From NCBI GenBank assembly GCA_949299195.1, contig CASFZN010000018.1, positions 352,149 through 416,148 on the forward strand: 64,000 nucleotides of DNA, in the 5' to 3' direction. How positions within the stretch are numbered: the stretch's first letter is position 1; every line of letters starts with the position of its first letter. The translations under genes were made by a program, and so were the position numbers. This document shows, one piece after another, positions 1-64,000 of the stretch. Origin of the DNA: an uncultured bacterium (GTDB lineage Bacteria; Bacillota_I; Bacilli_A; RFN20; CAG-826). The notes beneath the pieces were generated by a model, which ran no database searches, was not told where the DNA came from, and saw only the letters and a program-made list of their open reading frames with translations.

Positions 1-467
1 AAGGAAAATCACCAATTAAAGAATTAGTTGAAGCTTTTAATAAGGTTGATGGAAAAACTATAGTTGGTGGTAAAAAAGTTAAACACGAAGAAATTGTTAA
101 ATACGGTTGCATGGATATTTTAAGAAAGGTTGATGAAAACATTTATGAACTTAAAGGTATTGTTGAAAAACCTAAATTAGAAGAAGCAACTAGTGATTTA
201 GCATCTTTAGGAAAATGGGTATTTAATCCTAGAATCTTTGGTATTTTAGAAAATACTCCTAAAGGAAAGGGTGGAGAAATTCAACTAACCGATGCTATTG
301 AAATAATTAGAAAAGAAGAAGGAGCTTATTTTGCTTCTTTTGAAGCCACTAGATATGATTGTGGCGATAAATTAGGTTATTTAAAAGCAGTTTTAAATTA
401 CGCTTTTAAAAATGAAGAGTATAAAAAAGGGCTATTAGAATTTATTGAAGAAAAGACTAAAAAGTAA
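1..467 (+). CDS. galU: UTP-glucose-1-phosphate uridylyltransferase, C-terminal part (5' end outside window)
   Basis: Open frame runs from window start to stop at 467; GalU signature 'GGEIQLTDAI' and 'RYDCGDKLGYL'. Confidence 0.8.
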   Translation, partial: GKSPIKELVEAFNKVDGKTIVGGKKVKHEEIVKYGCMDILRKVDENIYELKGIVEKPKLEEATSDLASLGKWVFNPRIFGILENTPKGKGGEIQLTDAIEIIRKEEGAYFASFEATRYDCGDKLGYLKAVLNYAFKNEEYKKGLLEFIEEKTKK

Positions 468-502
468 GATAAATCCTTATATATTTTAAATATTTGAAAA
501 TT

Positions 503-533
503 AAAAACTGTTAGATAATCTCTAACAGTTTTT
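503..533. terminator. bidirectional intrinsic terminator between convergent galU and lipoprotein gene
   Basis: hairpin aaaaACTGTTAGAtaatcTCTAACAGTtttt flanked by A and T runs. Confidence 0.6.
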
Positions 534-564
534 CTCTCTCTTAACTTGTGTTTTAGGTATTGTG

Positions 565-1242
565 TTATTCGCTAACGCTAGCAGTTGTGTCGGAAGTATA
601 TAAATCTTCATATACGTTCCAATAGATATATTTTGTTCTTCTATTAATATAGCCGTCACTATATTTTAATCTAAAGGAAGTAGGATCTTCGGTAGGAATT
701 TCAAGGAAGAACATTCTAGGAACATATTCATCAGTTGGAACACCTTTGAATGCACTTTCAGTTGGATAAACGTGATCCATCTTAAATAAATATGCAAACG
801 TACCAGTTGATGCTCCTGGAACTTGTTCTCTTTCGGTACCTAGGCCGATATAATATAATTCAGCTTCAGGTGGTAGGTTAACCATACAGAAGATTAATAC
901 GTTACTTTTGAAGAAATTATCATCATATTTTGACCAGATATCTGGTAAATCCATTCCTTCAACTTCAACTTTATAATCCCATAATAACTTATAGTTAAAT
1001 TCACGTGTACTACCATTTAAAGTAGCGACCGAATCATAAATAGTTACTGAATTTTCGTAAAAACTACGATACATTCCTTCTGGAACTTCCATTTGGCTAT
1101 CAATTCTAGTTGATTCCCATGGATGAAGTGGAGTTTCTTCATCGTCATCTGGGGGATTTTCGCCTCCACCAGTGACAAGACAACTTGTCATAGAGAATAA
1201 CCCTAATGCTAAAACACTTAATGATTTAATAGTCTTTTTCAT
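565..1242 (-). CDS. lipoprotein (signal peptide + lipobox Cys, 'FSMTSC'), function unknown
   Basis: N-terminus MKKTIKSLSVLALGLFSMTSC followed by acidic low-complexity linker; 225-aa ORF. Confidence 0.6.
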   Translation of the reverse strand: MKKTIKSLSVLALGLFSMTSCLVTGGGENPPDDDEETPLHPWESTRIDSQMEVPEGMYRSFYENSVTIYDSVATLNGSTREFNYKLLWDYKVEVEGMDLPDIWSKYDDNFFKSNVLIFCMVNLPPEAELYYIGLGTEREQVPGASTGTFAYLFKMDHVYPTESAFKGVPTDEYVPRMFFLEIPTEDPTSFRLKYSDGYINRRTKYIYWNVYEDLYTSDTTASVSE

Positions 1243-1321
1243 ACACTTTATTATATTTTAAAGATTGGGATTTGTGAATAATAAAAAAGAGTTATTTTTA
1301 AATAACTCTTTACCAAGGTCC

Positions 1322-1558
1322 TTATGCTTTTGTAAGGAATAAATGTTTGAATAAAAGAATCCAAATGATATCGATAATTTGTAATACGATACCCCATCCT
1401 AAGAAAGTATAAATTAATGCAGCGACTAAATTTAAAATTGTGAATTTTTCAATAACCGCACTCCAACGGACGACTAATTCAACGATATAGCCTACGATAG
1501 GTAAAATAAGAAGGATAATTTGAACTACTCTTGGTAAACCAAAAAATTTCTTTGCCAT
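1322..1558 (-). CDS. small two-TM membrane protein; start revised to internal ATG with AAGGAG RBS
   Basis: ORF 1322..1606 on the minus strand; internal Met (MAKKFFGL) preceded by aaaggagaaaagaATG; two hydrophobic helices. Confidence 0.45.
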   Translation of the reverse strand: MAKKFFGLPRVVQIILLILPIVGYIVELVVRWSAVIEKFTILNLVAALIYTFLGWGIVLQIIDIIWILLFKHLFLTKA

Positions 1559-1757
1559 TCTTTTCTCCTTTTTCTTTTTGCCTATTATAGCATATTGCCA
1601 ATTCAAAATAAGAATAAAATGAACTAATGAGACATTTTAATAATAAATCAATATTTTTAAGTATTAAATAACTACGATACTTATCATATATTTTTATTGT
1701 GTTATTAACTCTTTTCGATATAATTTAACTAAGGTTATTCTATAAAGGAGAGAGAAA

Positions 1758-2138
1758 ATGTTTTGTAAATATTGCGGAAAACAAATCCCTGATGATGCCA
1801 ATGTTTGTCCATATTGCGGGAAAGAAACACACGCCAAAAAAAGTGAACCTGTTCAAGAGGTAGAAACTAAGAAGACTTCTGATAGTGCCCCACAAATTTT
1901 TGGTATTTTATCAATTGTAGCTCCATTTATTGGGCTATCATTTGTAGGAATTATTTTAGCAATCATCGGGTTATGTATTGATAAAAATAAAGCTTATAAA
2001 GGACTTAATGTTGCTGGGTTGATCATCAGTATCATTATCTTAATTTTAACTATTGTTCTTAGTATCGTTTACTTTATTTTAATAGCAAAATATATTGAAG
2101 AAAACCCAGGTGTTATTCCTCAATATCCATCTTTTTAA
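1758..2138 (+). CDS. zinc-ribbon (CxxC..CxxC) membrane protein, paralog 1
   Basis: MFCKYCGKQIPDDANVCPYCG then two TM helices; RBS aaaggagagag. Confidence 0.6.
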   Translation: MFCKYCGKQIPDDANVCPYCGKETHAKKSEPVQEVETKKTSDSAPQIFGILSIVAPFIGLSFVGIILAIIGLCIDKNKAYKGLNVAGLIISIIILILTIVLSIVYFILIAKYIEENPGVIPQYPSF

Positions 2139-2172
2139 TATAATAATTATTTAAATTTTAAGGGAGAATTGT

Positions 2173-2526
2173 ATGTTCTGTAGAAAATGTGGAAAAGAAG
2201 TAGCTGAAGACGTTAGATTTTGTCCAAATTGTGGCGAAGATCAATGGGAAGAAAGCGAAAAAGTAGAAGAAAAACCAGTAGAAATAAAGAAGGAAGAAAA
2301 ACAAGAATTAAGCGGTTTATTATTAGCTGCAAAAATCTTAATTATTATTTCAATGGTTCTTGCTTTCTGGGCAATTTATCCATTAGTTTTAGGTATTTTT
2401 GCTATTAAAGCAATTGAAAATAACAAAAATCCTAAAGATTTATTAACCTGGAGTATTGTTACTTTACTTTTACTTAATACTATTGCTGGAATTTTAATGC
2501 TTGTTTATTCTGTTAAAGATGAATAA
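2173..2526 (+). CDS. zinc-ribbon membrane protein, paralog 2 (tandem duplicate)
   Basis: MFCRKCGKEVAEDVRFCPNCG then TM helices; RBS agggag. Confidence 0.6.
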   Translation: MFCRKCGKEVAEDVRFCPNCGEDQWEESEKVEEKPVEIKKEEKQELSGLLLAAKILIIISMVLAFWAIYPLVLGIFAIKAIENNKNPKDLLTWSIVTLLLLNTIAGILMLVYSVKDE

Positions 2527-2594
2527 GTTTTAAAAACTAATAAAATCCTAATATTAGTAAATATTTAGGAGTTTTCTAATAATTTAATAAAGTT

Positions 2595-2622
2595 AAAAAG
2601 TTTCCACGTGGAAACTTTTTTT
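2595..2622. terminator. intrinsic terminator, perfect palindrome AAAAAGTTTCCACGTGGAAACTTTTT (copy 1 of repeated family)
   Basis: 26-nt perfect palindrome with A-run/T-run arms, downstream of 2526 stop. Confidence 0.6.
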
Positions 2623-2881
2623 ATTGATAATAATCGCTTTTTAAAAAATTAGTTATATTTAAAAATAAAATATATAAAACTATTAAAAATTTTACTAAGA
2701 AAAATTAAAGATTATTTAGTCAAAATATAAGAAATTCAAAATAATGAAATATCCCATATTTTTCATGTTTTATAGTAAAAATCTTATTGATTTTTTCACT
2801 TTCTTTTTATATATTATTAACCGACACTAATCTAAAAAATTAAAGTCCCGGTAAGATTTTATATTTTAGGAGGATAGTGAG

Positions 2882-3340
2882 ATGAATAAAGAAACAACAA
2901 GTTTAAAGAAGGAAGAGATTGTCCGTAAATGGTATGTCGTTGACGCAACTAATCAACCTTTAGGTAGATTAGCTACTCAAATCGCTACTTATTTAATGGG
3001 AAAAGAAAAACCATCTTGGACACCAAACCAAGACTGTGGTGATTACATCATTGTAGTCAACTGTGATAAGGTTAAATTATCCAGTTCTAAGAAATTAGAA
3101 AACAAAAAATACTACAATGTTAGTGGTTATAACGGCGGTTTAAGAACAAGAAGTTTAGAGGTTATGCTTGAAAAATATCCTGAAGAAATGTTTAGAAGAG
3201 TCGTTTGGGGTATGATTCCAAAAGGCAGACTCGGAAGACAAATGATCAAAAAATTATTTGTTTACCGTGACGCTGAACATAAGCATGAAGCTCAAAAACC
3301 AGAGGTATTAACTTTCTCAAACTTAGGAGGTAAAAACTAA
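2882..3340 (+). CDS. rplM: 50S ribosomal protein L13
   Basis: '[21 protein letters not shown]', RBS ttaggagga; 152 aa. Confidence 0.95.
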
Positions 3341-3732
3341 TGGCTAAGAAAACTGCATTTTATGCAACTGGTAGAAGAAAATCCAGCATCGCAAAAGTCT
3401 ATTTAACAGAAGGCACAGGAAAAATTATTGTTAACGATAAAGATGTTAACGAATATTTCCCACACGCAACATTAGTCTTAGACTTAAAACAACCTCTTAC
3501 ATTATTAGGTGTTGAAGCTAAATATGATGTAAAAGCATACGTCCTTGGTGGCGGATTCTCCGGACAAACTGGTGCTTTAAGACTTGGTATTGCTAGAGCT
3601 TTACTCGAAGCTGGTGAAGATAGAGCAACCTTAAAAGTTCATGGTATGCTTACTCGTAACCCAAGAAGTAAAGAAAGAAAGAAATACGGTCTCAAAAAAG
3701 CAAGAAGAGCTCCTCAATTCTCAAAACGTTAA
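3340..3732 (+). CDS. rpsI: 30S ribosomal protein S9
   Basis: C-terminus '[25 protein letters not shown]'; TAATG stop/start overlap with rplM; RBS aggaggt. Confidence 0.95.
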
Positions 3733-3751
3733 AATATTTATTCAAACTATG

Positions 3752-3783
3752 GAAGCATTCTCAAAGAATGCTTCTTTTTTTAT
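3752..3783 (+). terminator. intrinsic terminator after rpsI
   Basis: GAAGCATTCtcaaaGAATGCTTC + T7. Confidence 0.7.
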
Positions 3784-3977
3784 CTGAAATTAAAAACTCG
3801 TTTTAACAACTTGAACAAACAAGTTTATTATTTATAATAAATTTGTAATAAGGAAATTAACGTTTTGTCTTTTAATGTTTTTGATAAAAATTCTAGATTA
3901 AAAGAGATAATTAGAGAGAAAATACTTATTAAAGTTAATTAAAAGATATTTTAAAAATAATAAAAGAGGTAAAAAGA

Positions 3978-4349
3978 ATGAAAATAGTAGGCAATATATT
4001 TTGGTTTATATTTGGAGGAGCTATTTGGGCATTAGTTTCTTTACTAATTGGAGTTTTATGCTGTATCACCATCATTTTAATTCCGGTAGGAATAAAAATG
4101 TTTCATTTTGCAGGTTTTATAGTCGCTCCTTTTGGAAAACACGCTGAATATAATAAAGGAAATGCTGGGAAACTTGTTATTAATATTATTTGGTTAGTTC
4201 TTTTTGGATGGGAAACTATTATTTCCTATGCTTTAACGGGAGTAATTTTGTGTTGTACCATCATTCTTATTCCTTTTGGAATTCAATATTTTAAAACTAT
4301 TCCTTTCCTTACTCTTCCATTGGGGACAACTTTCGTTAAAGATAACTAA
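3978..4349 (+). CDS. YccF-like inner membrane protein (internally duplicated DUF307-type repeat)
   Basis: two repeats of '...LCC(I/T)TIILIP(V/F)GI...' separated by a loop; 123 aa. Confidence 0.55.
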   Translation: MKIVGNIFWFIFGGAIWALVSLLIGVLCCITIILIPVGIKMFHFAGFIVAPFGKHAEYNKGNAGKLVINIIWLVLFGWETIISYALTGVILCCTIILIPFGIQYFKTIPFLTLPLGTTFVKDN

Positions 4350-4408
4350 TAATTTAAAAATTAGAAATTAATTATATATCCTTTAATAAAGTATAATTTA
4401 ATTTATAA

Positions 4409-6694
4409 ATGAAAGAGATAATTAAGAAAGATTTATTTAATAGTATTGATTCTTTAACTAATTCATTAGATAAAGAATATATTTTTATAGGAGAATCTTC
4501 CTATAAAAATATTTTATTATCCTATAAAAGTAATAATCCTTCAAAGAATATAAGTTATATAGATAAGAATGAATTTATTAAAAATATTACTTTTGATTAT
4601 AGTGATAACACTTTAATTAAATATATTATTCATAACTATAACTATGATTATTTAAAAAGTAAGGAATTATTAAAACTATTAGCGCTTATAGATATTGAAG
4701 AATCTAATAAAATAGTAGGTATTAATAAAGAGATTAGAGACGTTATTAATATTAAAAAAGATTTAATAAATAAGGGATTAATAAGTAAGGAATATAATGA
4801 ATTAAGTTTAACTCATTATAATAAAGAAAATAGGAATAATATCGAAATAATTCTTTTTGAAATTAATGAATTAGATAGTGAATTTCTATCTCTTTTAAAT
4901 AGATTAAATATCGATATTTCAAAAAGAATTAACTTTATAAACTTAGACAGTGAAAATATTAATGAAGTTTTTAAAGATAAATACTTAATCTTTAAAAACA
5001 CAATTAAAGAGTTTCACTATCTATTTAGTGAAATTAAAAGAATGATTCAAAAAGAAAGAATAGATCCTTCAAAAATAGTAGTCTATATGAAGGAAGTAAA
5101 CCCTTTTTATTTAAGATATTTTGAGGAGTTATACGCCATTAAGACTAATTATAAAAAAGAGATTCCACTTTTATTTAATAGTGTATTAACTAACTTTTTG
5201 GAAGAAATTTATAGTAGTGGAAAAATTGAAAAACTCCCATTATTAGAAGAAAATAACGGACCTAAAAATGACTTTATCTTGATTCTAAATAATGTTATTG
5301 AATATTTTGAGTTAGACTCAATTAAAGATTTTAATAGTGCATTTTTATCTTTAAAAGAAATCTTAAATGAACTCACTAAAAAAGAAGAAAAAGAGAATGT
5401 TGAAACAATAAAAATCATAACTTCTTATAAATATTTAAATGATGATGAATATTTATTTGTTTTAGATTTTGTTCATAATTCAATCTATCAAGAAAACAAG
5501 GATAATAAGGTTATTACTGATATTTCTTTAGAAAAACTAAAACTTAACACTTCTTATAAAAATAACCTTATTAATCGAAGAAAAGCATTATATTTTTGTA
5601 GTTTTAACAACGTAAAAATGTTTTCAAGAAGAAAACTCCATCTTGATGACACTCTATTTGATTCCCAATTTGTCAATGAATTTAATCTAAAAGGAGAAGA
5701 AGTTCCTTTTAATACAAACGGCTTATATACCAATAAAGCTTTAGAAGCCTTAAAAACTTCAATTTTTGATGAAAAAAATTTAAATGAAAGTAAAGAAATT
5801 TTATCTTATAAAAAATACGATAAAAGCTTTAAATCGTTTAATTTTGATAAAGGTGAATCTTTTTCTTTAAGCTTAATTTCTTCCTATGATTCATGTCCTT
5901 TTAAATTTTATGTTGATAAATATTTAAAGGTAGATAAATCTGAATATGAATTTAGTGCTAAAATCGGAACTTTATTTCATGAAGTAATAGAAAAATATTT
6001 TATAAGTAGATATCAAGAAAGTATCGACAAATTATATAAAGAAACTTACTTAAAAATGGAAAAAGATTTTGATGAAAAAGAAAAGATGATTTTAAAATAT
6101 TCAATTCTTCCAAAATTTATAGAAAGCGTCGAAAAGGTATTAGAAGATTATAAACTTGATGAGATTAAGGGTTTCGAAGATGAAGTTATTCTTCAAATTC
6201 CTTATGAAGTTGATGGAAAAATTTCAACCATAAACGGAAGAGCTGATTTAAAAATTAATTATAATGACGGAAAATATTCGATAATTGATTTTAAAACCGG
6301 AAATGTTAAAAATTATAAATTTGCCGATGGCGATCGAACAAAAATTCAACTTCCTTTATACGCAAAATCTTTTATGTTAAAAGAAGAAGGTGAATCTTCA
6401 CTTAAAGAAGTTATTTATCAACCAATTCTTCAAAATGCGGTTTTTGGAGACCCTGAAATCAATCTTTCGGCTTTTAAAGCAAAATTTCAAAATGTTTCTT
6501 ATGCTAAAAAGGAATTAGAAAGTGAAATTTTAGATTCTACTGATAGAATGGTTGAAGGAATTTTACGCGATATTTCTCAAAATAAATTCTCTTTAATTCA
6601 AAATAGTGAAGGGGATGATGATTCTAATACATGTACATTCTGTTCCTATGGAGATATTTGTTATATAGATAAAATAAAGAGGAAGAAATGGTAA
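4409..6694 (+). CDS. addB: AddB/RexB-type subunit of helicase-nuclease (nuclease domain with Fe-S cysteines, no Walker A)
   Basis: C-terminal PD-(D/E)xK-like 'GRADLKI...IIDFKTG...QLPLYA'; Cys at 'SYDSCPFKF' plus 'CTFCSYGDIC' (C-x2-C-x5-C) resembling AddB Fe-S staple; directly upstream of addA. Confidence 0.7.
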   Translation: MKEIIKKDLFNSIDSLTNSLDKEYIFIGESSYKNILLSYKSNNPSKNISYIDKNEFIKNITFDYSDNTLIKYIIHNYNYDYLKSKELLKLLALIDIEESNKIVGINKEIRDVINIKKDLINKGLISKEYNELSLTHYNKENRNNIEIILFEINELDSEFLSLLNRLNIDISKRINFINLDSENINEVFKDKYLIFKNTIKEFHYLFSEIKRMIQKERIDPSKIVVYMKEVNPFYLRYFEELYAIKTNYKKEIPLLFNSVLTNFLEEIYSSGKIEKLPLLEENNGPKNDFILILNNVIEYFELDSIKDFNSAFLSLKEILNELTKKEEKENVETIKIITSYKYLNDDEYLFVLDFVHNSIYQENKDNKVITDISLEKLKLNTSYKNNLINRRKALYFCSFNNVKMFSRRKLHLDDTLFDSQFVNEFNLKGEEVPFNTNGLYTNKALEALKTSIFDEKNLNESKEILSYKKYDKSFKSFNFDKGESFSLSLISSYDSCPFKFYVDKYLKVDKSEYEFSAKIGTLFHEVIEKYFISRYQESIDKLYKETYLKMEKDFDEKEKMILKYSILPKFIESVEKVLEDYKLDEIKGFEDEVILQIPYEVDGKISTINGRADLKINYNDGKYSIIDFKTGNVKNYKFADGDRTKIQLPLYAKSFMLKEEGESSLKEVIYQPILQNAVFGDPEINLSAFKAKFQNVSYAKKELESEILDSTDRMVEGILRDISQNKFSLIQNSEGDDDSNTCTFCSYGDICYIDKIKRKKW

Positions 6695-6707
6695 AAATAG
6701 TAGACTT

Positions 6708-9700
6708 ATGAAATTTAATAAAGAACAACAAAGAGCCATAGATTCTAGAAAGAATTGTTTAATATCTGCTGGAGCAGGAAGTGGAAAAACTGCTGTTTTA
6801 ACCGAGAAAGTTTTTCAACTTATAGAAAAAGGAGGAATTGATCCTAAGAACTTATTGGTTTTAACTTTTACTAATGCAGCTGCTTATTCAATGAAACAAA
6901 AAATAATTCGAGCATTTAAAAAGAATAGTAGTAATAAAGCTTTAGAAATTGTTAGTTCTCATATTGAAACATTTGATGCTTTTTCAGCATTTTTAGTTAG
7001 AAAATACTCGTTTAGATTAAAGGTAGATCCTAATTTTAAAATGGTTAATCAATCACTTTTTGATGCTAAAACCATGGAGATTATTGATAAAATTCTTGCT
7101 ACTTACTATAAAAATGAAGAAAATGAAACTTTTAAAGAATTAATCTATGATTTTGCATTTAAAGGAGACGATACTTTAAAAGAAATTTTATTCACCTTTT
7201 ATAAAAAATTATCTAATTATTCTTTAAAAGAAAAAGAAGACTTTATTTATAATTATGAAGAAAAATATTTAAAAGAGGAGTTTATTGCTTTTTCAATAGG
7301 TAAAATCATTAAAAATAAAGTATTAATCCCATTTTTTAACCATATTTCTTCTCCTCTTTTTGACGTTTTAAATAAACACGAAAAAATCAACGTTGAATAT
7401 AATTATCTTCTCGATACTTTAAAAAATGTTGAAGAAATAGATGAAAATGAGACTATTTCTTTATATCAAAAGATAATTGATTATTTAACTATAAATAAAC
7501 TCCCCCAAATAAGAAAATTCGCCTATAAATCTCAATATGATAAATATAAAAAATTTAAAGATGATTATTTAAAAAAATACGCCGTTTATTTAGATATTGA
7601 TTCTCAAAAAGAATTGTTATTTTCATACAAAAATAAAATTAAATTAATAATTGAAATCTTAATAAAAGTGGATGATGAATTAGAAAAATATAAATCATTA
7701 AATTCATCTTATGATTTTAGTGATATCTCTAAAAAAGCGTCATCACTATTAATCAAAGATGAATTTAATGATATTAAAGAAGAAATTAGAAACACTTATA
7801 AATATATTTTAGTTGATGAATATCAAGATACTAACGATATCCAAGAAGAATTTTTAAATAATTTAACTATAGGAACTAATAATAAGTTATTTGTAGTTGG
7901 AGATGTTAAACAATCAATTTATGCCTTTAGGAATGCTAATCCATCCTTATTTATAAATAGAAAGAATAATTATTTAAATGATTTAAAAAATAACGAAGTT
8001 ATCGATATGAATATTAACTATCGTTCTTTTAGCGAAATTTTAGAACTTATCAATCGTTATTTTAAAGCTAATATGTCTAAAAATAACGGCGGAATAGTCT
8101 TTAACACAATGGAAGAATTGATATACGATAACGAAACTGACTTATATAAAAATAGTGATAAATATATTAATGGCGATCATGGAATGAAGATTATTTTTAA
8201 TAATGCCATTGATTATTCTTTATCTAGAAGACTTTCACTTTATAACGATGCAATGCTAATTATTAAAGATATCTTAAAAAAGATTAATTCTAATTATGAG
8301 GTATTTGATGAAGATTCTCCTACTAAAAGAAGAAAGGTTAATTTTGGAGATTTTGCAGTTTTAACAAGAAAAAATAAAGATTTAGCAGCAATCTTAAAAA
8401 TATTTAAAGAGTTTGGAATTCCTTCCAATATAAAAAGTGATGTTTCTTATATTGATGCTCATCCTATAAGAGTTTTAGAATCTTTAATTAAACTATATTT
8501 AGCTTTTAAAAATAATGATGAATCTAATTTAGTTCATTTATATGTATCCCTTGCTAGAAGTTTTCTTTATTCATATAGTGATGAAGAAATTTATAACCTT
8601 ATTAATAGTGAAAATAAGATAAAACTTATAAAAGATAGTGAAATTTATATAAAAATGAGGAATTTTTATATAAATTTCAATAATATAGAATCCTTTTCTT
8701 TATCTTCTTTAATAGAAAAAATGATTATCGAATTTGATTTTAATAATGCTTTAATAAGACTAGGAGATTATGAAGATAATTTAAATTATTTAGAATATTT
8801 CTATTATTTAGTTAAAGATGTTGAAGGTAATGGTGGAAATATTTTTGATTTATTAAACACCTTAGAGTTAATGGTTGATAATGATATTGAATTAACCGCA
8901 TCTAATTTGGTAGATAATACTAACTCAGTCGAACTTGCAACAATCCATAAATCTAAGGGATTAGAATATAAAATTCTTTATATCCCTTTTAGAAGTGCTA
9001 TAAGTAGAGATAAACCTAAGATGGATGAATTTATGTTATCTAAAGAATATGGAGCTTTATTTAAAAAAAGAGGTTATAGTGGATTTTCTTACACTCTATT
9101 AAATAAGGATTATATTGATGAAGAGGCAAAAAGCGAAAAAGATGAATTTGAAAGACTTCTTTATGTTGCTTTAACAAGAGCCAAAGAATCGATAATTTTC
9201 GTAGGAAATTCATATTCTTCAAAATCCTTCCAGAAAAATTCTTTGGAAAAAGAGTTTTATAATGCATTTAATAAAAAAATTATCCCTAATTTAAAAACTT
9301 TTGATCTATTAGAAAAATATGGAATATTAGATAAAAATAGTAGGCAATTAATTTTGGATTATATCGATGTTTATAACGCTATTGCTATTAAAGATATAAA
9401 AAATAAATGCGTTGAAGAATTCATTAAATTTGAAAGAGAAAAAGACATCATTTCTTTAGGAACCTCTTTAAGAAAAGATAAACCATATCACTATTCAACT
9501 GGTCAAGGAAGCGTAAAAGATTTTTTACCTAATGAAAATGTGTATGAATATTTTAAAGTTTTTGCTACTAATAAAGACTTAATAAATTTAAGTAATTCAA
9601 TTTTATATAACTTAAGAGTTTTGAAGGAATATTTAAATAACGATTTTAGATTCGTTCTTTTTAGACAAAATAAAACTAAAAAGTTTGTTTTAACTAGAAA

Positions 9701-10454
9701 AGATAGAAGAATGTATTATTTTGTCAGAACTTTTGAAGAATTTAACTCTAAAAACGATAATGATATCTGGTTTGATTCATCATCTGGAGATGATTTCTTC
9801 TTAGTCGAAGCAATTGATAAATTAAATTTATTAAATGGTGAAAGTTTTGAACCTTTATTTATTGAAATTCCTCTAGATCCAATTAAATATGAAATTTATG
9901 ATTATAAAGAAGTTATTAAACCAATTTCAGCAACTAAGGATAAAGAATATAAAAACCTCGAAGTTAATGATGAAATAGTGGTCTTTAAAGAAAAAGAAAA
10001 TAAAAAAGCTTCTCATTCTGTATCTTTAGCCTTGCCTTTTAATAAAGAAATGGAAGAAAAACTCAAAGAAGGTATTAGACTCCATCAATTATTAGAATAT
10101 TTTAATTTCAAAAATCCTGATTATAGCTTTATTAAAAATGAGACAGAAAGAAAAATCATCGATAAAATCTTATCTTTAGATATTTTTAAAGATATAAAGA
10201 AAGCAAATATTTATAAAGAATATCAATATTTAGCAATAGACCAAGAAGGTATTATTGATTTACTTTTAGTATATGATGATCATATCGATATTATTGACTA
10301 TAAAACCAAAAATATTGACGATGAGGCCTATATTAATCAATTAAATATATATAGAGAAAATATCGATAAATTATTTAATAAAGGCAAGAAGAAGTACTTA
10401 ATTTCATGTTATCTTTTATCTTTAATTGATGGAATATATAAAAAGATTGATTAA
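6708..10454 (+). CDS. addA: ATP-dependent helicase/nuclease subunit A (UvrD-like helicase + RecB-like nuclease)
   Basis: Walker A 'SAGAGSGKTAVL', 'VDEYQDTN', 'TIHKSKGLEY', C-terminal nuclease 'IDLLLVYDDHIDIIDYKT'; 1248 aa. Confidence 0.9.
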   Translation: MKFNKEQQRAIDSRKNCLISAGAGSGKTAVLTEKVFQLIEKGGIDPKNLLVLTFTNAAAYSMKQKIIRAFKKNSSNKALEIVSSHIETFDAFSAFLVRKYSFRLKVDPNFKMVNQSLFDAKTMEIIDKILATYYKNEENETFKELIYDFAFKGDDTLKEILFTFYKKLSNYSLKEKEDFIYNYEEKYLKEEFIAFSIGKIIKNKVLIPFFNHISSPLFDVLNKHEKINVEYNYLLDTLKNVEEIDENETISLYQKIIDYLTINKLPQIRKFAYKSQYDKYKKFKDDYLKKYAVYLDIDSQKELLFSYKNKIKLIIEILIKVDDELEKYKSLNSSYDFSDISKKASSLLIKDEFNDIKEEIRNTYKYILVDEYQDTNDIQEEFLNNLTIGTNNKLFVVGDVKQSIYAFRNANPSLFINRKNNYLNDLKNNEVIDMNINYRSFSEILELINRYFKANMSKNNGGIVFNTMEELIYDNETDLYKNSDKYINGDHGMKIIFNNAIDYSLSRRLSLYNDAMLIIKDILKKINSNYEVFDEDSPTKRRKVNFGDFAVLTRKNKDLAAILKIFKEFGIPSNIKSDVSYIDAHPIRVLESLIKLYLAFKNNDESNLVHLYVSLARSFLYSYSDEEIYNLINSENKIKLIKDSEIYIKMRNFYINFNNIESFSLSSLIEKMIIEFDFNNALIRLGDYEDNLNYLEYFYYLVKDVEGNGGNIFDLLNTLELMVDNDIELTASNLVDNTNSVELATIHKSKGLEYKILYIPFRSAISRDKPKMDEFMLSKEYGALFKKRGYSGFSYTLLNKDYIDEEAKSEKDEFERLLYVALTRAKESIIFVGNSYSSKSFQKNSLEKEFYNAFNKKIIPNLKTFDLLEKYGILDKNSRQLILDYIDVYNAIAIKDIKNKCVEEFIKFEREKDIISLGTSLRKDKPYHYSTGQGSVKDFLPNENVYEYFKVFATNKDLINLSNSILYNLRVLKEYLNNDFRFVLFRQNKTKKFVLTRKDRRMYYFVRTFEEFNSKNDNDIWFDSSSGDDFFLVEAIDKLNLLNGESFEPLFIEIPLDPIKYEIYDYKEVIKPISATKDKEYKNLEVNDEIVVFKEKENKKASHSVSLALPFNKEMEEKLKEGIRLHQLLEYFNFKNPDYSFIKNETERKIIDKILSLDIFKDIKKANIYKEYQYLAIDQEGIIDLLLVYDDHIDIIDYKTKNIDDEAYINQLNIYRENIDKLFNKGKKKYLISCYLLSLIDGIYKKID

Positions 10455-10515
10455 ATTATAAAAATAGTAGACCCATCCTTACCCAGTTATTAAGAGGCAA
10501 GGTGCGAAATTTTGC

Positions 10516-10544
10516 TTTACAAGTGACCAGTTCTTTTCTATAAT
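10516..10544 (+). promoter_or_regulatory. sigma-A type promoter for tRNA cluster (-35 TTTACA, 17 nt, -10 TATAAT)
   Basis: tttaca(10516-10521)...tataat(10539-10544), about 33 nt upstream of tRNA-Ile. Confidence 0.4.
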
Positions 10545-10576
10545 ATTTAAGCATCGGTTAACCCAAGAGAATTTTT

Positions 10577-10653
<77 letters not shown>

Positions 10654-10684
10654 GTTAATCGATTATTCTAGCGTCAACCAAGAA

Positions 10685-10759
10685 GGGCGCTTAGCTCAAT
10701 GGGAGAGCGCTTCCTTCACACGGAAGAGGTCATAAGTCCGATCCTTATAGCGCCCACCA
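10685..10759 (+). tRNA. tRNA-Val (anticodon CAC), CCA encoded; unusual T-loop TCCGATC
   Basis: acceptor gggcgct/agcgccc, anticodon stem cttcc/ggaag, loop ttCACac. Confidence 0.65.
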
Positions 10760-10768
10760 TTAATACAT

Positions 10769-10844
10769 GCCTTCTTAGCTCATCTGGTAGAGCAACTGAT
10801 TTGTAATCAGTAGGTGGCTGGTCCGAGTCCGGCAGAAGGCACCA
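10769..10844 (+). tRNA. tRNA-Thr (anticodon TGT), CCA encoded; unusual T-loop TCCGAGT
   Basis: acceptor gccttct/agaaggc, anticodon stem actga/tcagt, loop ttTGTaa. Confidence 0.8.
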
Positions 10845-10855
10845 CAATTGAAATT

Positions 10856-10880
10856 AACACGATAATTATCGTGTTTTTTA
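10856..10880 (+). terminator. intrinsic terminator after tRNA cluster
   Basis: AACACGATAattATCGTGTT + T6. Confidence 0.6.
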
Positions 10881-11158
10881 TTTTTGCATACAAATTGTAT
10901 ATTAAATGCACGCATTTTTATTTTTACAGTGCAAACGTAATAAATGACACATCAGATTAAAAAAAAGATAGCGCTATTTTGCGCTATCGGAGTTTGAGAG
11001 TCGAAAAATTCCGTAAACCGCCGGTTTTTGGGGGACTCAACCGAAAAACATCAAGATCCTAAGTAATTGAATTGTTTTTTGAAGGTTATACAACGCAAAA
11101 CCAAAATTTATGTTTATCAGGCCCATTTTGTATATAATGTTAAACAGGAGAGCCGATT

Positions 11159-11773
11159 ATGTCGATGAAAGATAAATTACATAATCAAGAATTATATTTG
11201 CCAAACGGTGATGAGGTTATGGGTCCTCAAACTAAATGTTTAGAAAAATTATATGAATATAATTTAACAAGACCTTTTGAAGGTAAAAAAAGAGAACAAC
11301 TATTAATAGAAATGTTCGCTGAAATTGGAGAAGGCTGTTACATTGAACCTCCTTTACATTCAAATTGGGGTGGAAAACACATACACTTTGGAAAATATGT
11401 TTATTGTAACTTCAATACAACTTTTATAGATGACACTCATATTTATGTAGGAGATTACACAATGTTTGGGCCTAATGTTGTAGTTGCAACAGCTGGCCAC
11501 CCTATACTTCCTGAATTAAGAGAAAAAGCTTATCAATATAATATTCCTGTTGTTATCGGGAGAAATTGTTGGCTAGGAGCAGGAGTAATCGTTCTTCCAG
11601 GAGTAAAAATAGGTGATAATACTGTGATTGGAGCAGGAAGTGTTGTAACAAAAGACATTCCATCAAATGTTGTGGCTGCAGGTAATCCTTGTAAAGTCTT
11701 AAGAGAGATTGGCGATAGAGATAGAGAGTTTTACTTTAAAGGTAAGAGAATAAATTTTGATATTTTAGATTAA
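11159..11773 (+). CDS. maa: maltose/galactoside O-acetyltransferase (hexapeptide-repeat transferase)
   Basis: left-handed beta-helix hexapeptide repeats 'IGRNCWLGAGVIVLPGVKIGDNTVIGAGSVV'; N-terminal Mac-type domain; 204 aa. Confidence 0.8.
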   Translation: MSMKDKLHNQELYLPNGDEVMGPQTKCLEKLYEYNLTRPFEGKKREQLLIEMFAEIGEGCYIEPPLHSNWGGKHIHFGKYVYCNFNTTFIDDTHIYVGDYTMFGPNVVVATAGHPILPELREKAYQYNIPVVIGRNCWLGAGVIVLPGVKIGDNTVIGAGSVVTKDIPSNVVAAGNPCKVLREIGDRDREFYFKGKRINFDILD

Positions 11774-12375
11774 TAATTAACAATTTTTGTGTTTCGTTGC
11801 TCTTCAAGAGTTATAAGGCTATTAATTATTGTTATTAATTGTTTTTGGATTTTATTGTAGTCGGTTATTTTGTTTTTTAGATGAATAAAAATTATTTTTG
11901 GTTTAATTAAAACTTTATAATAATTTAAGAAATTAAAATAAGTTGAATTACAAATATATCCTCCAGCATTATTAGATATGTTTAGAGAATAAGAGTCGCG
12001 GTATTTCTCGTATATTTCATTAATTATATTTACGTTAAATGTAGTAGGAATTCCTTCTAATTTCGGTTTGTTGATATCAATTAATTCGTTAGTTTTGATA
12101 ATTCCATTATTATCTTTTATTTTTGAATTCATTAAATTTCTAGCAAAAATTTCAAAAGTAATATCTTCTTTATAAGGCGCTTCGCCAAAAAGAAATATAA
12201 AATCGTATTTTTTGTTTTTTAGATCATTTTTAATTGTTTCAAAATTTGAATATGTTACTTTTAATTCTTTTGTTTCATATTTAAAATTATCGATATTTAT
12301 CGATGAAATTATTTCTTTTGAAACATTTATATTCTTTCCATTAAAAGGTTCAAAATAAGTTAATAAAACTTTCAT
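11770..12375 (-). CDS. pcp: pyroglutamyl-peptidase I (pyrrolidone-carboxylate peptidase)
   Basis: N-terminus 'MKVLLTYFEPFNG', active-site 'AGGYICN', 'IFIHL'; 201 aa. Confidence 0.8.
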   Translation of the reverse strand: MKVLLTYFEPFNGKNINVSKEIISSINIDNFKYETKELKVTYSNFETIKNDLKNKKYDFIFLFGEAPYKEDITFEIFARNLMNSKIKDNNGIIKTNELIDINKPKLEGIPTTFNVNIINEIYEKYRDSYSLNISNNAGGYICNSTYFNFLNYYKVLIKPKIIFIHLKNKITDYNKIQKQLITIINSLITLEEQRNTKIVNY

Positions 12376-12415
12376 AATCCAAATTATATATTAGAAAAAG
12401 AAGTTGTAAATAAAG

Positions 12416-12440
12416 AAAAAGTTTCTATGTGGAAACTTTT
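12416..12440. terminator. degenerate copy of the CACGTG palindrome terminator (GTTTCTATGTGGAAAC)
   Basis: aaaaaGTTTCtatgtgGAAACtttt; downstream of minus-strand PHP gene. Confidence 0.45.
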
Positions 12441-12494
12441 ATCAATTTTAATTTGATATTTGATTCCATGAAAATTATTTTAAAAAAATAAGGA

Positions 12495-12513
12495 AGTTTC
12501 CACGTGGAAATCA
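12495..12513. terminator. copy of CACGTG palindrome terminator (AGTTTCCACGTGGAAAT), terminator of minus-strand PHP gene
   Basis: palindrome followed on minus strand by T-rich run. Confidence 0.55.
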
Positions 12514-12527
12514 AAATAATTTTGATA

Positions 12528-13424
12528 TTATTCGGCTTTTGCTAAAATAGTGTTAAGCTTTTCTTCTCCAATACTTAGCATGTAATAGTGATATCTTAAT
12601 GGATTCATATGAATTAAATCATCTTTTCCATGAATTCCACTACCAATTGTAAATAACATATTTTTCTCTTTAACAATTTTTAGCAATTCTTCAATATCTC
12701 TATCTGTATGATAATTTGAAAATACTTCGATTCCATCAAATCCTAAATCTGCAATTTTAGCAACATCTCCATAATCTTTTAAAATCATCATTGGGTGAGA
12801 TAAAATTGCGATTCCATCTTGATCATGAATTACATTTAAAACTTCGGTTATTTCAGGATAATTTCCTCTTAAATAATCTTCGTTTTCGTTCTTAAAATGG
12901 TCCCAATAGAAGTTAGAGAATGGGTTATCGCTTCTTTCTCCTCCTGGGCGATATGGTTTTAAGTTTGGATGCTCTTTATATTTATCAAATGCTAATAAAT
13001 ATTCTAAGAATGTGCGCGATGACCAAGGTAATTTTTTACGGTGAATAACAGAATATGCTTCAATATCACCATATTTTATATCAAACCCTAAGTCATTAAC
13101 CTTTTTAACTAAATTATTAAAGGATTTATCTTTAACTTCATAAATTCTTCTAAAAATTTCTTTTAATTCAGGTGTTTCTTTAACTCCATAAGCTAAAATG
13201 TGGTAGTTTTTTCCTTCATAAGAAACAGAGATTTCAGTAGCTGGAATTATACTTATATCACTATCTTTTAATGCTTCTTTTAAAGGTTCTACTCCATCCA
13301 TAGTATTATGATCGGTTAAAGCCACATAATCTAAATGGTCTTTTTTAAATATTTCTACTAATTCTTCAACTGAAAATGAACCATTTTCACTATAGTTAGA
13401 ATGTATATGTAAATCTACTTTCAT
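12528..13424 (-). CDS. PHP-domain metal-dependent phosphoesterase
   Basis: N-terminal 'MKVDLHIHSNYS' (PHP HxH), 'ALTDHNTMDG', 'ILSHP'; 298 aa. Confidence 0.7.
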   Translation of the reverse strand: MKVDLHIHSNYSENGSFSVEELVEIFKKDHLDYVALTDHNTMDGVEPLKEALKDSDISIIPATEISVSYEGKNYHILAYGVKETPELKEIFRRIYEVKDKSFNNLVKKVNDLGFDIKYGDIEAYSVIHRKKLPWSSRTFLEYLLAFDKYKEHPNLKPYRPGGERSDNPFSNFYWDHFKNENEDYLRGNYPEITEVLNVIHDQDGIAILSHPMMILKDYGDVAKIADLGFDGIEVFSNYHTDRDIEELLKIVKEKNMLFTIGSGIHGKDDLIHMNPLRYHYYMLSIGEEKLNTILAKAE

Positions 13425-13687
13425 AATATATTCCTCTCCCTTTTAATTAAAAAATAAATAATAAAAACATTAATAATATTAGTAAATATTATTATTTCTT
13501 AATTTAAAGCATAAATCCTCCCTCCTTTAACTTAGAGTTAATTATTAATATTGGTTAGAGTGAAGAAATAAATATATTAGTTACTTATATAATATCATAA
13601 TTTATTAATTTTATTTTTTATTAAAGTGAATAAGAATTAATTATAATAAAACTAATTAATATTATTAGTAAGAAGGAGATAAACACA

Positions 13688-15057
13688 ATGAAAATCGAAG
13701 AAAAAATAAAACTATCAAAAGAATATTATCTAAGTAATAAAACAAGTTGTATTAAAGAAAGAAAAGAAAACATAATAAAACTAAAAAACTTATTATTAAA
13801 ATATAAAAGCGAATTTAATGAAGCATTTAAAAAGGATTTTAATAAGTGTGAATTTGATGTTTTTAATACGGAATTCTTATTAATAATTGATGAATGTAAC
13901 TACATGATTAAAAACATCAATAAACTAACTAAAATAAAAAGAAAGAAAACCTCAAATTTAACTTTCCTTCAAAAGGCTATATATTCCCTGAACCATATGG
14001 AGTAGTTTTAATTATTTCTCCTTGGAATTACCCTTTACAGTTATCTTTTGAACCAATATTTGGTGCTATCGCAGCAGGAAATACGGTTATATTAAAACCT
14101 TCTTCATATTCTAAAAATGTTTCGATGGTTATCGAAAAATTAATTAATGAATTTAATAATTTTGGACTTCTTAATGTTGTATTAGGAGGAAGAGATGAAA
14201 TAACCGATCTATTAAATCAAAGATTCGATTATATTTTCTTTACTGGTTCCCCAAATGTTGGAAAAATAGTTTTAGAAAAAGCTTCTAAACACTTAACTCC
14301 AGTTTCTTTAGAATTAGGAGGAAAATCGCCTTGTATTGTTGATAAAGATGCTGATATTAATCTAGCTGCTAAAAGGATTGTATGGGGTAAATTTTTAAAT
14401 GCAGGTCAAACCTGTGTTGCACCTGACCATATATTAGTTCAAGAAGAAGTAAAAGATGAATTTATAAAGCATGTTAAAAAATATATAAAAGAATTTTATT
14501 ATGATGAGGAAGGCAAACTAACCGAAAACTTCCCTTATATTATCCATGAAAAACACTTAAATAGAGTTTTAAGATTAATTGATCAAAATAAGGTTATAGT
14601 TGGTGGAAAAAATGAAGATAGATTACTTGAACCAACCGTAATGGATAACGTTACTTATAACGATTCAGTTATGAAAGAAGAAATTTTTGCTCCAATCATG
14701 CCAATTCTTACTTTTAAAAACATTGAGGAAATTATAAGTAACTCTAAAACTTTAGAAAAACCTCTAGCTTGCTATTATTTTTCTAAAGATATTAAAAAGG
14801 CCAAAAATATAATGAATCAACTTTCTTTTGGAGGTGGAGCAATTAATGAAACTGTTATGCATTTAACCAACGAAGAACTTCCTTTTGGAGGAGTTGGAAA
14901 TTCTGGAATGGGAAGTTATCATGGTAAAAAAAGTTTTGAAACTTTCTCTCACTATAAAAGCGTTTTAGTTAAAAAAGGTATAGAAATTAATATTAAATAT
15001 CCTCCATACACTAAGAAAAAGTTTGATTTTATTAAAAAATTCACAGGTATTAAATAA
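13688..15057 (+). pseudogene. NAD(P)-dependent aldehyde dehydrogenase (ALDH3/YwdH-like) interrupted by a single-base frameshift near 13964-13968 (or sequencing error)
   Basis: frame 1 gives 'KRKKTSNLTF' then stop; the -1 frame continues 'PSKGYIFPEPYGVVLIISPWNYPLQL...ELGGKSPCIV...' to the catalytic 'NAGQTCVAPD' and 'GGVGNSGMGSYHG'; shift maps to ttcc/ttccc. Confidence 0.7.
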
Positions 15058-15076
15058 AAAAGGAGAAGAAATAAAA

Positions 15077-15469
15077 ATGAAAGAAGTATATGAATTTTTA
15101 AAAGAAGCTGGAACATTTTATTTAGCAACATTTGATGAAGCCTTTCCTAGAGTAAGACCTTTTGGGGTTGTTTCTGATTTTGAAAATAAGCTTTATATTC
15201 AAACAGGTAAAAAGAAAGAAGTATATAAGCAAATTAAATATAATAATCATTTTGAAATCTCAGCCACTAAGGGCGATGAATGGATTAGAATAAATGGATT
15301 ATTAATTGAAGATGATCAAGTTGAAGCGAAAAAATATATGTTAGATTTAAACCCAGTTTTAAGAAGTATGTATGATGAAAATGATGATAATACTGTAGTT
15401 TTTTATATTAAAGAAGGAGAAGCAACTATCTATAGTTTTACTAAACCTTCTAAAAAATATCGATTATAA
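15077..15469 (+). CDS. pyridoxamine 5'-phosphate oxidase-like FMN-binding family protein; start revised to ATG with AAGGAG RBS
   Basis: aaaaggagaagaaataaaaATG; 'FYLATFDEAFPRVRPF' typical of PNPOx-like split barrel. Confidence 0.55.
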   Translation: MKEVYEFLKEAGTFYLATFDEAFPRVRPFGVVSDFENKLYIQTGKKKEVYKQIKYNNHFEISATKGDEWIRINGLLIEDDQVEAKKYMLDLNPVLRSMYDENDDNTVVFYIKEGEATIYSFTKPSKKYRL

Positions 15470-15489
15470 GAATATAATAGTAAGTATTA

Positions 15490-15517
15490 AAAAAAGCGAA
15501 TTTTATCGCTTTTTTTA
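15490..15517. terminator. bidirectional intrinsic terminator between convergent genes
   Basis: aaaaAAGCGAattttaTCGCTTtttttt. Confidence 0.6.
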
Positions 15518-15542
15518 TTTACTACTATTTAAAATTATTTAT

Positions 15543-16850
15543 CTAATCTTTAAGTGCTAATATTGGACATACATAGATATCTTCATTATATAAATAAGAT
15601 TTATTTAAGTTAGCAACTAAAATAAAGAATCTTTTAAAACGATATCCTCTTTTTTCAGCAATATCTTTTTTTACCTTTAAGACTTTTTTAACACTTTCTT
15701 CAATGTCTTCTTTATTTAGAATAATATCTGCTCCAATATATTCATTAGTAATGTTAGATTTAAATACAATATCAAGTCCATTAAATAAATAATCTTGATA
15801 GTTATATAAATTAAATTCTTCATTATTTAATAGATATAATTTTAAATCTTTAATAGTTAAGCTTTTAAGCAAACTATCAAAGATATCTTTTAATATCGGA
15901 GTATTAATCTCATCTTTTAATAATTCAAGGGTGTAAACATTAATAGAAGTATCAAAATAACGTTTCTTTTGTACTTGTTTAATCTTGGTATATTTATTTA
16001 AAAAACTATATTCATCATCAGGAAGAGGACCAATATTATCAAATAAATATAATTTATTTAATAAATAGATATAACTATTAACCGTATTAGGTTCAATTTG
16101 ATAGTTTTCATTATTATAAATATCATCAATTAAATACGCATTAGAACATAAACTACATTCATTTCTTGCTAAAGCTCGCATAACTCTAGAAATAGAAGAG
16201 ATATTAATTAATGGATTATCAGCCTTTTTAAGTCGAGGTTCGATACTAATATAGTAATTTAATAAAAATTTATGAATTTCTTCTTCACTTAATTCTTTAT
16301 TTAAATTGGTATAAGGAAAAGAACCTCTAAAAATAAGATCAATAAAAATATCTGTTCCATTTAAATTCCCTAAATTATCAGAAATAACGTAGTTTGAATG
16401 TAATATTTCGTTTAGGGAAATTGTTCCATTACTATGACCTGCTTCATAGTTTGATAAACCAATCATTTGGATCCTTTTAAAGAAGGATTCATCGATATCT
16501 TTATATGGTTTTTTAATTTTAGGAAGATAGGAAGAGGTTAATAAATAGTGGTAACCTTTCTTTAAAATTAAATCTTTATTTTGATTTAAAAAATCATATA
16601 TTTCGAATTTTTGTTGAAATTCATCAATAAAATAAATGTTTGAACCATTATTTAAAGTGGGGTTAAGTAAGATATCTAATCCCTTTTCGTTAATGTCTTC
16701 AATTGTGATTATGTTTGGCTTTAAAAAAAGTGCGGCATCAGTTTTCCCAACTGCTAAGGGTCCTTCTAAAATTACCACCGGAAATTTAATGACGTTTTCT
16801 TTTAAGACTTTGTCAATATATCTCGGAACTCTTCGCTTATTTCCGTCCAT
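15543..16850 (-). CDS. AAA+ ATPase of the AAA_14/DUF4143 family (copy 1)
   Basis: Walker A 'GPLAVGKT', Walker B-like 'IYFIDEFQ'; 435 aa; paralogous architecture to 49029..50282. Confidence 0.55.
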   Translation of the reverse strand: MDGNKRRVPRYIDKVLKENVIKFPVVILEGPLAVGKTDAALFLKPNIITIEDINEKGLDILLNPTLNNGSNIYFIDEFQQKFEIYDFLNQNKDLILKKGYHYLLTSSYLPKIKKPYKDIDESFFKRIQMIGLSNYEAGHSNGTISLNEILHSNYVISDNLGNLNGTDIFIDLIFRGSFPYTNLNKELSEEEIHKFLLNYYISIEPRLKKADNPLINISSISRVMRALARNECSLCSNAYLIDDIYNNENYQIEPNTVNSYIYLLNKLYLFDNIGPLPDDEYSFLNKYTKIKQVQKKRYFDTSINVYTLELLKDEINTPILKDIFDSLLKSLTIKDLKLYLLNNEEFNLYNYQDYLFNGLDIVFKSNITNEYIGADIILNKEDIEESVKKVLKVKKDIAEKRGYRFKRFFILVANLNKSYLYNEDIYVCPILALKD

Positions 16851-16940
16851 TTTGATTCTCCAGTATTGCTCTAAATAAAGTTTATCATGCGGTAGATATA
16901 GGTCAATTTAAAATTTTAAGTTTTTGCGAAAAATTATTAA

Positions 16941-17165
16941 AAATGGTGACAAATTTTTATGATTTTACTGGATTTTTTTAGATTTTATTAAAAAAATCTT
17001 AAAATTTAATAAAATAATCACTATTTGTGTTCACCCCTAAACTAACAAAATGTCGACAAGGGGTGAGGTAATTTTTATTACATATATAAAAACGTTTTTA
17101 TTTAAAAAATTATTCACATTAAATTTAATGTAAGCGGTAGAAGGTGAAGAAATTTGTCACCATTT
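16941..17165. repeat. MITE-like element: perfect 16-bp terminal inverted repeats AAATGGTGACAAATTT / AAATTTGTCACCATTT flanking about 193 bp with an internal GC-rich hairpin
   Basis: TIRs at 16941-16956 and 17150-17165 are exact reverse complements; internal hairpin TCACCCCT(17031-17038)/AGGGGTGA(17059-17066) with loop containing the GTCGAC palindrome. Confidence 0.5.
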
Positions 17166-17250
17166 GAAATATTTATGGGAAATTTAAATATAGAATTTAT
17201 ATTTTTGGATTCTTAAAGATTATTTATTGTCTTTCCTTTATAATGTCGAT

Positions 17251-18018
17251 ATGGGAGAAGAAGTTGTTTTAAAAAATAATAAGAAAGGATTATTTAAAGA
17301 TTTAAATAAATTAGAAAAATTTTTAATGACTCTTTATTTAATTGTTTCAATATTAATTTATATAGTAATTATAGTCTTAGATATTTTAGAAAATTACCAC
17401 TTATCTTTTTCTTTTAAATTTAATGCGGTTATAATTAATGCTTTATATGCGCTATTTGTTCTTCTTTATTCTTATAAACTAAATAATTTAATGGTTTTAT
17501 TTAATTTTTTAGGATTACTTTTAACTATTGGTTCAGATTATTTTTTAGGATATAGGTCCGATAGCGAAAGCGGGATAATTATGGGACTTTTTATTTTTAT
17601 ATTAGTCCAAATTCTTTATTTTATAAGAATATTTATCTATTTAAATAAGAAAGAAAAGAAACTTTATTTAATGCTTACTATTTTTATAAGATTATTCGTT
17701 ATTTTTATAAAGACAATATTAGTAAGAAATCTATTTGATAGTATTTATTATAATCCAATTTATATATTGGCAGTTGTCTATTTTTTACTTATTATCATGA
17801 ATTTCGTTGATAACATGTATATTTCTATAAAATTTGATAGAAGATATTTGTTATTGGCTTTAGGATTTTTACTTTTTATCTTTTGTGACATTAATGTTGG
17901 ATTAAACTTTTTAGTTAATCATAGATACATTTATTTTTTAATTTATCTATTTTATATACCTTCTCAAATTTTAATTGCCTTATCTTCAAACCTTGAAAAT
18001 AAACCTATTAATAGGTAA
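17251..18018 (+). CDS. polytopic integral membrane protein, function unknown
   Basis: first in-frame ATG (ORF-track start is TTG at 17227); 6-8 predicted TM helices, very hydrophobic. Confidence 0.5.
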   Translation: MGEEVVLKNNKKGLFKDLNKLEKFLMTLYLIVSILIYIVIIVLDILENYHLSFSFKFNAVIINALYALFVLLYSYKLNNLMVLFNFLGLLLTIGSDYFLGYRSDSESGIIMGLFIFILVQILYFIRIFIYLNKKEKKLYLMLTIFIRLFVIFIKTILVRNLFDSIYYNPIYILAVVYFLLIIMNFVDNMYISIKFDRRYLLLALGFLLFIFCDINVGLNFLVNHRYIYFLIYLFYIPSQILIALSSNLENKPINR

Positions 18019-18046
18019 TTTATATTAAAAAAAAAGAAATCATATT

Positions 18047-18979
18047 ATGATTAATATTGATAAATTATTAGAGGAAAAAGTTGTTATAACTAAAGAAGAT
18101 GTCGAATATTTAGCAGATAATTATGAAACTGGAGAAGGGATTTATTCCGACATAAAGAAAAATTATAATCCAAACACTCTTTATTCACTTACATATTTCT
18201 ACGCTTCAGGAATTTCAAGTCAATGTGATTTTTCAGAAGAAATCGGTGAAGAAGAGCTCCTTTTCTCAATAAGACTTTTAGTTAATTAATATCAAAATTA
18301 TAAAAATTATAAAGGTAATAATGTTGGGATTAAGGAAGATGGATACTATAATTTTCCTGATATATGCACCAAAATCGCTTCTTTTTATCCACCTTTTAAA
18401 GAACATTGCCGGGAAGGAAAACAACCAAAAGTTAAATTAAGTAAAGAGAATTGTAAAAAATTATTATTAGAAGCATTAGAAGAAAATCCAGGAAATAATT
18501 ATGCTTACTTTTTATTAGCAAGATTTACTCTTTTAGAGGATAAAGGCTTTAAACGAACTGAAAAAGCAAAAGAATATTTATTAAGAATTCGTCATTATGA
18601 ATCTGAAGAAGAAAAAACTTACTTCTATGACGCCTGTGATTTTGATGTAACAGCAGTTGATTTTGTAGAAGCTGCTTTAGGGTGTTTACGCAATTATGAC
18701 TTTATAGATTGCTTTAAGTTATTAAAAGCAGGTTATGATTTTGAAAAAGATTATGAAGATGAAGATAAATTCATCCCAGTTATATATTATTTAGTTGCCA
18801 CTTATATGGATGGTATTGGAACAAAAGTTAATATGAATAAGGCTAAAAAATTAATTGAGGAACTTTTAATTATTTATAATAAAAACAAATATGCTAAAGA
18901 AATAGATGAAATAGTTTCTAAAGATCCATTAGGAATTATTGATAAATATTTTAGCTTAAAAGATTCAGCAAAAAGTTAA
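18047..18979 (+). pseudogene. Sel1/TPR-like repeat protein gene interrupted by an in-frame TAA at 18287-18289 (N-terminal 80-aa ORF plus a 230-codon continuation with no start codon)
   Basis: same frame translates cleanly before and after the stop; downstream part 'AYFLLARFTLLEDKGFKRTEKAKEYL...YYLVATYMDGIGTKVNMNKAKKLIEEL' (Sel1-like) has no in-frame ATG/GTG/TTG for about 170 codons. Confidence 0.5.
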
Positions 18980-19007
18980 AAAACTCACGAGAAATCGTGA
19001 GTTTTTT
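18978..19007. terminator. bidirectional intrinsic terminator
   Basis: aaaaACTCACGAgaaaTCGTGAGTttttt. Confidence 0.7.
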
Positions 19008-19032
19008 ATTAGAATAATAGCCTTTAAATTTA

Positions 19033-20244
19033 TTAGTTAGCGTAATTATCAAAGTAGCCTTGGATATAAACAATAGGAGTACCTTTATCGCCACTTCCGC
19101 TAGTAAGATCTGCTAAAGATCCAAGCAAATCAGTAATTTGGCGAGGAGTAGTACCTTCACTAACCATATTTCCAACTAAAGAAGCTTCTTTTTCTTTAAT
19201 CTTTTTAATCATTGCTTCTTTTAATTCTTCGCCATTTAAATCCTTAAATTCATTATCTGCTAAGAATTTAAGTTTTAATTCATTTGGAGTTCCTTTTAAT
19301 CCGCTTGTAAAGCCAGGAGAAACAACAGGATCTGCTAATTCCCAAATTTTACCTTGAGGATCTTTAAAAGCTCCATCTCCATAAACCATAACTTCAACAT
19401 GTTTAGAAGTTAATTCGAGTAATTTGGCTTGAACTTTTTCGACTAATTCTTGGCAATTAATTGGGAATAATTTGATCTTTTCCTCACTAGCTTTATTAGA
19501 ACCGAGCAATCCATAACTTGGATTATACCCACTATTATTAATTGATTCAGTTAAGATATCATCAAGCGAATAAACATTTTCTCCACCATTATTTAATAAT
19601 AATTTTTTGGTTCTTTTTCTAGTATGGATATCAGCATTAATTACATTTTTAGTATGTTTTAAAACTTCGAGTGGATTATTTGAGAAAATAATTTCAACCT
19701 CACTCCCAGATTCTTTAATTAAAGAAGAGTAGTACTCAACATAATCAACACCTGTAAATTCATGAACATTATTTTTAAACAATTCACGATATTTTTCTAA
19801 AGTTAAGGTATCAACATACGGATTAATTCCATGTTGATCTAAATCTTCAACCCTTACTAAGTGGTTACCTACTTCATCACTAGGATAAGATAAAACAAGT
19901 ACAATTTTTTTAGCAGCTAAAGCAATTCCTCTAAGTAAAATTGCAAATCTATTTCTTGAAAGAATTGGGAAAATAACGCCTAAATCATCGATTCTTTCAT
20001 CCTTTCCTTTATTAAATTTTTTTAATAAGTCATCTCTTATATCAAGAGTTGTAGCATAGTTACCTTGACTTCTAGCAACAATTGATTCAGTGATACAGAC
20101 TACGTCTTTATCATGAATCTCAAATCCTTCATTTTTAGAAGCTTCAATGATACTGGTTGTAACAATATCAATTAAGTTATCTCCTTCTTTAATAATTGGA
20201 GCTCTAATTCCTCTAGAAGTAACTCCGACTTTTCTTTCTGACAT
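19033..20244 (-). CDS. CofE-like (F420-0:gamma-glutamyl ligase family) protein, function unknown here
   Basis: C-terminal 'GTTPRQITDLLGSLADLTSGSGDKGTPIVYIQG' resembles the CofE/FbiB-N ligase fold; 403 aa. Confidence 0.5.
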   Translation of the reverse strand: MSERKVGVTSRGIRAPIIKEGDNLIDIVTTSIIEASKNEGFEIHDKDVVCITESIVARSQGNYATTLDIRDDLLKKFNKGKDERIDDLGVIFPILSRNRFAILLRGIALAAKKIVLVLSYPSDEVGNHLVRVEDLDQHGINPYVDTLTLEKYRELFKNNVHEFTGVDYVEYYSSLIKESGSEVEIIFSNNPLEVLKHTKNVINADIHTRKRTKKLLLNNGGENVYSLDDILTESINNSGYNPSYGLLGSNKASEEKIKLFPINCQELVEKVQAKLLELTSKHVEVMVYGDGAFKDPQGKIWELADPVVSPGFTSGLKGTPNELKLKFLADNEFKDLNGEELKEAMIKKIKEKEASLVGNMVSEGTTPRQITDLLGSLADLTSGSGDKGTPIVYIQGYFDNYAN

Positions 20245-20312
20245 ATAAAAATCCCCTCCTTTAAAACGCTTATGTTTTATTTATATATGCAAAGTTTATT
20301 TATCACTATTTA

Positions 20313-20906
20313 TTAGCTTTCATCGATATTTTCATCTTTTTTATCTCTAATAAATTTAATATCAGAATAGTATAACTTTTTTATTTTCTTAAATTTTCGT
20401 CTTTGGACAGGGGTAATTAAAAAGAAGACATCAGCAGCTTCCCAAATAAATACCCAACAAATAATTGAAATCACTTCACTCAAAGTAAAGTGAAAGACAT
20501 AATCGCTAATTAAATAAGCAATTAAAAAGATTATTCCAATAAAAAGAAGCGCTAATGAAATGAAATAATTTCTTCTTATTTCAATTTTTAATTCGCTTCC
20601 TTTATCAATGAATTCGTTTTTAAAGTTTTGTTTTAAAAATTCTTCTTCCACATTATTTATTGATTCATCTAAATGAACTCTTACTTCAAGTTTACTTTTT
20701 TTATCGGTATGGTGGGTGTTTTTAAATAGATATTCATAAATTTCATCATTTAGTTGGGATTTACCTGAATATTCTTCAAAAAGATTATCGCTTTTTAAAT
20801 ATAAATCGACGATTTTATCTTTAGAGGCTGCTCGATGGAGAATTTCATCAACTTTATCATCGATTTTTTCTTCGATATTTATGTTTTTTTCTTTTTCGTT
20901 TTCCAC
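20313..20906 (-). CDS. hypothetical membrane protein (two C-terminal TM helices)
   Basis: 197-aa ORF, charged N-terminal half, hydrophobic 'ISLALLFIGIIFLIAYLI' and 'VISIICWVFIW'. Confidence 0.4.
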   Translation of the reverse strand: MENEKEKNINIEEKIDDKVDEILHRAASKDKIVDLYLKSDNLFEEYSGKSQLNDEIYEYLFKNTHHTDKKSKLEVRVHLDESINNVEEEFLKQNFKNEFIDKGSELKIEIRRNYFISLALLFIGIIFLIAYLISDYVFHFTLSEVISIICWVFIWEAADVFFLITPVQRRKFKKIKKLYYSDIKFIRDKKDENIDES

Positions 20907-21202
20907 GTCTTTAATTATAAAGTAAATAAGAAAAAATGTTTAATATATTATTTTAAAAATTCTTACTTTTTGAAAATTAAGAATTTATGAACATTATTAA
21001 ATGTTATTTAATAATAAATCGAAACTCACCATTTATTATTAACCTAAATTAGTATAAAATTAGAGAGTTGTTGAAGGTAACAACAAATATTTTAATTAAC
21101 TTTAGAAAAGAATATTAGATTGGGTAATGAAGTATTAACTAATCTAATTAACAATAATTAATTTAGTAAAAAGTATTTTAAGTAGAAAATGAAGGAGAGT
21201 TT

Positions 21203-22252
21203 ATGACAAGAAAATACGTTTTTGGTTCAATCGCATTAGTTTTTGCATTATTAGCTTTTGGATGTCTATTTTTACCTTTTTATAATGCATACTTTAATGG
21301 AACAATTGGAAATAATACCCTTGTAGGAAGTATTAATGTAAGTGGTATTGCTTTTGCGTTAGGATTATATGTTAGCGGAACTGTTGATTTTGCAAATAGA
21401 CAATTCACCGCATACATGCAACCATCAGTTTTAATCGTTGCAATCTTAATTATTTTAATCATTGCTGCTTGTATTATTTCAATTGCATATAAAAATAAAT
21501 TAACTTTCTTATTCTGTATTTTAAATGTAATTATTTCAGGCGTTAGTTTATTAGTTGCTATTTTAGCATTTACTTCAACCCTTCATATTAGTGTTTCTAG
21601 TATGCCTGGATTTATAAATGAAACTATGGGTGTAGGAGCAATATTATGTGGTATTTGCTTACTTATTACCTGCATATTTGCCGTTTTACTTACAGTATTC
21701 ACCTATTTTGAATATAAATTCCAAATCGAACAAATCAAAAGAAAAGAATTACTTGCTAATCCAGAACTTGCTGGCGTTTTAAGCAATATGTCTTATCTTC
21801 CTTTCTTTAATGTTAAAGTTGAAGATATCGATACCTCTTTCTTAACCAAGCAAAAGGATCAAGAAAATCAAAATATTGCTCAAATTGGACAATTAAGTGA
21901 TGAAGAAATTAAAAAAGCACAAAAATTAGATAAAGAAACTAATTTAGAAGCTCATGTTGTCCGTGCAGAAGAAGCACAAGTTGGAGAACCTAACTTAGAA
22001 GAAACAATTATTGCTGGATCATATGAAGAAGATTCCATTGAAGCTAAAGAAATGGAAACAAAAGAAAATAAAGAACAAGTTAATTCCTTCATCAAAACTG
22101 AAAGGGTTAATAGCGAAGATGCTGATCCAAAAACTAAATTTGAATCTAAATTAGACGAATTAAAGAAATTATATGATTCAGGAATTATCAGCGAAGAAGA
22201 ATATAATTCCTTAAAAGATAAGCTTTTAAGAGAATATTTCAGTTCTAAATAG
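21203..22252 (+). CDS. membrane protein with C-terminal SHOCT domain
   Basis: 5-6 N-terminal TM helices; C-terminus 'KLDELKKLYDSGIISEEEYNSLKDKLL' matches SHOCT motif; RBS gaaggagag. Confidence 0.6.
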   Translation: MTRKYVFGSIALVFALLAFGCLFLPFYNAYFNGTIGNNTLVGSINVSGIAFALGLYVSGTVDFANRQFTAYMQPSVLIVAILIILIIAACIISIAYKNKLTFLFCILNVIISGVSLLVAILAFTSTLHISVSSMPGFINETMGVGAILCGICLLITCIFAVLLTVFTYFEYKFQIEQIKRKELLANPELAGVLSNMSYLPFFNVKVEDIDTSFLTKQKDQENQNIAQIGQLSDEEIKKAQKLDKETNLEAHVVRAEEAQVGEPNLEETIIAGSYEEDSIEAKEMETKENKEQVNSFIKTERVNSEDADPKTKFESKLDELKKLYDSGIISEEEYNSLKDKLLREYFSSK

Positions 22253-22274
22253 TTAGGGAGGAGACAAAAAGATT

Positions 22275-23660
22275 ATGAAAAGAAGATCAAAATTAATTAC
22301 AACCTTGCTTATTTCATCAATGTTAACAGGAATTACTTTAATTTCCTGCGGAAATTCATACCCATTCTATGAACCAATCGTTAATCAATATCGTGTTAGA
22401 TGGTTCTCAAACGAAGAATTAACAACACTTTTATATGAAACAACTGTTTGGGAAGGCGAAAATGCAACTTACCCATCAGATTTAGGAACTCCTACCTATG
22501 AAGGAACCGACCCAAAATATGAATGGACATTCACTAACTGGAGTCATTTAACCAACAATGTTACTGAAAATATGGATGTTTATGCTATTTTCACACCAAC
22601 ATTAAAAACATATACAATGACTTATTTAAAAGAAGATGATTCTGTTTATAAAACTTTAGAAGTTGATGCTGGCACAAAAGTTAGTGAAATCGAGCATCCA
22701 GCTGGACCTGCTAAAGATTCAGATAATCAATATTCTTATACCTTTAAGGCTTGGGAAACAACTGTTAGTAATGATTCAGAAGTTTTATCCGATTTAACAT
22801 TTACTCCTGTCTATGACAGAACTAACAGAGTTTATAAAGTTTATTTCATGAATGGTGATGGCACAGAGTTAGCTTCTCAAGAAGTTGAATATGGTGGTTA
22901 CGCAGAAATTCCAGAAGGAATTACTCCAACTTCAGTCGCGACTGCAAACACAGAAGATTACGACACCGAATTTACTAAACAATTTACAGGCTGGTCTCCT
23001 AACCCATTAACCACACCAATTACTCAAAATACTGAATTTAAGCCAACTTTCTCCGAAAACGATGTTACCGTTAGATCTTATCAAGGTAAAATTGTTGATG
23101 CTTACACGGCTTTAACAGAAAGCGAGCAAGACTATACCTATGGAACCGAACAAATTAAAGTCAAAGAATTAGATTCTGCTACTAGTGTTGATGAGGCTAG
23201 TGTTTCTAAAGTACATGTTAATTTTGGTTTTACTAATGGCGGAGCTAATCATCAAACAAGAGTATTTATTTATGAAGGAGAAGCAGAAGTTTCATTACAA
23301 TCAGGAGCATCCGATGCAACTTCTTCAGACGCCATCAGCGGTAAAATATCCTTCGTTTCTGTGTTTAATAAAAACGGCGTTCTTGATGAAGGAACAGATG
23401 TTATTTTTGAACAAACTCAATTTGAAAACCCTATAACTATGACTTGGGATAATTTAGATTTAAGTGTTAGTTCTTCAAACTTTGAATTACCATCTTATAC
23501 AAATGATTCTGTTATTAAATCAAATATTGATACTACCGGGTCATCCACTGACAATTACGAAGTATCTTTATATCATACTGCACGCGCAATTTACGCAAAC
23601 TTTGTTGAAGATGCTACTAACACTTTCTTCTCAAGCGTTAGCCTCAAGACACCTTATTAA
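22275..23660 (+). CDS. surface lipoprotein with repeated Listeria-Bacteroides (Flg_new-type) repeat units
   Basis: lipobox 'LISCG'; recurring 'Y.(W/Y)TF..W' units (KYEWTFTNW, YSYTFKAWE, FTKQFTGW); Thr/Ser-rich; RBS ttagggaggag. Confidence 0.6.
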   Translation: MKRRSKLITTLLISSMLTGITLISCGNSYPFYEPIVNQYRVRWFSNEELTTLLYETTVWEGENATYPSDLGTPTYEGTDPKYEWTFTNWSHLTNNVTENMDVYAIFTPTLKTYTMTYLKEDDSVYKTLEVDAGTKVSEIEHPAGPAKDSDNQYSYTFKAWETTVSNDSEVLSDLTFTPVYDRTNRVYKVYFMNGDGTELASQEVEYGGYAEIPEGITPTSVATANTEDYDTEFTKQFTGWSPNPLTTPITQNTEFKPTFSENDVTVRSYQGKIVDAYTALTESEQDYTYGTEQIKVKELDSATSVDEASVSKVHVNFGFTNGGANHQTRVFIYEGEAEVSLQSGASDATSSDAISGKISFVSVFNKNGVLDEGTDVIFEQTQFENPITMTWDNLDLSVSSSNFELPSYTNDSVIKSNIDTTGSSTDNYEVSLYHTARAIYANFVEDATNTFFSSVSLKTPY

Positions 23661-23667
23661 ATCAGAG

Positions 23668-23696
23668 ACATCCACAACTTGTGGATGTTTTTTTTA
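23668..23696 (+). terminator. intrinsic terminator after lipoprotein gene
   Basis: CATCCACAActtGTGGATG + T9. Confidence 0.7.
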
Positions 23697-23717
23697 CAAG
23701 AAGAAGTATTCACATTT

Positions 23718-23735
23718 AGTTTCCGCGCGGAAACT
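23718..23735. repeat. variant copy of the palindrome family (AGTTTCCGCGCGGAAACT)
   Basis: 18-nt perfect palindrome with CGCGCG core in place of CACGTG. Confidence 0.5.
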
Positions 23736-23869
23736 TTGTAAAATATTTAACGCTTACTTTAATACTTAGTAAGAAATAAAGTAAGCATTAAAATTAATGC
23801 AAGAATCTGTTTATTTTATTTTTTCGTTTCTCTATAATATTTTTTGATTTAGAAAAAGAAGGTTTTTAT

Positions 23870-25639
23870 ATGGATTTTTCAAGTTTAAGACACCAAACAG
23901 ATTCAAATTATTCTTATCCAAATAGTAATAATACAATTAACTTAATATTAGTAACTAAAAAGAATGATAATTTTAAGAAAGTCTTTCTTGTTTATCATGA
24001 AAAATATAAATTCACTAGAAGCGATGAACACTATGAAGTTGAGTTAACTTCTAAAGAAAGTGATGCATATAATGATTATTATAAAATCACGATAGCGGTC
24101 AATGATTTAAGATTTGGATACGTTTATAAATTTATAGATCATGATGATAAAATATATTACTATCATGAAAACGGAATTGAAAAAGAAGAGGACTTTAACT
24201 TTAAAGAAACTCATTATGATTTTTTCCAAGTTCCTTTCATTAATCCAATTGATGTAACAAGGGTTAATGAAAAGTTTAAAAATCGTGTATTTTATCAAAT
24301 TTTTGTAGATAGATTCTTTAGACCGGTTGATGCTAAAGAAAATACTAGAATTAATATTAAATGGAATGATAATAATGAAATTACTCCTAGAACTATTGCA
24401 GGAGGAACCTTAAAAGGAATTACTCAAAAATTAGATTATTTAAAAGAATTAGGTATTTCAGGAATCTATTTAACTCCTATTTTTGAAGCGTATTCTAATC
24501 ATAAATATGAAACGTACGATTATTATACGATTGCTAGTGATTTTGGAACTAAGGAAGATTTAAAAGAATTAGTAGAAAAAGCCCATAAATTAGATATTTT
24601 AATTGTACTTGATGGAGTATTTAATCACGTTGCTTTTTATCACCCTTTCTTTGAAGACGTTTTAACTTATGGGAAAGAATCTAAATACTATAACTACTTC
24701 ATGATTCATAATAATGATATAGAAGTAACCCTAAAAAAGAAAAATTTTGAAAGTTTTGGCTATGGTTTTCAAATGCCAAAACTTAATATGTCTAATCTAG
24801 AAGTGCAAGAATATTGTGTAAATGTTTTAAAGTATTATAAAAAAGAATTTAATATTGATGGATTTAGACTTGATGTAGCAGATGAAGTTGCTCATTCTTT
24901 TTGGAAATACGCTAATAGAGAACTTAAAAAGATTGATAAAGATAATTTCATGATTGCTGAAAACTGGCATGATGCACATTTATATTTAGATAATAACGAT
25001 GAATTTGATAGTGTTATGAATTATTCGTTGTTAAGTTATATTTTAAAATATGTTGCTGCTAATAAATTAACTAGTGAAGAATTTAAAAATGGATTAGTTA
25101 ACCTTAAATATCGCTATAAAGAGAATACCAATCATAACTTATTAAATCTTCTTGATAGTCATGATACTAAAAGATTTTTAAACTATTGTGATAAAAATGA
25201 AGATAAGTTTCTTTTAGGATTTTCCATTCTCTTTTTATGCAATGGCACCCCTATGATTTATTATGGCGATGAAACTGGACTAAGTGGAGAACACGATCCA
25301 CATTGTAGAAAGATGTTTAACCGGGAAGATACTGATGTCTATAATAAAAAAATAAGCGATAAAATGCGCAAAATTATCGATTTAAGAAATAAGGAACTAT
25401 TAAATGGATATGACTTTAAAATTGATTATATTAAAGAAAAAGATTATTTAGAAATTACTCTTTCTAAAGATGAAGGAAATAAGGTAATTAAAGCTTTAAT
25501 TAACTATAACTATAAGAATCCAAAAACTATTAATCTTATAGATTTAATTCCTAATACTTCTGAAATTCTTTATTCGTTAAATTATGATAATAAAGAAAAA
25601 GACCTATTTAATTTAGGAATAGTGGTATTTAAAAATTAA
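23870..25639 (+). CDS. GH13 alpha-amylase family enzyme (neopullulanase / cyclomaltodextrinase-like)
   Basis: GH13 regions 'YQIFVDRFF', 'DGVFNHV', 'GFRLDVADEV', 'LLDSHDTKR'; N-terminal domain typical of CDase/neopullulanase; 589 aa. Confidence 0.8.
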   Translation: MDFSSLRHQTDSNYSYPNSNNTINLILVTKKNDNFKKVFLVYHEKYKFTRSDEHYEVELTSKESDAYNDYYKITIAVNDLRFGYVYKFIDHDDKIYYYHENGIEKEEDFNFKETHYDFFQVPFINPIDVTRVNEKFKNRVFYQIFVDRFFRPVDAKENTRINIKWNDNNEITPRTIAGGTLKGITQKLDYLKELGISGIYLTPIFEAYSNHKYETYDYYTIASDFGTKEDLKELVEKAHKLDILIVLDGVFNHVAFYHPFFEDVLTYGKESKYYNYFMIHNNDIEVTLKKKNFESFGYGFQMPKLNMSNLEVQEYCVNVLKYYKKEFNIDGFRLDVADEVAHSFWKYANRELKKIDKDNFMIAENWHDAHLYLDNNDEFDSVMNYSLLSYILKYVAANKLTSEEFKNGLVNLKYRYKENTNHNLLNLLDSHDTKRFLNYCDKNEDKFLLGFSILFLCNGTPMIYYGDETGLSGEHDPHCRKMFNREDTDVYNKKISDKMRKIIDLRNKELLNGYDFKIDYIKEKDYLEITLSKDEGNKVIKALINYNYKNPKTINLIDLIPNTSEILYSLNYDNKEKDLFNLGIVVFKN

Positions 25640-25646
25640 GTATTAT

Positions 25647-25690
25647 AAAAACCCTATAAACTGGTTATCAGCTTATAGGGTTTTATTTTT
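25647..25690. terminator. bidirectional terminator between convergent amylase and nrdD
   Basis: aaaaCCCTATAAactggttatcagcTTATAGGGtttt. Confidence 0.55.
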
Positions 25691-25712
25691 TAAAACTTAG
25701 TATTTATTCCTA

Positions 25713-28148
25713 CTATTTTTCAATTTCATCGATATAATCGACAATTTTTGATAAGGAAGTAATGGTTTCTTCTTTTCCATTATTAACAACTAATAATGTT
25801 GGAGCACTCATTACGTGATATTTAGAAACTAAATCTTCACTCTTAGATGCATCAATTTCTTCAAATTCAATGTTCTTTTCTTTAAAGATATCTTCAACCA
25901 TCTTACAGTTACTACATGTTGGAGTAACAAATAATTTATATTGGATGTTTCCATCTTTTGTATTATCGACATCTAATTTGACATCATGTTCAACACCTTT
26001 ATTTTCATTAAAGATAGGAGAAGAAGTTTTAATTTCTTCGATAGGTCCTTTATGTTTTAAAACTGAAGTATTGATGTTGTAAGTTTTTCTTTCTTTGAAT
26101 TCTTGGCTCTTACCAACATTCCAGTTTTGAACTGGGCGGTAATATCCAGTAATTCTAGAATAAACTTCAGTTTTTTGATGACAATGAGGACATTCATAGC
26201 GTTCACCAATTAAGTATCCATGTTCTTTACAAACAGAATATGTTGGAGACATGGTGTAATAAGGAAGTTTATAATTTTCAGCAATCTTTCTGACTAAATT
26301 AGCTGTTGCTTTCCAATCTGGTAATTTTTCACCTAAGAAGGTATGGAAAACAGTACCAGAGGTGTAAAGAGTTTGTAATCTATCTTGAATATCAAGGGCA
26401 CTAAAGACATCGTCAGTATAAGAAACTGGGAGGTGAGAAGAGTTGGTGTAATATGGTCTTCCATCTTCCATTCCGCTAGTAATAATATCTTTAAATCTTT
26501 CCTTATCATGTTTTGCTAATCTATAGGCTGTTGATTCAGCTGGAGTAGCTTCAAGGTTATATAAATCTCCGTATTCTTCTTGATATTTAACAAGTCTTTC
26601 TCTCATGTGATTTAAAACATTAACAGCAAAATCTTGAGCTTCTTTATGAGTTAAATCACATCTTAACCATTTAGCATTTAAACAGCATTCATTCATACCG
26701 ACAAGTCCAATAGTAGAGAAGTGGTTATTGAATGTTCCTAAATAGTGTTGAGTATAAGGATATAAGCCAGCCTCTAAGAGTTTAGTGATGACTTCTCTTT
26801 TCATCTTTAAGCTTCTTGCGGCAACATCCATTAAATGATCAAGTTTTTTATAGAACTCTTCTTCGTTATTAGATAAATATGCAAGTCTTGGTAAATTGAG
26901 CGTAACAACACCAACACTACCTGTAGATTCGCCACTTCCAAAGAAGCCGCCTGATTTCTTTCTTAATTCTCTTAAGTCGAGTCTTAATCTACAGCACATA
27001 CTTCTAACATCGCTTGGTTCCATATCACTATTGATATAGTTAGAGAAATATGGAGTTCCGTATTTAGCGGTCATTTCAAATAATAATTTATTATTTTCAG
27101 TTTCACTCCAGTCAAAATCTCTAGTAATAGAGTAAGTAGGAATTGGATATTGGAAGCCTCTGCCATTAGCGTCGCCTTCAATCATGGTTTCAATAAATGC
27201 TTTATTGACCATATCCATTTCTTTTTTACAATCCTTATATTTATAAGGCATAAGTTTTCCGCCAACAATACAGTATTCTTCTGCTAAATCTGGTGGAACA
27301 ACCCAGTCGAGGGTAATATTTGTAAATGGAGCTTGAGTTCCCCATCTAGATGGGATATTTAAACCAAAAACAAAGGATTCAATGCATTTTTTGGTTTCTT
27401 CATAAGTTAAGTTATCTTCTTTAACAAATGGAGCTAAATAGGTATCAAAAGAGGAGAATGCTTGAGCACCAGCCCATTCGTTTTGCATAATACCAAGGAA
27501 GTTAACCATTTGGTTACAAAGGGTTGATAAGTGTTTTGCTGGAGCACTAGTGATTTTACCTCTAACTCCGCCTAAACCTTCTTTAATTAATTGTTTTAAA
27601 CTCCAACCAGCACAATATCCACTTAACATTGATAAATCGTGTAAATGAATATCAGCATTACGGTGAGCGTTAGCAATTTCTTCGTCATAAACTTCATGTA
27701 ACCAGTAGTTTGCAGTAATTGCACCACTATTTGATAAAATTAAGCCACCAATTGAATATGTGACAGTTGAGTTTTCTTTAACTCTCCAGTCGATATTGTT
27801 TAAGTATTGGTCAACTGTTTTCTTATAGTCTAAAGTTGTTTCTTTAATATTTCTGATATTTTCGCGATTTTTTCTATATAAAATATAGCTTCTAGCAACA
27901 TCACTATAGCCAGCTTCCATTAAAGTTTCTTCAACTAAATCTTGGATTTGTTCAACTGTAATAAGTGAAGAATCGGTTTTAGTTGGGAATTTGGAAGTAA
28001 CTTTTAAAGCTAATAAATCGATAATATCTTCATCAACTCTACGATCTACTGATTCAAAAGCTTTTTTAATAGCATTACTGATTTTGTTAAGTTCAAAGTC
28101 AACAGTTTTGCCATCTCTTTTAACGACTTTAATCTTGGTATAGCTCAT
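25713..28148 (-). CDS. nrdD: anaerobic ribonucleoside-triphosphate reductase (class III) with N-terminal ATP-cone and extra C-terminal glutaredoxin/NrdH-like CxxC domain
   Basis: ATP-cone 'KVVKRDGKTVDFELNKI'; 'CCRLRLDLRELRKKSGGFFGSGESTGSVGVVTLNLPRLA'; Zn-site 'CKEHGYLIGERYECPHCH'; glycyl-radical 'SRITGYYRPV'; then 'LFVTPTCSNCKMVEDIF...VMSAPTLLVVNNG'; RBS aaaaaaggagaaatt. Confidence 0.9.
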   Translation of the reverse strand: MSYTKIKVVKRDGKTVDFELNKISNAIKKAFESVDRRVDEDIIDLLALKVTSKFPTKTDSSLITVEQIQDLVEETLMEAGYSDVARSYILYRKNRENIRNIKETTLDYKKTVDQYLNNIDWRVKENSTVTYSIGGLILSNSGAITANYWLHEVYDEEIANAHRNADIHLHDLSMLSGYCAGWSLKQLIKEGLGGVRGKITSAPAKHLSTLCNQMVNFLGIMQNEWAGAQAFSSFDTYLAPFVKEDNLTYEETKKCIESFVFGLNIPSRWGTQAPFTNITLDWVVPPDLAEEYCIVGGKLMPYKYKDCKKEMDMVNKAFIETMIEGDANGRGFQYPIPTYSITRDFDWSETENNKLLFEMTAKYGTPYFSNYINSDMEPSDVRSMCCRLRLDLRELRKKSGGFFGSGESTGSVGVVTLNLPRLAYLSNNEEEFYKKLDHLMDVAARSLKMKREVITKLLEAGLYPYTQHYLGTFNNHFSTIGLVGMNECCLNAKWLRCDLTHKEAQDFAVNVLNHMRERLVKYQEEYGDLYNLEATPAESTAYRLAKHDKERFKDIITSGMEDGRPYYTNSSHLPVSYTDDVFSALDIQDRLQTLYTSGTVFHTFLGEKLPDWKATANLVRKIAENYKLPYYTMSPTYSVCKEHGYLIGERYECPHCHQKTEVYSRITGYYRPVQNWNVGKSQEFKERKTYNINTSVLKHKGPIEEIKTSSPIFNENKGVEHDVKLDVDNTKDGNIQYKLFVTPTCSNCKMVEDIFKEKNIEFEEIDASKSEDLVSKYHVMSAPTLLVVNNGKEETITSLSKIVDYIDEIEK

Positions 28149-28232
28149 AAATTTCTCCTTTTTTATAGTTAACCCTTTATTTTTAATATACCTATTTGCC
28201 TACTATTCTTTTCTTAAATAAGCATACATTTA

Positions 28233-28937
28233 TTAATCAATGCCTCTTAATTCACACGGAATTGAGTATTCATCAATAACGATTCTTTTAAATTCTTCTA
28301 AGATTTCTTTATTCCGTGAAGAATATCCCTCTTTGACGATATTAAATTCATTCTTTTTGAATTGTTGGAGGAAATATCTTTTACTTCCTTTTAACAATTC
28401 TCCAATTTTTCTAATATCTCCATGACTATGTAATTCCTTAACGATAGTGGTTCTAAATTCATAGTCGATATCGCTATTTTTAATATATTCTATTGAGGAA
28501 GTGATGTTTTTGATGCCGATTTCATTTAATCCAACTGTAGTATGATATTTTTCTAAAGAGTTTTTAATATCCATAGCGATATAATCAACAAGTTTTAGAT
28601 CAATAATCTCTTTTAATTTGGAAAACAAGTAGCCGTTGGTATCTAACTTAACTTTATATCCTAATTCTTTAACTTTTTTTATAAATGGAATTAGATCTTT
28701 TTGAAGTAAAGGCTCTCCTCCAGTGATACAGATTCCATCCAATAAACCAACTCTTTTCTTTAAAAAGTCTAAGATTTCACTTTCATCAATGATTTCGTTA
28801 TTAGAGGGAGCTATAACGAGTGACGAATTGTGACAATATGGACATCTAAAGTTACAACCGTTAGTAAAGAAGGTAGCAGCTGTATATCCTGGAAAGTCTA
28901 ATAAAGTTAATTTTTGATAACCTACAATTTCAATCAT
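28233..28937 (-). CDS. nrdG: anaerobic ribonucleotide reductase activating protein (radical SAM)
   Basis: 'FPGYTAATFFTNGCNFRCPYCHN' CxxxCxxC; 'ITGGEPLLQ'; immediately upstream of nrdD on the same strand. Confidence 0.85.
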   Translation of the reverse strand: MIEIVGYQKLTLLDFPGYTAATFFTNGCNFRCPYCHNSSLVIAPSNNEIIDESEILDFLKKRVGLLDGICITGGEPLLQKDLIPFIKKVKELGYKVKLDTNGYLFSKLKEIIDLKLVDYIAMDIKNSLEKYHTTVGLNEIGIKNITSSIEYIKNSDIDYEFRTTIVKELHSHGDIRKIGELLKGSKRYFLQQFKKNEFNIVKEGYSSRNKEILEEFKRIVIDEYSIPCELRGID

Positions 28938-29370
28938 TTTCTTACTTTCTATCTAAAATAGCGGATATAAAAGTATCTTTAACAGTTCTTAAAATTGAGA
29001 GTTAAATAAAAATTAATGTTTTTATTTTATTATTCTTAATTTAAAGCAAAGCTAAAATTACTTTACGTTCAATATTGTATCTCAAAAAAGAAAATAGATA
29101 AAGATATTTGCTTACAAATTTTTTCAAGTTTTAAATATTTTAACAATTATTGTTAAAATATTTATTTTCAATTTATCGCATTATTTTTTCATTAAATTTC
29201 TTTTAAAAAAATCGGTAAAAAATTCTTCAATTTTTAGTGGTAGTTAATTAGTGAATAACTAGTAGTTTTCTAGTAGTTTTCTAGGAGCAAATTGGGTAAA
29301 AAATTAGGAGTTAGAAAAAACTTATAGAAAAATTAGCGACAATATATTATTATTATGGGGCTAAAGATAT

Positions 29371-29446
29371 GGTTCGCTAGCTCAGCTGGCAGAGCAACTG
29401 ACTCTTAATCAGTGGGTCCGGAGTTCGAATCTCCGGCGAATCACCA
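29371..29446 (+). tRNA. tRNA-Lys (anticodon CTT), CCA encoded
   Basis: acceptor ggttcgc/gcgaatc, anticodon loop cTCTTaa, canonical T-loop ttcgaat. Confidence 0.9.
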
Positions 29447-29455
29447 TCAAATAAA

Positions 29456-29488
29456 TTAAAAGTTGGCCTAATTGGCCAACTTTTTATT
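29456..29488 (+). terminator. intrinsic terminator after tRNA-Lys
   Basis: aaaAGTTGGCCtaattGGCCAACTtttt. Confidence 0.6.
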
Positions 29489-29522
29489 ATCTATAATTAA
29501 CAATTTTTATATAATAATTGCT

Positions 29523-30206
29523 ATGAGCTGGGATAATTTTTTTAATAGCATAAAGACTAAAGATTACTATCAAGAATTAATGAAATTTATTGATAAAGAA
29601 TATTTAGAGAATGTTTGCTATCCTCCAAAAGAGTTGATTTTTAATGCGTTTAAACTAGTAGATCCTAAGGATATTAAGGTAATAATCATTGGTCAAGATC
29701 CATATATTCATAAAGGAGAAGCTATGGGTTTAGCCTTTAGTGTAAATGAAGGAATTAAACTCCCCCCATCTTTAAGAAACATCTATAAAGAAATAGAAAA
29801 TGAATTTAATATAGCTATGGATTATAATTCAGGGGATTTAACTTATTTAGCTAAACAAGGAGTCTTCTTAATTAATCCAATTTTAACGGTTAGAGAAGGT
29901 AAATCCTTATCTCATAATAACGCCTTATACCAAGAATTATTTAAAGATTTATTCGAGTATATCGATACTTTTTTAACTCAACCTCTAGTAATAATGTTAT
30001 GGGGAAATAAGGCTAAAGAATATAAAAAATATATTACAAATAAAAATAAAAATATGCTTGTTTTAGAATCTTCTCATCCGTCTCCATTAAGTGCAAATCA
30101 AGGAGGTTGGTTCAATTCAGGAATATTTATTAAAACTAATGAATATTTAGAAAAAAATAATATTAAAAAGATTTCATGGGCTAACTCCATCTTTCATCTT
30201 GACTAA
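29523..30206 (+). CDS. ung: uracil-DNA glycosylase (family 1)
   Basis: 'IIGQDPYIH', 'HPSPLSA'; N-terminus 'MSWDNFF...DYYQEL'; ORF-track TTG start at 29472 lies in the tRNA terminator and is rejected. Confidence 0.85.
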   Translation: MSWDNFFNSIKTKDYYQELMKFIDKEYLENVCYPPKELIFNAFKLVDPKDIKVIIIGQDPYIHKGEAMGLAFSVNEGIKLPPSLRNIYKEIENEFNIAMDYNSGDLTYLAKQGVFLINPILTVREGKSLSHNNALYQELFKDLFEYIDTFLTQPLVIMLWGNKAKEYKKYITNKNKNMLVLESSHPSPLSANQGGWFNSGIFIKTNEYLEKNNIKKISWANSIFHLD

Positions 30207-30235
30207 TCTTAATCTATAATTATTTTTGTAGATAA

Positions 30236-30330
30236 AGTTATGGGGGCTTGTGATACAGGCTGAGATAAAAGTAGTTACTTTTGACCATTTAACCTGATCT
30301 AGGTAATTCTAGCGTAGGTAAAACTCTTTT
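30236..30330 (+). promoter_or_regulatory. TPP (thiamine pyrophosphate) riboswitch aptamer
   Basis: tgGGGGcttgtgataCAGGCTGAGAtaaa...ttgACCatttAACCTGATCTaGGtAATtCtAGCGTAGGtAAaa matches the THI-element consensus (CUGAGA, ACCUGAUCU, AGCGUAGG). Confidence 0.8.
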
Positions 30331-30379
30331 TTATTGGATAAAACTAATTAAATAGTAGTCCTTAAAAATAATTAAAGAA

Positions 30380-30415
30380 TTAACTACCTAAGAATTATCA
30401 GGTAGTTTTATTTTT
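30380..30415 (+). terminator. candidate riboswitch expression-platform terminator
   Basis: ttAACTACCTaagaattatcAGGTAGTTttatttttc between aptamer and RBS aggaggg. Confidence 0.45.
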
Positions 30416-30444
30416 CTTTAATTTAATTTAGGAGGGATATATTT

Positions 30445-31569
30445 ATGATAGATGAAATTAAAAAAGAAAATGATATTACTGATAATTCTTCGACAACAGT
30501 ATCGAATAAAAAGTTTGATATTTATCGAGGAATTATAGGAATAGTTTTACTATTGGCAACTTACATATTTTTAGTTACTGATGGTTTTACGCTTTCAACT
30601 TTAAATGAAGAAGAAGTCACTCTTTCTTTATTTGATGCAATATTTGGAAATAGTGAATTAAAAATAGGATTAAATCCAATTGGATTAACTAGTTTTATTT
30701 TAATTTCTTGTGCAACTTTGTTATTTATTGTTGGATTTATTTTTAAAATAATAGGAAATAAAAAAGCATCAAACAGCTTATTTATTTCTTCATCAATTAC
30801 ATTATTTCTAGGATATATTTTCTATTTAGCAATTATTTATACATTTTATTATGTAGTTCCAGGAGCTAGTGAGATTATACCTTCTGAATATGGGATATAT
30901 TTTGTTACTCCATCAATGATAATTTATTCGGTAATTATCGCAATTTCTTTAATTATGATTTTAGCTTCTATTGAAAGAAAAGATGGCAGTAAATTTAAGG
31001 TAAAAGAGATTTCAGAATTAGCAATGATGGTTGCTTTAGCAATAGTTTTAGATCAATTTGTAAAAATTCCAATTGGTTCTACCGGAGGAAGTATTAACTT
31101 TTCCGCTTTTCCTTTAATGATATATGGGATTAGACATGGCTTTCTTAAAGGAATATTAGCTAGTTCAATCATTTTTGGAATTATTACGAATTTAATAGAT
31201 GGTTATGGTCTTTTATGTTATCCATTTGACTATTTAATTGCCTTTTTAGGATATGGGTCTAGTGGCTTATTCTATTACATTTTTAAGTCCACTATTTTTA
31301 AGAATAAATCGAGCGAAAATGACAATTTAATTTTGATTATTATCTCTTTAATTTTAGGAGCAATCACCTTATTTATTATAAGAATGATTGGTTCAACCAT
31401 GTCTTCGATGATTCTTTGGGAATATGAACTTGGCGCTGCTTTACTTTATAACATTTTATATGTTGGTCCTAGTGCCTTGGGATGTTTAGTAATTTCATTA
31501 CTTTTATCTCCTGTTATCAATATGATTAATAAAAGGCAAAAAACTTCTTATTTAGAAAAATTAGCATAA
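30445..31569 (+). CDS. TPP-riboswitch-controlled polytopic membrane protein; C-terminal half resembles an ECF-transporter S-component (ThiT-like), putative thiamine/precursor transporter
   Basis: 374 aa, about 10 TM helices; second half 'MMVALAIVLDQFVKIPIGSTGGSINFSAFPLMIYGIRHGFLKGILAS' S-component-like; directly downstream of riboswitch. Confidence 0.5.
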   Translation: MIDEIKKENDITDNSSTTVSNKKFDIYRGIIGIVLLLATYIFLVTDGFTLSTLNEEEVTLSLFDAIFGNSELKIGLNPIGLTSFILISCATLLFIVGFIFKIIGNKKASNSLFISSSITLFLGYIFYLAIIYTFYYVVPGASEIIPSEYGIYFVTPSMIIYSVIIAISLIMILASIERKDGSKFKVKEISELAMMVALAIVLDQFVKIPIGSTGGSINFSAFPLMIYGIRHGFLKGILASSIIFGIITNLIDGYGLLCYPFDYLIAFLGYGSSGLFYYIFKSTIFKNKSSENDNLILIIISLILGAITLFIIRMIGSTMSSMILWEYELGAALLYNILYVGPSALGCLVISLLLSPVINMINKRQKTSYLEKLA

Positions 31570-31743
31570 TTACCCCTTTTATAAATAAAAGATAAAATGC
31601 GATATTTATCGCATTTTTTCTTTATATAAAAACAAGTTAAAATGCTTTATAATTATATGGGTACGATTTTCTTTTAATATTTAATTAATAAATATTAAAG
31701 AAATGTAGAAAAAGTATTGATTTCTCTAGGAGGTAGTTAAAAA

Positions 31744-32964
31744 ATGGGATTTAAAAAAGCCAAAACAAAAGAAGAATTAGAACAAGAGGCTTTATTAGCA
31801 AGTCAAAATAGTCAAGAATTAGTCGATGAAAACGGCGAAAAAATAGAAACTAACGATAAGGTTGATGAACAAGGCTATGTTATTGAAGATGGAGTAAGTG
31901 AAACTATTGAAAGTAGTGAAAAAGAAAAAAGTTTAGCCGAAAGAATCAACGAAAAAAGAAATGAACACATTAAATACACTAAAAAATTAAAGATTATCAA
32001 CTATGTTGTTACAGGTGCATTATTTGTAGTTTTAGTTATTTGTTTAGTTTTAGCCCTCACTTTAGGTAATAGTAGCGATGGAAATAATTCTTATGTCACA
32101 ATTATCGTTTTAGTTGTCGCAGTTTTATTACTTATTGGTACTTTTGTATTTTCTAAACTTCAAAGAAAACAAATCGATAAAAGTGGCAACACATATGCAA
32201 TGTTTATTTATGAAGAAGCTTATAAAATTATCTATGATGTCGAAAATAGTGAATCTAAATTTAAAGATGTCACTTTCAATTTAAAAGAAAATGTTAACGA
32301 CATCTTCTTAGATGCAAGAATGTATACCAAAATTAATCAATTTAAAGCTTTAAATGTTATTGGCGGCAAAGCTTTAGTTAATGATGGCAAAGAAGTTGAA
32401 TTTAAAGCTTTCGATTGTGCTGCAATTACTGCTGAAAAAGGCCAAAGAGGTCCAAAGTTTGTCGGAAGAGTTTTTGTTTTCGATTTTACCGATAAATATG
32501 AAAGTGGTATGAGAGTTTTATATCAAAAAAAGGGTGGAAAACTTTCTATTTCAGTCGATGATATTGAAGATTTAACCTGTATCGAAAACAATCCAAAATA
32601 CATTTATTATGTTTCAAAACCTGAATATAAAAATGTTTTATGCTCTAAAAGCATCAAACTTATTAATTCAATCAAATTAGATAAAAATATTATCGATGTA
32701 ATTTGCGCAATAAATAATAACAAGTTATATATTGGAATCGATTATGCCGATGAATTTATCAATCTTCCTACTGATACTCCATATAACGAATCAATTATTA
32801 GTAAAGCTAAAAAAGATGTCGAAACAGTCACTGAAATTGTTGAAGCAATTTATCACACTAATAAAGATGTTGAAAAGATTGAAGATGTAGTTAGCGAAAA
32901 TAAGGAAGAAGCTGTTAAAGAAGAAACTCAAGAAAATAAAGAAAATACCGTAAATAAAGAATAA
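31744..32964 (+). CDS. hypothetical membrane-anchored protein (acidic N- and C-termini, two TM helices, central globular domain)
   Basis: 406-aa ORF, RBS ctaggaggtag; no recognisable motif. Confidence 0.4.
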   Translation: MGFKKAKTKEELEQEALLASQNSQELVDENGEKIETNDKVDEQGYVIEDGVSETIESSEKEKSLAERINEKRNEHIKYTKKLKIINYVVTGALFVVLVICLVLALTLGNSSDGNNSYVTIIVLVVAVLLLIGTFVFSKLQRKQIDKSGNTYAMFIYEEAYKIIYDVENSESKFKDVTFNLKENVNDIFLDARMYTKINQFKALNVIGGKALVNDGKEVEFKAFDCAAITAEKGQRGPKFVGRVFVFDFTDKYESGMRVLYQKKGGKLSISVDDIEDLTCIENNPKYIYYVSKPEYKNVLCSKSIKLINSIKLDKNIIDVICAINNNKLYIGIDYADEFINLPTDTPYNESIISKAKKDVETVTEIVEAIYHTNKDVEKIEDVVSENKEEAVKEETQENKENTVNKE

Positions 32965-32997
32965 CTTTAAGCTTTATTTTGTGTTTAAGGAGAAAAT

Positions 32998-33558
32998 ATG
33001 GAAGCAAGCTTGAAGGGTAAATGGATCGAAGTCCAAGGTTATAAACATGATGGTTCCTTACATCGAATTTGGGATAAGGTTTATGTTATTGAGGAAACTA
33101 AAGATTATATTGTTGTAGTTTCTAAGAAAACTAAAGTTATCGAACATGATTTTAGAATGCGGACCACAAAAGAACCAGCAGTCATGGTATTTTTCAAGGA
33201 CAAATGGATGAATGTTATCTCGATGTTTAAAAAAAGTGGTATAACTTATTATGTTAATTTAGCATCCCCATATATTAAGGATAATAACCGTCTAAAATAT
33301 ATAGATTACGATCTAGATTATAAGTTATATCCTACCAACGATATCCGTTTAATTGACGTAAAAGAATATGGATATCACCGTAAAAAATATCAATATAGTG
33401 ACGAAATTGATCAGATTTTAAAATATAACATCAAGAAAATTCGTAAATTAATGGAAAATCACGAATTCCCATTTATTGATGAAAAAATTAAAGAATATTA
33501 CGAAGAATTTTTAAAAGAAGAAGAGATTTCAAATAAAAATAAAAGTATAAATAGATAA
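32998..33558 (+). CDS. DUF402 family protein (Ntdp-like nucleoside tri/diphosphatase)
   Basis: 'GYKHDGSLHRIWDK' characteristic of DUF402/FomD-like; RBS ttaaggagaaaat. Confidence 0.6.
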   Translation: MEASLKGKWIEVQGYKHDGSLHRIWDKVYVIEETKDYIVVVSKKTKVIEHDFRMRTTKEPAVMVFFKDKWMNVISMFKKSGITYYVNLASPYIKDNNRLKYIDYDLDYKLYPTNDIRLIDVKEYGYHRKKYQYSDEIDQILKYNIKKIRKLMENHEFPFIDEKIKEYYEEFLKEEEISNKNKSINR

Positions 33559-33563
33559 AATAT

Positions 33564-34064
33564 ATGGAAAACAAAGACGTAGAATTATTAAGCAAATCAA
33601 TTATAGATACCAATAAAATTGGAGAAATTATCGCAAAACATTTAAAAGAAAAAGATGTAATTCTTTTAAGTGGAGATTTAGGAGCAGGGAAAACCTCTTT
33701 AACTAAAGCTATCGCTAAGGGGTTAGGAATTAAAGAGGAAGTAAATTCCCCTACCTTTAATATTTTGAAGTGTTATTTTAAAGATACTAACGATTCAAAA
33801 TTAAGTCTATACCATATCGATGCTTATCGACTTGAAGATGTTAATGAAGAAAATAAAAATATTGGTTTAGAAGAAGTAATTGATGGAGATGGAGTCGCAA
33901 TTATTGAATGGCCTCAATTTATTGAAGAATTTATTGATAAAAATCTATCATTAAATATTCAAATTACTATCAATAATATCGATAATTCTCGTAATTTTAA
34001 TATATCTACTATTTCTAATAGATACGATGAATTAATTTGTGATTTAATTAGAAATTTTAAATAA
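33564..34064 (+). CDS. tsaE: tRNA threonylcarbamoyladenosine biosynthesis ATPase TsaE
   Basis: 'LSGDLGAGKTSLTKAIAKGLGI', 'VNSPTFNIL'. Confidence 0.8.
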   Translation: MENKDVELLSKSIIDTNKIGEIIAKHLKEKDVILLSGDLGAGKTSLTKAIAKGLGIKEEVNSPTFNILKCYFKDTNDSKLSLYHIDAYRLEDVNEENKNIGLEEVIDGDGVAIIEWPQFIEEFIDKNLSLNIQITINNIDNSRNFNISTISNRYDELICDLIRNFK

Positions 34065-34084
34065 AAAGAAGGGAAAAAGAAAAA

Positions 34085-34708
34085 ATGAAATACTCTTTAT
34101 TACTTGATACTTCAAATAAATTATTAGTAGTTGGGCTAGCAAAAAACGACGAAGTCATCGATTCAATTATATATGAATGTTTTCAAAGACAATCAGAGTT
34201 TATGATTTTAAAGATTGAAGAAATCTTAAAAAGAAATAATGTCGAACCTAAAGAAATTGGCGAAATAGTCGTTACTTTAGGACCTGGAAGCTATACGGGA
34301 ATTAGAATCGCATTAACTATTGCAAAAATCTATAGTTATACCCTCAACATTCCTTTATATGCCATTTCTTCTTTATATATATTAAAGGATAAGAATAACC
34401 CTTCGATTTGTTTAATGAATGCAAGAAGTAAAAGAAGCTACATCGGGGTTTACGAAAATAATAAGGTCTTATTAAAAGACCAAGTTATGAAAAACGAAGA
34501 TGTAATCGAATATATTGCTTCCCATAAAGATTATAAAGTGTGTGGTGATATTGAATATCTTTTCGATTCCAACTTTAATTTAGAAAATAATAAGGACGAA
34601 ATTGTTTTAAATCCAGACCTTTTAAATAACATGTTAGAAGGAAAAACTTTAGAAAATAGTAGGGTAGAAAATATTCTTTCCCTAAAAGCGATTTATTTAA
34701 AAGATTAA
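34085..34708 (+). CDS. tsaB: tRNA threonylcarbamoyladenosine biosynthesis protein TsaB (YeaZ)
   Basis: 'LLLDTSNKLLVVGL', 'VTLGPGSYTGIRIALTIAK'. Confidence 0.8.
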   Translation: MKYSLLLDTSNKLLVVGLAKNDEVIDSIIYECFQRQSEFMILKIEEILKRNNVEPKEIGEIVVTLGPGSYTGIRIALTIAKIYSYTLNIPLYAISSLYILKDKNNPSICLMNARSKRSYIGVYENNKVLLKDQVMKNEDVIEYIASHKDYKVCGDIEYLFDSNFNLENNKDEIVLNPDLLNNMLEGKTLENSRVENILSLKAIYLKD

Positions 34709-34714
34709 TGGTTT

Positions 34715-35194
34715 ATGAAAATAACTCTTTTACATTTAAATAAAGAAGAAATCTTAAAAAATAAGGATTTAATCGTTAATTCTTTAATTGAAATTGAGAA
34801 CACTTCATATAATGAAGGATTAAAAGAACACGAAATTAAATACGAATTAATCGAAAATCCAGTGAGCGAATTTATTATTGCTATTGATAAAGAAAATAGC
34901 GATAAAATCGTTGGATATTTAGATTTTTGGATTACTTTTGATTCTGCAACTGTGTTTAAAATAACGGTCTTAGACACCTATAGAAAATTAGGAATTGGGA
35001 CCATATTAATAAATAAAAGTTTAGAAATTTTAAAAGAAAACGAAGTTTTATACTATACACTTGAAGTTAGAGAGTCTAATACAAATGCGATAAATCTCTA
35101 TAAAAAGTGTGGTTTTAAAGAAATTGTAAAAAAAGACAAATATTATAAAGATGGCGAAGATGCCATCTATATGGTGAAAGGAATTTATGGGTAA
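34715..35194 (+). CDS. rimI: ribosomal-protein-alanine N-acetyltransferase (GNAT)
   Basis: GNAT motif 'VLDTYRKLGIGTILI', 'LEVRESNTNAINLYKKCGF'; conserved tsaB-rimI-tsaD context. Confidence 0.75.
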   Translation: MKITLLHLNKEEILKNKDLIVNSLIEIENTSYNEGLKEHEIKYELIENPVSEFIIAIDKENSDKIVGYLDFWITFDSATVFKITVLDTYRKLGIGTILINKSLEILKENEVLYYTLEVRESNTNAINLYKKCGFKEIVKKDKYYKDGEDAIYMVKGIYG

Positions 35195-36218
35195 CTTAAA
35201 AAAAGATGAAATTATATTAGGAATTGAATCAAGTTGTGATGAAACTGCAATTGCTATTATTAAAAATGATGAATTAATAGCAAATGTAATTTCTTCCCAA
35301 ATTGAAGTCCATCAAAAATACGGCGGAGTTATGCCAGAAATTGCTTCTAGACTTCATTTAGAAAATATCGCTGTCGTTTTAGATAGCGCTTTAAAAAAAG
35401 CAGATATTAAAATGGAAGATGTTTCTGCCATTGCTTTTACTCGTGGGCCTGGATTAATCGGAGCTTTACATGTAGGACTTCAAGCTGCTAAAACTTTATC
35501 TTTAATTTATAACATTCCTTTAATTCCTGTTCATCATTTAGCAGGTCATATATATGCGAATGAATTTGTAGAAAAGGTAGAATTTCCTTTACTTGCTGTT
35601 GTAGTAAGTGGCGGAAATACTGAGCTAGTTTATATGAAAGACCACTTTGATTTTGATATTATTGGCGAAACTAAAGACGACGCAATCGGAGAAAGTTTCG
35701 ATAAAGTTGCAAGAGTTTTAGGACTCCCTTATCCAGGAGGAGTTGCGATTGATAAACTATCAAAAGAAGGAAAACATACCTATAAATTACCTACTCCACT
35801 ACATGATGATTCATTAAATGTATCATATTCTGGACTTAAAACCGCAGTAATTAATCTTATTCATAAAGAAGAAGTTAACAGCAACGAAATTAGAGTTGCT
35901 GATATGGCTAAATCATTCCAAGATGTCGCGGTTAATGAAATCATTTTAAGAGTCAAAAGAGCTAGCGAAAGATATGATTTTAAAGAGGTTGTTTTAGCAG
36001 GAGGAGTCAGTGCTAATTCACATTTAAGAGAAGAAATCGTTAAATTATTTGAAAATAACGATAAAGTAAGGGTAATTATCCCACCACTATGGTGTACAAC
36101 TGATAATGCAGCCATGATAGCAAAGGTTGGAACCTATTTATATAAAAGAAAGATGTTTGCTCCACTTTCAGTAGGAGTAGATCCTTCACGGAAAATTGAA
36201 GATTATGATAAATTTTAA
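35187..36218 (+). CDS. tsaD: tRNA N6-adenosine threonylcarbamoyltransferase TsaD
   Basis: 'ILGIESSCDETAIAII', 'VSGGNTELV', 'GLPYPGG'. Confidence 0.9.
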   Translation: MGNLKKDEIILGIESSCDETAIAIIKNDELIANVISSQIEVHQKYGGVMPEIASRLHLENIAVVLDSALKKADIKMEDVSAIAFTRGPGLIGALHVGLQAAKTLSLIYNIPLIPVHHLAGHIYANEFVEKVEFPLLAVVVSGGNTELVYMKDHFDFDIIGETKDDAIGESFDKVARVLGLPYPGGVAIDKLSKEGKHTYKLPTPLHDDSLNVSYSGLKTAVINLIHKEEVNSNEIRVADMAKSFQDVAVNEIILRVKRASERYDFKEVVLAGGVSANSHLREEIVKLFENNDKVRVIIPPLWCTTDNAAMIAKVGTYLYKRKMFAPLSVGVDPSRKIEDYDKF

Positions 36219-36289
36219 TTATTGATAAACACTAAATTTATTAATAATGATATAATTTTAAGTTATTGAGAGAGAGGTAGAAATTAATT

Positions 36290-37678
36290 ATGGAAAGAGT
36301 GATGAATGTTACAAAAGAATTATTTGTGAAATTGACTCAAAATTCTTTAAAAGATGACGAGAAAGTCTTACTTGAAGGTTGGGTTAGAGGGAATAGAGAC
36401 AATGGTAAAATTGGTTTTATTGAATTTAACGATGGAACTACTTTTAAAAATATTCAACTCGTTTATGATCACGAACTTCTAAGTAAAGAAATATACGATA
36501 AATGCGCGCATTTTAAATATGCAGGAGCAATAAAAGTAGAAGGTAAAATTAAACTTACTCCAGAAAACAAACAACCTTTCGAAGTTGTTGTTATAGATGC
36601 TGAAGTTTTAGGTGATGTTGATGAAGACTATCCTTTGCAAAAGAAAAGACATAGCTTCGAATTTATGAGAGATATCGCATATTTAAGACCAAGAGCTAAT
36701 ACATTCAACGCTTTATTTAGAGTTAGAAACATCCTTGCTTATGCAATTCATAAATTTTTCCAAGAAAGAGGGTTTATGTATGTTCATACTCCACTTTTAA
36801 CAACTAACGACGCTGAAGGTGCAGGTCAAACTTTTAAGGTTTGTGAAGATTTAAAAAATCCAACTGAATTTTTTAACGCAAATACCTCTTTAACAGTTTC
36901 TGGACAACTTCACGTTGAACCTTTTGCTTTAACTTTTAGAGACACCTATACTTTTGGTCCAACATTTAGAGCAGAACATTCAAATACTTCTAGACACGCG
37001 TCAGAATTCTGGATGATTGAACCTGAAATTGCTTTCGCTGATTTAGAAGATGATATGAACTTGATGGAAGACTTCTTAAAATACATCATGTCTTATGTAT
37101 TAGAAAACTGTAAGGAAGAAATGGATTTCTTTAACACCATGATTGAAAAAGGGGTTTTAGATAAAATTCAACATGTTTTAAATTCTCCATTTAAAAGAAT
37201 GACATATACTGAAGGTATTGAAATTTTAAAAGAAGCTGTCAAAAATGGTGAAAAATTTGAATATAATCACATTGAATGGGGAATGGATCTTCAAAGCGAA
37301 CATGAAAGATATTTAACTGAAAAAGTAGTTAAAGGTCCAATGTTTTTAATTGATTATCCAAAAGATATTAAATCCTTTTATATGAAACTAAATAAAGATG
37401 GAAAAACTGTTGCAGCTTGTGACCTTTTAGTTCCTGGAGTTGGAGAAATTTGTGGTGGTTCACAAAGAGAAGACGACTATGAGAAACTAAAAGCAAGAAT
37501 GGAAAAAGAAGGAAATGATAAAACATTAGACTGGTACTTAAATTTAAGAAGATATGGCGGTTGTATCCATTCAGGTTTTGGCCTTGGATTTGATAGACTA
37601 TTGATGTATATGACTGGATTAAGTAATATTAGAGATGTACAACCATATCCTCGTACACCAGGAAGCATTAAATATTAA
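36290..37678 (+). CDS. asnS: asparagine-tRNA ligase
   Basis: class II motifs 'FRAEHSNTSRHASEFWMIEPE', 'GGSQRE', 'GFGLGFDRLLMYMTG'; 462 aa. Confidence 0.9.
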   Translation: MERVMNVTKELFVKLTQNSLKDDEKVLLEGWVRGNRDNGKIGFIEFNDGTTFKNIQLVYDHELLSKEIYDKCAHFKYAGAIKVEGKIKLTPENKQPFEVVVIDAEVLGDVDEDYPLQKKRHSFEFMRDIAYLRPRANTFNALFRVRNILAYAIHKFFQERGFMYVHTPLLTTNDAEGAGQTFKVCEDLKNPTEFFNANTSLTVSGQLHVEPFALTFRDTYTFGPTFRAEHSNTSRHASEFWMIEPEIAFADLEDDMNLMEDFLKYIMSYVLENCKEEMDFFNTMIEKGVLDKIQHVLNSPFKRMTYTEGIEILKEAVKNGEKFEYNHIEWGMDLQSEHERYLTEKVVKGPMFLIDYPKDIKSFYMKLNKDGKTVAACDLLVPGVGEICGGSQREDDYEKLKARMEKEGNDKTLDWYLNLRRYGGCIHSGFGLGFDRLLMYMTGLSNIRDVQPYPRTPGSIKY

Positions 37679-37681
37679 TTT

Positions 37682-37939
37682 ATGGCAAGAATTAAGAAAA
37701 ATAACGACATAAAAGAAGCAAAAACTTCAAGAAAAGTTAAAGATGAGTTCTTAGAAGAAGAAAATGAAGACATTTTAAAAAGAAGAACTACATCTAGAAC
37801 TGTTGAATTTGAAACCATAAAAGAGGAAAAGTCCGTTAATTATGGCAGAAATAAGAAAGTTTTAATCACTTTCTCAATCCTTTCATTTTTCCTTCTTTGC
37901 TATATTGTTTATTTAGTAGTTTGCGCTTTTATTTTCTAA
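37682..37939 (+). CDS. small protein, basic/acidic N-region and single C-terminal TM helix
   Basis: 85-aa ORF tightly following asnS; terminator follows. Confidence 0.35.
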   Translation: MARIKKNNDIKEAKTSRKVKDEFLEEENEDILKRRTTSRTVEFETIKEEKSVNYGRNKKVLITFSILSFFLLCYIVYLVVCAFIF

Positions 37940-37961
37940 TAAAAAATAAGGTTTAATATAT

Positions 37962-37990
37962 AATTAGCCACAGATGTGGCTAATTTTTTT
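37962..37990 (+). terminator. intrinsic terminator
   Basis: TTAGCCACAgatGTGGCTAA + T8. Confidence 0.7.
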
Positions 37991-38129
37991 ACGATAAAAT
38001 TTTTAAAATAGTATGCTATAAAAAAAGTCGATATATCGGATAGAATAGTATCATTATTAAACAAATCATCTAACCATTTTTTATTTTATGAGCTTTCTTT
38101 ATATAGTAAAATGTTAGAAATCGCTAAAT

Positions 38130-38729
38130 ATGTTTTTAGACAAATTACGAACTGCAGTTAAATCCAAAAAGATATCAATTTTCACAGTAGTAGGAATCAT
38201 TATTTCTACTTTTTCATCATTAAATAAACTTTTTATTTTATATAATAGCTTCGCGGTTTATCTTTGTTTTTTCAATATTTTACTAATTATTACTAAAATC
38301 GAATGTATCTATGGAATTATTGATAACGATAACGAAGCTTTATATTATGCTAGAAATATTGTTAATGGAATTTTAGTTTTATGCGCTGGAATTTCTTTTG
38401 TAATTTATACCGTTATTGTCTTAATTTTTAGGGCATACCACGAAGAATATACTCGATTTGAAGGCCTTTATTTAGCTACTTTAGCATTTGTAGAAATCGT
38501 TATTGCTATTATCTTTTTTGTTAAAGATCGCCAAAAATCTCATTATTTAAAAACAATGAGGATTTCTAATCTTTTGTTGGCCTTTTCTGCTTTATTAACT
38601 GCTCAAATTTCGATTCTTTCTTTTACTGGAAATGATAGTTATTTAGGAAGTATTATTTTTGGAATGGTAATAGGAATTTCTTCGATTGGATGCGGGATTT
38701 ATATTATTTTATCCCTAAATATGGATTAA
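38130..38729 (+). CDS. hypothetical polytopic membrane protein
   Basis: 199-aa ORF, 5-6 TM helices. Confidence 0.4.
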   Translation: MFLDKLRTAVKSKKISIFTVVGIIISTFSSLNKLFILYNSFAVYLCFFNILLIITKIECIYGIIDNDNEALYYARNIVNGILVLCAGISFVIYTVIVLIFRAYHEEYTRFEGLYLATLAFVEIVIAIIFFVKDRQKSHYLKTMRISNLLLAFSALLTAQISILSFTGNDSYLGSIIFGMVIGISSIGCGIYIILSLNMD

Positions 38730-39091
38730 TTAACCATGATTATAATAAGTTTAAATTAGTAGACCCTTCTTTAAATAAAATTATAGATTTTGGTGAAGAA
38801 CAAAGAGTACATCGACTTCCTTTAAAAAGAGGTAAATTATCATATACTTTTTATTATGAATATATGGTAGATGTTGATAAAAAAGAAATTGAAGGCATTA
38901 TTATTAAAGAAAGCGTTTGGTTTAAAAAACTTAATATTTATATCAAAATATTGATTTACTTTTTTATTTTTATGCGGATTATTCCCTTTATAATTCTTCA
39001 TATTGCTTTAGGAGTAAGAAGAATTAATTTACATAAAAAACTCGAAGCCTTGATGAAGGAAAATGGCTTCGAGTTAATAGAATATAATTAA
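38690..39091 (+). CDS. hypothetical protein with C-terminal TM region (overlaps previous gene by 40 nt; doubtful)
   Basis: only in-frame start is ATG at 38690 inside the upstream gene; 133 aa. Confidence 0.25.
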   Translation: MRDLYYFIPKYGLINHDYNKFKLVDPSLNKIIDFGEEQRVHRLPLKRGKLSYTFYYEYMVDVDKKEIEGIIIKESVWFKKLNIYIKILIYFFIFMRIIPFIILHIALGVRRINLHKKLEALMKENGFELIEYN

Positions 39092-39104
39092 AATATTAAA
39101 TAAT

Positions 39105-39773
39105 TTATTCCCCACTATTTTCATCAATATTTGATAAATTATTGGTGTTATAGAAGGAAGATAGATCCATTTCTTCAAGTTTTGCGCTAAATAAACTCTT
39201 AGATAATTTTTTAATATATAGTTTTCTAGCAATATAAGCTTGAGTAACAACAAGATAATAAATTGTACCCACTACTAAGGTTAAGAAGATGAAATAGTTA
39301 AATATTTTTTCATCGGTAAATGGCTCTGGAGTTAACCAAACCCACGAATCAAAGTTAGATCCAAATGGAGGATAATACTTAACACTAGAAAAATCTAATA
39401 TATATAATAAGGATGCAATTCCAGTTTCTCTATCAAAGATAGATTCTAACCAATTTCCATAAATTGAGTGGTAAATGATATATAAAATTAAACAAGTTAA
39501 TAAAATAATAAATGGTGCAATTGATTGTTTATAAAATCTTTCAAGAGATTTTTGATAAGCAATAGTTTTAAATTCTTCTGGAGTTTTAATTATCCTAGAA
39601 ACAACAAGTTTTCCCATGTCTTTATCAACTGCTTTAGCTTGTTTTTTCATGGTGTATCTAATTAAGTTTCCTAATAAGCCAATTAAGACAAATAAAAATA
39701 AAAGTACCGCAATTATTACTAAAATAACTTTCCACGTGGAAACTTTTGCATCAAAAATGATAAAATTAAACAT
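39105..39773 (-). CDS. hypothetical membrane protein; translationally coupled (TAATG) to upstream gene; contains a copy of the CACGTG palindrome in its 5' coding region
   Basis: RBS aaaaggaggga inside upstream gene's 3' end; stop/start overlap TAATG; 'DAKVSTWKV' encoded by ACTTTCCACGTGGAAACT. Confidence 0.45.
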   Translation of the reverse strand: MFNFIIFDAKVSTWKVILVIIAVLLFLFVLIGLLGNLIRYTMKKQAKAVDKDMGKLVVSRIIKTPEEFKTIAYQKSLERFYKQSIAPFIILLTCLILYIIYHSIYGNWLESIFDRETGIASLLYILDFSSVKYYPPFGSNFDSWVWLTPEPFTDEKIFNYFIFLTLVVGTIYYLVVTQAYIARKLYIKKLSKSLFSAKLEEMDLSSFYNTNNLSNIDENSGE

Positions 39774-40360
39774 TAGTCATCCCTCCTTTTTAATGAGTGA
39801 GGACCATAATAATCTGGCTTTTGAGTCTCTTCAATATCATCGTCATCAATTAGATATTTTGTTTCTTCGTTTTCTTCAAATTCATCAATACTTTCATCAC
39901 TATAAGAATAAGAAGGTTCATTTTTTCTTTTAAGTTTATGTTCAACTAAAGGTGTTTCGATTTCTTCAATATATTTAGCGCTTTCATGATGATTGGCAAA
40001 ATAATTTGGATCTTTCTCTAATAATTCTTTGGTTCTTTTTAAATCATTGGGATTAGTAAGAATTATGTTATTGGTCGTGTTATAAACAATTTTTGTTCCT
40101 TTATCACTTTCAACGGAAGGAAGAGAAGAATTTTCTTCTTTTGTACCACTATTTTGTTTTAAGTATCGAGAGTTTTCTAAAATTTTATCAGCTTTATCGT
40201 CTAATTCTTTATTCTTTTTCCTATTTATGAGCCTTTCAAAAGTATAAATTATGCATCTAAAAAATAAATAAACGGCATAAACTATAAGATAAACTAATAA
40301 AAACGGAAGAAGAATAATATATAAAATTCCTAATCCTATGGTCTTAAAAAAATCTTTCAT
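39773..40360 (-). CDS. hypothetical protein, N-terminal TM helix and acidic C-terminal tail
   Basis: 195-aa ORF; 'EEIETPLVEH...DESIDEFEENEETKYLIDDDDIEE'. Confidence 0.4.
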   Translation of the reverse strand: MKDFFKTIGLGILYIILLPFLLVYLIVYAVYLFFRCIIYTFERLINRKKNKELDDKADKILENSRYLKQNSGTKEENSSLPSVESDKGTKIVYNTTNNIILTNPNDLKRTKELLEKDPNYFANHHESAKYIEEIETPLVEHKLKRKNEPSYSYSDESIDEFEENEETKYLIDDDDIEETQKPDYYGPHSLKRRDD

Positions 40361-40407
40361 ATCGATAATATTTTAAATAACAATTTTCTTTTTATAAATA
40401 GATGAAT

Positions 40408-41325
40408 TTAATTTATTCTCTTTTTATTCATTCTTCTTATGATAAGTTCAATAAAATCTGATAAAACGACTAAAATAGTAGGGATTATAAAAAAGAAAAA
40501 CAAATTAAATGTAGGAACATATGCTCCAATTACAAAAAATAAAGTCATAGAGATAAAAATACCTATTCCAAAAGTAACTATATAATTTAATCTATCATTT
40601 CTTTTTAAGTCTTCGTTTACAATATTCACCCCAATTATAAATATCAAAAGAATTAAAATAAGTAGATAATTATCGATATTTAATGTTAATAAAATAATCG
40701 AAGGAATAAATAAAACAATTACTAAAATCCCTAATATTTCTTTACTATATTCATAACTATTAAACTCTAGATTAAACCTTTTTATCTCATATTTAATAAA
40801 TAAATAGGTTAAAAAGATAATAATGAAACTATAGGAATAGATAAAAAAGTTCAAATAATATAAGAAATCTTCATTATTATGAAGATTAAATATTCTTAAT
40901 AATAAATTAAGAATATCATCATTATAAATAAAGTTAATAACTTCAATTCCTATAAGAGTAAAGATAAATAAAGCAATACTAGATAATAAAATTGTTAAGT
41001 ATTTATCGAATCTTTTATCTATTGATAACGAAAATAAAAAAGAAATTAGTAATGAAGGTAGAAAACTAATAAAAAAATAAGAAAAATCAAATATGGTAAT
41101 AAGTAAAGAAAGGGGAATAATTATTAAAACATAATAAAGATAATACCTTTTCTTTATAAAAGTAGCTAAAAGAGTTGAAGTTAAATAGATAAATAGATTT
41201 AAAAATACCCTCGTAACTGTAACATATGTTCCAACTCCTAATAAAATAAGATTAAGGGCAATAATTAATGAAATTAAAGGCAAAGCCTCTTTTAAAGAAG
41301 TTCGATATTTTAATAATCTTTTCAT
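40408..41325 (-). CDS. hypothetical polytopic membrane protein (about 9 TM helices)
   Basis: 305-aa extremely hydrophobic ORF. Confidence 0.45.
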   Translation of the reverse strand: MKRLLKYRTSLKEALPLISLIIALNLILLGVGTYVTVTRVFLNLFIYLTSTLLATFIKKRYYLYYVLIIIPLSLLITIFDFSYFFISFLPSLLISFLFSLSIDKRFDKYLTILLSSIALFIFTLIGIEVINFIYNDDILNLLLRIFNLHNNEDFLYYLNFFIYSYSFIIIFLTYLFIKYEIKRFNLEFNSYEYSKEILGILVIVLFIPSIILLTLNIDNYLLILILLIFIIGVNIVNEDLKRNDRLNYIVTFGIGIFISMTLFFVIGAYVPTFNLFFFFIIPTILVVLSDFIELIIRRMNKKRIN

Positions 41326-41432
41326 ACCTTAATCAATTTTATAATTAACCTTTAAATCTTGTCACTATTTTTAAAAACATTATAAATATAAATATTTATA
41401 ATAATTTTGATTTATTATAAGATATTAAAGTT

Positions 41433-43570
41433 ATGAATTTAAAAACCTTACTCAACGATAAACAATACGAAGCTGTAACTTCTTCATTTAAATATAATAG
41501 AATTATAGCTGGAGCAGGAAGTGGTAAAACCCGTGTTTTAACCTACCGTCTTGCACATTTAATTAATGATAAAAATATTGATCCTTATAACCTTTTAGCA
41601 ATTACTTTTACTAATAAAGTTGCAAAAGAAATGTTAAATAGAACCGAAGAATTACTCGGAAACATCGATATTAGTAGTTTAAAAATATCTACCTTCCACT
41701 CTTTTTGTAGTTATTTTTTAAGAAACGAAATCTATCACATCAACTTTCCTAGATCTTTTGTAATTATTGATGATAATGAAAGTGAAAACATGATTTATTA
41801 TTCCTTTACTAGTTTAGGTCATGAGATTAAAAAAGGAGATACCTTAGTTAAATCCACCATTAGATTTATTGCTAAAAATAAAACTAAAGGCCTTCTTCCT
41901 AGCGATATCAAAGAAGAAGATTTAGTTAGTGAAGAAATGAAAATCATGTATGAAGCTTTTAAAGAATATGAAAAAAATAAAGTTAGAAGTTATGCTTTAG
42001 ATTTTGATGATTTACTTATTTATACCGCAATATTTTAAGAGAATTTAGTGACGTAAAAGAAAAATATAATACTCGCTTTAAAGAGATTTTAGTCGATGAA
42101 TTCCAAGATACAAACGATTTACAGTTTAAACTTTTAACTCTTTTAGTAGGAAAAGACACAGGGCTTTATGTTGTAGGAGATCCTGATCAAACTATCTATA
42201 CCTGGAGAGGCGCTAATTTAAGAGTTATTTTAGATGTAGAAAAATATTTTAGGGGCTTACAAACTTTTATTTTAGACGAAAACTATCGTTCAACTAAAAA
42301 TATTTTAACCGCTGCTAATAAGCTTATTATTCATAATGCTGAAAGGGTAAAAAAAGATTTATTTACTAAAAACGAAAGTCGAGAAGAAGTAAGCTTTTTT
42401 ACAGCCCAAACTGATTTTGAAGAAGCTAGAAAAGTCGTTCAAAAAATACGTGAATTAACTGTAAAAAACGATGCAAAATATTCGGAAATTGCCATTCTTT
42501 ATCGATCGGCATATCTTTCTCGTCCTTTCGAACAAATTTTAATGAAAGAAAGAATTCCATATCGCGTTTATTCAGGAACAAAATTCTATGATAGAAGAGA
42601 AGTTAAAGATGTTTTAGCCTATCTTTCTTTATTAACTAATCCCAAAAACGATGTAGCTTTTGAAAGAGTTTATAACGTTCCTAAAAGAGGAATTGGAGAT
42701 GTTTCGTATGCAAAATTTAAACAAGAAGCATATGAATTAAACTTAAATTTATATCAATACGCTTTAGATTTATATAAATATGATTCTGAGGTTAGTAAAA
42801 AATCTCAAAATGCCTTATCTACCTTTGTTTTAAAATTAGAAAAAGCTAATGATTTACTTGAAGGAGAACACACTTCTCAAGAATTTTCTGGCATAATGCT
42901 CGACTTTTTAAATGACATTAAATATTTTGACTATCTTCAAGAAAATGAAGAAGATGGCGATGATAGAGCTTTAAACGTCAGATCTTTAATTAGCGATATT
43001 GCTAATACAGTAACTGGAAAAAATGCGATAAGTATCGAAGAATATTTACAAAACGTTACTTTATTAACTTCTCAAGATGATATTGTTAATGATGGTGATT
43101 CAATCACTTTAATGACCTGCCATACTGCTAAGGGTTTAGAGTTTAACTATGTTTTCGTAGTTGGATTAAATAAAGATGTTTTCCCAAATTATCGTGCTCT
43201 TCAAGAAGGAAAAGAAAGAGAAGAGGAAGAAAGAAGATTAGCCTATGTTGCCTTTACTCGTGCTAGAAAAATACTCTATTTATCTTGTAATTTAGGGCAT
43301 TCATTTATTAGTGGCACCACTAATGAAGTTTCTCAATTTGTTATTGAAGCCGGATTATCGCTTAAACCTAAAAACTCCTTTATCAAGGTAGGAAAAGAAA
43401 ATTTATATTCTTTCGATTTTAATAAATTTATGGAGGAAAAGAAAAAAATCGAAGAAGAAGAGCGAAAAGAAAGAGTTATAGGAACTTCATTTAAAAATAA
43501 TATAAAATGGAGTGTAGGCGATTTGATAAATCATAAAACTTTTGGAAAAGGAAAAATCAATAAATTATAA
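41433..43570 (+). pseudogene. UvrD/PcrA-type helicase paralog (pcrA-1) disrupted by a -1 frameshift in the T4 run at 42033-42036
   Basis: N-terminal 201 aa with 'IAGAGSGKTRVLTYR', stop at 42036; frame +2 continues 'REFSDVKEKYNTRFKEILVDEFQDTN...VVGDPDQTIYTWRGAN...ENYRST...TCHTAKGLEF...LAYVAFTRARK'; colinear and about 65-70% identical to intact pcrA at 50515. Confidence 0.7.
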
Positions 43571-43658
43571 AAAGAATTTTAAAATATTTTTAACTTTCAC
43601 TATTCTTTCAATATTATTATTTATATATATACTATATTTAGTAGTAATGACAATTATA

Positions 43659-43694
43659 TCTTTAATCGGTTATACCGATTAAAGATTTTTTTTA
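43659..43694 (+). terminator. intrinsic terminator after pcrA-1
   Basis: TCTTTAATCGGTtatACCGATTAAAGA + T8. Confidence 0.7.
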
Positions 43695-43793
43695 TATAAC
43701 AGCAATAAAAATTTTTACAGTGTAAAATCACGATTGATATCGTATTTTTTTCTTAATTATCAAAAATAGTCATAAATATAAATTAAGTCTTGC

Positions 43794-43803
43794 GGGGGGG
43801 GGG
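43794..43803. repeat. poly-G(10) homopolymer tract in the putative promoter spacer of the sipW island
   Basis: gcGGGGGGGGGGct between candidate -35 TTGCGG (43790-43795) and -10 TATAGT (43814-43819), 18-nt spacer. Confidence 0.6.
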
Positions 43804-43883
43804 CTTTAAATAGTATAGTTTTAATCAAATAAAGTTATTTTTAGGCTTTTATGCAAATTTTTATGATGGGGGATTAAAATTTT

Positions 43884-44492
43884 ATGCTAAAAAGAAAACT
43901 TTTAATGACAATTTTACCAGTATTAAGTGCTGCAGTTATTGTTGGCACCGGTTTTAGTGCTTGGCACTTTGGAAATACAACAGACAGCGAAACTTTAAAT
44001 GCTAATGTTGTTGTTACTGAAAAAGTTAATCATCATATTGACCTTACAGTTAATACAGAAATGACAAGATTACTTCTTGATCAAGGCTCCACCGATGGTG
44101 TTAGAGATGAAGGAATTACTTTTACTAATGATAATCACGAAGCTAATAAAGGTGTTTTAACAATTAATCTTGCTTCTTCAAGCGCAAAAACAGACTATAC
44201 ATTAACTGTTAGAATTGATCCAGATGAAGCTTTAAATAAATATCTTGAATTTGTAGAAGATGCAACAATTGATGGTTGGGCTTGGTCTAAAGCAAGTCAA
44301 ACTTTAACTCGAGATGTTACATTAACCGATGGGAAAGCAACTGTTACTTTAGATTTAGGTGATGAAACAGACAAACATAACGCATTATTTAACTATACAG
44401 ATGTTAAACCAAGAAATTCAGATGATTATGATACAATGGTTGCAGCATTAGAAAATGCTAAAGTTGTATTTACAGTCACTGTTAGTGAATAA
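43884..44492 (+). CDS. TasA/camelysin-like secreted protein with SipW-cognate-type signal peptide (copy 1)
   Basis: N-terminus 'MLKRKLLMTILPVLSAAVIVGTGFSAWHFGN' resembles TasA 'LVGGGTWAAFND'; sipW two genes downstream; RBS tgggggatt. Confidence 0.5.
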   Translation: MLKRKLLMTILPVLSAAVIVGTGFSAWHFGNTTDSETLNANVVVTEKVNHHIDLTVNTEMTRLLLDQGSTDGVRDEGITFTNDNHEANKGVLTINLASSSAKTDYTLTVRIDPDEALNKYLEFVEDATIDGWAWSKASQTLTRDVTLTDGKATVTLDLGDETDKHNALFNYTDVKPRNSDDYDTMVAALENAKVVFTVTVSE

Positions 44493-44614
44493 TTAATATT
44501 TTTATATGGATAGAGTCTATTTCTAGGACTCTATCCATATTCTTTATTTATTAGATTTATTAAATATGAAATAAGATTTTTATCTTACTTCTTTAAGTAA
44601 CAACAAGTAGTAAT

Positions 44615-47386
44615 ATGAGTAAGTTTAAAAAAATATTAATACCTATTTTTACTTTATTAACAGCACTTACTATCTTAGTGCCTTCTTTTGCGTTATCTTA
44701 TTTCATATTTAATAAACCTGATGAAACAATTAAAGACGTAAATAACGGCCCTAATAGATATGATGATATAAAAGAAAATTATAGTGGTGAAAATAATTCT
44801 TCTAAAACATATACTATTTATTTTTTTCCTTCTACTTTATATGCTCATATCGAATATGAGCATATAATGAATAATACAAATGAATTCACTAATCCTAAAC
44901 CAGAAGAGACTTTCGGATATGTTGAATATGATATGGAAACCGAGACTTTTAGTGAAGTTAAACCTGGGAATCAAAATAATGAATATATCATGAATTCAAA
45001 CCAAAGTTATGGTGATGCTGCTTACTATAATTCAGTATCTAATAGCACGTATCAAGCAGATGAGTATTGTTTTTACAATGATGTTAAGACTTATTTGCAA
45101 AATTTTAACGATTATAATGGAAGCATACCTGAAGAATTACAACCTTATAGTGATGCTTGGAATGATTTTGGTAGGGATTATGGATTGCCTGAAGATTTTA
45201 ATAAAACTTATTCAAATGGTGATAGAACAGGCAACCATTATAAGTTTAGGAATGATCGTCTAGGATATCGGCCAAATAAAAACCCTGAAAATAATGGCGA
45301 GATTGGAATAGGCGAAGGAAGATATTTACCTATAAAAGTAACGATTAAAGATACTTTACCAATGTATGTTTATAATCATATAGTCGAATATAAGCCAATG
45401 GCTGATATGGGTGATAGTTCTTCAGGTGAAAGAGCATGGTATAATTTCTCTTTTGCAGGATGGGGTTATTTTGACGAAAGCAAAAATTTTAGTGCTCCAA
45501 AAACAACTTTCGAAGAAAACGAACAATTTAATTATGATGATAATTATGTTCAAGATTCTTTTACTTCAGGAGATTGTAATAATATTTTCGATATTTTGAA
45601 CGATTTAAGTGAATACGATCCGGACGGGGATGGAATTATAAAATTGTTTCCTATTTTTAGTAATGGGAAAAAATACGGATTAAATAATGATACGGTCCAT
45701 TTAGGTGGTAGGGATGCTTTAAAGTTAACGTATCAATTAAAAGATGGATATAGTTATGAAACAAATGAACAATATTTTTTGTATTCAACCGATAAAATAT
45801 CTTACACAGAAGACAATATTGAAGTAACTTATGCTTCGATTAATAATATTAACCTCGATTTTGATAAATACGAAAATATGAAAATACAAGGTGCCGCTTT
45901 AGGTTTAGAAGGTGCCGGCGATTGGACTGGGACTTGGAGTAATTTATTGCTTGATTCTAAATATATTATAGGTGCAAATAATAGTTCTTATGAAGTTATA
46001 AATAATTTTGGCGAAGGTTTATATAATATTTATATTTTTACTGTATCCCCAACCATACATGGTGAGTATGTTGAGGGCTATCGTAATTATGAGTCTTTTG
46101 AAAATGTGGACGCTACAAACACTGCTTTAGAAAAATATAGCAATTTTATTAGTAATGATTTGCTCTCAAATATTGTTCAAGATTATATGCTATTTAAGAC
46201 TTTAAAAAATAAAGATTTGGAGTTTATTCAATCAAATCCAGTTTCTATTGGTAAAGATAGTAAAAATGTTGTTAATGATGGATTGTATCAATATATTACT
46301 AACACTTACGTTAATTCCAAATGTGTTATCGCTATTGAAAAAATTACTGAATCTAAATTTATTCAAAGTGTTGATATTGGAAATAATATAGCATCACAAA
46401 CTGAAGGTGATAACTATGATTTAGCATCTTCAATGTTATACGTTAAAGAGCCGGTATATTTAGGAAATTCGTTTGATACTAAAAGTATTAGGTTAGGACA
46501 AGGAATAGAACAAGACCATGTTGTTATTACCGATGTTGATGCTAATCTAGTTAATAATGAATTTAATAGTATTACGAATAAAGTTGACTTAAAAGAAGAT
46601 GTTGTTTTACTTAGAAACGTTGATTTTACAAACTATTCAACATTAAGGGAAGCTGCTTTTCAAATAAGGTTATTTGAAAAGTATCAAAGCATTTTAAATT
46701 TTATTGAGACAGATGAAAGTAATTTAAAATTAAGTGGTAATAGTAGTGCACAAACTTTTGAAGCTTTAATCTATAATCCTAAGGATAATAATTTAAATGC
46801 AAGCAATATTTTCTTAGATGCTTCTTATTATTTTAATTTAGTTAATGCTGGTGAAAATATAACTTTAAATAGTGATGGTGTAACATATGATGTCGATCAA
46901 AGAGTATATGTTCCACGTCATACTTCATATTTAGGTATGTATGATTTTATGCTTTATCATAATAAAGAAAATAATACTTATAAATTATATGCATATCGTC
47001 ATTCAAATGCGACTATTAGAGTTTTTACAGAAGATCAAGAAGATAATAACAATGATGGTTACGTTGATGTAAATGATACTCAATTAATATGGCAAAGAAA
47101 TACAAATATTGGTTCATATGCCGAAATTTATGATCAAGGGACGTGTGGAGAAGCTTCCGGAGATTTAAATGGTAGTGAATCAAGTTTTGAAAATGTTATT
47201 ACTCATTATTTAAACGATAAAGAAATAGGAACTTATTATCTTAGAGATCATGTTACTGGAATTGATTTATTTGAAATAATAAAAGATGAAGAAGGTAATA
47301 TCGAATTTAATCAATTATTAACTAATTTTAGAATTCGTAAATCTTATATCTTTTATTTAACAACTGAAAAAGTATTAGGAGAATAA
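44615..47386 (+). CDS. large (923 aa) secreted/surface protein with N-terminal signal-anchor, N/Y/D-rich; contains a DxDGDG Ca-binding-like loop
   Basis: 'MSKFKKILIPIFTLLTALTILVPSFALSYF'; 'EYDPDGDGIIKLFP'; no recognisable catalytic motif. Confidence 0.5.
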   Translation: MSKFKKILIPIFTLLTALTILVPSFALSYFIFNKPDETIKDVNNGPNRYDDIKENYSGENNSSKTYTIYFFPSTLYAHIEYEHIMNNTNEFTNPKPEETFGYVEYDMETETFSEVKPGNQNNEYIMNSNQSYGDAAYYNSVSNSTYQADEYCFYNDVKTYLQNFNDYNGSIPEELQPYSDAWNDFGRDYGLPEDFNKTYSNGDRTGNHYKFRNDRLGYRPNKNPENNGEIGIGEGRYLPIKVTIKDTLPMYVYNHIVEYKPMADMGDSSSGERAWYNFSFAGWGYFDESKNFSAPKTTFEENEQFNYDDNYVQDSFTSGDCNNIFDILNDLSEYDPDGDGIIKLFPIFSNGKKYGLNNDTVHLGGRDALKLTYQLKDGYSYETNEQYFLYSTDKISYTEDNIEVTYASINNINLDFDKYENMKIQGAALGLEGAGDWTGTWSNLLLDSKYIIGANNSSYEVINNFGEGLYNIYIFTVSPTIHGEYVEGYRNYESFENVDATNTALEKYSNFISNDLLSNIVQDYMLFKTLKNKDLEFIQSNPVSIGKDSKNVVNDGLYQYITNTYVNSKCVIAIEKITESKFIQSVDIGNNIASQTEGDNYDLASSMLYVKEPVYLGNSFDTKSIRLGQGIEQDHVVITDVDANLVNNEFNSITNKVDLKEDVVLLRNVDFTNYSTLREAAFQIRLFEKYQSILNFIETDESNLKLSGNSSAQTFEALIYNPKDNNLNASNIFLDASYYFNLVNAGENITLNSDGVTYDVDQRVYVPRHTSYLGMYDFMLYHNKENNTYKLYAYRHSNATIRVFTEDQEDNNNDGYVDVNDTQLIWQRNTNIGSYAEIYDQGTCGEASGDLNGSESSFENVITHYLNDKEIGTYYLRDHVTGIDLFEIIKDEEGNIEFNQLLTNFRIRKSYIFYLTTEKVLGE

Positions 47387-47400
47387 AAAGGAGAGTAATT

Positions 47401-48345
47401 ATGGGTGGACAATCTAAATTAGTAATTATCGCTTTAATTGTTTCGATATTTGTAATTATAGGTTTAACTATAGTATTTTGTTTCTTATTCTTTTTATATT
47501 CTTTTTATAAAAGTAAACATATTAAATTTGGATTTGAGGATGAAGAATTAAATAAAGAAATTACAACAACTTTATATAAAGTAAATTCTAAAAGATTAAA
47601 GAAAAATAAATCGTTATTAAGATATAACGATATTATTAAAAACGAACATTCATTAACAACTAAATTGCATATATTCATGAATATTGTTTCTAGTGTTGTC
47701 ATTGCTATATTAACTGCAATTTTTATAACTGCACTAGTTTATAGGGTAAATAATGATAATTTATTTATCGGTAATTCTACTTATATGACTATTTTAACTT
47801 CCTCAATGGAATGTAGAAATGAAAAAAATGAATATCTTGATGAATATAATTTAGATGATCAAATCTTGCAATATTCTTTAGTTGGTGTCGAAAAAATAGA
47901 AAAAGAAGAAGATTTGAAATTATATGATATCGTAGCCTACGAATATGAAGAAATAGTTATTTTACACCGTATTGTTGCTATAAAAATAGACGAAGAAACT
48001 AATAAAACAATCTATACATTAAAAGGCGATGCTAATGAATCTTCTTTAAATTATGAAAAAGAATTGGAATTTGAAGATTTTATTGGTAAATATAATGGTT
48101 TTCAAAATTATGGATTAGGTGTAACTATAACTTACGTTAAATCTAATATTGGAATTATTGCTATTTTAAGTGCTGCTATTTTCTTATTTTTAACAACTTT
48201 TGCTGAAGATATGATCAATAAAGAATATAAGAATAGATTGTCACTTTTAGCTGATGATAAATATTTAATTGTTGATTTAAAAGAATTGGCTAAATCAAAA
48301 TACGGAAAAAAGAAAAAGGTAGAAGAAAAAGAAGATGAGAACTAA
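47401..48345 (+). CDS. sipW: type I signal peptidase of the SipW (ER/archaeal) type, with extra N-terminal TM helices
   Basis: catalytic Ser box 'ILTSSMECR', His box 'VILHRIVAI', 'LKGDANES'; TM helices at both ends; RBS aaaggagag. Confidence 0.65.
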   Translation: MGGQSKLVIIALIVSIFVIIGLTIVFCFLFFLYSFYKSKHIKFGFEDEELNKEITTTLYKVNSKRLKKNKSLLRYNDIIKNEHSLTTKLHIFMNIVSSVVIAILTAIFITALVYRVNNDNLFIGNSTYMTILTSSMECRNEKNEYLDEYNLDDQILQYSLVGVEKIEKEEDLKLYDIVAYEYEEIVILHRIVAIKIDEETNKTIYTLKGDANESSLNYEKELEFEDFIGKYNGFQNYGLGVTITYVKSNIGIIAILSAAIFLFLTTFAEDMINKEYKNRLSLLADDKYLIVDLKELAKSKYGKKKKVEEKEDEN

Positions 48346-49027
48346 AAGATTTTTAACATTTTTCACTATTTTAAGTGCTATTGCTTCTATTTCGATAATT
48401 GGAACGGGTTTTGGAGCCTGGTATTTTGGTTCATCTTCTGGAAGTAAAGAAAATAATGTTAATGTTGTAATTAACGATGCTTATGAATTTTGTGATTATA
48501 AAATATATTACCCAAATATTTATTATATTGAATCGAATTTAGAAAATTTATCTACTTATGGTGGGCTTGTTTTTTATAATACAGACGAAACTATATTTAA
48601 AGTAGAAGGAGAAGGAAGCGGAGAATTAAATTACACCTTAACTAGTTCGGTAATGATTTCTTTTAATCTAAAAAGTTCTGCTATAGTCGATGTAGCTTCT
48701 AAAGATGATGCCTATTTTGATGCTTTACCTGATCCAAGTAATTTTAGAGTTAAATTAAACGTATCTTTAAGCGGTTATTTAGCCAATTGGTTTACCTATA
48801 CAGGTAAAGAAGATTATATTTTTGAATTTCAAAAAGGCAATGCTTATGAAATTACATCGCATTTAGATTATATTTGTTCTAACTGGTTGAATTTAAATGA
48901 TAAATTTGAATTAAAAGAAGATTCTCAGATTACTAATGAAGATGGCATTATTGATTTAAGTAAGATTAAAGATATAGAAGATTTTGGTAAAGTTAATCTA
49001 ACATTTACTTTTATTTCAAATTTATAA
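48335..49027 (+). CDS. TasA/camelysin-like secreted protein with SipW-cognate-type signal peptide (copy 2)
   Basis: 'MRTKRFLTFFTILSAIASISIIGTGFGAWYFGSSSG' shares the GTGFxAW(H/Y)FG motif with 43884 gene; overlaps sipW stop. Confidence 0.5.
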   Translation: MRTKRFLTFFTILSAIASISIIGTGFGAWYFGSSSGSKENNVNVVINDAYEFCDYKIYYPNIYYIESNLENLSTYGGLVFYNTDETIFKVEGEGSGELNYTLTSSVMISFNLKSSAIVDVASKDDAYFDALPDPSNFRVKLNVSLSGYLANWFTYTGKEDYIFEFQKGNAYEITSHLDYICSNWLNLNDKFELKEDSQITNEDGIIDLSKIKDIEDFGKVNLTFTFISNL

Positions 49028-49028
49028 T

Positions 49029-50282
49029 TTATAAATCTAAAGGATTATCTTTAAGTAAAAAATCAAATAAATTTAATATTAAATAATTATCTTCATTATA
49101 TGAAGTTAAATAACCTTGTTTTACTATTAATATTTTTTTAGCTCCATTATCTAAATATTTAAATGGACGCAGTTCTTGCTCCAATTTATCTTTATTAGTT
49201 GCATCTAGTGAAACTTGAATGTAATAGGTTTTATTATTCTTTTTAGCTTCGAAATCAATTTCTAATTCTTTTCTAAAACTTTTCTGATTTTTATCTTTTT
49301 GATTAATGATAATACTACCTAAATTAACTTCATAACCTTGAATTATTAATTCGTTATAAATTAGATTTTCAAGTAAATGCGTTTCTTCTAATTGATTAAA
49401 ATTTAAAATAGCATTTCTAATTCCTAAATCTTTAAAATAATATTTTTTATTCGAATTAATGAATTTTTTGCCTTTTAAATCTTTACGAATAATTTTTTCT
49501 ATTAAAAAAGAATCTTCCAAAGTATCAATATATTTTTCTATAAGATAAGTTGATATTTTTTTGTTTTTTAAACTCTTAAAAGTGTTAGAAATTTTTAAAG
49601 CTGAAAATCTAGACCCGATTGAAGAAGAAAGAACAAGCACTAATTCGTTAAAATCAATTTTATTTCTAATATTATTTTTTATTATTAAATCTTTTAAATA
49701 AGTTTCTTTATAAACGCTTATTAAATATTCTTTTTTATCATTTTCATTATTAAATTCAATTAATTTTGGGAGCCCACCATAAGTTATGTAATCTTTATAA
49801 GCATCTTCTAATTTTTGATGAGAATTCTTATAGAATTCTTTAAAAGATAATGGGTAAATTTTAATTTCGACACCTCTATCATTAAACTCGGTTAAGATAT
49901 CTTTTGAAAGAAATTTTGCATTGCTGCCTGATACAAAAACATTAAGATTAGAAATGTGATAAAAACCTAATAAAACTGAAGTAAAATTATCTACTAATTG
50001 AATTTCATCGAGTATTAAATAATAAATTAGATTATCTTTAATATTATTTAATACAAAATTATATAAATTATCTGAGTTTAAGAGATTTTTATTCTTATAA
50101 TCATCAAATTCTATTCTAATGATATGGTCTTGAAAGATACCACTTTTAATTAAGTAGTTATAAAAGAGTTCGTTTAATAATGTAGATTTTCCTGACCTTC
50201 TTAAACCTGTAACTATTTTAATTCTATTATCGTTAATTTTACTTATTATTTTTTCTAAATAATTATCACGATTAAATATCAT
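49029..50282 (-). CDS. AAA+ ATPase of AAA_14/DUF4143 family (copy 2); start revised to ATG with AAGGA RBS
   Basis: 'IVTGLRRSGKSTLL' Walker A, 'YLILDEIQL' Walker B; DUF4143-like C-terminal region; ORF-track N-terminal extension (to 50393) is hydrophobic junk overlapping palindromic sites. Confidence 0.65.
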   Translation of the reverse strand: MIFNRDNYLEKIISKINDNRIKIVTGLRRSGKSTLLNELFYNYLIKSGIFQDHIIRIEFDDYKNKNLLNSDNLYNFVLNNIKDNLIYYLILDEIQLVDNFTSVLLGFYHISNLNVFVSGSNAKFLSKDILTEFNDRGVEIKIYPLSFKEFYKNSHQKLEDAYKDYITYGGLPKLIEFNNENDKKEYLISVYKETYLKDLIIKNNIRNKIDFNELVLVLSSSIGSRFSALKISNTFKSLKNKKISTYLIEKYIDTLEDSFLIEKIIRKDLKGKKFINSNKKYYFKDLGIRNAILNFNQLEETHLLENLIYNELIIQGYEVNLGSIIINQKDKNQKSFRKELEIDFEAKKNNKTYYIQVSLDATNKDKLEQELRPFKYLDNGAKKILIVKQGYLTSYNEDNYLILNLFDFLLKDNPLDL

Positions 50283-50303
50283 ATATGATCCTTTTTTATA
50301 ATA

Positions 50304-50317
50304 TTTGCGTCTATACG
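50304..50317. promoter_or_regulatory. 14-bp near-palindrome TGCGTCTATACGCA (operator-like), site 1
   Basis: in divergent intergenic region between DUF4143 ATPase and pcrA. Confidence 0.35.
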
Positions 50318-50379
50318 CATTTTTTCTAAAAATATTATACAATATATAGACTAAAATAAAAAGTATTTTTAAAATTTTT

Positions 50380-50393
50380 GCGTATATACGCAT
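50380..50393. promoter_or_regulatory. 14-bp perfect palindrome TGCGTATATACGCA (operator-like), site 2
   Basis: 76 bp from site 1 (centre to centre), same intergenic region. Confidence 0.35.
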
Positions 50394-50514
50394 TTATTTT
50401 AAAAACCATTAATTATTAATATAAAATAAGATAACTTTTTATTACTAAATTTATACTAAAAAAGTTATTAGATTTAATATAAATAACAACCTAAATTTGA
50501 TAAAATATTTAGGT

Positions 50515-52731
50515 ATGAATTTTGAACGAGAACTAAATGATAAACAATATCTTGCAGTAACAACGAAAGAAAAATATAACCGTATAATTGCTGGTGCAGG
50601 TAGTGGAAAAACTAGAGTATTAACATATCGATTGGCCTATTTATTAGAAAAAAGAAATATTGACCCATTTAATCTTTTAGCGATTACTTTTACAAATAAA
50701 GCTGCTAAAGAGATGAAAAATAGAACAATTGATTTATTACCAACTTATAATTTAAAAAACTTACAGATTTCAACTTTTCATTCTTTCTGTAATTATTTAT
50801 TAAGAAGAGAAATTAAAGTTTTGGGATTTCCACAATCTTTTTCGATTTTAGATGAAAGCGATACCGAATTATTATTAAAAAATATTGCCGAAGAGCTAGG
50901 ATATGAAAAAAACGGACCAACTTTTGATTATGCTTTAAAATTTATAAGTGCAAGCAAAACAAAAGGGAAACTACCTGGTGATATAAAGGAAGAATTTTTG
51001 AATGATTTATCAAAAAAAGCTTTAACAATGTTTAAAGAATATGAAAAAAGAAAGAACGAACAATTCTCTTTAGATTTTGATGATTTACTCATATATACAG
51101 TACTGATTTTATCTTCTTACCCTAATATAAAAGAAAAATATAATAATCGATTTAAAGAAATCTTGGTTGATGAATTTCAAGATACAAATGATATTCAATT
51201 TAAATTATTAACTTTACTTGCTGGAGAAAATACATCTATTTATGTAGTTGGTGATCCTGATCAAACAATTTATACTTGGAGAGGAGCTAATCAAAAAGTT
51301 ATTTTAGATTTTGATAAATATTTTTCTCCGCTTAACACAATAATATTAAACGAAAATTATCGTTCAACAAGCGCTATTTTAAATGTTGCAAATACTTTGA
51401 TTGCTAAAAATGTCGAAAGGGTAAAAAAAGATTTATTTACAAATAATTCTAAAGGTGTTGATGTAATTTGCCATGAAGAATTTTCTGATCAAGAAGAAGC
51501 TAGGTGGGTAGTAAAGAAAATAAACGATTTAAAAAAGATTAAAAACGTAAAATTAAAAGATATCGTTATTTTATATAGAAGTTCATATATTTCAAAAACA
51601 TTTGAAAAAGTCTTGATGGAAAATAGAATTTCTTATCGAGTATATGGCGGGCTTAAATTCTATGATAGAAAAGAAATTAAAGATTCTTTGGCTTATTTTT
51701 ATTTATTATTAAATGATTTAGATGACATTTCCTTTTTAAGAATCGTAAATGTTCCTCGTAGAAGTATAGGAGATGTATCATTATCAACGCTCAAAAAAGA
51801 AGCTAGAAATGAAAATTTATCATTATATAAATATTCTAAAGATATAGATAAATATAATTCATTACTTTCGCCACGTGTTAAAAACTCGCTGTTTAATTTA
51901 GTGCAAATTATTGAAGAATATAAAATAAAAGTTAATGATAAAAATATATCTTATTCAGAAGTCTTAGATGCTTATTTAAAAAAGCTTGGCTATTATGATT
52001 ATTTAATTAATGATGATGATTCGGACGGGGAAAGAATTGCTAACGTTAAAACATTAATTGATGATATTCGAACTTATTTAAAAGAAAATCCTGAATCTTC
52101 TTTAGATGAATATATGCAAAATATTACTTTATTAACTTCTCAAGATGCGATAATTGATAACGAAAACACTTTAACTTTAATGACTGTACATACAGCAAAA
52201 GGTTTAGAGTTTGATTATGTTTTTGTTGTTGGGTTTGAAGATACAGTGTTCCCTTCTTATAAATCTGTTTCTGAAAACGGCAATAAAGGATTAGAAGAAG
52301 AAAGAAGGCTTGCCTATGTTGCTTTTACAAGGGCTAAAAAAGAATTATATATAACTTATAATAAGGGATATTCTTATATTGCAAAAACTTCACACATTCC
52401 TTCAAGATTTATTAAAGAATCTGGAATATATAGCATTGATTCAAGTTTTGAAAGAGATTTAAAACGTTATGATTCTTCATCAACTGTTTATAAAATTAAT
52501 TTTAATAGCAAAGAATCTTCTAGAAGAGTAAGTGAAGGAAGAAATTCAACTATTATTTCTTATCAAGTTAATAAAAATAATAATTGGGCGGTAGGCGATA
52601 ATTTAACTCATGATGCTTTTGGAGAAGGAAAAGTAATCGGTACTGATGGAGACGTCATTATTGTTGATTTTGCAAATTTCGGTGTTAAAAAAATGCTGGC
52701 TACACATCATATGTTGCATAAAAAGGAATAA
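50515..52731 (+). CDS. pcrA: ATP-dependent DNA helicase PcrA (intact)
   Basis: 'IAGAGSGKTRVLTYR', 'VDEFQDTND', 'VVGDPDQTIYTWRGA', 'ENYRST', 'TVHTAKGLEF', 'LAYVAFTRAKK'; followed by ligA as in Bacillus; start chosen by alignment with paralog (MNFERELNDKQY). Confidence 0.9.
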   Translation: MNFERELNDKQYLAVTTKEKYNRIIAGAGSGKTRVLTYRLAYLLEKRNIDPFNLLAITFTNKAAKEMKNRTIDLLPTYNLKNLQISTFHSFCNYLLRREIKVLGFPQSFSILDESDTELLLKNIAEELGYEKNGPTFDYALKFISASKTKGKLPGDIKEEFLNDLSKKALTMFKEYEKRKNEQFSLDFDDLLIYTVLILSSYPNIKEKYNNRFKEILVDEFQDTNDIQFKLLTLLAGENTSIYVVGDPDQTIYTWRGANQKVILDFDKYFSPLNTIILNENYRSTSAILNVANTLIAKNVERVKKDLFTNNSKGVDVICHEEFSDQEEARWVVKKINDLKKIKNVKLKDIVILYRSSYISKTFEKVLMENRISYRVYGGLKFYDRKEIKDSLAYFYLLLNDLDDISFLRIVNVPRRSIGDVSLSTLKKEARNENLSLYKYSKDIDKYNSLLSPRVKNSLFNLVQIIEEYKIKVNDKNISYSEVLDAYLKKLGYYDYLINDDDSDGERIANVKTLIDDIRTYLKENPESSLDEYMQNITLLTSQDAIIDNENTLTLMTVHTAKGLEFDYVFVVGFEDTVFPSYKSVSENGNKGLEEERRLAYVAFTRAKKELYITYNKGYSYIAKTSHIPSRFIKESGIYSIDSSFERDLKRYDSSSTVYKINFNSKESSRRVSEGRNSTIISYQVNKNNNWAVGDNLTHDAFGEGKVIGTDGDVIIVDFANFGVKKMLATHHMLHKKE

Positions 52732-54747
<2,016 letters not shown>

Positions 54748-54779
54748 AAAGGATAAATATTAAAAAGGAGAGGAAAAGG

Positions 54780-55085
54780 ATGAAGGAAGTAAATAAAAAT
54801 GTATTAAAAGATGCGGCCTTAAGACTCATGTTTGATATGAAAGATGAAGAATATGAAACCTTATTAAACGAATTTGATATTATTATTAAGCAACTCGTTT
54901 TAATGGATGAAATTAAGGGATTAAATGATATTGAACCAATGTCATTTCCTTATATTGATGAATCTTTTAATCTTTTAAGAGATGATGAAGAAATTAAAGA
55001 GACTTTATTAAATAAAGAAGAAGTTTTAAATATTGCTAAAAACACTAAAGAAGGACAAATTAAACTTCCTAAAGTCGTAAATTAG
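54780..55085 (+). CDS. gatC: Asp-tRNA(Asn)/Glu-tRNA(Gln) amidotransferase subunit C
   Basis: 101 aa; position immediately upstream of gatA-gatB; RBS aaaggagagg. Confidence 0.8.
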   Translation: MKEVNKNVLKDAALRLMFDMKDEEYETLLNEFDIIIKQLVLMDEIKGLNDIEPMSFPYIDESFNLLRDDEEIKETLLNKEEVLNIAKNTKEGQIKLPKVVN

Positions 55086-55107
55086 TTGGATAAATGAGGA
55101 GAATACT

Positions 55108-56610
55108 ATGGAAAAAGAATTACATGTTTTAGATTTAACTATCGAAGAAATCCACTCCCATTTATTAAATGGCGATGTTAAAGTTTCTGATTTAGTTAAA
55201 AAAGCAATCGAAAGAGTTAAAAAAGACGAATTTAATGCTTTTGAAGCTTATAATTTCGAAGAAGCTTTAAAAGAAGCAGAAGAACTTGATAAAGAAGAAG
55301 TTCCTAGCGATAACTTGTTATTTGGTATTCCTTATATCTGTAAGGATAACCTTTCTACTAAAGGCATTGAAACTACTGGTGGAAGTAATATATTAAACGG
55401 ATATATTCCACTTTTTGATGCAACTGTTGTTACTATTTTAAAAGAGAAAAAAGCGGTATTAATCGCAAAAGCTACTCTTGATGAACTCGCAATGGGTGGT
55501 AGTGGAAAATCTGGTCACAAAGGAATTCAACTTAACCCATATGACGAAAATAAAGAATCATTAATTGGCGGGTCAAGTAGTGGGAGTGCTGTAGCAGTTG
55601 CTTCTTCGGTTACTCCTTTCGCATTAGGAAGTGATACCGGCGACTCAATTAGAAAACCTGCCTCTTTTGGAGGTTTAGTTGGATATAAACCAACATATGG
55701 ATTAATTTCTAGATTTGGACTTTATCCTTTTAGTGTTTCTTTAGATCATGTTGGTTATTTTACTCGTAGTGTTGATGATGCTGCATTATTATTTGATACA
55801 CTCAATAAATTTGATGAAAACGACTTTACTTCATCTATTAAAGAAAGAAAAGCTATTTATCCTATAAAAAATAACGAAAAAAGAAAGATTTGTGTAATTA
55901 AAGAAGTTATTGATTCAATTAAAGATGAAGACATCTTATCTAGATTCAATTACTTAGTTGAAAATCTTAAAAAAGAAGGATATTTGGTCGATTATGTAAG
56001 TGTTGACCCTTCAATTTTAAAGGCGATTTATCCTGCTTATATTATTATTTCTAGTGCTGAAGCTACATCAAATAACGCTAATTTAGATGGTATTAAATTT
56101 GGTAATCTTAAAGAAGGAAATAGTTATCCAGAAGTCATGTTTAATACTAGAAATGAAGGTTTTAGCGAACTTATTAAAAGAAGATTTATCTTAGGAAGCT
56201 ACGCTTTAATGAGTGAAAACCAAGAAGAAGTCTATTTAAAAGCTAAAAAAGTTAGAAGAGTTGTAGTTAATACTTTTAACGAATTATTCGAAAAATATGA
56301 CGCTTTCATTGGACCAGCATCTCCAACTGTTGCTCCAAAAATTAATCAAGCAAGCGATAACTTCGATGATACATATTTAATTGCCGATAACTATCTTGCT
56401 ATTGGAAATTTTGGAGGCTATCCTTCAATTACAATTCCTTTAGGAATAAAAGATGATAAGATGCCTTTTGGAGTATCAATCACTTCTCCAATTTTTAAAG
56501 ATGAAGATACATTTATTATTGCTAAAGATTGTGAAAACATCTTAAAAATGAAGAATTTATCAACTAAAACCAAGTCTATTATTTTAAAAAATATGAAGGA
56601 GGCACAATAA
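55108..56610 (+). CDS. gatA: Asp-tRNA(Asn)/Glu-tRNA(Gln) amidotransferase subunit A
   Basis: amidase signature 'GGSSSGSAVAVASS...GSDTGDSIR'. Confidence 0.95.
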   Translation: MEKELHVLDLTIEEIHSHLLNGDVKVSDLVKKAIERVKKDEFNAFEAYNFEEALKEAEELDKEEVPSDNLLFGIPYICKDNLSTKGIETTGGSNILNGYIPLFDATVVTILKEKKAVLIAKATLDELAMGGSGKSGHKGIQLNPYDENKESLIGGSSSGSAVAVASSVTPFALGSDTGDSIRKPASFGGLVGYKPTYGLISRFGLYPFSVSLDHVGYFTRSVDDAALLFDTLNKFDENDFTSSIKERKAIYPIKNNEKRKICVIKEVIDSIKDEDILSRFNYLVENLKKEGYLVDYVSVDPSILKAIYPAYIIISSAEATSNNANLDGIKFGNLKEGNSYPEVMFNTRNEGFSELIKRRFILGSYALMSENQEEVYLKAKKVRRVVVNTFNELFEKYDAFIGPASPTVAPKINQASDNFDDTYLIADNYLAIGNFGGYPSITIPLGIKDDKMPFGVSITSPIFKDEDTFIIAKDCENILKMKNLSTKTKSIILKNMKEAQ

Positions 56611-56613
56611 TTT

Positions 56614-58038
56614 ATGAATTTTGAAGCAATTATTGGATTAGAAATCCACGTTGAAATGAAAACTCATACTAAAATGTTTTCAAGTGCCCCAATTAAATTT
56701 AAAGCTGAACCTAATACTAATATCACTTATTTAGATTTAGCATATCCAGGAAGCTTACCAAGAGTTAATAAAAATGCGGTAATTAACGCAATTAGAGTAT
56801 GTAATGCTTTACATATGGAAATTGATGATACGCTTTATTTTGACCGTAAAAACTATTTCTATGCTGACCTTCCTAAGGGATATCAAATTACTCAACAATT
56901 TAGACCTATTGGACAAAAAGGTTATTTAGAAATCGATGTTGACGGTGAGAAAAAGCGCATAAAAGTCGAAAGACTTCATATGGAAGAAGATACAGCAATG
57001 CAACACCACTATAGCGATTACACACTTTTAGACTATAACCGTGCAGGCATTCCGCTTGTTGAAATAGTTTCTTATCCTGAAATAAGAAACGGTAAAGAAG
57101 CTAGAAAATATGTCGAAAAAATTAAAGAAATCGTTACATATTTAGATGTTTCTGATGGAAAGATGGAAAACGGCTCATTAAGATGTGACGTCAATATCTC
57201 TTTACGTCCTTATGGCAGTGATAAATTCGGAACAAAGGTAGAAGTTAAAAACCTTAACTCAACCGCAAATATTGAAGCTGCAATTGATTTTGAAATGTCT
57301 CGTCAAGCTGCTTGTTTACTTAAAGGTATTGAAATTCATCAAGAAACTCGTAGATTTGATGAACTTAAAAAAGAAACAGTTTTAATGAGAACAAAAACTG
57401 AAGCTGCAGATTATAAATATTTTAGCGAAGGCAATATTCCTCCAATCTTTATTGGGAAAGATTTTATTAATCGTGCTATCGAAACTTCAAATGAATTATA
57501 TGATCAAAAATTAGAAAGATTCTTAAATGAATATAAATTAAATGAAGTTGATGCAAGGATTTTATTATCTTCTAAAGAATTATCAATTTATTATGATGAA
57601 GCAGTTAAAAATAATGATAATTATCAACAAATCGCTAACTTTATAATCTCTGAAGTTTTAGGTTATTTAAATAAAAATGAAATCGAAATTTCAAACTTTA
57701 ATGTTAAACCAGACGATATTTCCGATTTAGTTAACCTTTTAATCAAAAAGGAAATTAACTCTAAACAAGGAAAAGATATTTTTGCAAAAATGATTGAAAC
57801 AAATAAATCACCATTAGTTTTAAAAGAAGAAATGGGAGCAACAATTATCTCTGATCCTGAAAAAATTAGAACTGATATTATCGAAATTATAAAAGAAAAT
57901 CCAACTCTTCCAGATGATTACAAAAACGGTAAAACTAGAGCTCAAGGATTCGTAATGGGATTACTCATGAAAAAGAATAAGGGTAAAGTTGATCCAATTT
58001 TAGCAAACAAACTCATCGTTGAAGAGTTATTAAAATAA
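56614..58038 (+). CDS. gatB: Asp-tRNA(Asn)/Glu-tRNA(Gln) amidotransferase subunit B
   Basis: 'IIGLEIHVEM', 'DLAYPGSLP', 'RLHMEEDTA'; 474 aa. Confidence 0.95.
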   Translation: MNFEAIIGLEIHVEMKTHTKMFSSAPIKFKAEPNTNITYLDLAYPGSLPRVNKNAVINAIRVCNALHMEIDDTLYFDRKNYFYADLPKGYQITQQFRPIGQKGYLEIDVDGEKKRIKVERLHMEEDTAMQHHYSDYTLLDYNRAGIPLVEIVSYPEIRNGKEARKYVEKIKEIVTYLDVSDGKMENGSLRCDVNISLRPYGSDKFGTKVEVKNLNSTANIEAAIDFEMSRQAACLLKGIEIHQETRRFDELKKETVLMRTKTEAADYKYFSEGNIPPIFIGKDFINRAIETSNELYDQKLERFLNEYKLNEVDARILLSSKELSIYYDEAVKNNDNYQQIANFIISEVLGYLNKNEIEISNFNVKPDDISDLVNLLIKKEINSKQGKDIFAKMIETNKSPLVLKEEMGATIISDPEKIRTDIIEIIKENPTLPDDYKNGKTRAQGFVMGLLMKKNKGKVDPILANKLIVEELLK

Positions 58039-58050
58039 GAGGAAGTGGTT

Positions 58051-59394
58051 ATGAAAAACATCGATATTAACGAAGAATCATTATCAAAAGATTTATATTC
58101 AAGATTATCTAAAAATTATCTTAAAGACGTTAAAAATACCATCATCAGAAACGCTTTAAATAATACTAACATCACCGATTTAGCTTACGATGCATCAAAA
58201 CAAAGTGAAACCAATTTTGTTTTCTCTAATGAAATCAAAACTATGGCTGTTTGTAATCAAGAAAGAAGCGGTAGATGTTGGATTTTTGCTGGATTAAACG
58301 TTTTAAGAGAAATCGTTGGCAAGAAATTAAACATTAAAAACTTTGAATTATCCCAAAATTATGTCGCTTTATATGATAAATTAGAAAAATGCAATTACAT
58401 GATGACTTCAATCATTTCATTATTAAATAATGATCCATCAGAAAGAGTCTTCATGCATGTTTTAACTAATGGGATTCAAGACGGCGGACAATGGGATATG
58501 TTTAAAAATCTTGTCAAAAAGTATGGAATTGTTCCTCAAAGTGTCTTTAAAGAAACTTTCCAATCAAGCAACACCCATTTATTAACAACTGTTTTAAATT
58601 CTTATATTAGAAATTTTGCTTTTGAAGCCAAAAAATTAAAAGAAACTCGTAAAGTAAAAGAAATTTCTATTTTAAAAGAAAAATATTTAACCAATATTTA
58701 TAATGCAATTTTAAATTCTTTTGGCGTTCCACCAACAAAATTTAATTTCGAATATTACGATATTGAAGATAAATATCATATTGAAAAAGATTTAACTCCA
58801 AAAGCATTCTTTGATAAATATATTGGTAAAACTATCGATGAATACGTATCAATTATTAATTCTCCAACTGAAGATAAGCCATTCAATAAAGTTTATACAA
58901 TCGATTATCTTAATAATGTTATTGAAGGTGATCCAATTAAACACTTAAATTTACCAATGGATAGAGTTAAAGAATTAGTTGAAAAACAAATTTCTAATAA
59001 CGAAGTTGTTTGGTTTGGTAGCGATGTTGGTTTTTATAGAGGGAAAGAATATTGGGATGATGAAAGTTTAAGTTTACAAGGTCTTTTCCAAATTGATACT
59101 AAATGGGATAAAGCAGGAATGTTAGATTTCCACGCCTCAGTTATGAATCATGCGATGGTTATCACAGGTTTTAATAAAGTTGATGGCGTTGTTAATCGTT
59201 ATAAGATTCAAAATTCTTGGGGAAGTAAGGTCGGTACTAACGGATATTTTGTAATGAGCGACTCATGGTTTGATTCTTTTGTTTATCAAGTTGTTATCTT
59301 AAAGAAATATTTAACAAAAGAAGAATTAGACGCCTATAATAAAGAACCAATTCATTTAGATCCTTGGGATCCAATGGGAACTTTAGCCGATTAA
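58051..59394 (+). CDS. pepC: aminopeptidase C (bleomycin hydrolase-like C1B cysteine peptidase)
   Basis: active-site 'QERSGRCWIFAGLN', 'HAMVITG', 'QNSWG'; RBS aagaggaag 7 nt before ATG 58051. Confidence 0.85.
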   Translation: MKNIDINEESLSKDLYSRLSKNYLKDVKNTIIRNALNNTNITDLAYDASKQSETNFVFSNEIKTMAVCNQERSGRCWIFAGLNVLREIVGKKLNIKNFELSQNYVALYDKLEKCNYMMTSIISLLNNDPSERVFMHVLTNGIQDGGQWDMFKNLVKKYGIVPQSVFKETFQSSNTHLLTTVLNSYIRNFAFEAKKLKETRKVKEISILKEKYLTNIYNAILNSFGVPPTKFNFEYYDIEDKYHIEKDLTPKAFFDKYIGKTIDEYVSIINSPTEDKPFNKVYTIDYLNNVIEGDPIKHLNLPMDRVKELVEKQISNNEVVWFGSDVGFYRGKEYWDDESLSLQGLFQIDTKWDKAGMLDFHASVMNHAMVITGFNKVDGVVNRYKIQNSWGSKVGTNGYFVMSDSWFDSFVYQVVILKKYLTKEELDAYNKEPIHLDPWDPMGTLAD

Positions 59395-59408
59395 TTATAT
59401 AGAATAGT

Positions 59409-60188
59409 ATGGAAAAGAAATTTACTTTAATTACTGGAGCTTCATCGGGTTTAGGAAAAGAATTAGCAAAACTTTATGCTAAGGATAAAAATAACCTTCT
59501 TTTAGTTGCGCGAAATTTAGATAGTTTAAATAAATTAAAAGAAGAAGTTGACTCTTTGTATAAAGTAGAAGTAGATGTTTTATCAAAGGACTTATCTAAT
59601 CTCAATGAAGTTAAAGAAATTAAAGATTATGTTCTTAAAAAGGGCTATTTTATCAACAACTTAGTAAATAATGCCGGCTTTGGCGATACTAAAGATTTTG
59701 TTGATATGGACATTGATTTTAATATCAAATTAAACGAAGTTAACATTAACGCTTTAATGTATTTAACTCATTTTTTCTTAAAAGACATGCTTAAAAATGA
59801 TGAAGGACACATTATAAATGTTGCATCTGTTGCTGGTTTTTTACCTTCTCCGCACATGTCAACCTATCACGCTTCAAAAGCCTATATTATTTATTTAACT
59901 GAAGCAATTTCTGAAGAAATTAAAAAGAGTAAAGTTAAGGTCTTGGCAGTATGTCCTGGTCCTTTTGAGTCAAATTTTGTTAATGTTGCTCATAATCACA
60001 AGACTTTTGAAACTATTAAACCTATGACTACTGAATATGTTGCTAAAAAAACATATAAAGTATCCTTAAAAGGTAAAAAAATAGTCTATGTTTTACCTTT
60101 TAAATCTAAACTACTTTCAATCGCTCCTAGATTCTTTACAAGAAAGTTTGTAAATTATGTAGCTGGTAAAACATTAGAAGAAAAGTAA
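59409..60188 (+). CDS. short-chain dehydrogenase/reductase (SDR)
   Basis: 'ITGASSGLGKELA' cofactor motif, 'NNAG', catalytic 'YHASKAY'. Confidence 0.8.
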   Translation: MEKKFTLITGASSGLGKELAKLYAKDKNNLLLVARNLDSLNKLKEEVDSLYKVEVDVLSKDLSNLNEVKEIKDYVLKKGYFINNLVNNAGFGDTKDFVDMDIDFNIKLNEVNINALMYLTHFFLKDMLKNDEGHIINVASVAGFLPSPHMSTYHASKAYIIYLTEAISEEIKKSKVKVLAVCPGPFESNFVNVAHNHKTFETIKPMTTEYVAKKTYKVSLKGKKIVYVLPFKSKLLSIAPRFFTRKFVNYVAGKTLEEK

Positions 60189-60212
60189 GCATTAAAAACT
60201 ATTATGTTATTT

Positions 60213-60240
60213 AAAAGTTTCCACGTGGAAACTTTTTTTA
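60213..60240. terminator. intrinsic terminator, perfect palindrome AAAAGTTTCCACGTGGAAACTTTT + T-run (copy of repeated family)
   Basis: 24-nt perfect palindrome 25 nt after SDR stop. Confidence 0.7.
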
Positions 60241-60485
60241 TCCTCAGATTAGGGATTATCTGAAAGATTATCTATTATTTAATGTAAGGAAAATTAATGC
60301 TTACTTTATTTCTTACTAAGGTTTAAAAATGACTGCTTTAAAATAATGTAAGCGGTACCATTAAAAATAAGTTTGACAAAAAATCAACCTGGTTAGATAA
60401 TTAAAGACCTTAGATAAAAATCTAGGTAATGTTAATGACCCAATACATACCATTTCTATCTAAGTACAAGAAAGGAGAATACAGA

Positions 60486-60626
60486 ATGATTAAAAAGCTC
60501 AAACATTTAGTGGGCAATAAACGTCATTCTAATAAAGAAACGAATCTAAACAGAAATGAAAATGGGTTTATGTCTTTTGTAGAAGACTATATTGCTTACG
60601 CAGATATTAAAGATTTAATGCTTTAA
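60486..60626 (+). CDS. small basic peptide ORF (46 aa) upstream of ABC transporter genes; speculative
   Basis: strong RBS aaaggagaatacagaATG; own terminator follows. Confidence 0.3.
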   Translation: MIKKLKHLVGNKRHSNKETNLNRNENGFMSFVEDYIAYADIKDLML

Positions 60627-60635
60627 TAAAGATTA

Positions 60636-60669
60636 AAAAAGTCGCTTCAAGAAATTGAAGCGATTTTTT
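60636..60669 (+). terminator. intrinsic terminator
   Basis: aaaaaagTCGCTTCAAgaaaTTGAAGCGAtttttt. Confidence 0.65.
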
Positions 60670-60781
60670 CATATTAAAAACACGATAATTATCGATAAAA
60701 TTTTAAATTTTCAAAAGAATTTTAAAAAAAGTTGAATAATTTTTCAATTTAAAACGTTCTTGTATAGTGAAAGGGGAAATT

Positions 60782-62821
60782 ATGATTGAGGTTAAAAATG
60801 TAAAAAAAGTATATCCATTATCAAACAAGAACGAACTTATATTAAATAAGGTTAGTTTTCTTTTGCCAGATAAAGGTATTTATTTTATTCTTGGTAAAAG
60901 TGGAAGTGGAAAATCTACTTTATTAAACCTTATTTTAGGTATTGAAAGACCAGATGAAGGATATATAAAAATAGATGGAAGAAGAATTGATAATTTGAGC
61001 GATGAAGGTAAAGAAATGTTTTATAAAAATAAGATTTCTATATTATTCCAAAACTTCAATTTAATAAACGATCTTACTGTAAAAGAAAATTTAAATCTAA
61101 CTATTTCAATCAAAAATATGTATATTGATCTAAAGGGTGAATATATCAAAAAATTACTGATTAAATTCAAACTTATAGATAAATTAAATCAAAAAACTTA
61201 TTTACTTTCAGGCGGAGAAAAGCAAAGATTAGCCTTAATTCGTGCTTTAATTAATAATCCAAGTATTATTTTGGCTGATGAACCAACAGGAGCTTTAGAT
61301 AAAGAAAATCAAAAAATAATTTTAGATGAACTTAAAAAATTATCAGAAGATAAACTTATTTTAATTGTCACTCATAATAAAGAATTGGTTGATAAATACG
61401 GAGATGGATATTTATTAATTAAAGAAAAATCGGTAAAAATTCATAATATTGATCAAAATATTGAACTTAAAAGAACTAAAAAAGATAAAAGGAAGAAAAG
61501 GTTAAGTTTTTATTTTTCTTTACTTAAAAGAAACTTGTTTAGCAATGTTTCTAAAAATATTTTCACCGTTATTTCCTTATCTTTTACTCTTTTATTATCG
61601 TTTTTTACATTTAATTTTTACTTATCTATTAACGATATAAATGAAGGATTAATCTATGATTTTCCTTCTTATAATATTTTTAGTGTTTCAAAAGTTTATA
61701 ACACTTCTATAAATGGTTCTTCTTTATCTATAGAAAGGAAGGAAGATATAGATAGTAATGAATTTATGTCTTTTTTAAATGAAAACGAAATTGAAAGATT
61801 TTCATTATTAGAAAATTATTCCTACTTTTTAAATAATAATCGAACTATAAAAATTAACGATATTGAATTAGAAAGTGTTACATTTTTACCATCTTTTGAT
61901 GTTAAAAATGGAGAAGTGATCGTTAATGAAGCTTTTATTGATAAATATTTAATTCCTAATAATTTTCTTTTAGAAAACATCTTAAATGAAGGAATTGAAC
62001 TTAACGTATCTTCTTTTAATGAATATATTTCTTTTAGCAATATCACTAACACTGAAGTGAGCGAAAATCTGGATATAAATATCAACTTTTTAATTAAACA
62101 TGTATCTAAGGAGTTTTCATATCTTTCAACTCCTAGAGTCTATTATAGCTATGACTTTTTTGAAAGATATTTATTGGACAAAAATACGACAACCATCTCA
62201 CTTTTAGAAGGAAATAGCGTAAGTTATTTTGATTTAGTTAATCGCGCAAAAGAAAATGATTCAATAACATCTTTTTCTTCATATCTTTTACTTCATGATG
62301 AAGAAACTTATTTAAAAGTAGTAAGGCTAATAAACGAAAATACTTTTAAAAAGAATTATTTTGATTTATCAAACGATTCTTTAACTATTATCAATTCATT
62401 TAATGACATTATTAACATTTTATTTGTCGCTCTTAATTTCTTTATTGTAATTATTGCATTAACTTCGATATTTATCATATTTTCAATCACTTTTTATAAT
62501 TATTTATCTCATAAAAAAGAACGCGCAATTTTAAAAGTCTTAGGAAGTAATGAAGCTTCTATTAATCTAGTTTATATCTTTGAAGTTATCATTCTTTATC
62601 TATTATCTTTTATTATTTCATATCTGATTTATAGCAATATAAATCAAAAACTCTTTAATTTGGTCTCAAAGGAAGTAGGAATAACTCTTTTTTGTTCTCA
62701 ACATCCTTTTTTATATATACTTATATTCCTAGTTTTATTAATTATTACTTGCCTAACGACATATCTTCCTTTGAGACTATCTAAGAAAAATAAGGTTGTC
62801 AACGAGTTAAAGGAGGAATAG
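60782..62821 (+). CDS. fused ABC transporter ATP-binding / FtsX-like permease protein (MacB/YtrEF-type)
   Basis: Walker A 'GKSGSGKSTLLN', signature 'LSGGEKQRLALIRAL', Walker B 'ILADEPTGALD'; C-terminal 4 TM helices; RBS gaaaggggaaattATG. Confidence 0.75.
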   Translation: MIEVKNVKKVYPLSNKNELILNKVSFLLPDKGIYFILGKSGSGKSTLLNLILGIERPDEGYIKIDGRRIDNLSDEGKEMFYKNKISILFQNFNLINDLTVKENLNLTISIKNMYIDLKGEYIKKLLIKFKLIDKLNQKTYLLSGGEKQRLALIRALINNPSIILADEPTGALDKENQKIILDELKKLSEDKLILIVTHNKELVDKYGDGYLLIKEKSVKIHNIDQNIELKRTKKDKRKKRLSFYFSLLKRNLFSNVSKNIFTVISLSFTLLLSFFTFNFYLSINDINEGLIYDFPSYNIFSVSKVYNTSINGSSLSIERKEDIDSNEFMSFLNENEIERFSLLENYSYFLNNNRTIKINDIELESVTFLPSFDVKNGEVIVNEAFIDKYLIPNNFLLENILNEGIELNVSSFNEYISFSNITNTEVSENLDININFLIKHVSKEFSYLSTPRVYYSYDFFERYLLDKNTTTISLLEGNSVSYFDLVNRAKENDSITSFSSYLLLHDEETYLKVVRLINENTFKKNYFDLSNDSLTIINSFNDIINILFVALNFFIVIIALTSIFIIFSITFYNYLSHKKERAILKVLGSNEASINLVYIFEVIILYLLSFIISYLIYSNINQKLFNLVSKEVGITLFCSQHPFLYILIFLVLLIITCLTTYLPLRLSKKNKVVNELKEE

Positions 62822-62825
62822 TGAG

Positions 62826-64000
62826 ATGTTTAATTTGATAGATATTTCTAAAAAATATAATGAAGATATTATTTTGGATGAGGTTTCTTATTCTTTCAAA
62901 GATAAAGGATTTTATTCAATTTTAGGAGAATCCGGAAGTGGAAAGTCTACTTTATTAAATATTTTGGGATTGATTGAAACTCCTAGTGAAGGAAAAATAT
63001 ATTTTAAAAGTGAAAGAATTGATGATCTTAATGATTCAAAAAGAAGAGAATTTCGTCGCCAAAATCTAGGATTTATCTTTCAATCATTCAATCTTTTTGA
63101 TGATACAACAGTTTTTAATAACCTTGAATTACTATTAAATACCACTAAAAAAGAGGTAAGAGAAAATAAAGAAACTATCATCGATTCAGTCTTAAATAAG
63201 TTAGATATTTTGAAATTAAAATATAGTTTGGTAAAAGATTTAAGTGGTGGCGAAAAACAAAGAGTAGCTATTGCTAGAACTTTAATTACTAAATCAAAAG
63301 TTATCTTGGCAGATGAACCAAGTGGTGCGCTTGATGAAGAAAACGGTAATCAAATTTTTAAAATATTAAAAGAATTAAGTAAAAACACTCTTGTTATAGT
63401 TGTAACTCATAATGAAGAATTAGCCAAAAAATATTCTGATATTATCGTAAGAATTGAAAATAAAAAGCTAAAAGAATATGAAAATTCTGAAATTGAACTT
63501 CTTAAAAAAGAGGAAGTTAATAAAAATAGCGACAAAAACAATAAAAATAGTAAGGAAAAAACTTCTAAAAAAGATGAACTTAAAATTAAGTTTTCTTTTA
63601 AATGGAATCATTATAAAACCTTATTTAAAAGTAAAAAGATAAGAATGTTAGCCACAATTTCCTTATTTTCTATTTCTTTATTAGTAAGTGGATTAACTAT
63701 ATTTTTAAAAGATGGATTAGAGAGTTTATTATTATCAAGTTTTGAAGGAATTATTGGTGAAAATTCTTTAATTTTAAAAAGAAAAGAAGATGATTCCGCA
63801 ATTCTTTCTTATTATTCTGCATCTAAAAATGATGTAGAAACTTTAATGAAAAATCATAGTGAAAATATCGATTATATTGGGTGTTCTTATTTAAATAATC
63901 TTGAAGATTATTTTCCTGATCAAAATGAGGTTGAATTAAATTTTCCATATCATTCATCACTAACTTTAAAAGATTATAAAGCTACAGTTTTTAACGAATT
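62826..64000 (+). CDS. second fused ABC ATP-binding/permease protein (3' end outside window)
   Basis: RBS aaaggaggaatagtgagATG; 'GESGSGKSTLLN', 'LSGGEKQRVAIARTL', 'ILADEPSGALD'; open to window end. Confidence 0.75.
   Translation, partial: MFNLIDISKKYNEDIILDEVSYSFKDKGFYSILGESGSGKSTLLNILGLIETPSEGKIYFKSERIDDLNDSKRREFRRQNLGFIFQSFNLFDDTTVFNNLELLLNTTKKEVRENKETIIDSVLNKLDILKLKYSLVKDLSGGEKQRVAIARTLITKSKVILADEPSGALDEENGNQIFKILKELSKNTLVIVVTHNEELAKKYSDIIVRIENKKLKEYENSEIELLKKEEVNKNSDKNNKNSKEKTSKKDELKIKFSFKWNHYKTLFKSKKIRMLATISLFSISLLVSGLTIFLKDGLESLLLSSFEGIIGENSLILKRKEDDSAILSYYSASKNDVETLMKNHSENIDYIGCSYLNNLEDYFPDQNEVELNFPYHSSLTLKDYKATVFNE

What the first reader, a model, noticed from the sequence alone, without database searches (positions are those of the whole stretch)
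2595..60240. Recurrent identical palindromic terminator AAAAGTTTCCACGTGGAAACTTTT (6 copies)
Near-identical perfect palindromes with a CACGTG core occur at 2595-2620, 12416-12440 (variant TATGTG), 12495-12513, 23718-23735 (variant CGCGCG), 39727-39745 (inside a CDS) and 60213-60236. Most sit right after stop codons with A/T-run flanks, so they can act as bidirectional intrinsic terminators. Exact reuse of one 18-24-nt hairpin at many loci resembles a REP/BIME-like small repeat family, or a dual-use protein-binding site, rather than independent terminators.
Basis: seen in the sequence. Interest (0 to 1): 0.5.

Follow-up and report, generated by a model that had tools for sequence, protein, structure and literature searches.

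The report
Variant parS centromere sites inside terminators
The repeated palindrome GTTTCCACGTGGAAAC is most likely a variant of parS, the bacterial chromosome "centromere" site bound by ParB. Several copies are built into the hairpins that end genes, so one short sequence probably serves both chromosome segregation and transcription termination. This organism's own ParB gene has not been seen.

Summary
A seventh lies about 600 bp upstream of the window.

Four of the seven sites are good intrinsic terminators in the correct orientation. Three are not: one follows a separate genuine terminator and has no T-run, one lies inside a coding sequence, and one is a weak hairpin. All three still keep the 16-bp core, so the core is the conserved unit, not the terminator.

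The core's inner 12 bp match the Pseudomonas and Myxococcus parS (TGTTCCACGTGGAACA). Only the outer TG/CA is replaced by GT/AC.

- In public genomes, 49 of 74 loci holding the exact 18-mer have a parA or parB gene within 1.5 kb.
- Those ParBs carry Lys where canonical ParBs have the parS-contacting Arg173 (33 of 34).
- Two related Negativicutes-type ParBs fit the same pattern. The Arg type sits among four canonical parS. The Lys type has the variant site upstream of parA.

Two things weaken the call. No ParB gene was seen in the 84 kb available for this organism. Genus-level relatives carry unrelated terminator hairpins at the same positions, so the sites are species-specific.

Verdict: probably variant parS sites doubling as terminators, confidence about 0.55.

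The parts
2595..2620 (.). Site S1. Perfect core GTTTCCACGTGGAAAC (2600-2615) inside the 26-bp palindrome AAAAAGTTTCCACGTGGAAACTTTTT, followed by a T-run. It lies 73 nt after the stop of the Zn-ribbon gene and 266 nt before rplM. Read as a variant parS plus a bidirectional terminator.
   Evidence: -12.2 kcal/mol, z = -4.6. Conserved in three other strains. Relatives carry the unrelated hairpin TTTTAGCGAGAAATCGCTAAAA at this position.
12417..12440 (-). Site S2. Degenerate core GTTTCTATGTGGAAAC (12421-12436). On the minus strand it forms a hairpin followed by TTTTTCTTT, 91 nt after the PHP-domain gene's stop and 10 nt upstream of the -35 of the pcp promoter-like site.
   Evidence: -7.5 kcal/mol, z = -3.8. 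Strain L113 has GTTTCCACATGGAAAC here, so the site is drifting between strains.
12496..12511 (.). Site S3. Core GTTTCCACGTGGAAAT, 16 nt after the PHP-domain gene's stop and 75 bp from S2. It is not a convincing terminator.
   Evidence: -5.4 kcal/mol, z = -0.9; the T-run is 7 nt away. L113 has GTTTCCAGGTGGAAAT. Paired sites 35-190 bp apart are common next to parA in other phyla.
23718..23735 (.). Site S4. Symmetric variant AGTTTCCGCGCGGAAACT, in which both half-sites carry A to G. It has no T-run on either strand and lies 30 nt after a separate genuine terminator (23668-23688 plus T8) and 135 nt before the amylase-family gene.
39728..39743 (.). Site S5. Core CTTTCCACGTGGAAAC inside the 5' end (codons 10-15, AKVSTWKV) of a membrane-protein ORF that is translationally coupled to the upstream ORF. 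It cannot be an ordinary terminator.
   Evidence: z = -0.7.
60213..60236 (.). Site S6. Perfect core inside the 24-bp palindrome AAAAGTTTCCACGTGGAAACTTTT followed by a T-run, 28 nt after the stop of a short-chain dehydrogenase gene. Read as a variant parS plus a terminator.
   Evidence: (-10.4 kcal/mol). Identical in another sample's contig, L082.

Best explanation
The 16-bp palindromes are parS-type centromere sites of a non-canonical class. They match the Pseudomonas/Myxococcus parS TGTTCCACGTGGAACA, except that the outer TG/CA is replaced by GT/AC. The inferred mechanism is that a ParB-family CTP-dependent clamp recognises them through its helix-turn-helix. That ParB would carry Lys at the position of Caulobacter Arg173, the residue that reads the outer guanine. 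It would load at these sites, spread along the DNA, and organise or segregate the origin-proximal part of the chromosome.

In this AT-rich genome most copies sit just past gene ends. There the palindrome, extended by a few complementary flanking bases and followed by a T-run, also forms the stem of a Rho-independent terminator. One sequence would then do two jobs.

Shown here: the sites and their statistics; the hairpin and T-run anatomy; the link between this exact sequence and parAB operons in other genomes; the Lys/Arg covariation; and canonical parS sites inside terminator-like hairpins in another Firmicute. Inferred: that this organism encodes such a ParB, that the ParB binds these sites, and that termination actually occurs.
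For: 1. The sites are real and non-random: 6 found against 0.07 expected, and a seventh upstream.
2. The inner 12 bp TTCCACGTGGAA are identical to P. aeruginosa parS2/3 and M. xanthus parS (PMC4368675; PMC7022226).
3. The exact 18-mer occurs in only 74 stretches among 185,579 species genomes. Of these, 49 have a ParA and/or ParB ORF within 1.5 kb, often with the site directly upstream of the parA start. Pfam confirms ParB_N + HTH_ParB + ParB_C, and ParA. An independent metagenome scan gives the same picture.
4. ParBs beside the variant site have Lys at the Arg173 position in 33 of 34 cases, in 3 of 3 from the metagenome set, and in L067. Arg173 contacts the outer G and is reported as invariant in ParB orthologues (PMC7383237).
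5. Two related Negativicutes-type ParBs fit the pattern. L117 (Lys) lies in a dnaA…rsmG-parA-parB origin region with one variant site upstream of parA and no canonical parS. L116 (Arg, Phascolarctobacterium) has four perfect TGTTTCACGTGAAACA and no variant site. The 98 variant-bearing loci hold 147 variant sites and no canonical parS.
6. Three window sites keep the core without being terminators, and conservation stops at the 16-bp core.
7. There is a precedent for dual use. Two canonical parS in L116 are embedded in extended palindromes with T-runs right after genes. Flanks of the variant site in other phyla are palindromic far above chance, 60% at the first flanking position against 25% expected.
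8. Gene context points to an origin-proximal position on the leading strand: the region follows ecfA-ecfA-ecfT-truA…rplM-rpsI, and GC skew is positive throughout.
Against: 1. No ParB, ParA or Noc gene occurs in the 84 kb of this genome that could be read. A search seeded with a Lys-type ParB did not recover this organism's ParB, so its existence and type are unknown.
2. The sites are not conserved beyond the species. Syntenic 20-kb regions of relatives with 75-91% L13 identity have no copies and, in four of the five loci, no CACGTG at all. Chromosomal parS positions are usually older than that.
3. Two sites (S2, S3) are drifting between strains that are 97% identical, so not every copy is under strong constraint.
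4. Six of seven copies lie at 3' ends. That is also what a pure terminator family would show.
5. Distance to oriC and the genome-wide distribution could not be measured.
Confidence: 0.55

Rival explanations
1. A family of intrinsic terminators and nothing more. One efficient hairpin has been reused at several gene ends, for example through gene conversion or template switching between palindromes. Its identity to a ParB site would be coincidence.
For: Four of seven copies are good hairpins with T-runs in the correct orientation after stop codons. Relatives have unrelated terminator hairpins at the same positions, so these are terminator slots. The flanks extend the stem with compensating bases, AAAAG/CTTTT against ATAGG/CCTAT. 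The sites are species-specific.
Against: Three copies keep the core where no terminator function is possible or needed. The other terminator-like hairpins in the window are almost all unique sequences; apart from the motif copies, only one small pair at 50306/50379 looks alike. In a terminator the stem sequence is free to vary, yet here 14-16 of 16 bases are fixed and the compensating variation begins only outside the core. A chance match to a 16-bp palindrome tied to parAB in other phyla is very unlikely.
Confidence: 0.2
2. A small mobile or self-propagating palindromic repeat, REP- or MITE-like, that recently spread through intergenic regions of this species. It may have originated from a parS.
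For: The copies are species-specific, mostly extragenic and palindromic, with about 1 copy per 12 kb, and some are decaying.
Against: Similarity is confined to 16 bp. There are no shared flanks, and no terminal repeats or target duplications were noticed, although no systematic search was made. No RAYT/IS200-type transposase was noticed in the ORF translations and called-gene Pfam tables for the 84 kb, and no dedicated search was run. REPs are typically imperfect palindromes of 20-40 nt with a conserved 5' tetranucleotide and occur in hundreds of copies; genome-wide copy number could not be measured here.
Confidence: 0.12
3. The operator of an ordinary dimeric transcription factor, that is, a regulon motif.
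For: It is a 16-bp perfect dyad. S2 lies 10 bp upstream of a strong -35/-10 match for pcp, and S4 lies about 100 bp upstream of the amylase-family gene's -10.
Against: Positions relative to downstream promoters are inconsistent, ranging from 45 to 549 nt, and one site is in a CDS. The flanking genes share no function: rplM, pcp, an amylase-family gene, an ABC transporter and galU. The sites hug stop codons, not start codons. The same sequence is tied to parAB elsewhere.
Confidence: 0.08

Closest known systems
Chromosomal parS of the ParABS system, especially the Pseudomonas/Myxococcus form TGTTCCACGTGGAACA (general consensus TGTTNCACGTGAAACA)
   Same: It is a 16-bp palindrome with a central CACGTG, and the inner 12 bp TTCCACGTGGAA are identical. 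Several copies cluster within tens of kb. In other genomes the same sequence sits directly upstream of parA-parB at the origin.
   Different: Positions 1-2 and 15-16 read GT…AC instead of TG…CA, which removes the G reported as invariant in all P. aeruginosa half-sites. The associated ParBs have Lys instead of Arg173. Here most copies are intergenic and double as terminator stems. This organism's ParB has not been seen.
Burkholderiales secondary-replicon (Bsr) parS variants, e.g. GTTTATGCGCATAAAC
   Same: These are also 16-bp palindromes with a T-rich GTTT…AAAC outer arm and a 6-bp core with a central CG. They illustrate ParB/parS pairs diverging in specificity.
   Different: The inner core differs (ATGCGCAT against CCACGTGG). 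Bsr systems belong to secondary replicons and plasmids of Burkholderiales, whereas the variant here accompanies origin-region parAB (L117).
Noc-binding site (NBS, TATTTCCCGGGAAATA) of Firmicutes
   Same: It shares the TTTCC…GGAAA arms. It is bound by a ParB paralogue whose specificity changed through a few HTH residues including position 173, and its sites are dispersed on the chromosome.
   Different: The NBS centre is CCCGGG, not CACGTG, and Noc has Gln173/Arg201 rather than Lys173. No Noc was found here. No NBS was found in L116 or L117; the window itself was not scanned with the NBS pattern.
Rho-independent terminators, and uptake-sequence pairs that double as terminators (Neisseria DUS, Haemophilus USS; recalled from general knowledge)
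   Same: A short, sequence-specific DNA signal is placed as an inverted repeat just after genes, so that it also forms a terminator hairpin followed by a T-run.
   Different: Here a single palindromic protein-binding site forms the stem, not two inverted copies of an asymmetric uptake signal. Density is about 1 per 12 kb rather than about 1 per kb. No uptake sequence is known for this lineage.
REP/BIME elements
   Same: They are short extragenic palindromes present in several copies.
   Different: There is no conserved sequence outside 16 bp, no BIME-like composite organisation, and no RAYT was seen. Membership is not supported.

Membership tests
parS (ParB-binding centromere site) | A 16-bp palindrome related to TGTTNCACGTGNAACA | tested here: inconclusive
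   12 of 16 bases match TGTTCCACGTGGAACA, with the inner 12 bp identical. All four mismatches fall on outer positions 1, 2, 15 and 16, including the G contacted by Arg173. The sites therefore fail a canonical search at 3 mismatches or fewer.
parS (ParB-binding centromere site) | The same sequence is physically linked to parA-parB operons | tested here: met
   Tested in other genomes only. 49 of 74 loci have ParA or ParB within 1.5 kb, Pfam confirms the families, L117 lies in a dnaA…rsmG-parA-parB region, and no canonical parS occurs in 674 kb of such loci.
parS (ParB-binding centromere site) | The DNA-reading residues of the cognate ParB covary with the site | tested here: met
   Lys replaces Arg173 in 33 of 34 plus 3 of 3 ParBs and in L067. 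The Arg-type relative L116 has four canonical parS, and the Lys-type L117 has the variant. The role of Arg173 is taken from PMC7383237.
parS (ParB-binding centromere site) | A ParB is encoded in the same genome | tested here: inconclusive
   tblastn with three ParBs, two ParAs and a Noc-like protein found nothing in the 84 kb available. The rest of the 426-kb scaffold and the MAG could not be read, and a database search did not recover it.
parS (ParB-binding centromere site) | Sites are concentrated in the origin-proximal part of the chromosome | not testable with these tools
   There is only indirect support. The region follows the ribosomal-protein/ecf/truA/rplM cluster, and GC skew is uniformly positive. 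The position of oriC is unknown.
parS (ParB-binding centromere site) | ParB binds the site (ChIP, EMSA) | not testable with these tools
   This needs an experiment.
Rho-independent terminator | A stable hairpin immediately followed by a U-run, downstream of a stop codon on the sense strand | tested here: met
   Met for S0, S1, S2 (minus strand) and S6. Not met for S3, S4 and S5.
Rho-independent terminator | Transcript 3' ends map to the site | not testable with these tools
   No RNA data were available.
REP/BIME or MITE | A conserved element longer than the palindrome core, with conserved flanks, terminal repeats, target duplications or composite arrays | tested here: not met
   Flanks differ between copies and only the 16-bp core is shared. 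No terminal repeats or target duplications were seen by eye; this was not systematically searched.
REP/BIME or MITE | A cognate RAYT or transposase, and high genome-wide copy number | not testable with these tools
   None was noticed in the ORF translations and called-gene Pfam tables for the 84 kb.
Noc-binding site | ATTTCCCGGGAAAT consensus together with a Noc protein | tested here: not met
   The core is CACGTG (or CGCGCG at S4), not CCCGGG. No Noc homologue was found.

The most novel reading that the evidence does not exclude
A previously undescribed specificity class of chromosomal ParB/parS exists in several phyla: Omnitrophota, Planctomycetota, an Elusimicrobia-like group, a Negativicutes lineage, and this genome-reduced gut Bacillus-class organism. 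In this class a natural Arg173-to-Lys change in the ParB recognition helix goes with a shift of the outer guanine in parS (TGTT… to GTTT…). In this organism a new set of such centromere sites arose recently by building them into terminator hairpins, so each site both loads ParB and ends transcription. That placement could also protect ParB loading sites from read-through RNA polymerase.
Probability: 0.4. Interest if true: 0.7.

Novelty: new variant of a known kind. Interest (0 to 1): 0.55.

Why it matters
If correct, the finding has four consequences.

1. It adds a natural, phylogenetically widespread example to the laboratory work on how ParB/Noc specificity is reprogrammed by a few helix-turn-helix residues. 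Here the change would be a single Arg-to-Lys switch paired with a defined change in the DNA site.
2. Genome scans that look for TGTTNCACGTGAAACA with three mismatches or fewer would miss the centromeres of whole lineages.
3. Centromere sites and intrinsic terminators could share one sequence. This bears on how ParB loading coexists with transcription, and on how new parS sites are born.
4. It offers an easy computational marker for origin-proximal DNA in poorly known, uncultured gut Bacilli.

If the organism turns out to lack ParB, the finding reduces to an unusual but minor case of terminator-hairpin reuse.

Tried and rejected
- Rfam at gathering thresholds found only four tRNAs and a TPP riboswitch, nothing at the sites.
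- No canonical parS occurs in the window at 2 mismatches or fewer.
- The motif string (14-mer) is not in the searchable literature in a bacterial context. The 12-mer search led to the Pseudomonas and Myxococcus parS papers.
- The single genome-collection scan did not include this organism. It returned mostly Omnitrophota and Planctomycetia, and that result produced the ParB lead.
- The metagenome scan contained no relatives of this ~27% GC organism.
- I tried to find this organism's ParB with a Lys-type ParB query. Only Acidaminococcaceae-type proteins came back, none with this organism's AT-rich amino-acid bias or its 426-kb contig. A better query was not available, so the third protein search was left unused.
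- One exact-protein look-up failed because of a wrong GTG start.
- The contig L067, labelled Acholeplasmataceae, is probably a mis-binned Negativicutes fragment. The 130-nt perfect palindrome at its end may be an assembly artefact.
- A DNA uptake sequence was considered and rejected: a single palindrome, low density, and no precedent in this lineage.
- Chi sites and dif were rejected. Chi is asymmetric and dif is unique.
- A restriction-site artefact was rejected. CACGTG occurs six times in the window, four of them inside the motif.
- The 34-nt repeat next to S4 and S6 was examined as a possible BIME-like partner. It looks like an independent cre-like box.
Full report
**Observation**

The chance expectation is 0.07. 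All six have two mismatches or fewer, and the window has no hits at three or four mismatches, so the family is sharply bounded.

The window has about 27% GC, uses the standard bacterial genetic code, and carries housekeeping genes. These include rplM-rpsI, addBA, nrdDG, tsaEBD, asnS, pcrA-ligA-gatCAB.

Exact-protein look-ups place the window at about 352-416 kb of a 426-kb metagenomic scaffold, ENA ERZ16268187 scaffold_1. The nearest named relatives by ribosomal protein L13 are Candidatus Onthovivens, gut Bacilli, at 67-71% identity.

Extending the scaffold by 10 kb on each side reveals a seventh copy about 600 bp upstream of the window (L078 11836-11851) and none beyond that. Five of the six window sites are intergenic although 87% of the window is coding (P = 2e-4). 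Each intergenic site lies 16-92 nt from a stop codon.

**Are they terminators?**

Four copies look like good intrinsic terminators facing the right way:

| Site | Sequence | Folding energy |
|---|---|---|
| S0 (upstream copy) | AATAGGTTTCCACGTGGAAACCTATTTTTTT | -15.6 kcal/mol |
| S1 (2600) | core in AAAAAG…CTTTTT | -12.2 kcal/mol |
| S2 (12421, minus strand) | degenerate core | -7.5 kcal/mol |
| S6 (60217) | core in AAAAG…CTTTT | -10.4 kcal/mol |

All four are followed by T-runs. In S0 the stem is extended by bases different from those in S1 and S6 (ATAGG/CCTAT against AAAAG/CTTTT). The flanks therefore co-vary to keep pairing, while the 16-bp core stays fixed.

In relatives with 86-91% L13 identity the orthologous 3' ends, after the ABC-transporter operon and upstream of rplM, carry unrelated hairpin terminators. 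These positions are therefore terminator slots.

Three copies cannot be explained this way:

- S3 (12496) folds no better than shuffled sequence, and its T-run is displaced.
- S4 (23719, GTTTCCGCGCGGAAAC) has no T-run on either strand and lies 30 nt after a separate textbook terminator, ACATCCACAACTTGTGGATGT followed by T8.
- S5 (39728) is in codons 10-15 of a membrane-protein ORF whose ATG overlaps the preceding stop codon.

The other terminator-like hairpins in the window are almost all unique sequences. Apart from the motif copies, only one small pair, at 50306 and 50379, looks alike. What is conserved is the 16-bp core, not "a terminator".

**What the core is**

A scan of one genome per species (185,579 species) for the 18-mer AGTTTCCACGTGGAAACT found only 74 stretches, mostly Omnitrophota and Planctomycetia. 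In many of them the site sits immediately upstream of an ORF beginning M-x-K-x-I-A-I-x-N-Q-K-G-G, which is ParA.

Overall, 49 of 74 loci have a ParA and/or ParB ORF within 1.5 kb. Pfam confirms ParB_N + HTH_ParB + ParB_C, and ParA. A separate scan of JGI metagenomes with a 22-mer gave 24 loci with the same association.

The literature shows that the inner 12 bp, TTCCACGTGGAA, are identical to the perfect parS of Pseudomonas aeruginosa (TGTTCCACGTGGAACA) and of Myxococcus xanthus, which has 22 sites. The window motif differs only at the two outermost positions of each half-site, GT instead of TG. That removes the G reported as invariant in all P. aeruginosa half-sites. In the Caulobacter ParB-parS structure this G is read by Arg173 (PMC7383237).

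**Covariation with the protein**

Aligned to the Myxococcus and Thermus ParB structures, the ParBs encoded next to the variant site have Lys at the Arg173 position. The motif is GKDK, GKSK or GMSK instead of GK[SEA]R. This holds in 33 of 34 cases, in 3 of 3 from the metagenome set, and in L067. Jalal et al. describe Arg173 as invariant among ParB orthologues and among parS-specific variants.

Among 120 homologues of the L067 ParB, the close relatives (81% identity or more) are Lys-type. Most of the 47-64% relatives, including Phascolarctobacterium and Acidaminococcus, are Arg-type. I fetched one locus of each type:

- The Lys-type locus L117 is a classical origin region: dnaN-dnaA, then rnpA-yidC-jag-mnmE-mnmG-rsmG-parA-parB. 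It has one variant site between rsmG and parA and no canonical parS.
- The Arg-type locus L116 (Phascolarctobacterium) has four perfect TGTTTCACGTGAAACA around parAB and no variant site.

Across 98 variant-bearing loci (674 kb) there are 147 variant sites and no canonical parS. I take this as strong evidence that GTTTCCACGTGGAAAC is a genuine parS of a distinct specificity class. I found no paper that spells out this sequence. That search covers open-access text only.

**Dual use has a precedent**

Two of the four canonical parS sites in L116 are embedded in longer palindromes followed by T-runs just after genes: AGAGGA-parS-TCCTCTTTTT, and AAAAAGAGA-parS-TCTCTTTTT between convergent genes. 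In the 81 distinct variant sites from other phyla, the first three flanking positions are palindromic in 60%, 53% and 48% of cases, against 25% expected, and the flanking sequences vary. parS sites sitting in extended hairpins may therefore be a general, little-noticed habit. In a 27% GC genome such a hairpin followed by T's is automatically a terminator.

**What weakens the call for this window**

1. No ParA, ParB or Noc homologue occurs in the 84 kb I could read, nor in the relatives' 20-kb loci. I could not retrieve this organism's ParB. Some genome-reduced Bacilli lack ParB; this statement is from general knowledge and was not tested.
2. The sites are young. Strains with 97.2% DNA identity keep S0 and S1, but S2 and S3 differ between strains (GTTTCCACATGGAAAC and GTTTCCAGGTGGAAAT in L113). 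Relatives with 75-91% L13 identity have no copies in syntenic 20-kb regions, and four of those five loci have no CACGTG at all.
3. I cannot measure the distance to oriC. The ecfA-ecfA-ecfT-truA…rplM-rpsI context and the uniformly positive GC skew suggest an origin-proximal, leading-strand location. That is an inference from gene order in other Firmicutes.

A recent change or acquisition of ParB specificity followed by rapid birth of new sites would fit these facts. So would a self-propagating hairpin.

**Rivals**

- *Pure terminator family (0.20).* It explains the position and the T-runs. It does not explain the fixed core, the three non-terminator copies, or the identity to a ParB site.
- *REP/MITE-like element (0.12).* It fits the species specificity. 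However, similarity is confined to 16 bp, with no shared flanks, and no terminal repeats, target duplications or transposase noticed.
- *Ordinary transcription-factor operator (0.08).* It fits the dyad symmetry. It does not fit the inconsistent promoter distances, the unrelated flanking genes or the 3'-end bias.
- *Noc-binding site.* Excluded by the centre of the motif.

**Verdict**

The best explanation is a cluster of non-canonical parS sites, four of seven built into terminator stems, at confidence 0.55. This is a new variant of a known kind.

The decisive test is simple and purely computational. Scan the rest of this MAG for a ParB, read its residue 173, and plot the motif against oriC.

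Noticed in passing
window 23747-23791 and 60182-60307: A second repeat, AAAGTAAGC(A/G)TTAA, occurs as inverted pairs. One pair lies 12 nt downstream of S4 (23747 minus strand, 23778 plus strand). The other brackets S6 (60182 plus, overlapping the dehydrogenase stop codon; 60294 minus). A 27-nt stretch, CTTAGTAAGAAATAAAGTAAGCATTAA, is identical at both loci. The 23747 copy (AGTAAGCGTTAA) resembles the B. subtilis amyE cre/amyO box TGTAAGCGTTAACA (recalled from memory) and lies upstream of an alpha-amylase-family gene. It may be a CcpA-type operator rather than part of the parS element.
   Followed up: partly
window 10856-10875 and 60679-60698; L111 635-662: Another recurrent palindrome has the core ACGATAATTATCGT. 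AACACGATAATTATCGTGTT with a T-run follows the tRNA-Ile/Val/Thr cluster, and a half-degenerate copy lies upstream of the ABC/FtsX transporter gene. A relative carries GAAAAATACGATAATTATCGTATTTTTC. Its function is unknown; it could be a terminator or an operator.
   Followed up: partly
L116 3973-3988 and 7058-7073; L001-L074: Canonical parS sites of a Phascolarctobacterium genome are embedded in extended palindromes followed by T-runs right after genes. Flanks of the variant parS in other phyla are palindromic in 48-60% of cases at the first three positions, against 25% expected. parS sites inside hairpin or terminator contexts may be widespread.
   Followed up: partly
L005-L072 ParB ORFs; L117 10001-10984; L116 10001-10969: ParBs next to GTTTCCACGTGGAAAC carry Lys at the Caulobacter Arg173 position (GKDK, GKSK or GMSK). 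In 25 of 34 they also carry Lys at the Arg204 position (GHAK). The one exception is L070, a Spongiibacteraceae ParB with GKSR.
   Followed up: yes
window 41433-43570 versus 50497-52731: A second pcrA/UvrD-type helicase copy lies 9.07 kb upstream of the intact pcrA. It is 72-83% identical over the aligned DNA segments and is split into at least two ORFs (41433-42038 and 42542-43570), so it is probably a decaying paralogue.
   Followed up: no
window 2822-2865; L110, L111 and L107 just upstream of rplM: A block of about 45 nt, CCGACACTAAT…AAATTAAAGTCCCGGTAAGATTTTA, just upstream of rplM is conserved across relatives whose other intergenic DNA no longer aligns. It is probably an L13 autoregulatory leader. 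It was not reported by Rfam at gathering threshold.
   Followed up: no
window 12421-12436 and 12496-12511 versus L113 19540-19555 and 19615-19630: The S2/S3 pair is decaying differently in different strains (CTATG in the window against CACATG in L113 at S2; CACGTG in the window against CAGGTG in L113 at S3). All three S2 changes are transitions, only the C8 and G9 changes lying in the central CpG (C6-to-T does not); the S3 change is a C-to-G transversion. One possibility is methyl-cytosine deamination at CACGTG.
   Followed up: no
L067 1-130; L025 about 1420-1520: In two Negativicutes-type contigs the variant parS sits at the centre of a much longer palindrome. In L067 it is perfect over 130 nt and lies at the contig end, so it may be an assembly artefact. 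L067 is labelled Acholeplasmataceae, but its ParB clusters with Acidaminococcaceae proteins, which suggests mis-binning.
   Followed up: partly
window 15543-16850 (-) and 49029-50393 (-): There are two paralogous AAA_14/DUF4143 ATPase genes on the minus strand in an otherwise plus-strand region. Relatives have fragments of the same family at variable positions (L111 5099-6238 and 11098-11670), which suggests a mobile or fast-turnover gene.
   Followed up: no
window 30230-30338: A TPP riboswitch (Rfam RF00059, 67.8 bits) lies upstream of a multi-pass membrane protein (30445-31569), presumably a thiamine transporter.
   Followed up: no

Follow-up and report, generated by a model that had tools for sequence, protein, structure and literature searches.

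A probable recent nonsense pseudogene, inherited within one strain lineage of an uncultured low-GC bacterium

An open reading frame that is cut by a single in-frame TAA and then continues for more than two hundred codons in the same frame raises the question of whether the gene is broken, whether its stop is read through, or whether one base of the assembly is wrong. Such a frame lies in the 64,000-nucleotide stretch of bacterial DNA analysed here (the window). The first-pass annotation had described it as starting at ATG 18047, stopping at TAA 18287-18289 and remaining open to 18979 with no start codon for about 170 codons, and all of these coordinates were recovered in our analysis. The complete frame, from ATG 18047 to TAA 18977-18979, comprises 310 sense codons, and the first in-frame ATG, GTG or TTG past the internal stop is the ATG at 18806, 172 codons downstream (Table 1). 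In the deposited gene calls the locus appears as an 80-aa gene and a 57-aa gene (18047-18289 and 18806-18979). The window is identical to the ENA metagenome assembly ERZ16268187 scaffold_1 (426 kb; window position 8047 corresponds to position 1 of L002), and the 80-aa ORF annotated on that scaffold has exactly the product of 18047..18289.

The 229 codons between the two stops are not open by chance, since a stretch of this length free of stops has a probability of 3.8e-10 at the per-codon stop probability of 0.090 given by the composition of the window (26% G+C). Among 20 shuffles of the whole window the longest stop-free run reached 158 codons and the median was about 98. Six other pairs of same-frame ORFs in the window are joined across a single TAA. 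In five of them the downstream ORF has 100 aa or more and its start codon lies 2-7 bases past the stop, which makes them ordinary operon neighbours; the sixth involves 11993-12358, which runs antisense to the gene at 11770-12375. Nowhere else in the window does a TAA interrupt a gene with no restart after it, and this locus alone resembles a broken gene. It is flanked by a gene for a multi-pass membrane protein of 255/263 aa, which is without a Pfam match, and by a convergent F420-0:gamma-glutamyl-ligase-like gene (19033-20244, minus strand). The convergent pair share one hairpin terminator, which is intact and conserved and, apart from position 18996, invariant in the alignment of contigs. 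No Rfam RNA genes were detected between 10.8 and 29.3 kb of the window.

Table 1. Coordinates of the interrupted gene and its associated features in the window
Feature	Position	Strand	Remarks
5' remnant of the gene	18047..18289	+	80 sense codons and the premature stop; sole part still translatable
Premature stop TAA, codon 81	18287..18289	+	TAC (Tyr) in the intact allele; the lesion would be a C>A transversion at 18289
3' remnant of the gene	18290..18979	+	229 open codons; native TAA at 18977-18979
Single recognisable Sel1-like motif	18785..18853	+	aa 247-269, YYLVATYMDGIGTKVNMNKAKKL; below the Pfam Sel1 threshold; aligns to several repeats of P0011
Poly-A tract and ribosome-binding region	18027..18036	+	From the alignment across contigs
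Hairpin terminator	18977..19008	.	14-pair stem, found on the minus strand; the plus strand also has a T-run

To place the stop in its evolutionary setting we compared the locus with its orthologs. A word-indexed search of 5.8 billion proteins recovered a sole homologous cluster, formed by nine proteins, all 310 aa long, that match the conceptual readthrough product at 95-97% identity. Tyrosine occupies codon 81 in all nine, inside the invariant stretch LLVN-Y-YQNYKNYK, and at the DNA level L001 has TAC in place of the TAA of the window. Since the orthologs carry TAC at codon 81, these data indicate that the lesion is one C>A transversion at 18289 that converted a TAC (Tyr) codon into TAA. The earlier suggestion that orthologs be inspected for a sense codon at this position was thus answered by a TAC for tyrosine in nine orthologs, and a recent nonsense pseudogene, one of the readings then put forward, is the one borne out by intact orthologs with Tyr at codon 81. 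The contigs that carry the intact allele are syntenic with the window and share about 97% identity with it along 17 kb, which points to conspecific strains, and intact alleles are present in other projects too. An exact 40-mer around the stop found no match in the JGI metagenomes for either allele.

The aligned contigs showed how the two alleles are distributed among strains. Position 18289 is A in 8 and C in 8 of the 16 contigs. Among the ENA contigs the A is present in the window, L014 (ERZ16268170), L015 (ERZ16268174), L017 (ERZ16268164) and L019 (ERZ17292902, a k87 contig), and among the Logan contigs in L018 (ERR10610563), L020 (ERR10610567) and L021 (ERR10610555). These contigs represent five different haplotypes, drawn from five ENA assemblies; three of the haplotypes were also found in the independent single-run assemblies of Logan, each ENA/Logan pair probably deriving from one sample. 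Over 2-8 kb the identity to the window is 99.0-99.6% for contigs L014, L015, L017 and L021, and the TAA haplotypes have four linked amino-acid changes in common (N41, S63, F193 and A283). In all, five differences are fixed between the TAA and TAC lineages, every one of them non-synonymous or nonsense. These results indicate that the TAA contigs belong to one closely related strain lineage in which the stop is inherited. The 57-aa ORF was found on nine contigs and was called only where the gene is broken. One of the contigs, L017 (1-2208), loses collinearity with the window at 17677, inside the upstream membrane-protein gene, and continues with GreA and small ORFs; L021, the Logan contig of the same haplotype, is collinear with the window to 17408. 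Either L017 was mis-joined during scaffolding or its sequence is rearranged.

The polymorphism within each lineage differs in kind. In the TAC lineage the gene has 14 non-synonymous (N) and 16 synonymous (S) sites, which departs from neutrality (p = 2.4e-5), whereas the 18 polymorphic sites of the TAA lineage (15 N : 3 S) fit a neutral expectation of 81% N (0.81, from Nei-Gojobori site counts; binomial p = 1.0), and the two ratios differ from each other (Fisher p = 0.016), with the qualification that these small counts (18 and 30 sites) are of polymorphic sites and not of phylogenetically independent events. Downstream of the stop alone, the TAA lineage has 10 N : 1 S versus 11 N : 13 S in the TAC lineage (p = 0.023). 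Polymorphism is also denser in the gene than in its surroundings in the TAA lineage, with 18 sites in 933 nucleotides versus 15 in 2856 for three flanking genes (3.7-fold, p = 0.0003); the TAC lineage shows no such excess (30/933 in the gene, 78/2856 in the flanks). The flanking genes of the TAA lineage display 9 N : 6 S, and with so few sites the difference from the target gene is not significant (p = 0.24). Homoplasy or recombination is visible among the haplotypes of the 16-contig alignment. The constraint seen in TAC strains indicates that the intact gene is under purifying selection there, and therefore that it is a real gene.

Further lesions were detected in the TAA lineage. L014/L018 and L015/L020 carry a 1-nt deletion (T) at 18107 that shifts the frame at codon 21, and L015/L020 have in addition a second nonsense change, TAT>TAA, at codon 26; both are absent from the window haplotype. 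Upstream of the gene the intact alleles read A6-GG and the window reads A9-G, with loss of the GGA core of the Shine-Dalgarno sequence (G>A at 18035). Across the TAA lineage the tract is A7-G, A7-GG or A9-G, and of the four haplotypes of this lineage with sequence at the site, three have lost one G of the core. This loss would weaken the ribosome binding site.

Taken together, these data are best explained by an ordinary, recent and inherited nonsense (unitary) pseudogene, a reading to which we assign a probability of about 93%. An ancestral gene of 310 aa, restricted to an uncultured low-GC (~26%) species, would have suffered a single C>A change in one strain lineage, turning codon 81 from TAC (Tyr) into TAA. 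Translation would then stop after 80 residues and leave the remaining 229 codons start-less and untranslated. The whole lineage, whose members are locally 99.4-99.6% identical to the window, would have inherited the lesion, after which the gene would have drifted neutrally and begun to gather further lesions, the downstream frame being still open merely since too little time has elapsed. A full-length product is presumably absent from the TAA allele. We take TAC to be the probable ancestral state on the basis of the open downstream frame and the constraint on the TAC lineage, and not of a rooted tree. The kind of feature is already known and is not novel. As in recent unitary nonsense pseudogenes of host-associated and reduced-genome bacteria, a point mutation has created a stop while conspecific alleles are intact, the frame is open downstream, selection is relaxed, and secondary frameshift and nonsense lesions are present. 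Nothing essential separates this gene from them, except that it is an orphan without an outgroup.

Two other readings had been considered along with the pseudogene from the start. According to one, the stop is a base-call or assembly error and the real genome has an intact gene with TAC or another sense codon. The window is indeed a metagenome scaffold (ERZ16268187 scaffold_1), and the exact 80-aa fragment of its haplotype was found on two contigs only, both longer than 200 kb, which may be one assembly deposited twice. The same A at 18289 nevertheless recurs in four other haplotypes from other samples, three of them seen also in the Logan assemblies and so recovered by independent assemblers; it travels with the four linked non-synonymous changes common to the lineage; and no Y81 version of the window haplotype exists among the proteins of a 15-billion collection. 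We consider the error refuted, with next to no probability left to it. According to the other reading, programmed or tolerated readthrough, or tRNA suppression, still produces the full-length protein from the TAA allele. The 229 downstream codons still open in the window and the start codon and terminator that the gene has kept count in its favour, and the locus has in common with programmed readthrough an in-frame stop followed by a long, start-less open continuation. It departs from it in that the stop is not conserved across orthologs (TAC in 8 of the 16 contigs) and that, in the TAA lineage, the part downstream of the stop is unconstrained and changes as a neutral sequence would (10 N : 1 S); sister haplotypes of this lineage also carry a frameshift before the stop and one more nonsense codon. 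TAA is moreover the usual terminator in this genome, and the stop stands in a TAA-T context; TAA-U is an efficient termination context in bacteria, as studies in E. coli have established. No stimulatory RNA structure was found downstream of the stop, the 100 nt from 6 nt before it (18281-18380) folding like their shuffles (z = 0.24), and no suppressor tRNA was found in the 64-kb window, which holds four ordinary tRNAs. Readthrough is contradicted by the neutral downstream evolution and the extra lesions, and we regard it as extremely improbable, if a little less so than an error.

The remaining rival accepts the truncation and holds that it was selected, either as an adaptive gene loss, for example of a protein targeted by phage or host, or for a new functional mini-protein of 80 aa. 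It would account for the fixation of the truncated allele across a lineage recovered from at least five assemblies, for the association of all four fixed amino-acid differences with that allele, and for the two Sel1-like motifs (YLADNYETGEG and LYSLTYFYASG) that can be seen by eye in the 80-aa remnant. The lesions, however, all fall within a single closely related lineage, which amounts to one loss event without convergence. The 5' remnant itself has 5 N : 2 S, the frameshift at codon 21 and an apparently weakened ribosome binding site, which speaks against a conserved mini-protein. We judge a selected truncation very unlikely, and the more mixed version, in which the 80-aa fragment is kept as a mini-protein, or low-level readthrough is combined with a selected loss or attenuation in a successful lineage, slightly less likely again.

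The genetic code itself was considered separately. The stops of the 48 long ORFs (at least 150 codons) in the window are TAA in 44 cases, TAG in 4 and TGA in none. The first-pass annotation had argued that a reassigned code is unlikely, other genes ending at TAA, and this count agrees: with TAA ending 44 of the 48 long ORFs, code reassignment is excluded. TGA, which ends none of the 48, interrupts no genes in the window either and seems to be hardly used in this genome of 26% G+C.

We then asked what the intact gene might have encoded. The locus had been labelled a Sel1-repeat gene, a label of which part is justified: one repeat-like motif was found, but its Pfam Sel1 scores of 12.4 bits in the window (E = 0.25, aa 248-269) and 17.2 bits in the intact ortholog P0001 (E = 0.0078, aa 247-269) are below the gathering score of 30.7 bits, and the label overstates the similarity. 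This is the only Sel1 HMM match in the protein. Visual inspection adds two Sel1-like segments akin to YYLVATYMDGIG (aa 247-258), namely YLADNYETGEG at aa 21-31 and, within the stretch aa 45-56, YSLTYFYASG at aa 46-55. TPR_17 also scored below threshold in Pfam, at 13-14 bits, NCBIfam gave no meaningful match, and a sequence search of the PDB retrieved no relative. When 1.84 billion cluster representatives were searched exhaustively with HMMER, just two proteins matched. One, P0010, is an 80-aa 5' fragment that stands as its own cluster representative in a 50%-identity protein library; the other, P0011, is a protein of 880 aa with 15 bona fide Sel1 repeats, several of which align mainly to residues 209-290 of the target (library-wide E = 2.2e-4). 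An AlphaFold2 single-sequence model of the target protein is all-helical and unreliable (mean pLDDT 42.6).

The protein therefore bears a partial likeness to the Sel1-like repeat (SLR) proteins (PF08238), which consist of several tandem TPR-related alpha/alpha repeats of about 36-44 residues. Its motif YYLxxxYMDGIGTxxNxxKAxxL fits the Sel1 consensus, its sole distant relative among the 1.84 billion representatives has 15 Sel1 repeats, and it is predicted to be all-helical. It differs from them in having one HMM repeat, below the gathering score, in that most of its 310 residues match nothing, and in its lack of a signal peptide; many bacterial SLR proteins are secreted or periplasmic. The ancestral product is predicted to be a cytoplasmic, helical protein of 310 aa, at best distantly Sel1/TPR-like.

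The distribution of the gene is narrow. It was found in none of the 185,579 GTDB species representatives, among which the species itself has no close relative. The best relatives of the F420-ligase-like neighbour (loci L022-L101) share 66-70% identity with it, and a tblastn search with the target against the 80 loci around these relatives (at most 70% identity) retrieved nothing (E > 2.9). In the two relatives of lowest GC content, L097 and L075, unrelated genes occupy the syntenic position. These searches indicate that the gene is a species-restricted orphan, which is why it has no outgroup. The lowest-GC matches of the F420-ligase-like gene are annotated as 'uncultured Mollicutes bacterium' and as a 'Bacilli bacterium' MAG. 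The organism probably belongs to an uncultured low-GC lineage of Bacillota with an anaerobic lifestyle (NrdD/NrdG are present).

Gene decay was also detected elsewhere in the species. An aldehyde dehydrogenase gene (13688-15057), located 4 kb upstream, is split in the window into ORFs of 105 and 310 aa by the loss of one T near 13955 (CTCAATATTTAAC > CTCAAATTTAAC). The protein has 456 aa in the conspecific L003, L005 and L007 and also in L014 and L015 of the TAA lineage. Since the 105-aa fragment is present on L103 (ERZ16268178) as well, from another sample, this lesion is real, and such lesions are not unusual in the window strain. In L005 (ERZ16268191 scaffold_469, 3729-4331) a 2-nt deletion shifts the frame of a pyroglutamyl peptidase (Peptidase_C15) gene whose window copy (11770-12375) is intact. 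Pseudogenes specific to one strain or another seem to be common in this species. Both 1-nt deletions convert AATATTT into AAATTT (18105-18111 in L014 and L015; 13950-13960 in the window), a shared context that is either a coincidence or a small mutational hotspot. Avoidance of AATATT as a restriction site was rejected, 167 occurrences being found in the window against 145 expected.

For annotation, the locus is better recorded as one pseudogene than as genes of 80 and 57 aa. Debris of this kind enters protein databases as 'families', as exemplified by P0010. Together with the frameshift in the aldehyde dehydrogenase gene, the locus shows that strain-specific gene decay is under way in an uncultured low-GC species, and the intact gene is a real, species-restricted gene of modest interest in its own right. 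The window also carries tRNA genes for Ile-GAT, Val-CAC and Thr-TGT (10577-10844) and for Lys-CTT (29371-29446), and a TPP riboswitch (Rfam RF00059, 67.8 bits) at 30230-30338, upstream of the ORF at 30445-31569.

Follow-up and report, generated by a model that had tools for sequence, protein, structure and literature searches.

A class III ribonucleotide reductase with a covalently attached C-terminal thioredoxin domain as its probable dedicated reductant

The window analysed here is a stretch of 64,000 nucleotides with a G+C content of approximately 27%, taken from contig CASFZN010000018.1 (positions 352,149 to 416,148, forward strand; assembly GCA_949299195.1) of an uncultured bacterium of the GTDB lineage Bacteria; Bacillota_I; Bacilli_A; RFN20; CAG-826. 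The features at the locus under study are given below, with positions counted from the first letter of the window.

23870..25639, forward strand: convergent alpha-amylase gene (GH13), the next gene beyond nrdD
25649..25685, no strand assigned: 16-bp hairpin flanked on either side by T-runs, located where nrdD and the GH13 amylase gene converge
25713..28148, reverse strand: nrdD, class III ribonucleotide reductase with C-terminal thioredoxin fusion (811 aa, whole gene including stop)
25716..25943, reverse strand: thioredoxin-fold domain (residues 736-811), with redox motif C745-S-N-C748 and predicted cis-Pro P783 in S-A-P-T
25944..26072, reverse strand: linker, a flexible tether (residues 693-735) of variable length and unconstrained sequence
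26073..27776, reverse strand: catalytic barrel and glycyl-radical domain (residues 125-692)
27861..28133, reverse strand: ATP-cone, the allosteric activity site (residues 6-96; Pfam PF03477, E=1.6e-25)
28233..28937, reverse strand: nrdG, radical-SAM activase of the class III ribonucleotide reductase (234 aa; cluster motif CNFRCPYC; NCBIfam TIGR02495, NrdG2)

The window operon consists of nrdG as the first gene and nrdD only, and is closed by a terminator. The nrdG gene lies 84 nt upstream of nrdD and its product scores 215.7 bits against the NrdG2 model (cut-off 131); an Rfam search upstream of nrdG gave no match. The ribosome-binding site of nrdD, aaggag, is found 8 nt 5′ of the ATG. As RNA the hairpin at 25649..25685 folds with −21.3 kcal/mol (z = −5.5), and none of 200 shuffled sequences did as well. 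It is a bidirectional terminator, and nrdD is therefore the last gene of the window operon, with no trxB after it.

[quoted passage not shown] From the N- to the C-terminus it is composed of an ATP-cone, the class III core, the glycyl-radical domain, a linker and a thioredoxin-fold domain. The NRDD catalytic domain of Pfam (PF13597) covers residues 125-690 (E=8.7e-193; 642 bits, cut-off 26.2), NCBIfam PRK08270 scores 1137.6 bits (cut-off 548) with a model of 684 positions that stops at residue 692, and TIGR02487 scores 518.9 bits (cut-off 326). As the NrdD family models extend no further than residues 690-692, the true extension beyond NrdD is about 119 residues long, made up of a linker of about 43 residues and a domain of about 76. 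The first-pass annotation had counted about 130 residues past the motif SRITGYYRPV (residues 664-673), where 138 are found. The tail string that it quoted, LFVTPTCSNCKMVEDIF...SAPTLLVVNNG, is present at residues 739-792, and the interval 25713-25955 that it assigned to the redoxin domain encodes residues 732-811 and the stop codon. The gene is a single uninterrupted frame with neither a stop nor a frameshift inside. Fused proteins of this kind are simply labelled 'anaerobic ribonucleoside-triphosphate reductase' or left without a name in the databases.

The tail was found to have a thioredoxin fold. When the 80-aa tail segment was scanned alone, the Pfam models Thioredoxin (PF00085; E=1.2e-8; 35.3 bits, cut-off 23.5), Glutaredoxin (E=1.5e-8) and Thioredoxin_3 (E=1e-7) were all above their gathering cut-offs. 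An AF2 model of the tail only (pLDDT 86, pTM 0.72) displayed the topology beta-alpha-beta-alpha-beta-beta-alpha and matched PDB entries in Foldseek with probability 1.0 and TMq 0.61-0.77; the 50 matches listed were thioredoxins, PDI-type Trx domains or thioredoxin-based designs. In the numbering of this model, C19 and C22 (C745 and C748) lie where helix 20-31 begins, and P57 (P783) directly precedes strand 58-63; by homology, P783 would adopt the cis conformation, and its context MSAPTLLV resembles MSIPTLLV of Bacillus thioredoxin. The tail had previously been described as a glutaredoxin/NrdH-like domain. The thioredoxin fold with its CxxC and cis-Pro stands, whereas the likeness to NrdH does not: the NrdH model TIGR02194 reached 23.4-26.3 bits where 85.75 are required, and a search of the tail for the NrdH signature (C-V/M-Q-C and a WSGFRP-type segment) found CSNC/CPNC as the motif and no WSGFRP-like segment. 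The classical glutathione-dependent glutaredoxins are recognised by CPYC, a TVP cis-Pro and GG-x-dD. Pfam Glutaredoxin (PF00462) passed on the tail with 29-35 bits (cut-off 22.9), though the match was confined to the first two-thirds of the model; the glutaredoxin-specific models of NCBIfam failed (GRX_bact 17.3 versus 90; GRX_euk 15.1 versus 87), and a GSH-binding motif was not evident in the tail sequence. By family models and fold, the tail is a compact thioredoxin rather than an NrdH-like domain.

The linker has a mean column conservation of 0.35 with 37% gaps, compared to 0.92 for the conservation of the core. The full-length AF2 model, built from a 47-sequence alignment (pLDDT 56, pTM 0.42), was too poor for judging tail docking or the position of C211 and was used solely for the per-residue confidence and the secondary structure of the tail and linker; its pLDDT is below 50 across residues 660-732. 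A relay role for Cys and His residues of the linker was considered, as some subgroups have the consensus HxxxCxCxxH and a few sequences an extra CxxC. The linker of the window contains no Cys and lacks these additions, so such residues are not a general feature.

The residues of the active site were equated with those of Thermotoga maritima (Tm) NrdD (4coi/4u3e) by a phmmer alignment, the two proteins being only distantly related in sequence (154 bits). Y178-C179 aligned to Tm Y124-C125, which makes C179 the beta-A Cys (Tm C125), the finger loop M384-C385-C386-R387 aligned to Tm S328-C-C-R331, and E533 in YNLEATPAE aligned to Tm E495 (E438 in N. bacilliformis). The Zn site is C640/H643/C653/C656, and the glycyl radical is on G668 in S664-R-I-T-G668-Y-Y. 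C179, the finger loop, E533, the Zn ligands and G668 were all invariant in the 47-sequence alignment, and the finger loop RSMCCRL occurred in 200 of 200 orthologs. The window enzyme thus has the double Cys (xCCR) and the active-site Glu of the thiol-type NrdD2, but not the Met-free finger loop that is the thioredoxin-only signature of Burnim et al. 2022, since Met384 is kept in all fused enzymes. The proposed comparison of an extra active-site Cys with the Met of formate-type enzymes gives no clean split, as C385-C386 and E533 are there and Met384 is present as well. The MCCR loop is the 83% majority of the double-Cys class, for which the reductant is formally ambiguous, formate or thioredoxin being possible in principle (Burnim et al. 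2022, PMC9669993). The Met matching Met384 forms a thiosulfuranyl radical in the formate-dependent E. coli NrdD (PMC9669993), and with this residue retained the window enzyme may still turn over formate. Both the C329A and the C330A mutant of T. maritima NrdD are inactive (PMC4493059). In unfused close relatives the Met has been lost (RSLCCRL and RALCCRL).

The distribution of the fusion was examined in 80 species-level genomes, among at least 598 matching, and in 120 protein clusters. The in-frame tail with its CxxC was kept in 200 of the 200 closest orthologs examined, which come from independent assemblies; each comparison sequence is 68-100% identical to the query, so that these conservation counts are not phylogenetically independent. 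The same fusion is thus present in relatives, where the first-pass annotation had suggested looking for it, and the gene is not a mis-joined small ORF. CPNC is the motif in 170 of the 200 orthologs and CSNC in 20, and C745, N747, C748, A782 and P783 were invariant in the 47-sequence alignment. The dN/dS was approximately 0.1 in the core, 0.12-0.32 in the ATP-cone and 0.88-1.0 in the linker. In the redoxin domain, which is under purifying selection, it was 0.23-0.39. Carriers of the fused nrdD include Faecalibacterium, Ruminococcus, Pseudoflavonifractor, Lachnospiraceae and Lentisphaeria, and the closest genomes among the matches listed are Clostridia, Erysipelotrichaceae or 'Bacillales' MAGs with an identity of at most 73%. 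The fusion was seen only on enzymes with the double Cys and the Glu (all 200 orthologs, all 12 fused genes from viral contigs, and P0215) and on no NrdD of the formate type (MGCR). A Cys at position 211 is confined to enzymes that have a dedicated redoxin.

Of the 80 related loci, 63 have an nrdG homolog among the three ORFs preceding nrdD, and in 55 it is the immediate upstream neighbour on the same strand. A thioredoxin reductase (TrxR)-like gene immediately follows the fused nrdD on the same strand in 52 of the 80 species-level genomes, with gaps of −20 to +292 nt. No trxB adjoins nrdD in the window, in its closest clade or at any of the 12 viral-contig loci with a fused gene. In the cluster of operon-linked reductases the redox motif CAxC was present in 54 of 55 members and GxGxxA in most, and the NADPH motif HRRxxxR in just 13, with QNLxxxT instead in 34. 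Against TIGR01292 (cut-off 343.45) the HRR type scored 352 bits and the QNL type 334 bits, just under the cut-off. The loss of HRRxxxR prompted a comparison with FFTR, and this identity was rejected, as the clostridial FFTR structures 6gna-6gnd scored 127-132 bits compared to 243 for ordinary NTRs, and GxGxxA is retained. The operon-linked reductase may draw its electrons from NADH, ferredoxin or another donor.

A split version of the system is found on the phage contig L098, where a 70-aa CPNC redoxin gene overlaps the start of an unfused nrdD by 4 nt and is translationally coupled to it. The NrdD core of this contig is 76% identical to that of the window, and it is the sole verified case of a split redoxin and nrdD. 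An exhaustive phmmer search with the tail listed many proteins of 75-140 aa as separate, and 23 of the top 150 tail homologs bear remnants of the NrdD glycyl-radical domain. Three 'free-standing' homologs were traced to their contigs (four loci) and proved to be fragments of fused nrdD or to adjoin nrdD, and the origin of the tail from a widespread free-standing redoxin was therefore dropped. The separate entries that were checked could be put down to an N-gap in a scaffold, to frameshifts or to the edge of a contig. Wherever the context could be read, the redoxin subfamily appears to be NrdD-specific. Redoxin tails in the databases are often split off as spurious small 'glutaredoxin/thioredoxin' genes at contig ends and scaffold gaps.

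The enzyme is probably a thiol-type class III ribonucleotide reductase with the tail as its tethered, dedicated disulfide reductant, much as the first-pass annotation had proposed for the covalent redoxin. The conserved CxxC and cis-Pro and the purifying selection point to this role, and the strongest support comes from the gene context, that is, the TrxR-like gene in 52 of 80 genomes and the split version on the phage contig. The mechanism may be depicted as follows: NrdG would install the glycyl radical on G668, from which the radical would move to a Cys of the finger loop (C385 or C386). The NTP would then be reduced at the cost of a Cys pair, C179 on strand beta-A and the second Cys of the finger loop, with E533 as acid/base, and each NTP reduction would leave a disulfide in the active site. 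The mini-thioredoxin, swinging on its unstructured linker of about 43 residues, would re-reduce this disulfide through C745/C748 by thiol-disulfide exchange, in its own subunit or in the dimer partner. The oxidised tail would be recycled by a low-Mr flavoprotein of the thioredoxin-reductase type, as suggested by the nrdG-nrdD::trx-trxB module in about two-thirds of the relatives; in the lineage of the window the recycling reductase would be encoded elsewhere. Reduction of the active-site disulfide by the tail is the most likely reading of the observed architecture, fold, motifs, selection and linkage. A point against a tethered reductant is that the barrel in which a thioredoxin would have to reach the disulfide is plugged by the glycyl-radical domain, a difficulty shared by the characterised NrdD2. 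The retained Met384 and the lack of an adjacent trxB in the window, its closest clade and the viral contigs also speak against it.

We consider it unlikely that the tail instead serves activation or maintenance, keeping C640, C653 and C656 of the Zn site or other thiols reduced for NrdG, with turnover by formate via Met384. Such a role would count most after oxidative insult in gut anaerobes, and it would agree with the position of the tail directly after the Zn-ribbon/glycyl-radical domain, with the conservation of Met384 in all fused enzymes and with the absence of an operon-linked TrxR in the lineage of the window; thioredoxin has also been reported to activate the formate-dependent E. coli class III enzyme, as cited in PMC4390871 (its ref. 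60). It would not account for the restriction of the fusion to CC+Glu enzymes, never MGCR, and a dedicated co-transcribed TrxR in 52 of 80 genomes fits a stoichiometric reductant better than occasional repair. The unfused relatives without the Met further show that the lineage can dispense with the formate-type residue.

The probability is lower still for a dual use of reductants, in which the site takes formate or thiols and the tail is a back-up or conditional route, for instance when pyruvate formate-lyase is idle. The window enzyme has exactly the MCCR+Glu combination discussed by Burnim et al. (PMC9669993), but formate use has been shown for no double-Cys NrdD, and formate failed with the T. 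maritima enzyme (PMC4493059). A tail that merely reflects faulty annotation or assembly, or that is a decaying appendage without function, is hardly credible: some database entries do list the redoxin as a separate small protein, but no actual support was found, those checked being products of gaps, frameshifts or contig ends, and the continuous frame here and in each of the 200 independently assembled orthologs, the redoxin dN/dS of 0.23-0.39 and the invariant catalytic residues all speak against it.

Returning to the tail as the tethered reductant, the nrdG-nrdD::thioredoxin(-trxB) module could, in a broader and more tentative reading to which we give somewhat less than even weight, be the principal means of anaerobic dNTP synthesis in many gut Clostridia, in Erysipelotrichia-like Bacilli and Lentisphaeria, and in some of their phages. 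It would form a self-contained redox wire from an electron donor by way of a TrxR variant without NADPH binding and the tethered thioredoxin to the active-site disulfide. If this is true, the MCCR majority would be thiol-driven and the ambiguity that Burnim et al. 2022 pointed out would be resolved; C211 would be a candidate docking or relay residue, and the tail would provide a handle for trapping the hitherto unseen encounter complex of thioredoxin and NrdD.

Few class III ribonucleotide reductases have been assayed, and in most double-Cys NrdDs the residues of the formate route occur together with those of the thiol route. A tethered thioredoxin, usually with its own reductase gene, would show how electrons reach the enzyme physiologically across a very large clade. 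The fused design is common in gut bacteria; in dominant anaerobes it marks a pathway that is both essential and sensitive to oxygen, and the reductase partner often has no canonical NADPH site. Thanks to the fusion, the question of the reductant can be tested directly on a single recombinant protein and a small set of point mutants.

No description of a C-terminal redoxin-NrdD architecture was found in the papers that were read. The only published mention found of a redoxin fused to NrdD is Table S1 of PMC6187632, where Glutaredoxin:NrdD is entered without analysis for a single RefSeq sequence of Lachnospiraceae bacterium TWA4 (WP_082039398.1, subclass NrdDd); compared by this table entry alone, its notation is the same as that of the N-terminal Glutaredoxin:NrdB fusions listed there.

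The NrdD of N. bacilliformis runs on Trx/TrxR, and that of T. maritima needs a protein of more than 10 kDa and not formate (PMC4493059, PMC9669993). These NrdD2 enzymes (N. bacilliformis; T. maritima 4u3e/4coi) share with the window enzyme the double-Cys loop, the beta-A Cys, the Glu and an NrdG-type activase, and by analogy turnover by a protein dithiol would be expected here also. In the NrdD2 enzymes the thioredoxin is a free protein and the loop is a Met-less SCCR, whereas the window enzyme has a covalent C-terminal redoxin, MCCR and an N-terminal ATP-cone. In Methanosarcina barkeri, the nrd operon of NrdD3 contains an NrdH-like redoxin and a ferredoxin:disulfide reductase (Wei et al. 2015, as cited in PMC5704485), and neither the Glu nor the Met is present in NrdD3 (PMC9669993). 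As far as that citation goes, the M. barkeri system and the fused module have in common a class III reductase, a dedicated redoxin and a dedicated disulfide reductase unlike the standard NADPH-TrxR; the redoxin of M. barkeri is separate and its reductase a ferredoxin-dependent Fe-S enzyme, in contrast to the low-Mr flavoprotein of the TrxR family in relatives with the fusion.

The principle of a built-in reductant, a redoxin domain joined to the polypeptide of a ribonucleotide reductase, was set by the Grx::ATP-cone::NrdB protein of Facklamia ignava, whose fused Grx efficiently reduces the holoenzyme to which it belongs (Rozman Grinberg et al. 2018, PMC6187632). The F. ignava fusion is of class I, with an N-terminal GSH-dependent domain of the GrxC type on the radical-generator subunit, and the target in such class I enzymes is a pair of Cys at the C-terminus of NrdA, to which nothing in the window NrdD corresponds; the window fusion is of class III, and its thioredoxin-like domain is located at the C-terminus of the catalytic subunit.

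The DNA was found to encode a class III ribonucleotide reductase (RNR), NrdD, with a thioredoxin-fold tail, next to its activase. The genes and domains concerned are:

25713..28148 (-), nrdD, a single unbroken ORF of 811 aa
28233..28937 (-), nrdG, radical-SAM activase, 84 nt upstream of nrdD (TIGR02495, 215.7 bits)
NrdD residues 6-96, ATP-cone (Pfam)
NrdD residues 125-690, class III RNR domain (Pfam, E = 8.7e-193)
NrdD residues ~738-795, thioredoxin-fold match (Pfam)

The match to PRK08270, the NCBIfam model of NrdD, scored 1137.6 bits and stopped at residue 692, and the extension therefore comprises 119 residues. A fused CxxC redoxin had been placed by the first-pass annotation at 25713-25955, the codons for residues 732-811 plus the stop. 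The fusion is confirmed by the one ORF and by a tail above the curated cut-offs of three Pfam families, Thioredoxin, Glutaredoxin and Thioredoxin_3; the 80-aa tail segment searched alone gave E-values of ~1e-8, and all the strings quoted in that annotation were found in the NrdD sequence. A 16-bp hairpin (-21.3 kcal/mol, z = -5.5) lies downstream, between nrdD and a convergent alpha-amylase gene, so that the operon here consists of nrdG-nrdD alone. An 11-bp perfect palindromic hairpin at 29458-29484 (AAAAGTTGGCC...GGCCAACTTTT), scoring as a terminator on either strand, was observed in the intergenic region upstream of nrdG, just past a tRNA gene at 29371-29443 (+). It probably shields the nrd operon from the divergently oriented tRNA gene and from the ORF behind that gene (29472-30206).

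Elsewhere in the window the following were recorded:

1758-2138 (+) and 2173-2526 (+), tandem small ORFs of 126 and 117 aa, both opening with zinc-ribbon motifs that are almost identical (MFCKYCGK...CPYCGK and MFCRKCGK...CPNCGE)
30230-30338 (+), TPP riboswitch (Rfam RF00059, 67.8 bits vs a gathering score of 54.3)
30445-31569 (+), 374-aa ORF with long hydrophobic stretches, following the riboswitch; a possible transporter of thiamine or of a thiamine precursor
41433-42038 (+) and 42542-43570 (+), adjoining ORFs of 201 and 342 aa that resemble fragments of another copy of the helicase and may represent a broken paralog or a pseudogene
50515-52731 (+), intact 738-aa ORF sharing the N-terminus of 41433-42038, including the AGAGSGKTRVLTYRL Walker-A segment

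Modelled alone by AlphaFold (pLDDT 86, pTM 0.72), the tail has the topology beta-alpha-beta-alpha-beta-beta-alpha, and its CxxC sits where helix 1 begins. The 50 matches listed by Foldseek against the PDB were thioredoxins, PDI-type thioredoxin domains and thioredoxin-based designs (prob 1.0, TMq 0.61-0.77). Thioredoxins are the best solved relatives by sequence too, and the B. subtilis thioredoxin segment VMSIPTLLVLKDG corresponds to VMSAPTLLVVNNG in the NrdD tail. The tail had been annotated as glutaredoxin/NrdH-like; the thioredoxin-fold redoxin stands, but the NrdH-like naming does not, as the NrdH model was not matched (23-26 bits vs a cut-off of 85.75). Scores with the specific glutaredoxin models likewise fell far below cut-off. 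The tail is therefore named a compact thioredoxin, in which the beta-alpha unit that opens classical thioredoxins at the N-terminus is missing.

The same fusion, which the annotation had proposed to look for, was found in all 200 of the closest orthologs covered. All 120 best protein clusters (72-100 % identity) are 798-813 aa long, and redoxin Pfam domains occur beside NRDD in all but one according to precomputed annotations. In a scan of one genome per species, the alignment reaches residues 789-811 in all of the best 80 of at least 598 matching genomes (68-73 % identity), among them Faecalibacterium, Pseudoflavonifractor phocaeensis, Ruminococcus turbiniformis, Lachnospiraceae, Christensenellaceae, Erysipelotrichaceae, Acidaminococcaceae and Lentisphaeria. 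The tail CxxC and the finger loop RSMCCRL are both present in 200/200 sequences, with a tail motif of CPNC in 170 and CSNC in 20; the window enzyme is of the CSNC type. An artefactual tail is excluded by the one ORF here and the in-frame tail across the 200 relatives.

Regional column conservation, and dN/dS in comparison with the two nearest orthologs for which a nucleotide sequence was available (dN/dS values approximate because dS is near saturation):
Core: conservation 0.92; dN/dS 0.09-0.11
Glycyl-radical domain: conservation 0.85
Linker 693-735: conservation 0.35, many indels; dN/dS 0.88-1.0
Redoxin domain: conservation 0.61; dN/dS 0.23-0.39
ATP-cone: dN/dS 0.12-0.32

The invariant residues of the redoxin domain are L739, F740, T742, T744, C745, N747, C748, A767, V774, A782, P783 and L785. 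The regional values together indicate that the tail is a selected domain on a tether of unconstrained sequence.

When the tail by itself was the query of an exhaustive search, many short "free-standing" proteins were matched. Remnants of the NrdD glycyl-radical domain were present in 23 of the top 150 tail homologs, and the three "free-standing" homologs traced to contigs (four loci) were all nrdD-linked, the cause of the split being a scaffold gap, frameshifts or the end of a contig. The CPNC redoxin subfamily therefore looks NrdD-specific. The tail search also returned P0215, a 1314-aa fused NrdD::redoxin with finger loop RSMCCRL and tail CPNC, in which an intein containing an HNH endonuclease and a NUMOD3 motif is located inside the NRDD domain.

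The viral contigs scanned contained 12 fused nrdD genes, none of them adjoined by a thioredoxin reductase (TrxR) gene, and also unfused relatives ending at ~residue 690, in which the CC finger loop and the Glu are preserved and, in several cases, Leu replaces the Met. At locus L098 a separate 70-aa CPNC redoxin has a 4-nt overlap with the start of an unfused nrdD, which is without the ATP-cone and has a core 76 % identical to the window NrdD; the pair represents the fusion in two-gene form. The nrdD at 3995-6202 of L091 (IMGVR_UViG_3300007296_000237) also has a core 76 % identical to that of the window, and its homology is lost right after ~693 and followed by ~40 unrelated residues. The ORFs 3′ of it gave no BLAST match to nrdG, TrxR or the redoxin tail, and the 3′ linker and tail of a once-fused nrdD may have been replaced here, e.g. 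at a prophage junction.

By residue-level alignment to T. maritima NrdD, Y178-C179 corresponds to Y124-C125 (the universally conserved beta-A cysteine), M384-C385-C386-R387 to S328-C-C-R331 and E533 to E495. [quoted passage not shown] 2022, PMC9669993), MGCR enzymes being formate-dependent and SCCR enzymes with Glu, e.g. N. bacilliformis NrdD, thioredoxin users (PMC9669993). For MCCR with Glu, the same paper allows formate or thioredoxin as reductant in principle. The window NrdD has MCCR and Glu, and the comparison of extra Cys versus Met suggested earlier therefore reads "both": the extra Cys is present and the Met is retained. T. maritima NrdD showed no activity with formate and needed a >10 kDa protein, and its CC-cysteine mutants were inactive (PMC4493059). 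C211 (codon 27516-27518, minus strand) is Cys in all fused NrdD, in the split L098 and in the truncated L091, and Val/Ile in the six other unfused relatives. It could co-evolve with the dedicated redoxin, in docking or relay, in a pattern confounded by phylogeny; the full-length NrdD model is too poor to place it.

Flanking ORFs were clustered at the 80 genome loci (best 80 of at least 598). An nrdG homolog was present at 63, and at 55 it immediately precedes nrdD in the same orientation. Immediately 3′ of nrdD, on the same strand and with gaps of -20 to +292 nt, 52/80 loci have a ~302-aa gene (e.g. 5128-6033 in L005 and 8401-9345 in L004), the predicted product of which is a low-Mr thioredoxin-reductase-type flavoprotein (TIGR01292, 352 and 334 bits, cut-off 343). 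The CAxC redox motif is kept in 54/55 members of the reductase cluster, and HRRxxxR, the NADPH 2′-phosphate motif, occurs in just 13/55 copies, with QNLxxxT instead in 34/55. Absence of NADPH motifs is the defining criterion for reductases other than the NADPH type, NTR (PMC10880999). GxGxxA is retained in the operon-linked reductases, and among solved structures ordinary NTRs come nearest to them (243 bits vs 127-132 bits for the clostridial FFTRs). From their motifs, the QNLxxxT-type reductases may be an uncharacterised non-NADPH TrxR class dedicated to RNR. The adjacent reductase gene is absent from the window's own clade (CSNC type).

The best-supported reading is that the tail is a tethered dedicated disulfide reductant of NrdD. 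NrdG would generate the radical on G668, and nucleotide reduction would leave a disulfide between C179 and one finger-loop cysteine, with E533 as acid/base. The C745/C748 dithiol, on a ~43-residue tether, would re-reduce this disulfide in cis or across the dimer, and a TrxR-type flavoprotein would recycle the oxidised tail. The observed footing of the model is the architecture, fold, motif conservation, selection and operon linkage; which disulfide is the target, what the geometry is and which donor supplies the electrons are parts that we infer. Of the main rivals, one holds that the tail activates or repairs neighbouring Zn-site thiols while formate is the reductant via Met384; for E. coli NrdD, thioredoxin is reported to play an activating part (cited in PMC4390871). 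The other is a dual-reductant enzyme. The tethered reductant, put forward in the first-pass annotation, draws support from selection, operon linkage and the split L098, the reductant role being probable; it needs correcting in the type of redoxin (thioredoxin, not NrdH) and in the Met, which is kept.

The fused architecture is abundant in public sequence data under generic or absent names, and the evidence supports the window NrdD as a thiol-type class III RNR with a fused reductant, belonging to a large family that is so far uncharacterised. In the literature searched, the coverage of which is incomplete and leaves priority uncertain, neither a C-terminal thioredoxin on NrdD nor an nrdG-nrdD-trxB operon was found described. 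The family offers direct experimental access to an open question, the reductant of MCCR-type class III enzymes. In a class I RNR, a glutaredoxin joined to NrdB has been proven to act as a built-in reductant, and one RefSeq "Glutaredoxin:NrdD" sequence has been listed without study (PMC6187632). The known thioredoxin-dependent class III RNRs use a free thioredoxin, whereas in the window NrdD the tail is fused.

Follow-up and report, generated by a model that had tools for sequence, protein, structure and literature searches.

The DNA analysed here, which we call the window, is a single stretch of 64 kb. The locus of interest is a riboswitch leader followed by one gene, and a related module is encoded upstream on the same strand. 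The features are listed below with the evidence for each.

21203-22252, + strand: paralogous 4-TM module joined through an acidic linker to SHOCT at the C-terminus (hmmsearch, Pfam)
30199-30226, + strand: promoter-like site, TTGACT, 16-nt spacer, TATTTT (9 of 12 matches)
30230-30338, + strand: TPP riboswitch aptamer, or THI element (Rfam RF00059 match)
30302-30320, + strand: predicted 5' strand of the antiterminator, the 3' part of aptamer helix P4/P5 (ViennaRNA)
30381-30419, + strand: intrinsic terminator; its 5' arm together with the loop doubles as the antiterminator's 3' strand (sequence, folding)
30430-30435, + strand: Shine-Dalgarno AGGAGG, 9 nt 5' of the ATG at 30445 (read from sequence)
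30445-31569, + strand: ORF of 374 aa, tetraspan domain plus ThiT-like S-component (ORF call)
30445-30981, + strand: N-terminal domain, residues 1-179, predicted claudin/TARP-like tetraspan fold (AlphaFold, hydropathy)
30976-30999, + strand: K-rich cytoplasmic linker ERKDGSKF, residues about 178-185, from TM4 to helix 1 of the S-component (alignment)
31000-31536, + strand: ThiT-like ECF S-component, residues about 186-364 (PF09515, profile and fold matches)
31594-31627, + strand: intrinsic terminator 3' of the gene, with a 10-bp stem, a 4-nt loop and a T-run (terminator scan)

The gene is monocistronic, since the intrinsic terminator at 31594-31627 ends it. A protein 99% identical to its product (P0001) is encoded on metagenome contigs. 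We believe the locus is best explained as a monocistronic thiamine-uptake gene under the control of a TPP riboswitch, encoding a ThiT-type S-component with a tetraspan accessory domain in cis, and we consider this explanation as a whole quite probable.

The riboswitch leader

An earlier sequence-only reading of this DNA had proposed a conserved TPP aptamer, a terminator-like hairpin at 30380-30415 and a strong RBS ahead of the gene. All three are present. The Rfam scan matches RF00059 at 67.8 bits, above the gathering score of 54.3 (E = 3.4e-11), and covers model positions 1-105 in full. The aptamer core consists of CUGAGA at 30261-30266 and ACCUGAUCUAGGUAAUUCUAGCGUAGG at 30293-30319. The terminator stem pairs AACUACCU (30382-30389) with AGGUAGUU (30400-30407) across a loop of 10 nt, and the U-run UUAUUUUUCUUU (30408-30419) lies directly 3' of it. 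Our terminator scanner allows loops of up to 8 nt, so it left this + strand hairpin uncalled and made a call on the - strand only. The AGGAGG listed above is the RBS.

The core motif of the aptamer lies upstream in 69 of 77 related loci, and three of the other eight are recognised as TPP by Rfam (L023 at 59.9, L029 at 64.4 and L046 at 49.8 bits). The first regular expression missed 11 loci; two of these pass the Rfam gathering threshold, and the five of the remaining nine that were run again with Rfam at an E-value threshold score 49.6-51.3 bits. These five are real aptamers that fall slightly under the Rfam cut-off. Compensatory changes occur in P3 and P5 among the homologous aptamers upstream of related genes. 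With 50 aptamers from related loci compared, double changes are found in 10 of 16 predicted pairs, and the base pairs of P3 have 23-26 compensatory changes each. Judged on sequence, the TPP riboswitch is genuine, and TPP binding and repression are predicted. In Firmicutes the example is thiT of L. lactis, which has a TPP riboswitch (RF00059) upstream (PMC8862789). The two leaders share the aptamer family, the position of a TPP-sensing leader before a thiamine S-component gene and a terminator-type platform. Nothing essential sets this one apart from the thiT riboswitches; its P3 stem is short and AU-rich, and several relatives are the low scorers just described.

We predict that the riboswitch is an OFF switch acting through transcription termination. 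ViennaRNA pairs 30302-30320 with 30381-30399 in an antiterminator of 17 pairs (computed cofold energy -15.3 kcal/mol), and in the computation this structure and the terminator at 30382-30419 are mutually exclusive. With TPP bound, 30302-30320 would be held in aptamer helices P4/P5, the terminator (30382-30407 and the U-run) would form, and transcription would halt 5' of the RBS. With TPP absent, 30302-30320 would pair with 30381-30399 and the gene would be read through. The promoter-like site at 30199-30226 may start the transcript just 5' of the aptamer. It overlaps the end of ung, and such sites are fewer in this region than in its shuffles.

The ThiT-like domain, its substrate and its coupling

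The sequence-only reading described a protein of double length that resembles ThiT or an ECF S-component in its C-terminal half only. The profiles bear this out. Pfam Thia_YuaJ (PF09515) scores 53.7 bits against a gathering score of 25.8 and is confined to residues 190-359. The NCBIfam ThiT equivalog, TIGR02357, scores 44.8 bits, far under its cut-off of 108.45, so we call the domain ThiT-like and treat it as a divergent subfamily and not as the equivalog. Structures of ThiT in the PDB are reached by the family profile (4tkr at E = 3.2e-10, 3rlb at E = 4.4e-8) and not by the single sequence. A phmmer search of the PDB with the single sequence gave neither ThiT nor anything else significant; MOSMO, which we take to be itself a claudin-like tetraspan, appeared faintly at E = 0.3. 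Foldseek on the predicted structure finds the six-helix S-component fold, placing ThiT 4tkr and 3rlb on top and then RibU, FolT and BioY, with probability 1.00 and a TM normalised by target of 0.60-0.72.

The known ThiT/YuaJ proteins (PF09515; 3RLB, 4TKR; group II ECF) share with this domain the six-helix fold, an AxxxA-type helix 1, control by a TPP riboswitch and a gene unlinked to ecfAA'T (here, across the 64-kb window). This protein differs from them in the fused N-terminal 4-TM domain that makes it twice as long, and in falling under the NCBIfam equivalog cut-off. The thiamine contacts named for ThiT are Trp34, Glu84, His125 and Trp133 (PMC5037267). We placed them by HMM alignment in 57 sequences. 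The acidic residue is kept, with D262 at the Glu84 position (D in 52, E in 5), and so is the aromatic one, with W325 at the Trp133 position (Y, W or F in 57/57). The lid residue Trp34 aligns to the invariant S216, loop 1 carrying an invariant GGS in its place, and the His125 position holds S317, a column that is His in 15 of 57 and mostly Ser.

We take thiamine as the substrate from the riboswitch and the family resemblance, because the Trp34 and His125 contacts are not conserved. The C-terminal domain would import thiamine or a near relative of it among the pyrimidine-containing vitamers. Some other TPP-regulon compound might be the substrate instead, for example HMP, a precursor of the thiazole, a thiamine phosphate or an analogue. 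This seems unlikely to us, though some points speak for it. The two residues that sandwich the thiazole in L. lactis ThiT, Trp34 and His125, are the ones replaced here, by the GGS and in most members by Ser, while the acidic and aromatic residues that contact the pyrimidine are kept (PMC5037267), and the TIGR02357 score is under the cut-off. Against these points, ThiT is the best family match by both sequence and fold, and alignments of loops are unreliable at such divergence. Small-genome gut Bacilli also typically salvage intact thiamine, as is generally known. We continue to favor thiamine or its close relative.

S-components are seen as freely diffusing small six-helix proteins, which compete for a single energizing module and deliver their vitamin by toppling in the membrane. 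No EcfA or EcfT gene is present in the 64-kb window, as the sequence-only reading had said of the adjacent genes; the only ABC ATPases in the window, at 60767-63998, are of a fused FtsX/MacB type. The evidence on coupling comes from helix 1, where the small-xxx-small motif is A193/A197, aligned to Ala15/Ala19 of L. lactis ThiT. The first column holds A 36, G 14 and S 7 in 57 sequences, and the second A 48, G 5 and S 4. The AxxxA motif in helix 1 of S-components is needed for EcfT binding (PMC11109136). Since the motif is kept, the ThiT domain probably still works with a shared ECF module whose genes lie elsewhere, and docking on such an EcfAA'T module is the most likely arrangement on this sequence evidence.

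One could argue that the protein works independently of ECF, with the tetraspan either replacing the module, which would make the S-domain a solitary facilitator, or anchoring the S-domain so that it does not topple on EcfT. Solitary facilitators have been reported for some BioY proteins, and the window lacks an ECF module. The fusion is also specific to ThiT among the long matches with an identified C-terminal half, and the short linker puts the tetraspan right beside helix 1, the helix that docks on EcfT. We nevertheless think this improbable. A docking motif that is small at both positions in 57/57 sequences would be needless without EcfT, and the short-form relatives keep the same invariant residues as the long forms. 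Nearly all Bacilli have an ECF module, and its genes usually lie at a distance from the S genes. A shared module elsewhere in the genome remains our preferred reading.

The N-terminal tetraspan domain

The N-terminal half had been described as a 5-TM domain, but hydropathy and AlphaFold agree on four helices, which the model places at 15-43, 78-103, 106-137 and 156-174/177. The model is confident (pLDDT 86.3, pTM 0.82) and has extracellular beta strands at 46-51, 57-61 and about 151-154. An N-in/C-in topology is consistent with the K- and R-rich segments, which lie ahead of TM1, between TM2 and TM3 and behind TM4. In the linker that follows, residues 179-181 have pLDDT <50.

Neither Pfam nor NCBIfam has a match to this half. 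Foldseek does place it, and the best 50 matches listed are all claudin, TARP, MP20, LHFPL, GSG1L, Cav-gamma or LetA. Over its full length the domain is best matched by structures of the claudin/TARP-type superfamily (Foldseek E about 1e-2, TM about 0.5, identity 10-14%). With the eukaryotic claudin, PMP22, MP20, TARP, LHFPL and Cav-gamma proteins the domain shares four TM helices, the N-in/C-in topology, a long TM3, a large first extracellular loop made of beta strands and a short helix, and a second loop that adds a strand. It differs from them in being bacterial, in having no significant sequence similarity and no signature residues, and in being fused to its presumed partner. Pfam PMP22_Claudin and Claudin_2 do not match the domain encoded in the window, and the W-GLW-C-C claudin signature is absent, with neither Trp nor Cys in loop 1 (residues 44-77). 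For these reasons we claim the same fold only and not the same family. At the fold level the domain appears to be a bacterial claudin/TARP-like tetraspan, and common ancestry is a possibility. We searched the literature on prokaryotic claudin-like proteins and found nothing relevant.

LetA, which is among the fold matches, comes from a different setting. The TM domains of LetA in E. coli LetAB (9N8W/9N8X) form a pseudodimer with zinc ribbons and an MCE lipid tunnel as partner (PMC13017536). In contrast to LetA, which is PqiA-like and Gram-negative, the N-domain has no sequence or Pfam PqiA match and is found in Bacilli in the context of vitamin uptake.

The sequence-only reading had suggested that the extra half might be a second substrate-binding module or a T-like module. 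It is true that a polytopic membrane domain is fused to an S-component and that no ECF genes adjoin, and either a duplicated S module or a coupling module of the EcfT kind would yield a more self-contained transporter. The data make this very improbable. Compared with the S-component profile by hhalign, the N-domain gives a probability of 1.4% over 8 aligned columns, and it has four TM helices against the six of the S fold, so we reject a duplicated S-component. We also reject an EcfT-like module (CbiQ, PF02361). The N-terminal half has no Pfam match to CbiQ/EcfT or to an S-component, EcfT is absent among the top fold matches listed, which are claudin, TARP, MP20 and LHFPL tetraspans, and the AlphaFold model lacks the long cytoplasmic coupling helices. 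In our opinion the tetraspan is an accessory domain in cis and neither a second binding site nor an energy coupler. It would act as an accessory or scaffold that stabilises, clusters or caps the S-component or tunes its docking. Mean pairwise identity is 18% in the N-domain against 44% in the ThiT domain, and conservation this weak gives no pointer to a specific function.

The 4-TM module also occurs outside the fusion. Stand-alone homologues are complete genes of 156-203 aa. Ten of them run against Pfam gave sub-threshold noise only (Claudin_2, Trep_Strep at 26.9 bits, SUR7), and the best claudin score, P0053 against Claudin_2, is 23.2 bits where the cut-off is 29.1. In the neighbourhoods of three stand-alone homologues no partner gene recurs, and nothing links them to a transporter. 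Within the window, the product of 21203-22252 matches nearly the whole N-domain profile over residues about 4-162 (hmmsearch, E = 6.6e-10) and carries SHOCT PF09851 at 37.4 bits. Long matches to the N-domain profile that have an identified C-terminal half are all Thia_YuaJ; P0030 has no S-component match and P0026 was left unscanned.

The fusion and what it may mean

The sequence-only reading took the two halves to be a fusion, and we looked for the alternative, a separate gene with its own internal start and RBS. We found no suitable in-frame start 5' of the ThiT domain within the 374-aa ORF. M172 has no evident SD upstream, and M194/195 follows the invariant E191 and is already within helix 1. 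About 65 related loci, which come from distinct MAGs of gut Bacilli and represent some 60 species, have one continuous ORF, and the frame is also continuous in two other strains (L001/L002 and L083). The N-extension in these fused loci has four TM helices and sometimes five. The two halves do not occur as separate genes in any related locus. At every related locus that bears an aptamer the riboswitch is upstream of the N-domain, and here the RBS too is 5' of it. The 374-aa protein is a true fusion.

On a rival view, the N-terminal half belongs to a separate gene upstream or comes from faulty annotation or assembly, the real product being an ordinary ThiT of ~190 aa. This view can appeal to the usual S-component size of ~180-220 aa and to short forms in the subfamily (P0009-P0011, P0015 and loci L024, L032, L033, L037, L044 and L079), but it is hardly credible and we reject it, given a frame unbroken here, in those two strains and in about 65 other species, a riboswitch and RBS that precede the N-domain and not the ThiT domain, the lack of a suitable internal start, and a confidently folding N-domain.

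The riboswitch and the ThiT domain are ordinary. The domain architecture is what is new, an undescribed fusion; in the literature we found no description of an S-component with an extra TM domain or an N-terminal extension of this kind. In a clade of gut Bacilli, a further domain of four helices is permanently joined to helix 1, which docks on EcfT, in a protein type thought to move freely. This raises a mechanistic question, which is whether toppling and docking tolerate the tetraspan as a load or are regulated by it. With this finding, a Gram-positive family that occurs stand-alone as well as fused joins the very recent evidence from LetA (PMC13017536) of a prokaryotic claudin/TARP-type fold.

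A bolder reading can be drawn from the eukaryotic proteins. Many claudin/TARP-type tetraspans serve channels or receptors as auxiliary subunits, a use that parallels the attachment of the N-domain to a transporter subunit. The N-domain could then be a bacterial member of the claudin/TARP superfamily that serves as a built-in auxiliary subunit of the S-component, controlling docking on EcfAA'T, competition for it or release from it, or capping the binding site by means of the extracellular beta-sheet. We regard this as speculative and rather doubtful. If true, it would be the first tetraspan-superfamily domain regulating a prokaryotic transporter, and the auxiliary-subunit use of the fold, known from TARPs, Cav-gamma and LHFPL, would be older than the eukaryotes.

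There is also a practical consequence for annotation. Since the N-terminal half is without a family annotation and the protein falls under the ThiT equivalog cut-off, thiamine uptake is possibly under-called in uncultured gut Bacilli.

The TPP riboswitch and the gene behind it

The gene under study and its control signals are arranged as follows.
30230-30338, plus strand: TPP riboswitch aptamer (RF00059)
30382-30389 and 30400-30407, plus strand: terminator hairpin, stem AACUACCU / AGGUAGUU with a 10-nt loop, then UUAUUUUUCUUU
30430-30435, plus strand: Shine-Dalgarno AGGAGG, 9 nt ahead of the ATG at 30445
30445-31569, plus strand: ORF of 374 aa in a single continuous frame
31594-31617, plus strand: second, clean terminator 3' of the gene (pattern scan)

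The sequence-only reading called a TPP riboswitch, a terminator-like hairpin, a strong ribosome-binding site and a double-length gene here, and all of these are confirmed. RF00059 covers its whole model at 67.8 bits (E = 3.4e-11) in an Rfam cmscan of the window, against a gathering score of 54.3. At gathering thresholds it is the sole riboswitch in the 64-kb window; the remaining four Rfam matches are tRNAs. The pattern scanner gave the leader hairpin only on the minus strand, since the plus-strand loop exceeds its 8-nt limit. The second terminator makes the gene monocistronic.

The aptamer is paired with a predicted terminator/antiterminator platform. When the leader is folded without the 5' half of the aptamer, the 3' side of helices P4/P5 (30302-30320) pairs with the 5' arm and loop of the terminator (30381-30399) in a 17-pair alternative helix with a cofold energy of -15.3 kcal/mol. 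This antiterminator and the terminator are mutually exclusive by computation. When the aptamer is folded, the minimum-energy structure of the whole leader contains it together with the terminator at -41.4 kcal/mol, and forcing the antiterminator gives -36.3 kcal/mol. The computed layout is of the classical Firmicute type: with TPP bound the aptamer would be folded, the terminator would form, and the gene would be off.

A clade of gut Bacilli keeps both the riboswitch and the architecture. When GTDB species representatives were scanned with the protein family, 80 loci were found, nearly all of them on MAGs of uncultured gut 'Bacilli', 'Mollicutes', Candidatus Onthovivens or Candidatus Alloenteromonas. 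Among the 77 loci with sufficient upstream sequence, 69 carry the TPP core motif ahead of the gene. Of the eight without it, three do score as TPP with Rfam (L023 at 59.9, L029 at 64.4 and L046 at 49.8 bits), and four more loci, missed by a first, stricter motif pattern, fall just under the gathering score (49.6-51.3 bits, E about 1e-7 to 1e-6). When 50 of the related aptamers are aligned, double compensatory changes occur at 10 of the 16 predicted pairs, with 23-26 compensatory sequences per pair in P3. The gene upstream of the related loci is often ung, the same as in the window, which suggests vertical inheritance. The loci L018, L046, L050, L055 and L062 have clear TPP aptamers upstream of thiT that standard annotation would overlook, scoring 49.6-51.3 bits against the gathering score of 54.3.

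The ThiT-like domain and its presumed energizing module

A TPP riboswitch ahead of thiT is textbook (e.g. PMC8862789). The regulated transporter is ordinary; it is the domain architecture that is new. As first proposed, only the C-terminal half resembles ThiT and the ECF S-components: residues 190-359 score 53.7 bits against the Pfam family Thia_YuaJ, whose gathering score is 25.8, and other S-component Pfam families match this half more weakly. The NCBIfam ThiT equivalog model gives only 44.8 bits, far below its cut-off of 108.45; the subfamily is divergent. A profile of 57 family members matches the ThiT crystal structures 4TKR (3.2e-10) and 3RLB (4.4e-8). In Foldseek the full-length AlphaFold model (pLDDT 81, pTM 0.67) comes closest to ThiT 4tkr and 3rlb, then to RibU, FolT, BioY and PanT.

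A structural survey of S-component-fold proteins states that S-components bind EcfT through a helix-1 AxxxA motif, and that mutating the motif abolishes ThiT transport (PMC11109136). In all 57 sequences the columns of A193 and A197, the counterparts of Ala15 and Ala19 in L. lactis ThiT, hold A, G or S, so the EcfT-docking motif is retained. Four thiamine contacts are listed for ThiT: Trp34, Glu84, His125 and Trp133 (PMC5037267). In our alignment Glu84 corresponds to D262, a column that is always D or E, and Trp133 to a position that is always aromatic. Trp34 is replaced by the invariant Ser of a GGS motif, and His125 mostly by Ser. The pocket thus seems conserved on its pyrimidine side and differs on its thiazole side. 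We label the domain 'ThiT-like', and the riboswitch and the family resemblance point to thiamine or a close vitamer as the substrate.

The S-component probably relies on a shared EcfAA'T module encoded elsewhere, since none is found within the window and the ABC ATPases at 60767-63998 are of the FtsX/MacB type. The earlier statement that no ECF A/T genes are adjacent is thus correct. In many Firmicutes an ecfA-ecfA'-ecfT-truA cluster lies upstream of rplM-rpsI. Here rplM-rpsI (2882-3732, plus strand) lacks that cluster upstream and has zinc-ribbon genes in its place, so the ECF module, if present, is elsewhere.

The N-terminal tetraspan domain

A single ORF fuses a tetraspan of predicted claudin fold to the ThiT-like S-component. 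The N-domain (residues 1-179) was first read as having five transmembrane helices, but hydropathy and AlphaFold both give four: 15-43, 78-103, 106-137 and 156-177. In about 65 loci one continuous ORF includes an N-extension, 150-230 residues long, with four such helices, apart from a few variants with five, one extra helix lying at the N-terminus. The extra helix gives five before the S-domain in L018, L023, L028, L029 and L030 (about 405-420 aa) and in protein P0026, and would place their N-terminus outside the cell.

By computation the two domains form a true fusion, and the proposal of a fusion stands. The alternative is a separate gene with its own internal start and ribosome-binding site. 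The N-domain profile finds the module on the ThiT ORF in every one of the roughly 65 loci, and never as a separate neighbouring gene in them. The riboswitch and ribosome-binding site precede the N-domain. There is no suitably placed in-frame start ahead of the ThiT domain: M172 has no evident upstream Shine-Dalgarno sequence, and M194/195 lie inside helix 1, beyond the invariant E191.

The suggestion that the N-terminal half is a second substrate-binding or T-like module fails. An hhalign comparison of the N-domain and S-domain profiles gives a probability of 1.4%, and the N-domain has neither a CbiQ nor an S-family Pfam match.

Modelled by AlphaFold from 26 sequences, residues 1-179 give a confident structure (pLDDT 86.3, pTM 0.82). 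In it TM1 leads into a first loop with two beta strands and one short helix; TM2 follows, then a cytoplasmic turn of two residues, a long TM3, a second loop with one strand, and TM4. The best 50 Foldseek matches listed from the PDB are claudin-superfamily proteins or LetA only; they include MP20, TARP gamma-2/3/5/7/8, LHFPL4/5, Cav gamma-1, claudin-3/15, GSG1L and E. coli LetA. Probabilities reach 1.00, with TM-scores of about 0.5 and modest E-values of about 1e-2. The K/R-rich N-terminus, TM2-TM3 turn and post-TM4 linker fit an N-in/C-in topology, which is required because the N-domain feeds into S-component helix 1. The modelled domain thus has a claudin-like fold. The window's N-domain has no Pfam hit, and its loop 1, which lacks both Trp and Cys, does not carry the W-GLW-C-C signature. 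Since there is no sequence-level claudin membership, our claim is 'same fold', not homology.

The claudin/TARP-type fold was recently shown in prokaryotes through LetA; according to the authors of that work, the superfamily had been regarded as an innovation of eukaryotes (PMC13017536). The family described here is a distinct example: Gram-positive, single-domain, and stand-alone or fused. We found no description in the searchable literature of an S-component with an extra polytopic domain of this kind. The S-component survey describes fusions mainly to signalling domains, and a term search of it found nothing like a tetraspan-S-component (PMC11109136).

An exhaustive search of 1.84 billion representative proteins with the N-domain profile gave 43 matches at E <= 1e-3. 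About 23 of these are long ThiT fusions, six of them already found in the earlier protein search. Among 16 of the other long matches scanned with Pfam, 15 have Thia_YuaJ at the C-terminus and P0030 does not; P0026 (420 aa), judged by its sequence, carries the same conserved ThiT-domain residues. The remaining matches are mostly stand-alone proteins of 156-203 aa that match the whole profile, along with four shorter proteins (80-125 aa) and P0023 (228 aa), which has one extra N-terminal helix. All of these remaining proteins share LFxP where TM1 ends, GFxxxFGG in the first loop, a TM2-TM3 turn rich in K, and LGxG within TM4. Of the stand-alone members, three are complete genes, and around these no recurrent neighbours were seen. 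In one match, P0049, a SHOCT domain precedes the module. The window itself holds a paralogue.
21203-22252, plus strand: 349-aa protein that begins with the module (hmmsearch E = 6.6e-10 over nearly the full profile), continues in a long acidic linker and ends in a SHOCT domain
The source genome therefore uses the module in at least two architectures. In the fusion proteins, mean pairwise identity is 18% for the N-domain versus 44% for the ThiT domain, so the N-domain evolves much the faster of the two. This spread and fast evolution are more in keeping with a structural or accessory module than with a specific ligand-binding site. The tetraspan may be an in-cis accessory domain that stabilises, clusters or caps the S-domain, or tunes its docking.

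The source organism and other genes in the window

The window has a G+C content of 26.8%. Its 54 complete large ORFs end in TAA (48) or TAG (6), never TGA, and none is interrupted by an in-frame TGA, so TGA seems almost unused rather than reassigned. Metagenome scaffolds such as ERZ16268174 scaffold_217 are 99.5% identical over the overlap, and ERZ16268187 scaffold_1 carries a member of the gene's 90%-identity protein cluster. The nearest species representatives in the GTDB scan reach only about 42% identity in the 374-aa protein, so the exact species appears to be absent from them.

Tandem genes at 1758-2138 and 2173-2526 (plus strand) encode small proteins of 126 and 117 aa; in both, an N-terminal zinc ribbon precedes transmembrane segments. 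They match the N-domain profile weakly and partially, in its TM2-TM3 part (E = 3e-5 and 3e-3 in a window-sized search), and give sub-threshold Tetraspanin and Claudin_2 Pfam hints. The arrangement recalls the zinc ribbon and tetraspan-like transmembrane domain of LetA; the likeness may be compositional.

NrdD, the anaerobic ribonucleotide reductase (25713-28148, minus strand, 811 aa), ends in a glutaredoxin/thioredoxin-like extension that contains a CSNC motif and has weak Thioredoxin and Glutaredoxin Pfam hits in the precomputed annotation; the NrdG activase adjoins it at 28233-28937. A UvrD/PcrA-like helicase gene (41433-43570, plus strand) is frameshifted near 42040, where frame 3 continues in frame 2, and is a pseudogene or a sequencing error; an intact PcrA-like gene lies at 50497-52731, upstream of ligA and gatCAB. 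Two overlapping ORFs of 199 and 133 aa at 38130-39091 (plus strand) correspond to one 320-aa gene in L001, a 99.5%-identical metagenome scaffold. The split is probably a frameshift difference between strains or assemblies, and the alignment of the window with L001 has 6 gap openings over 21 kb.
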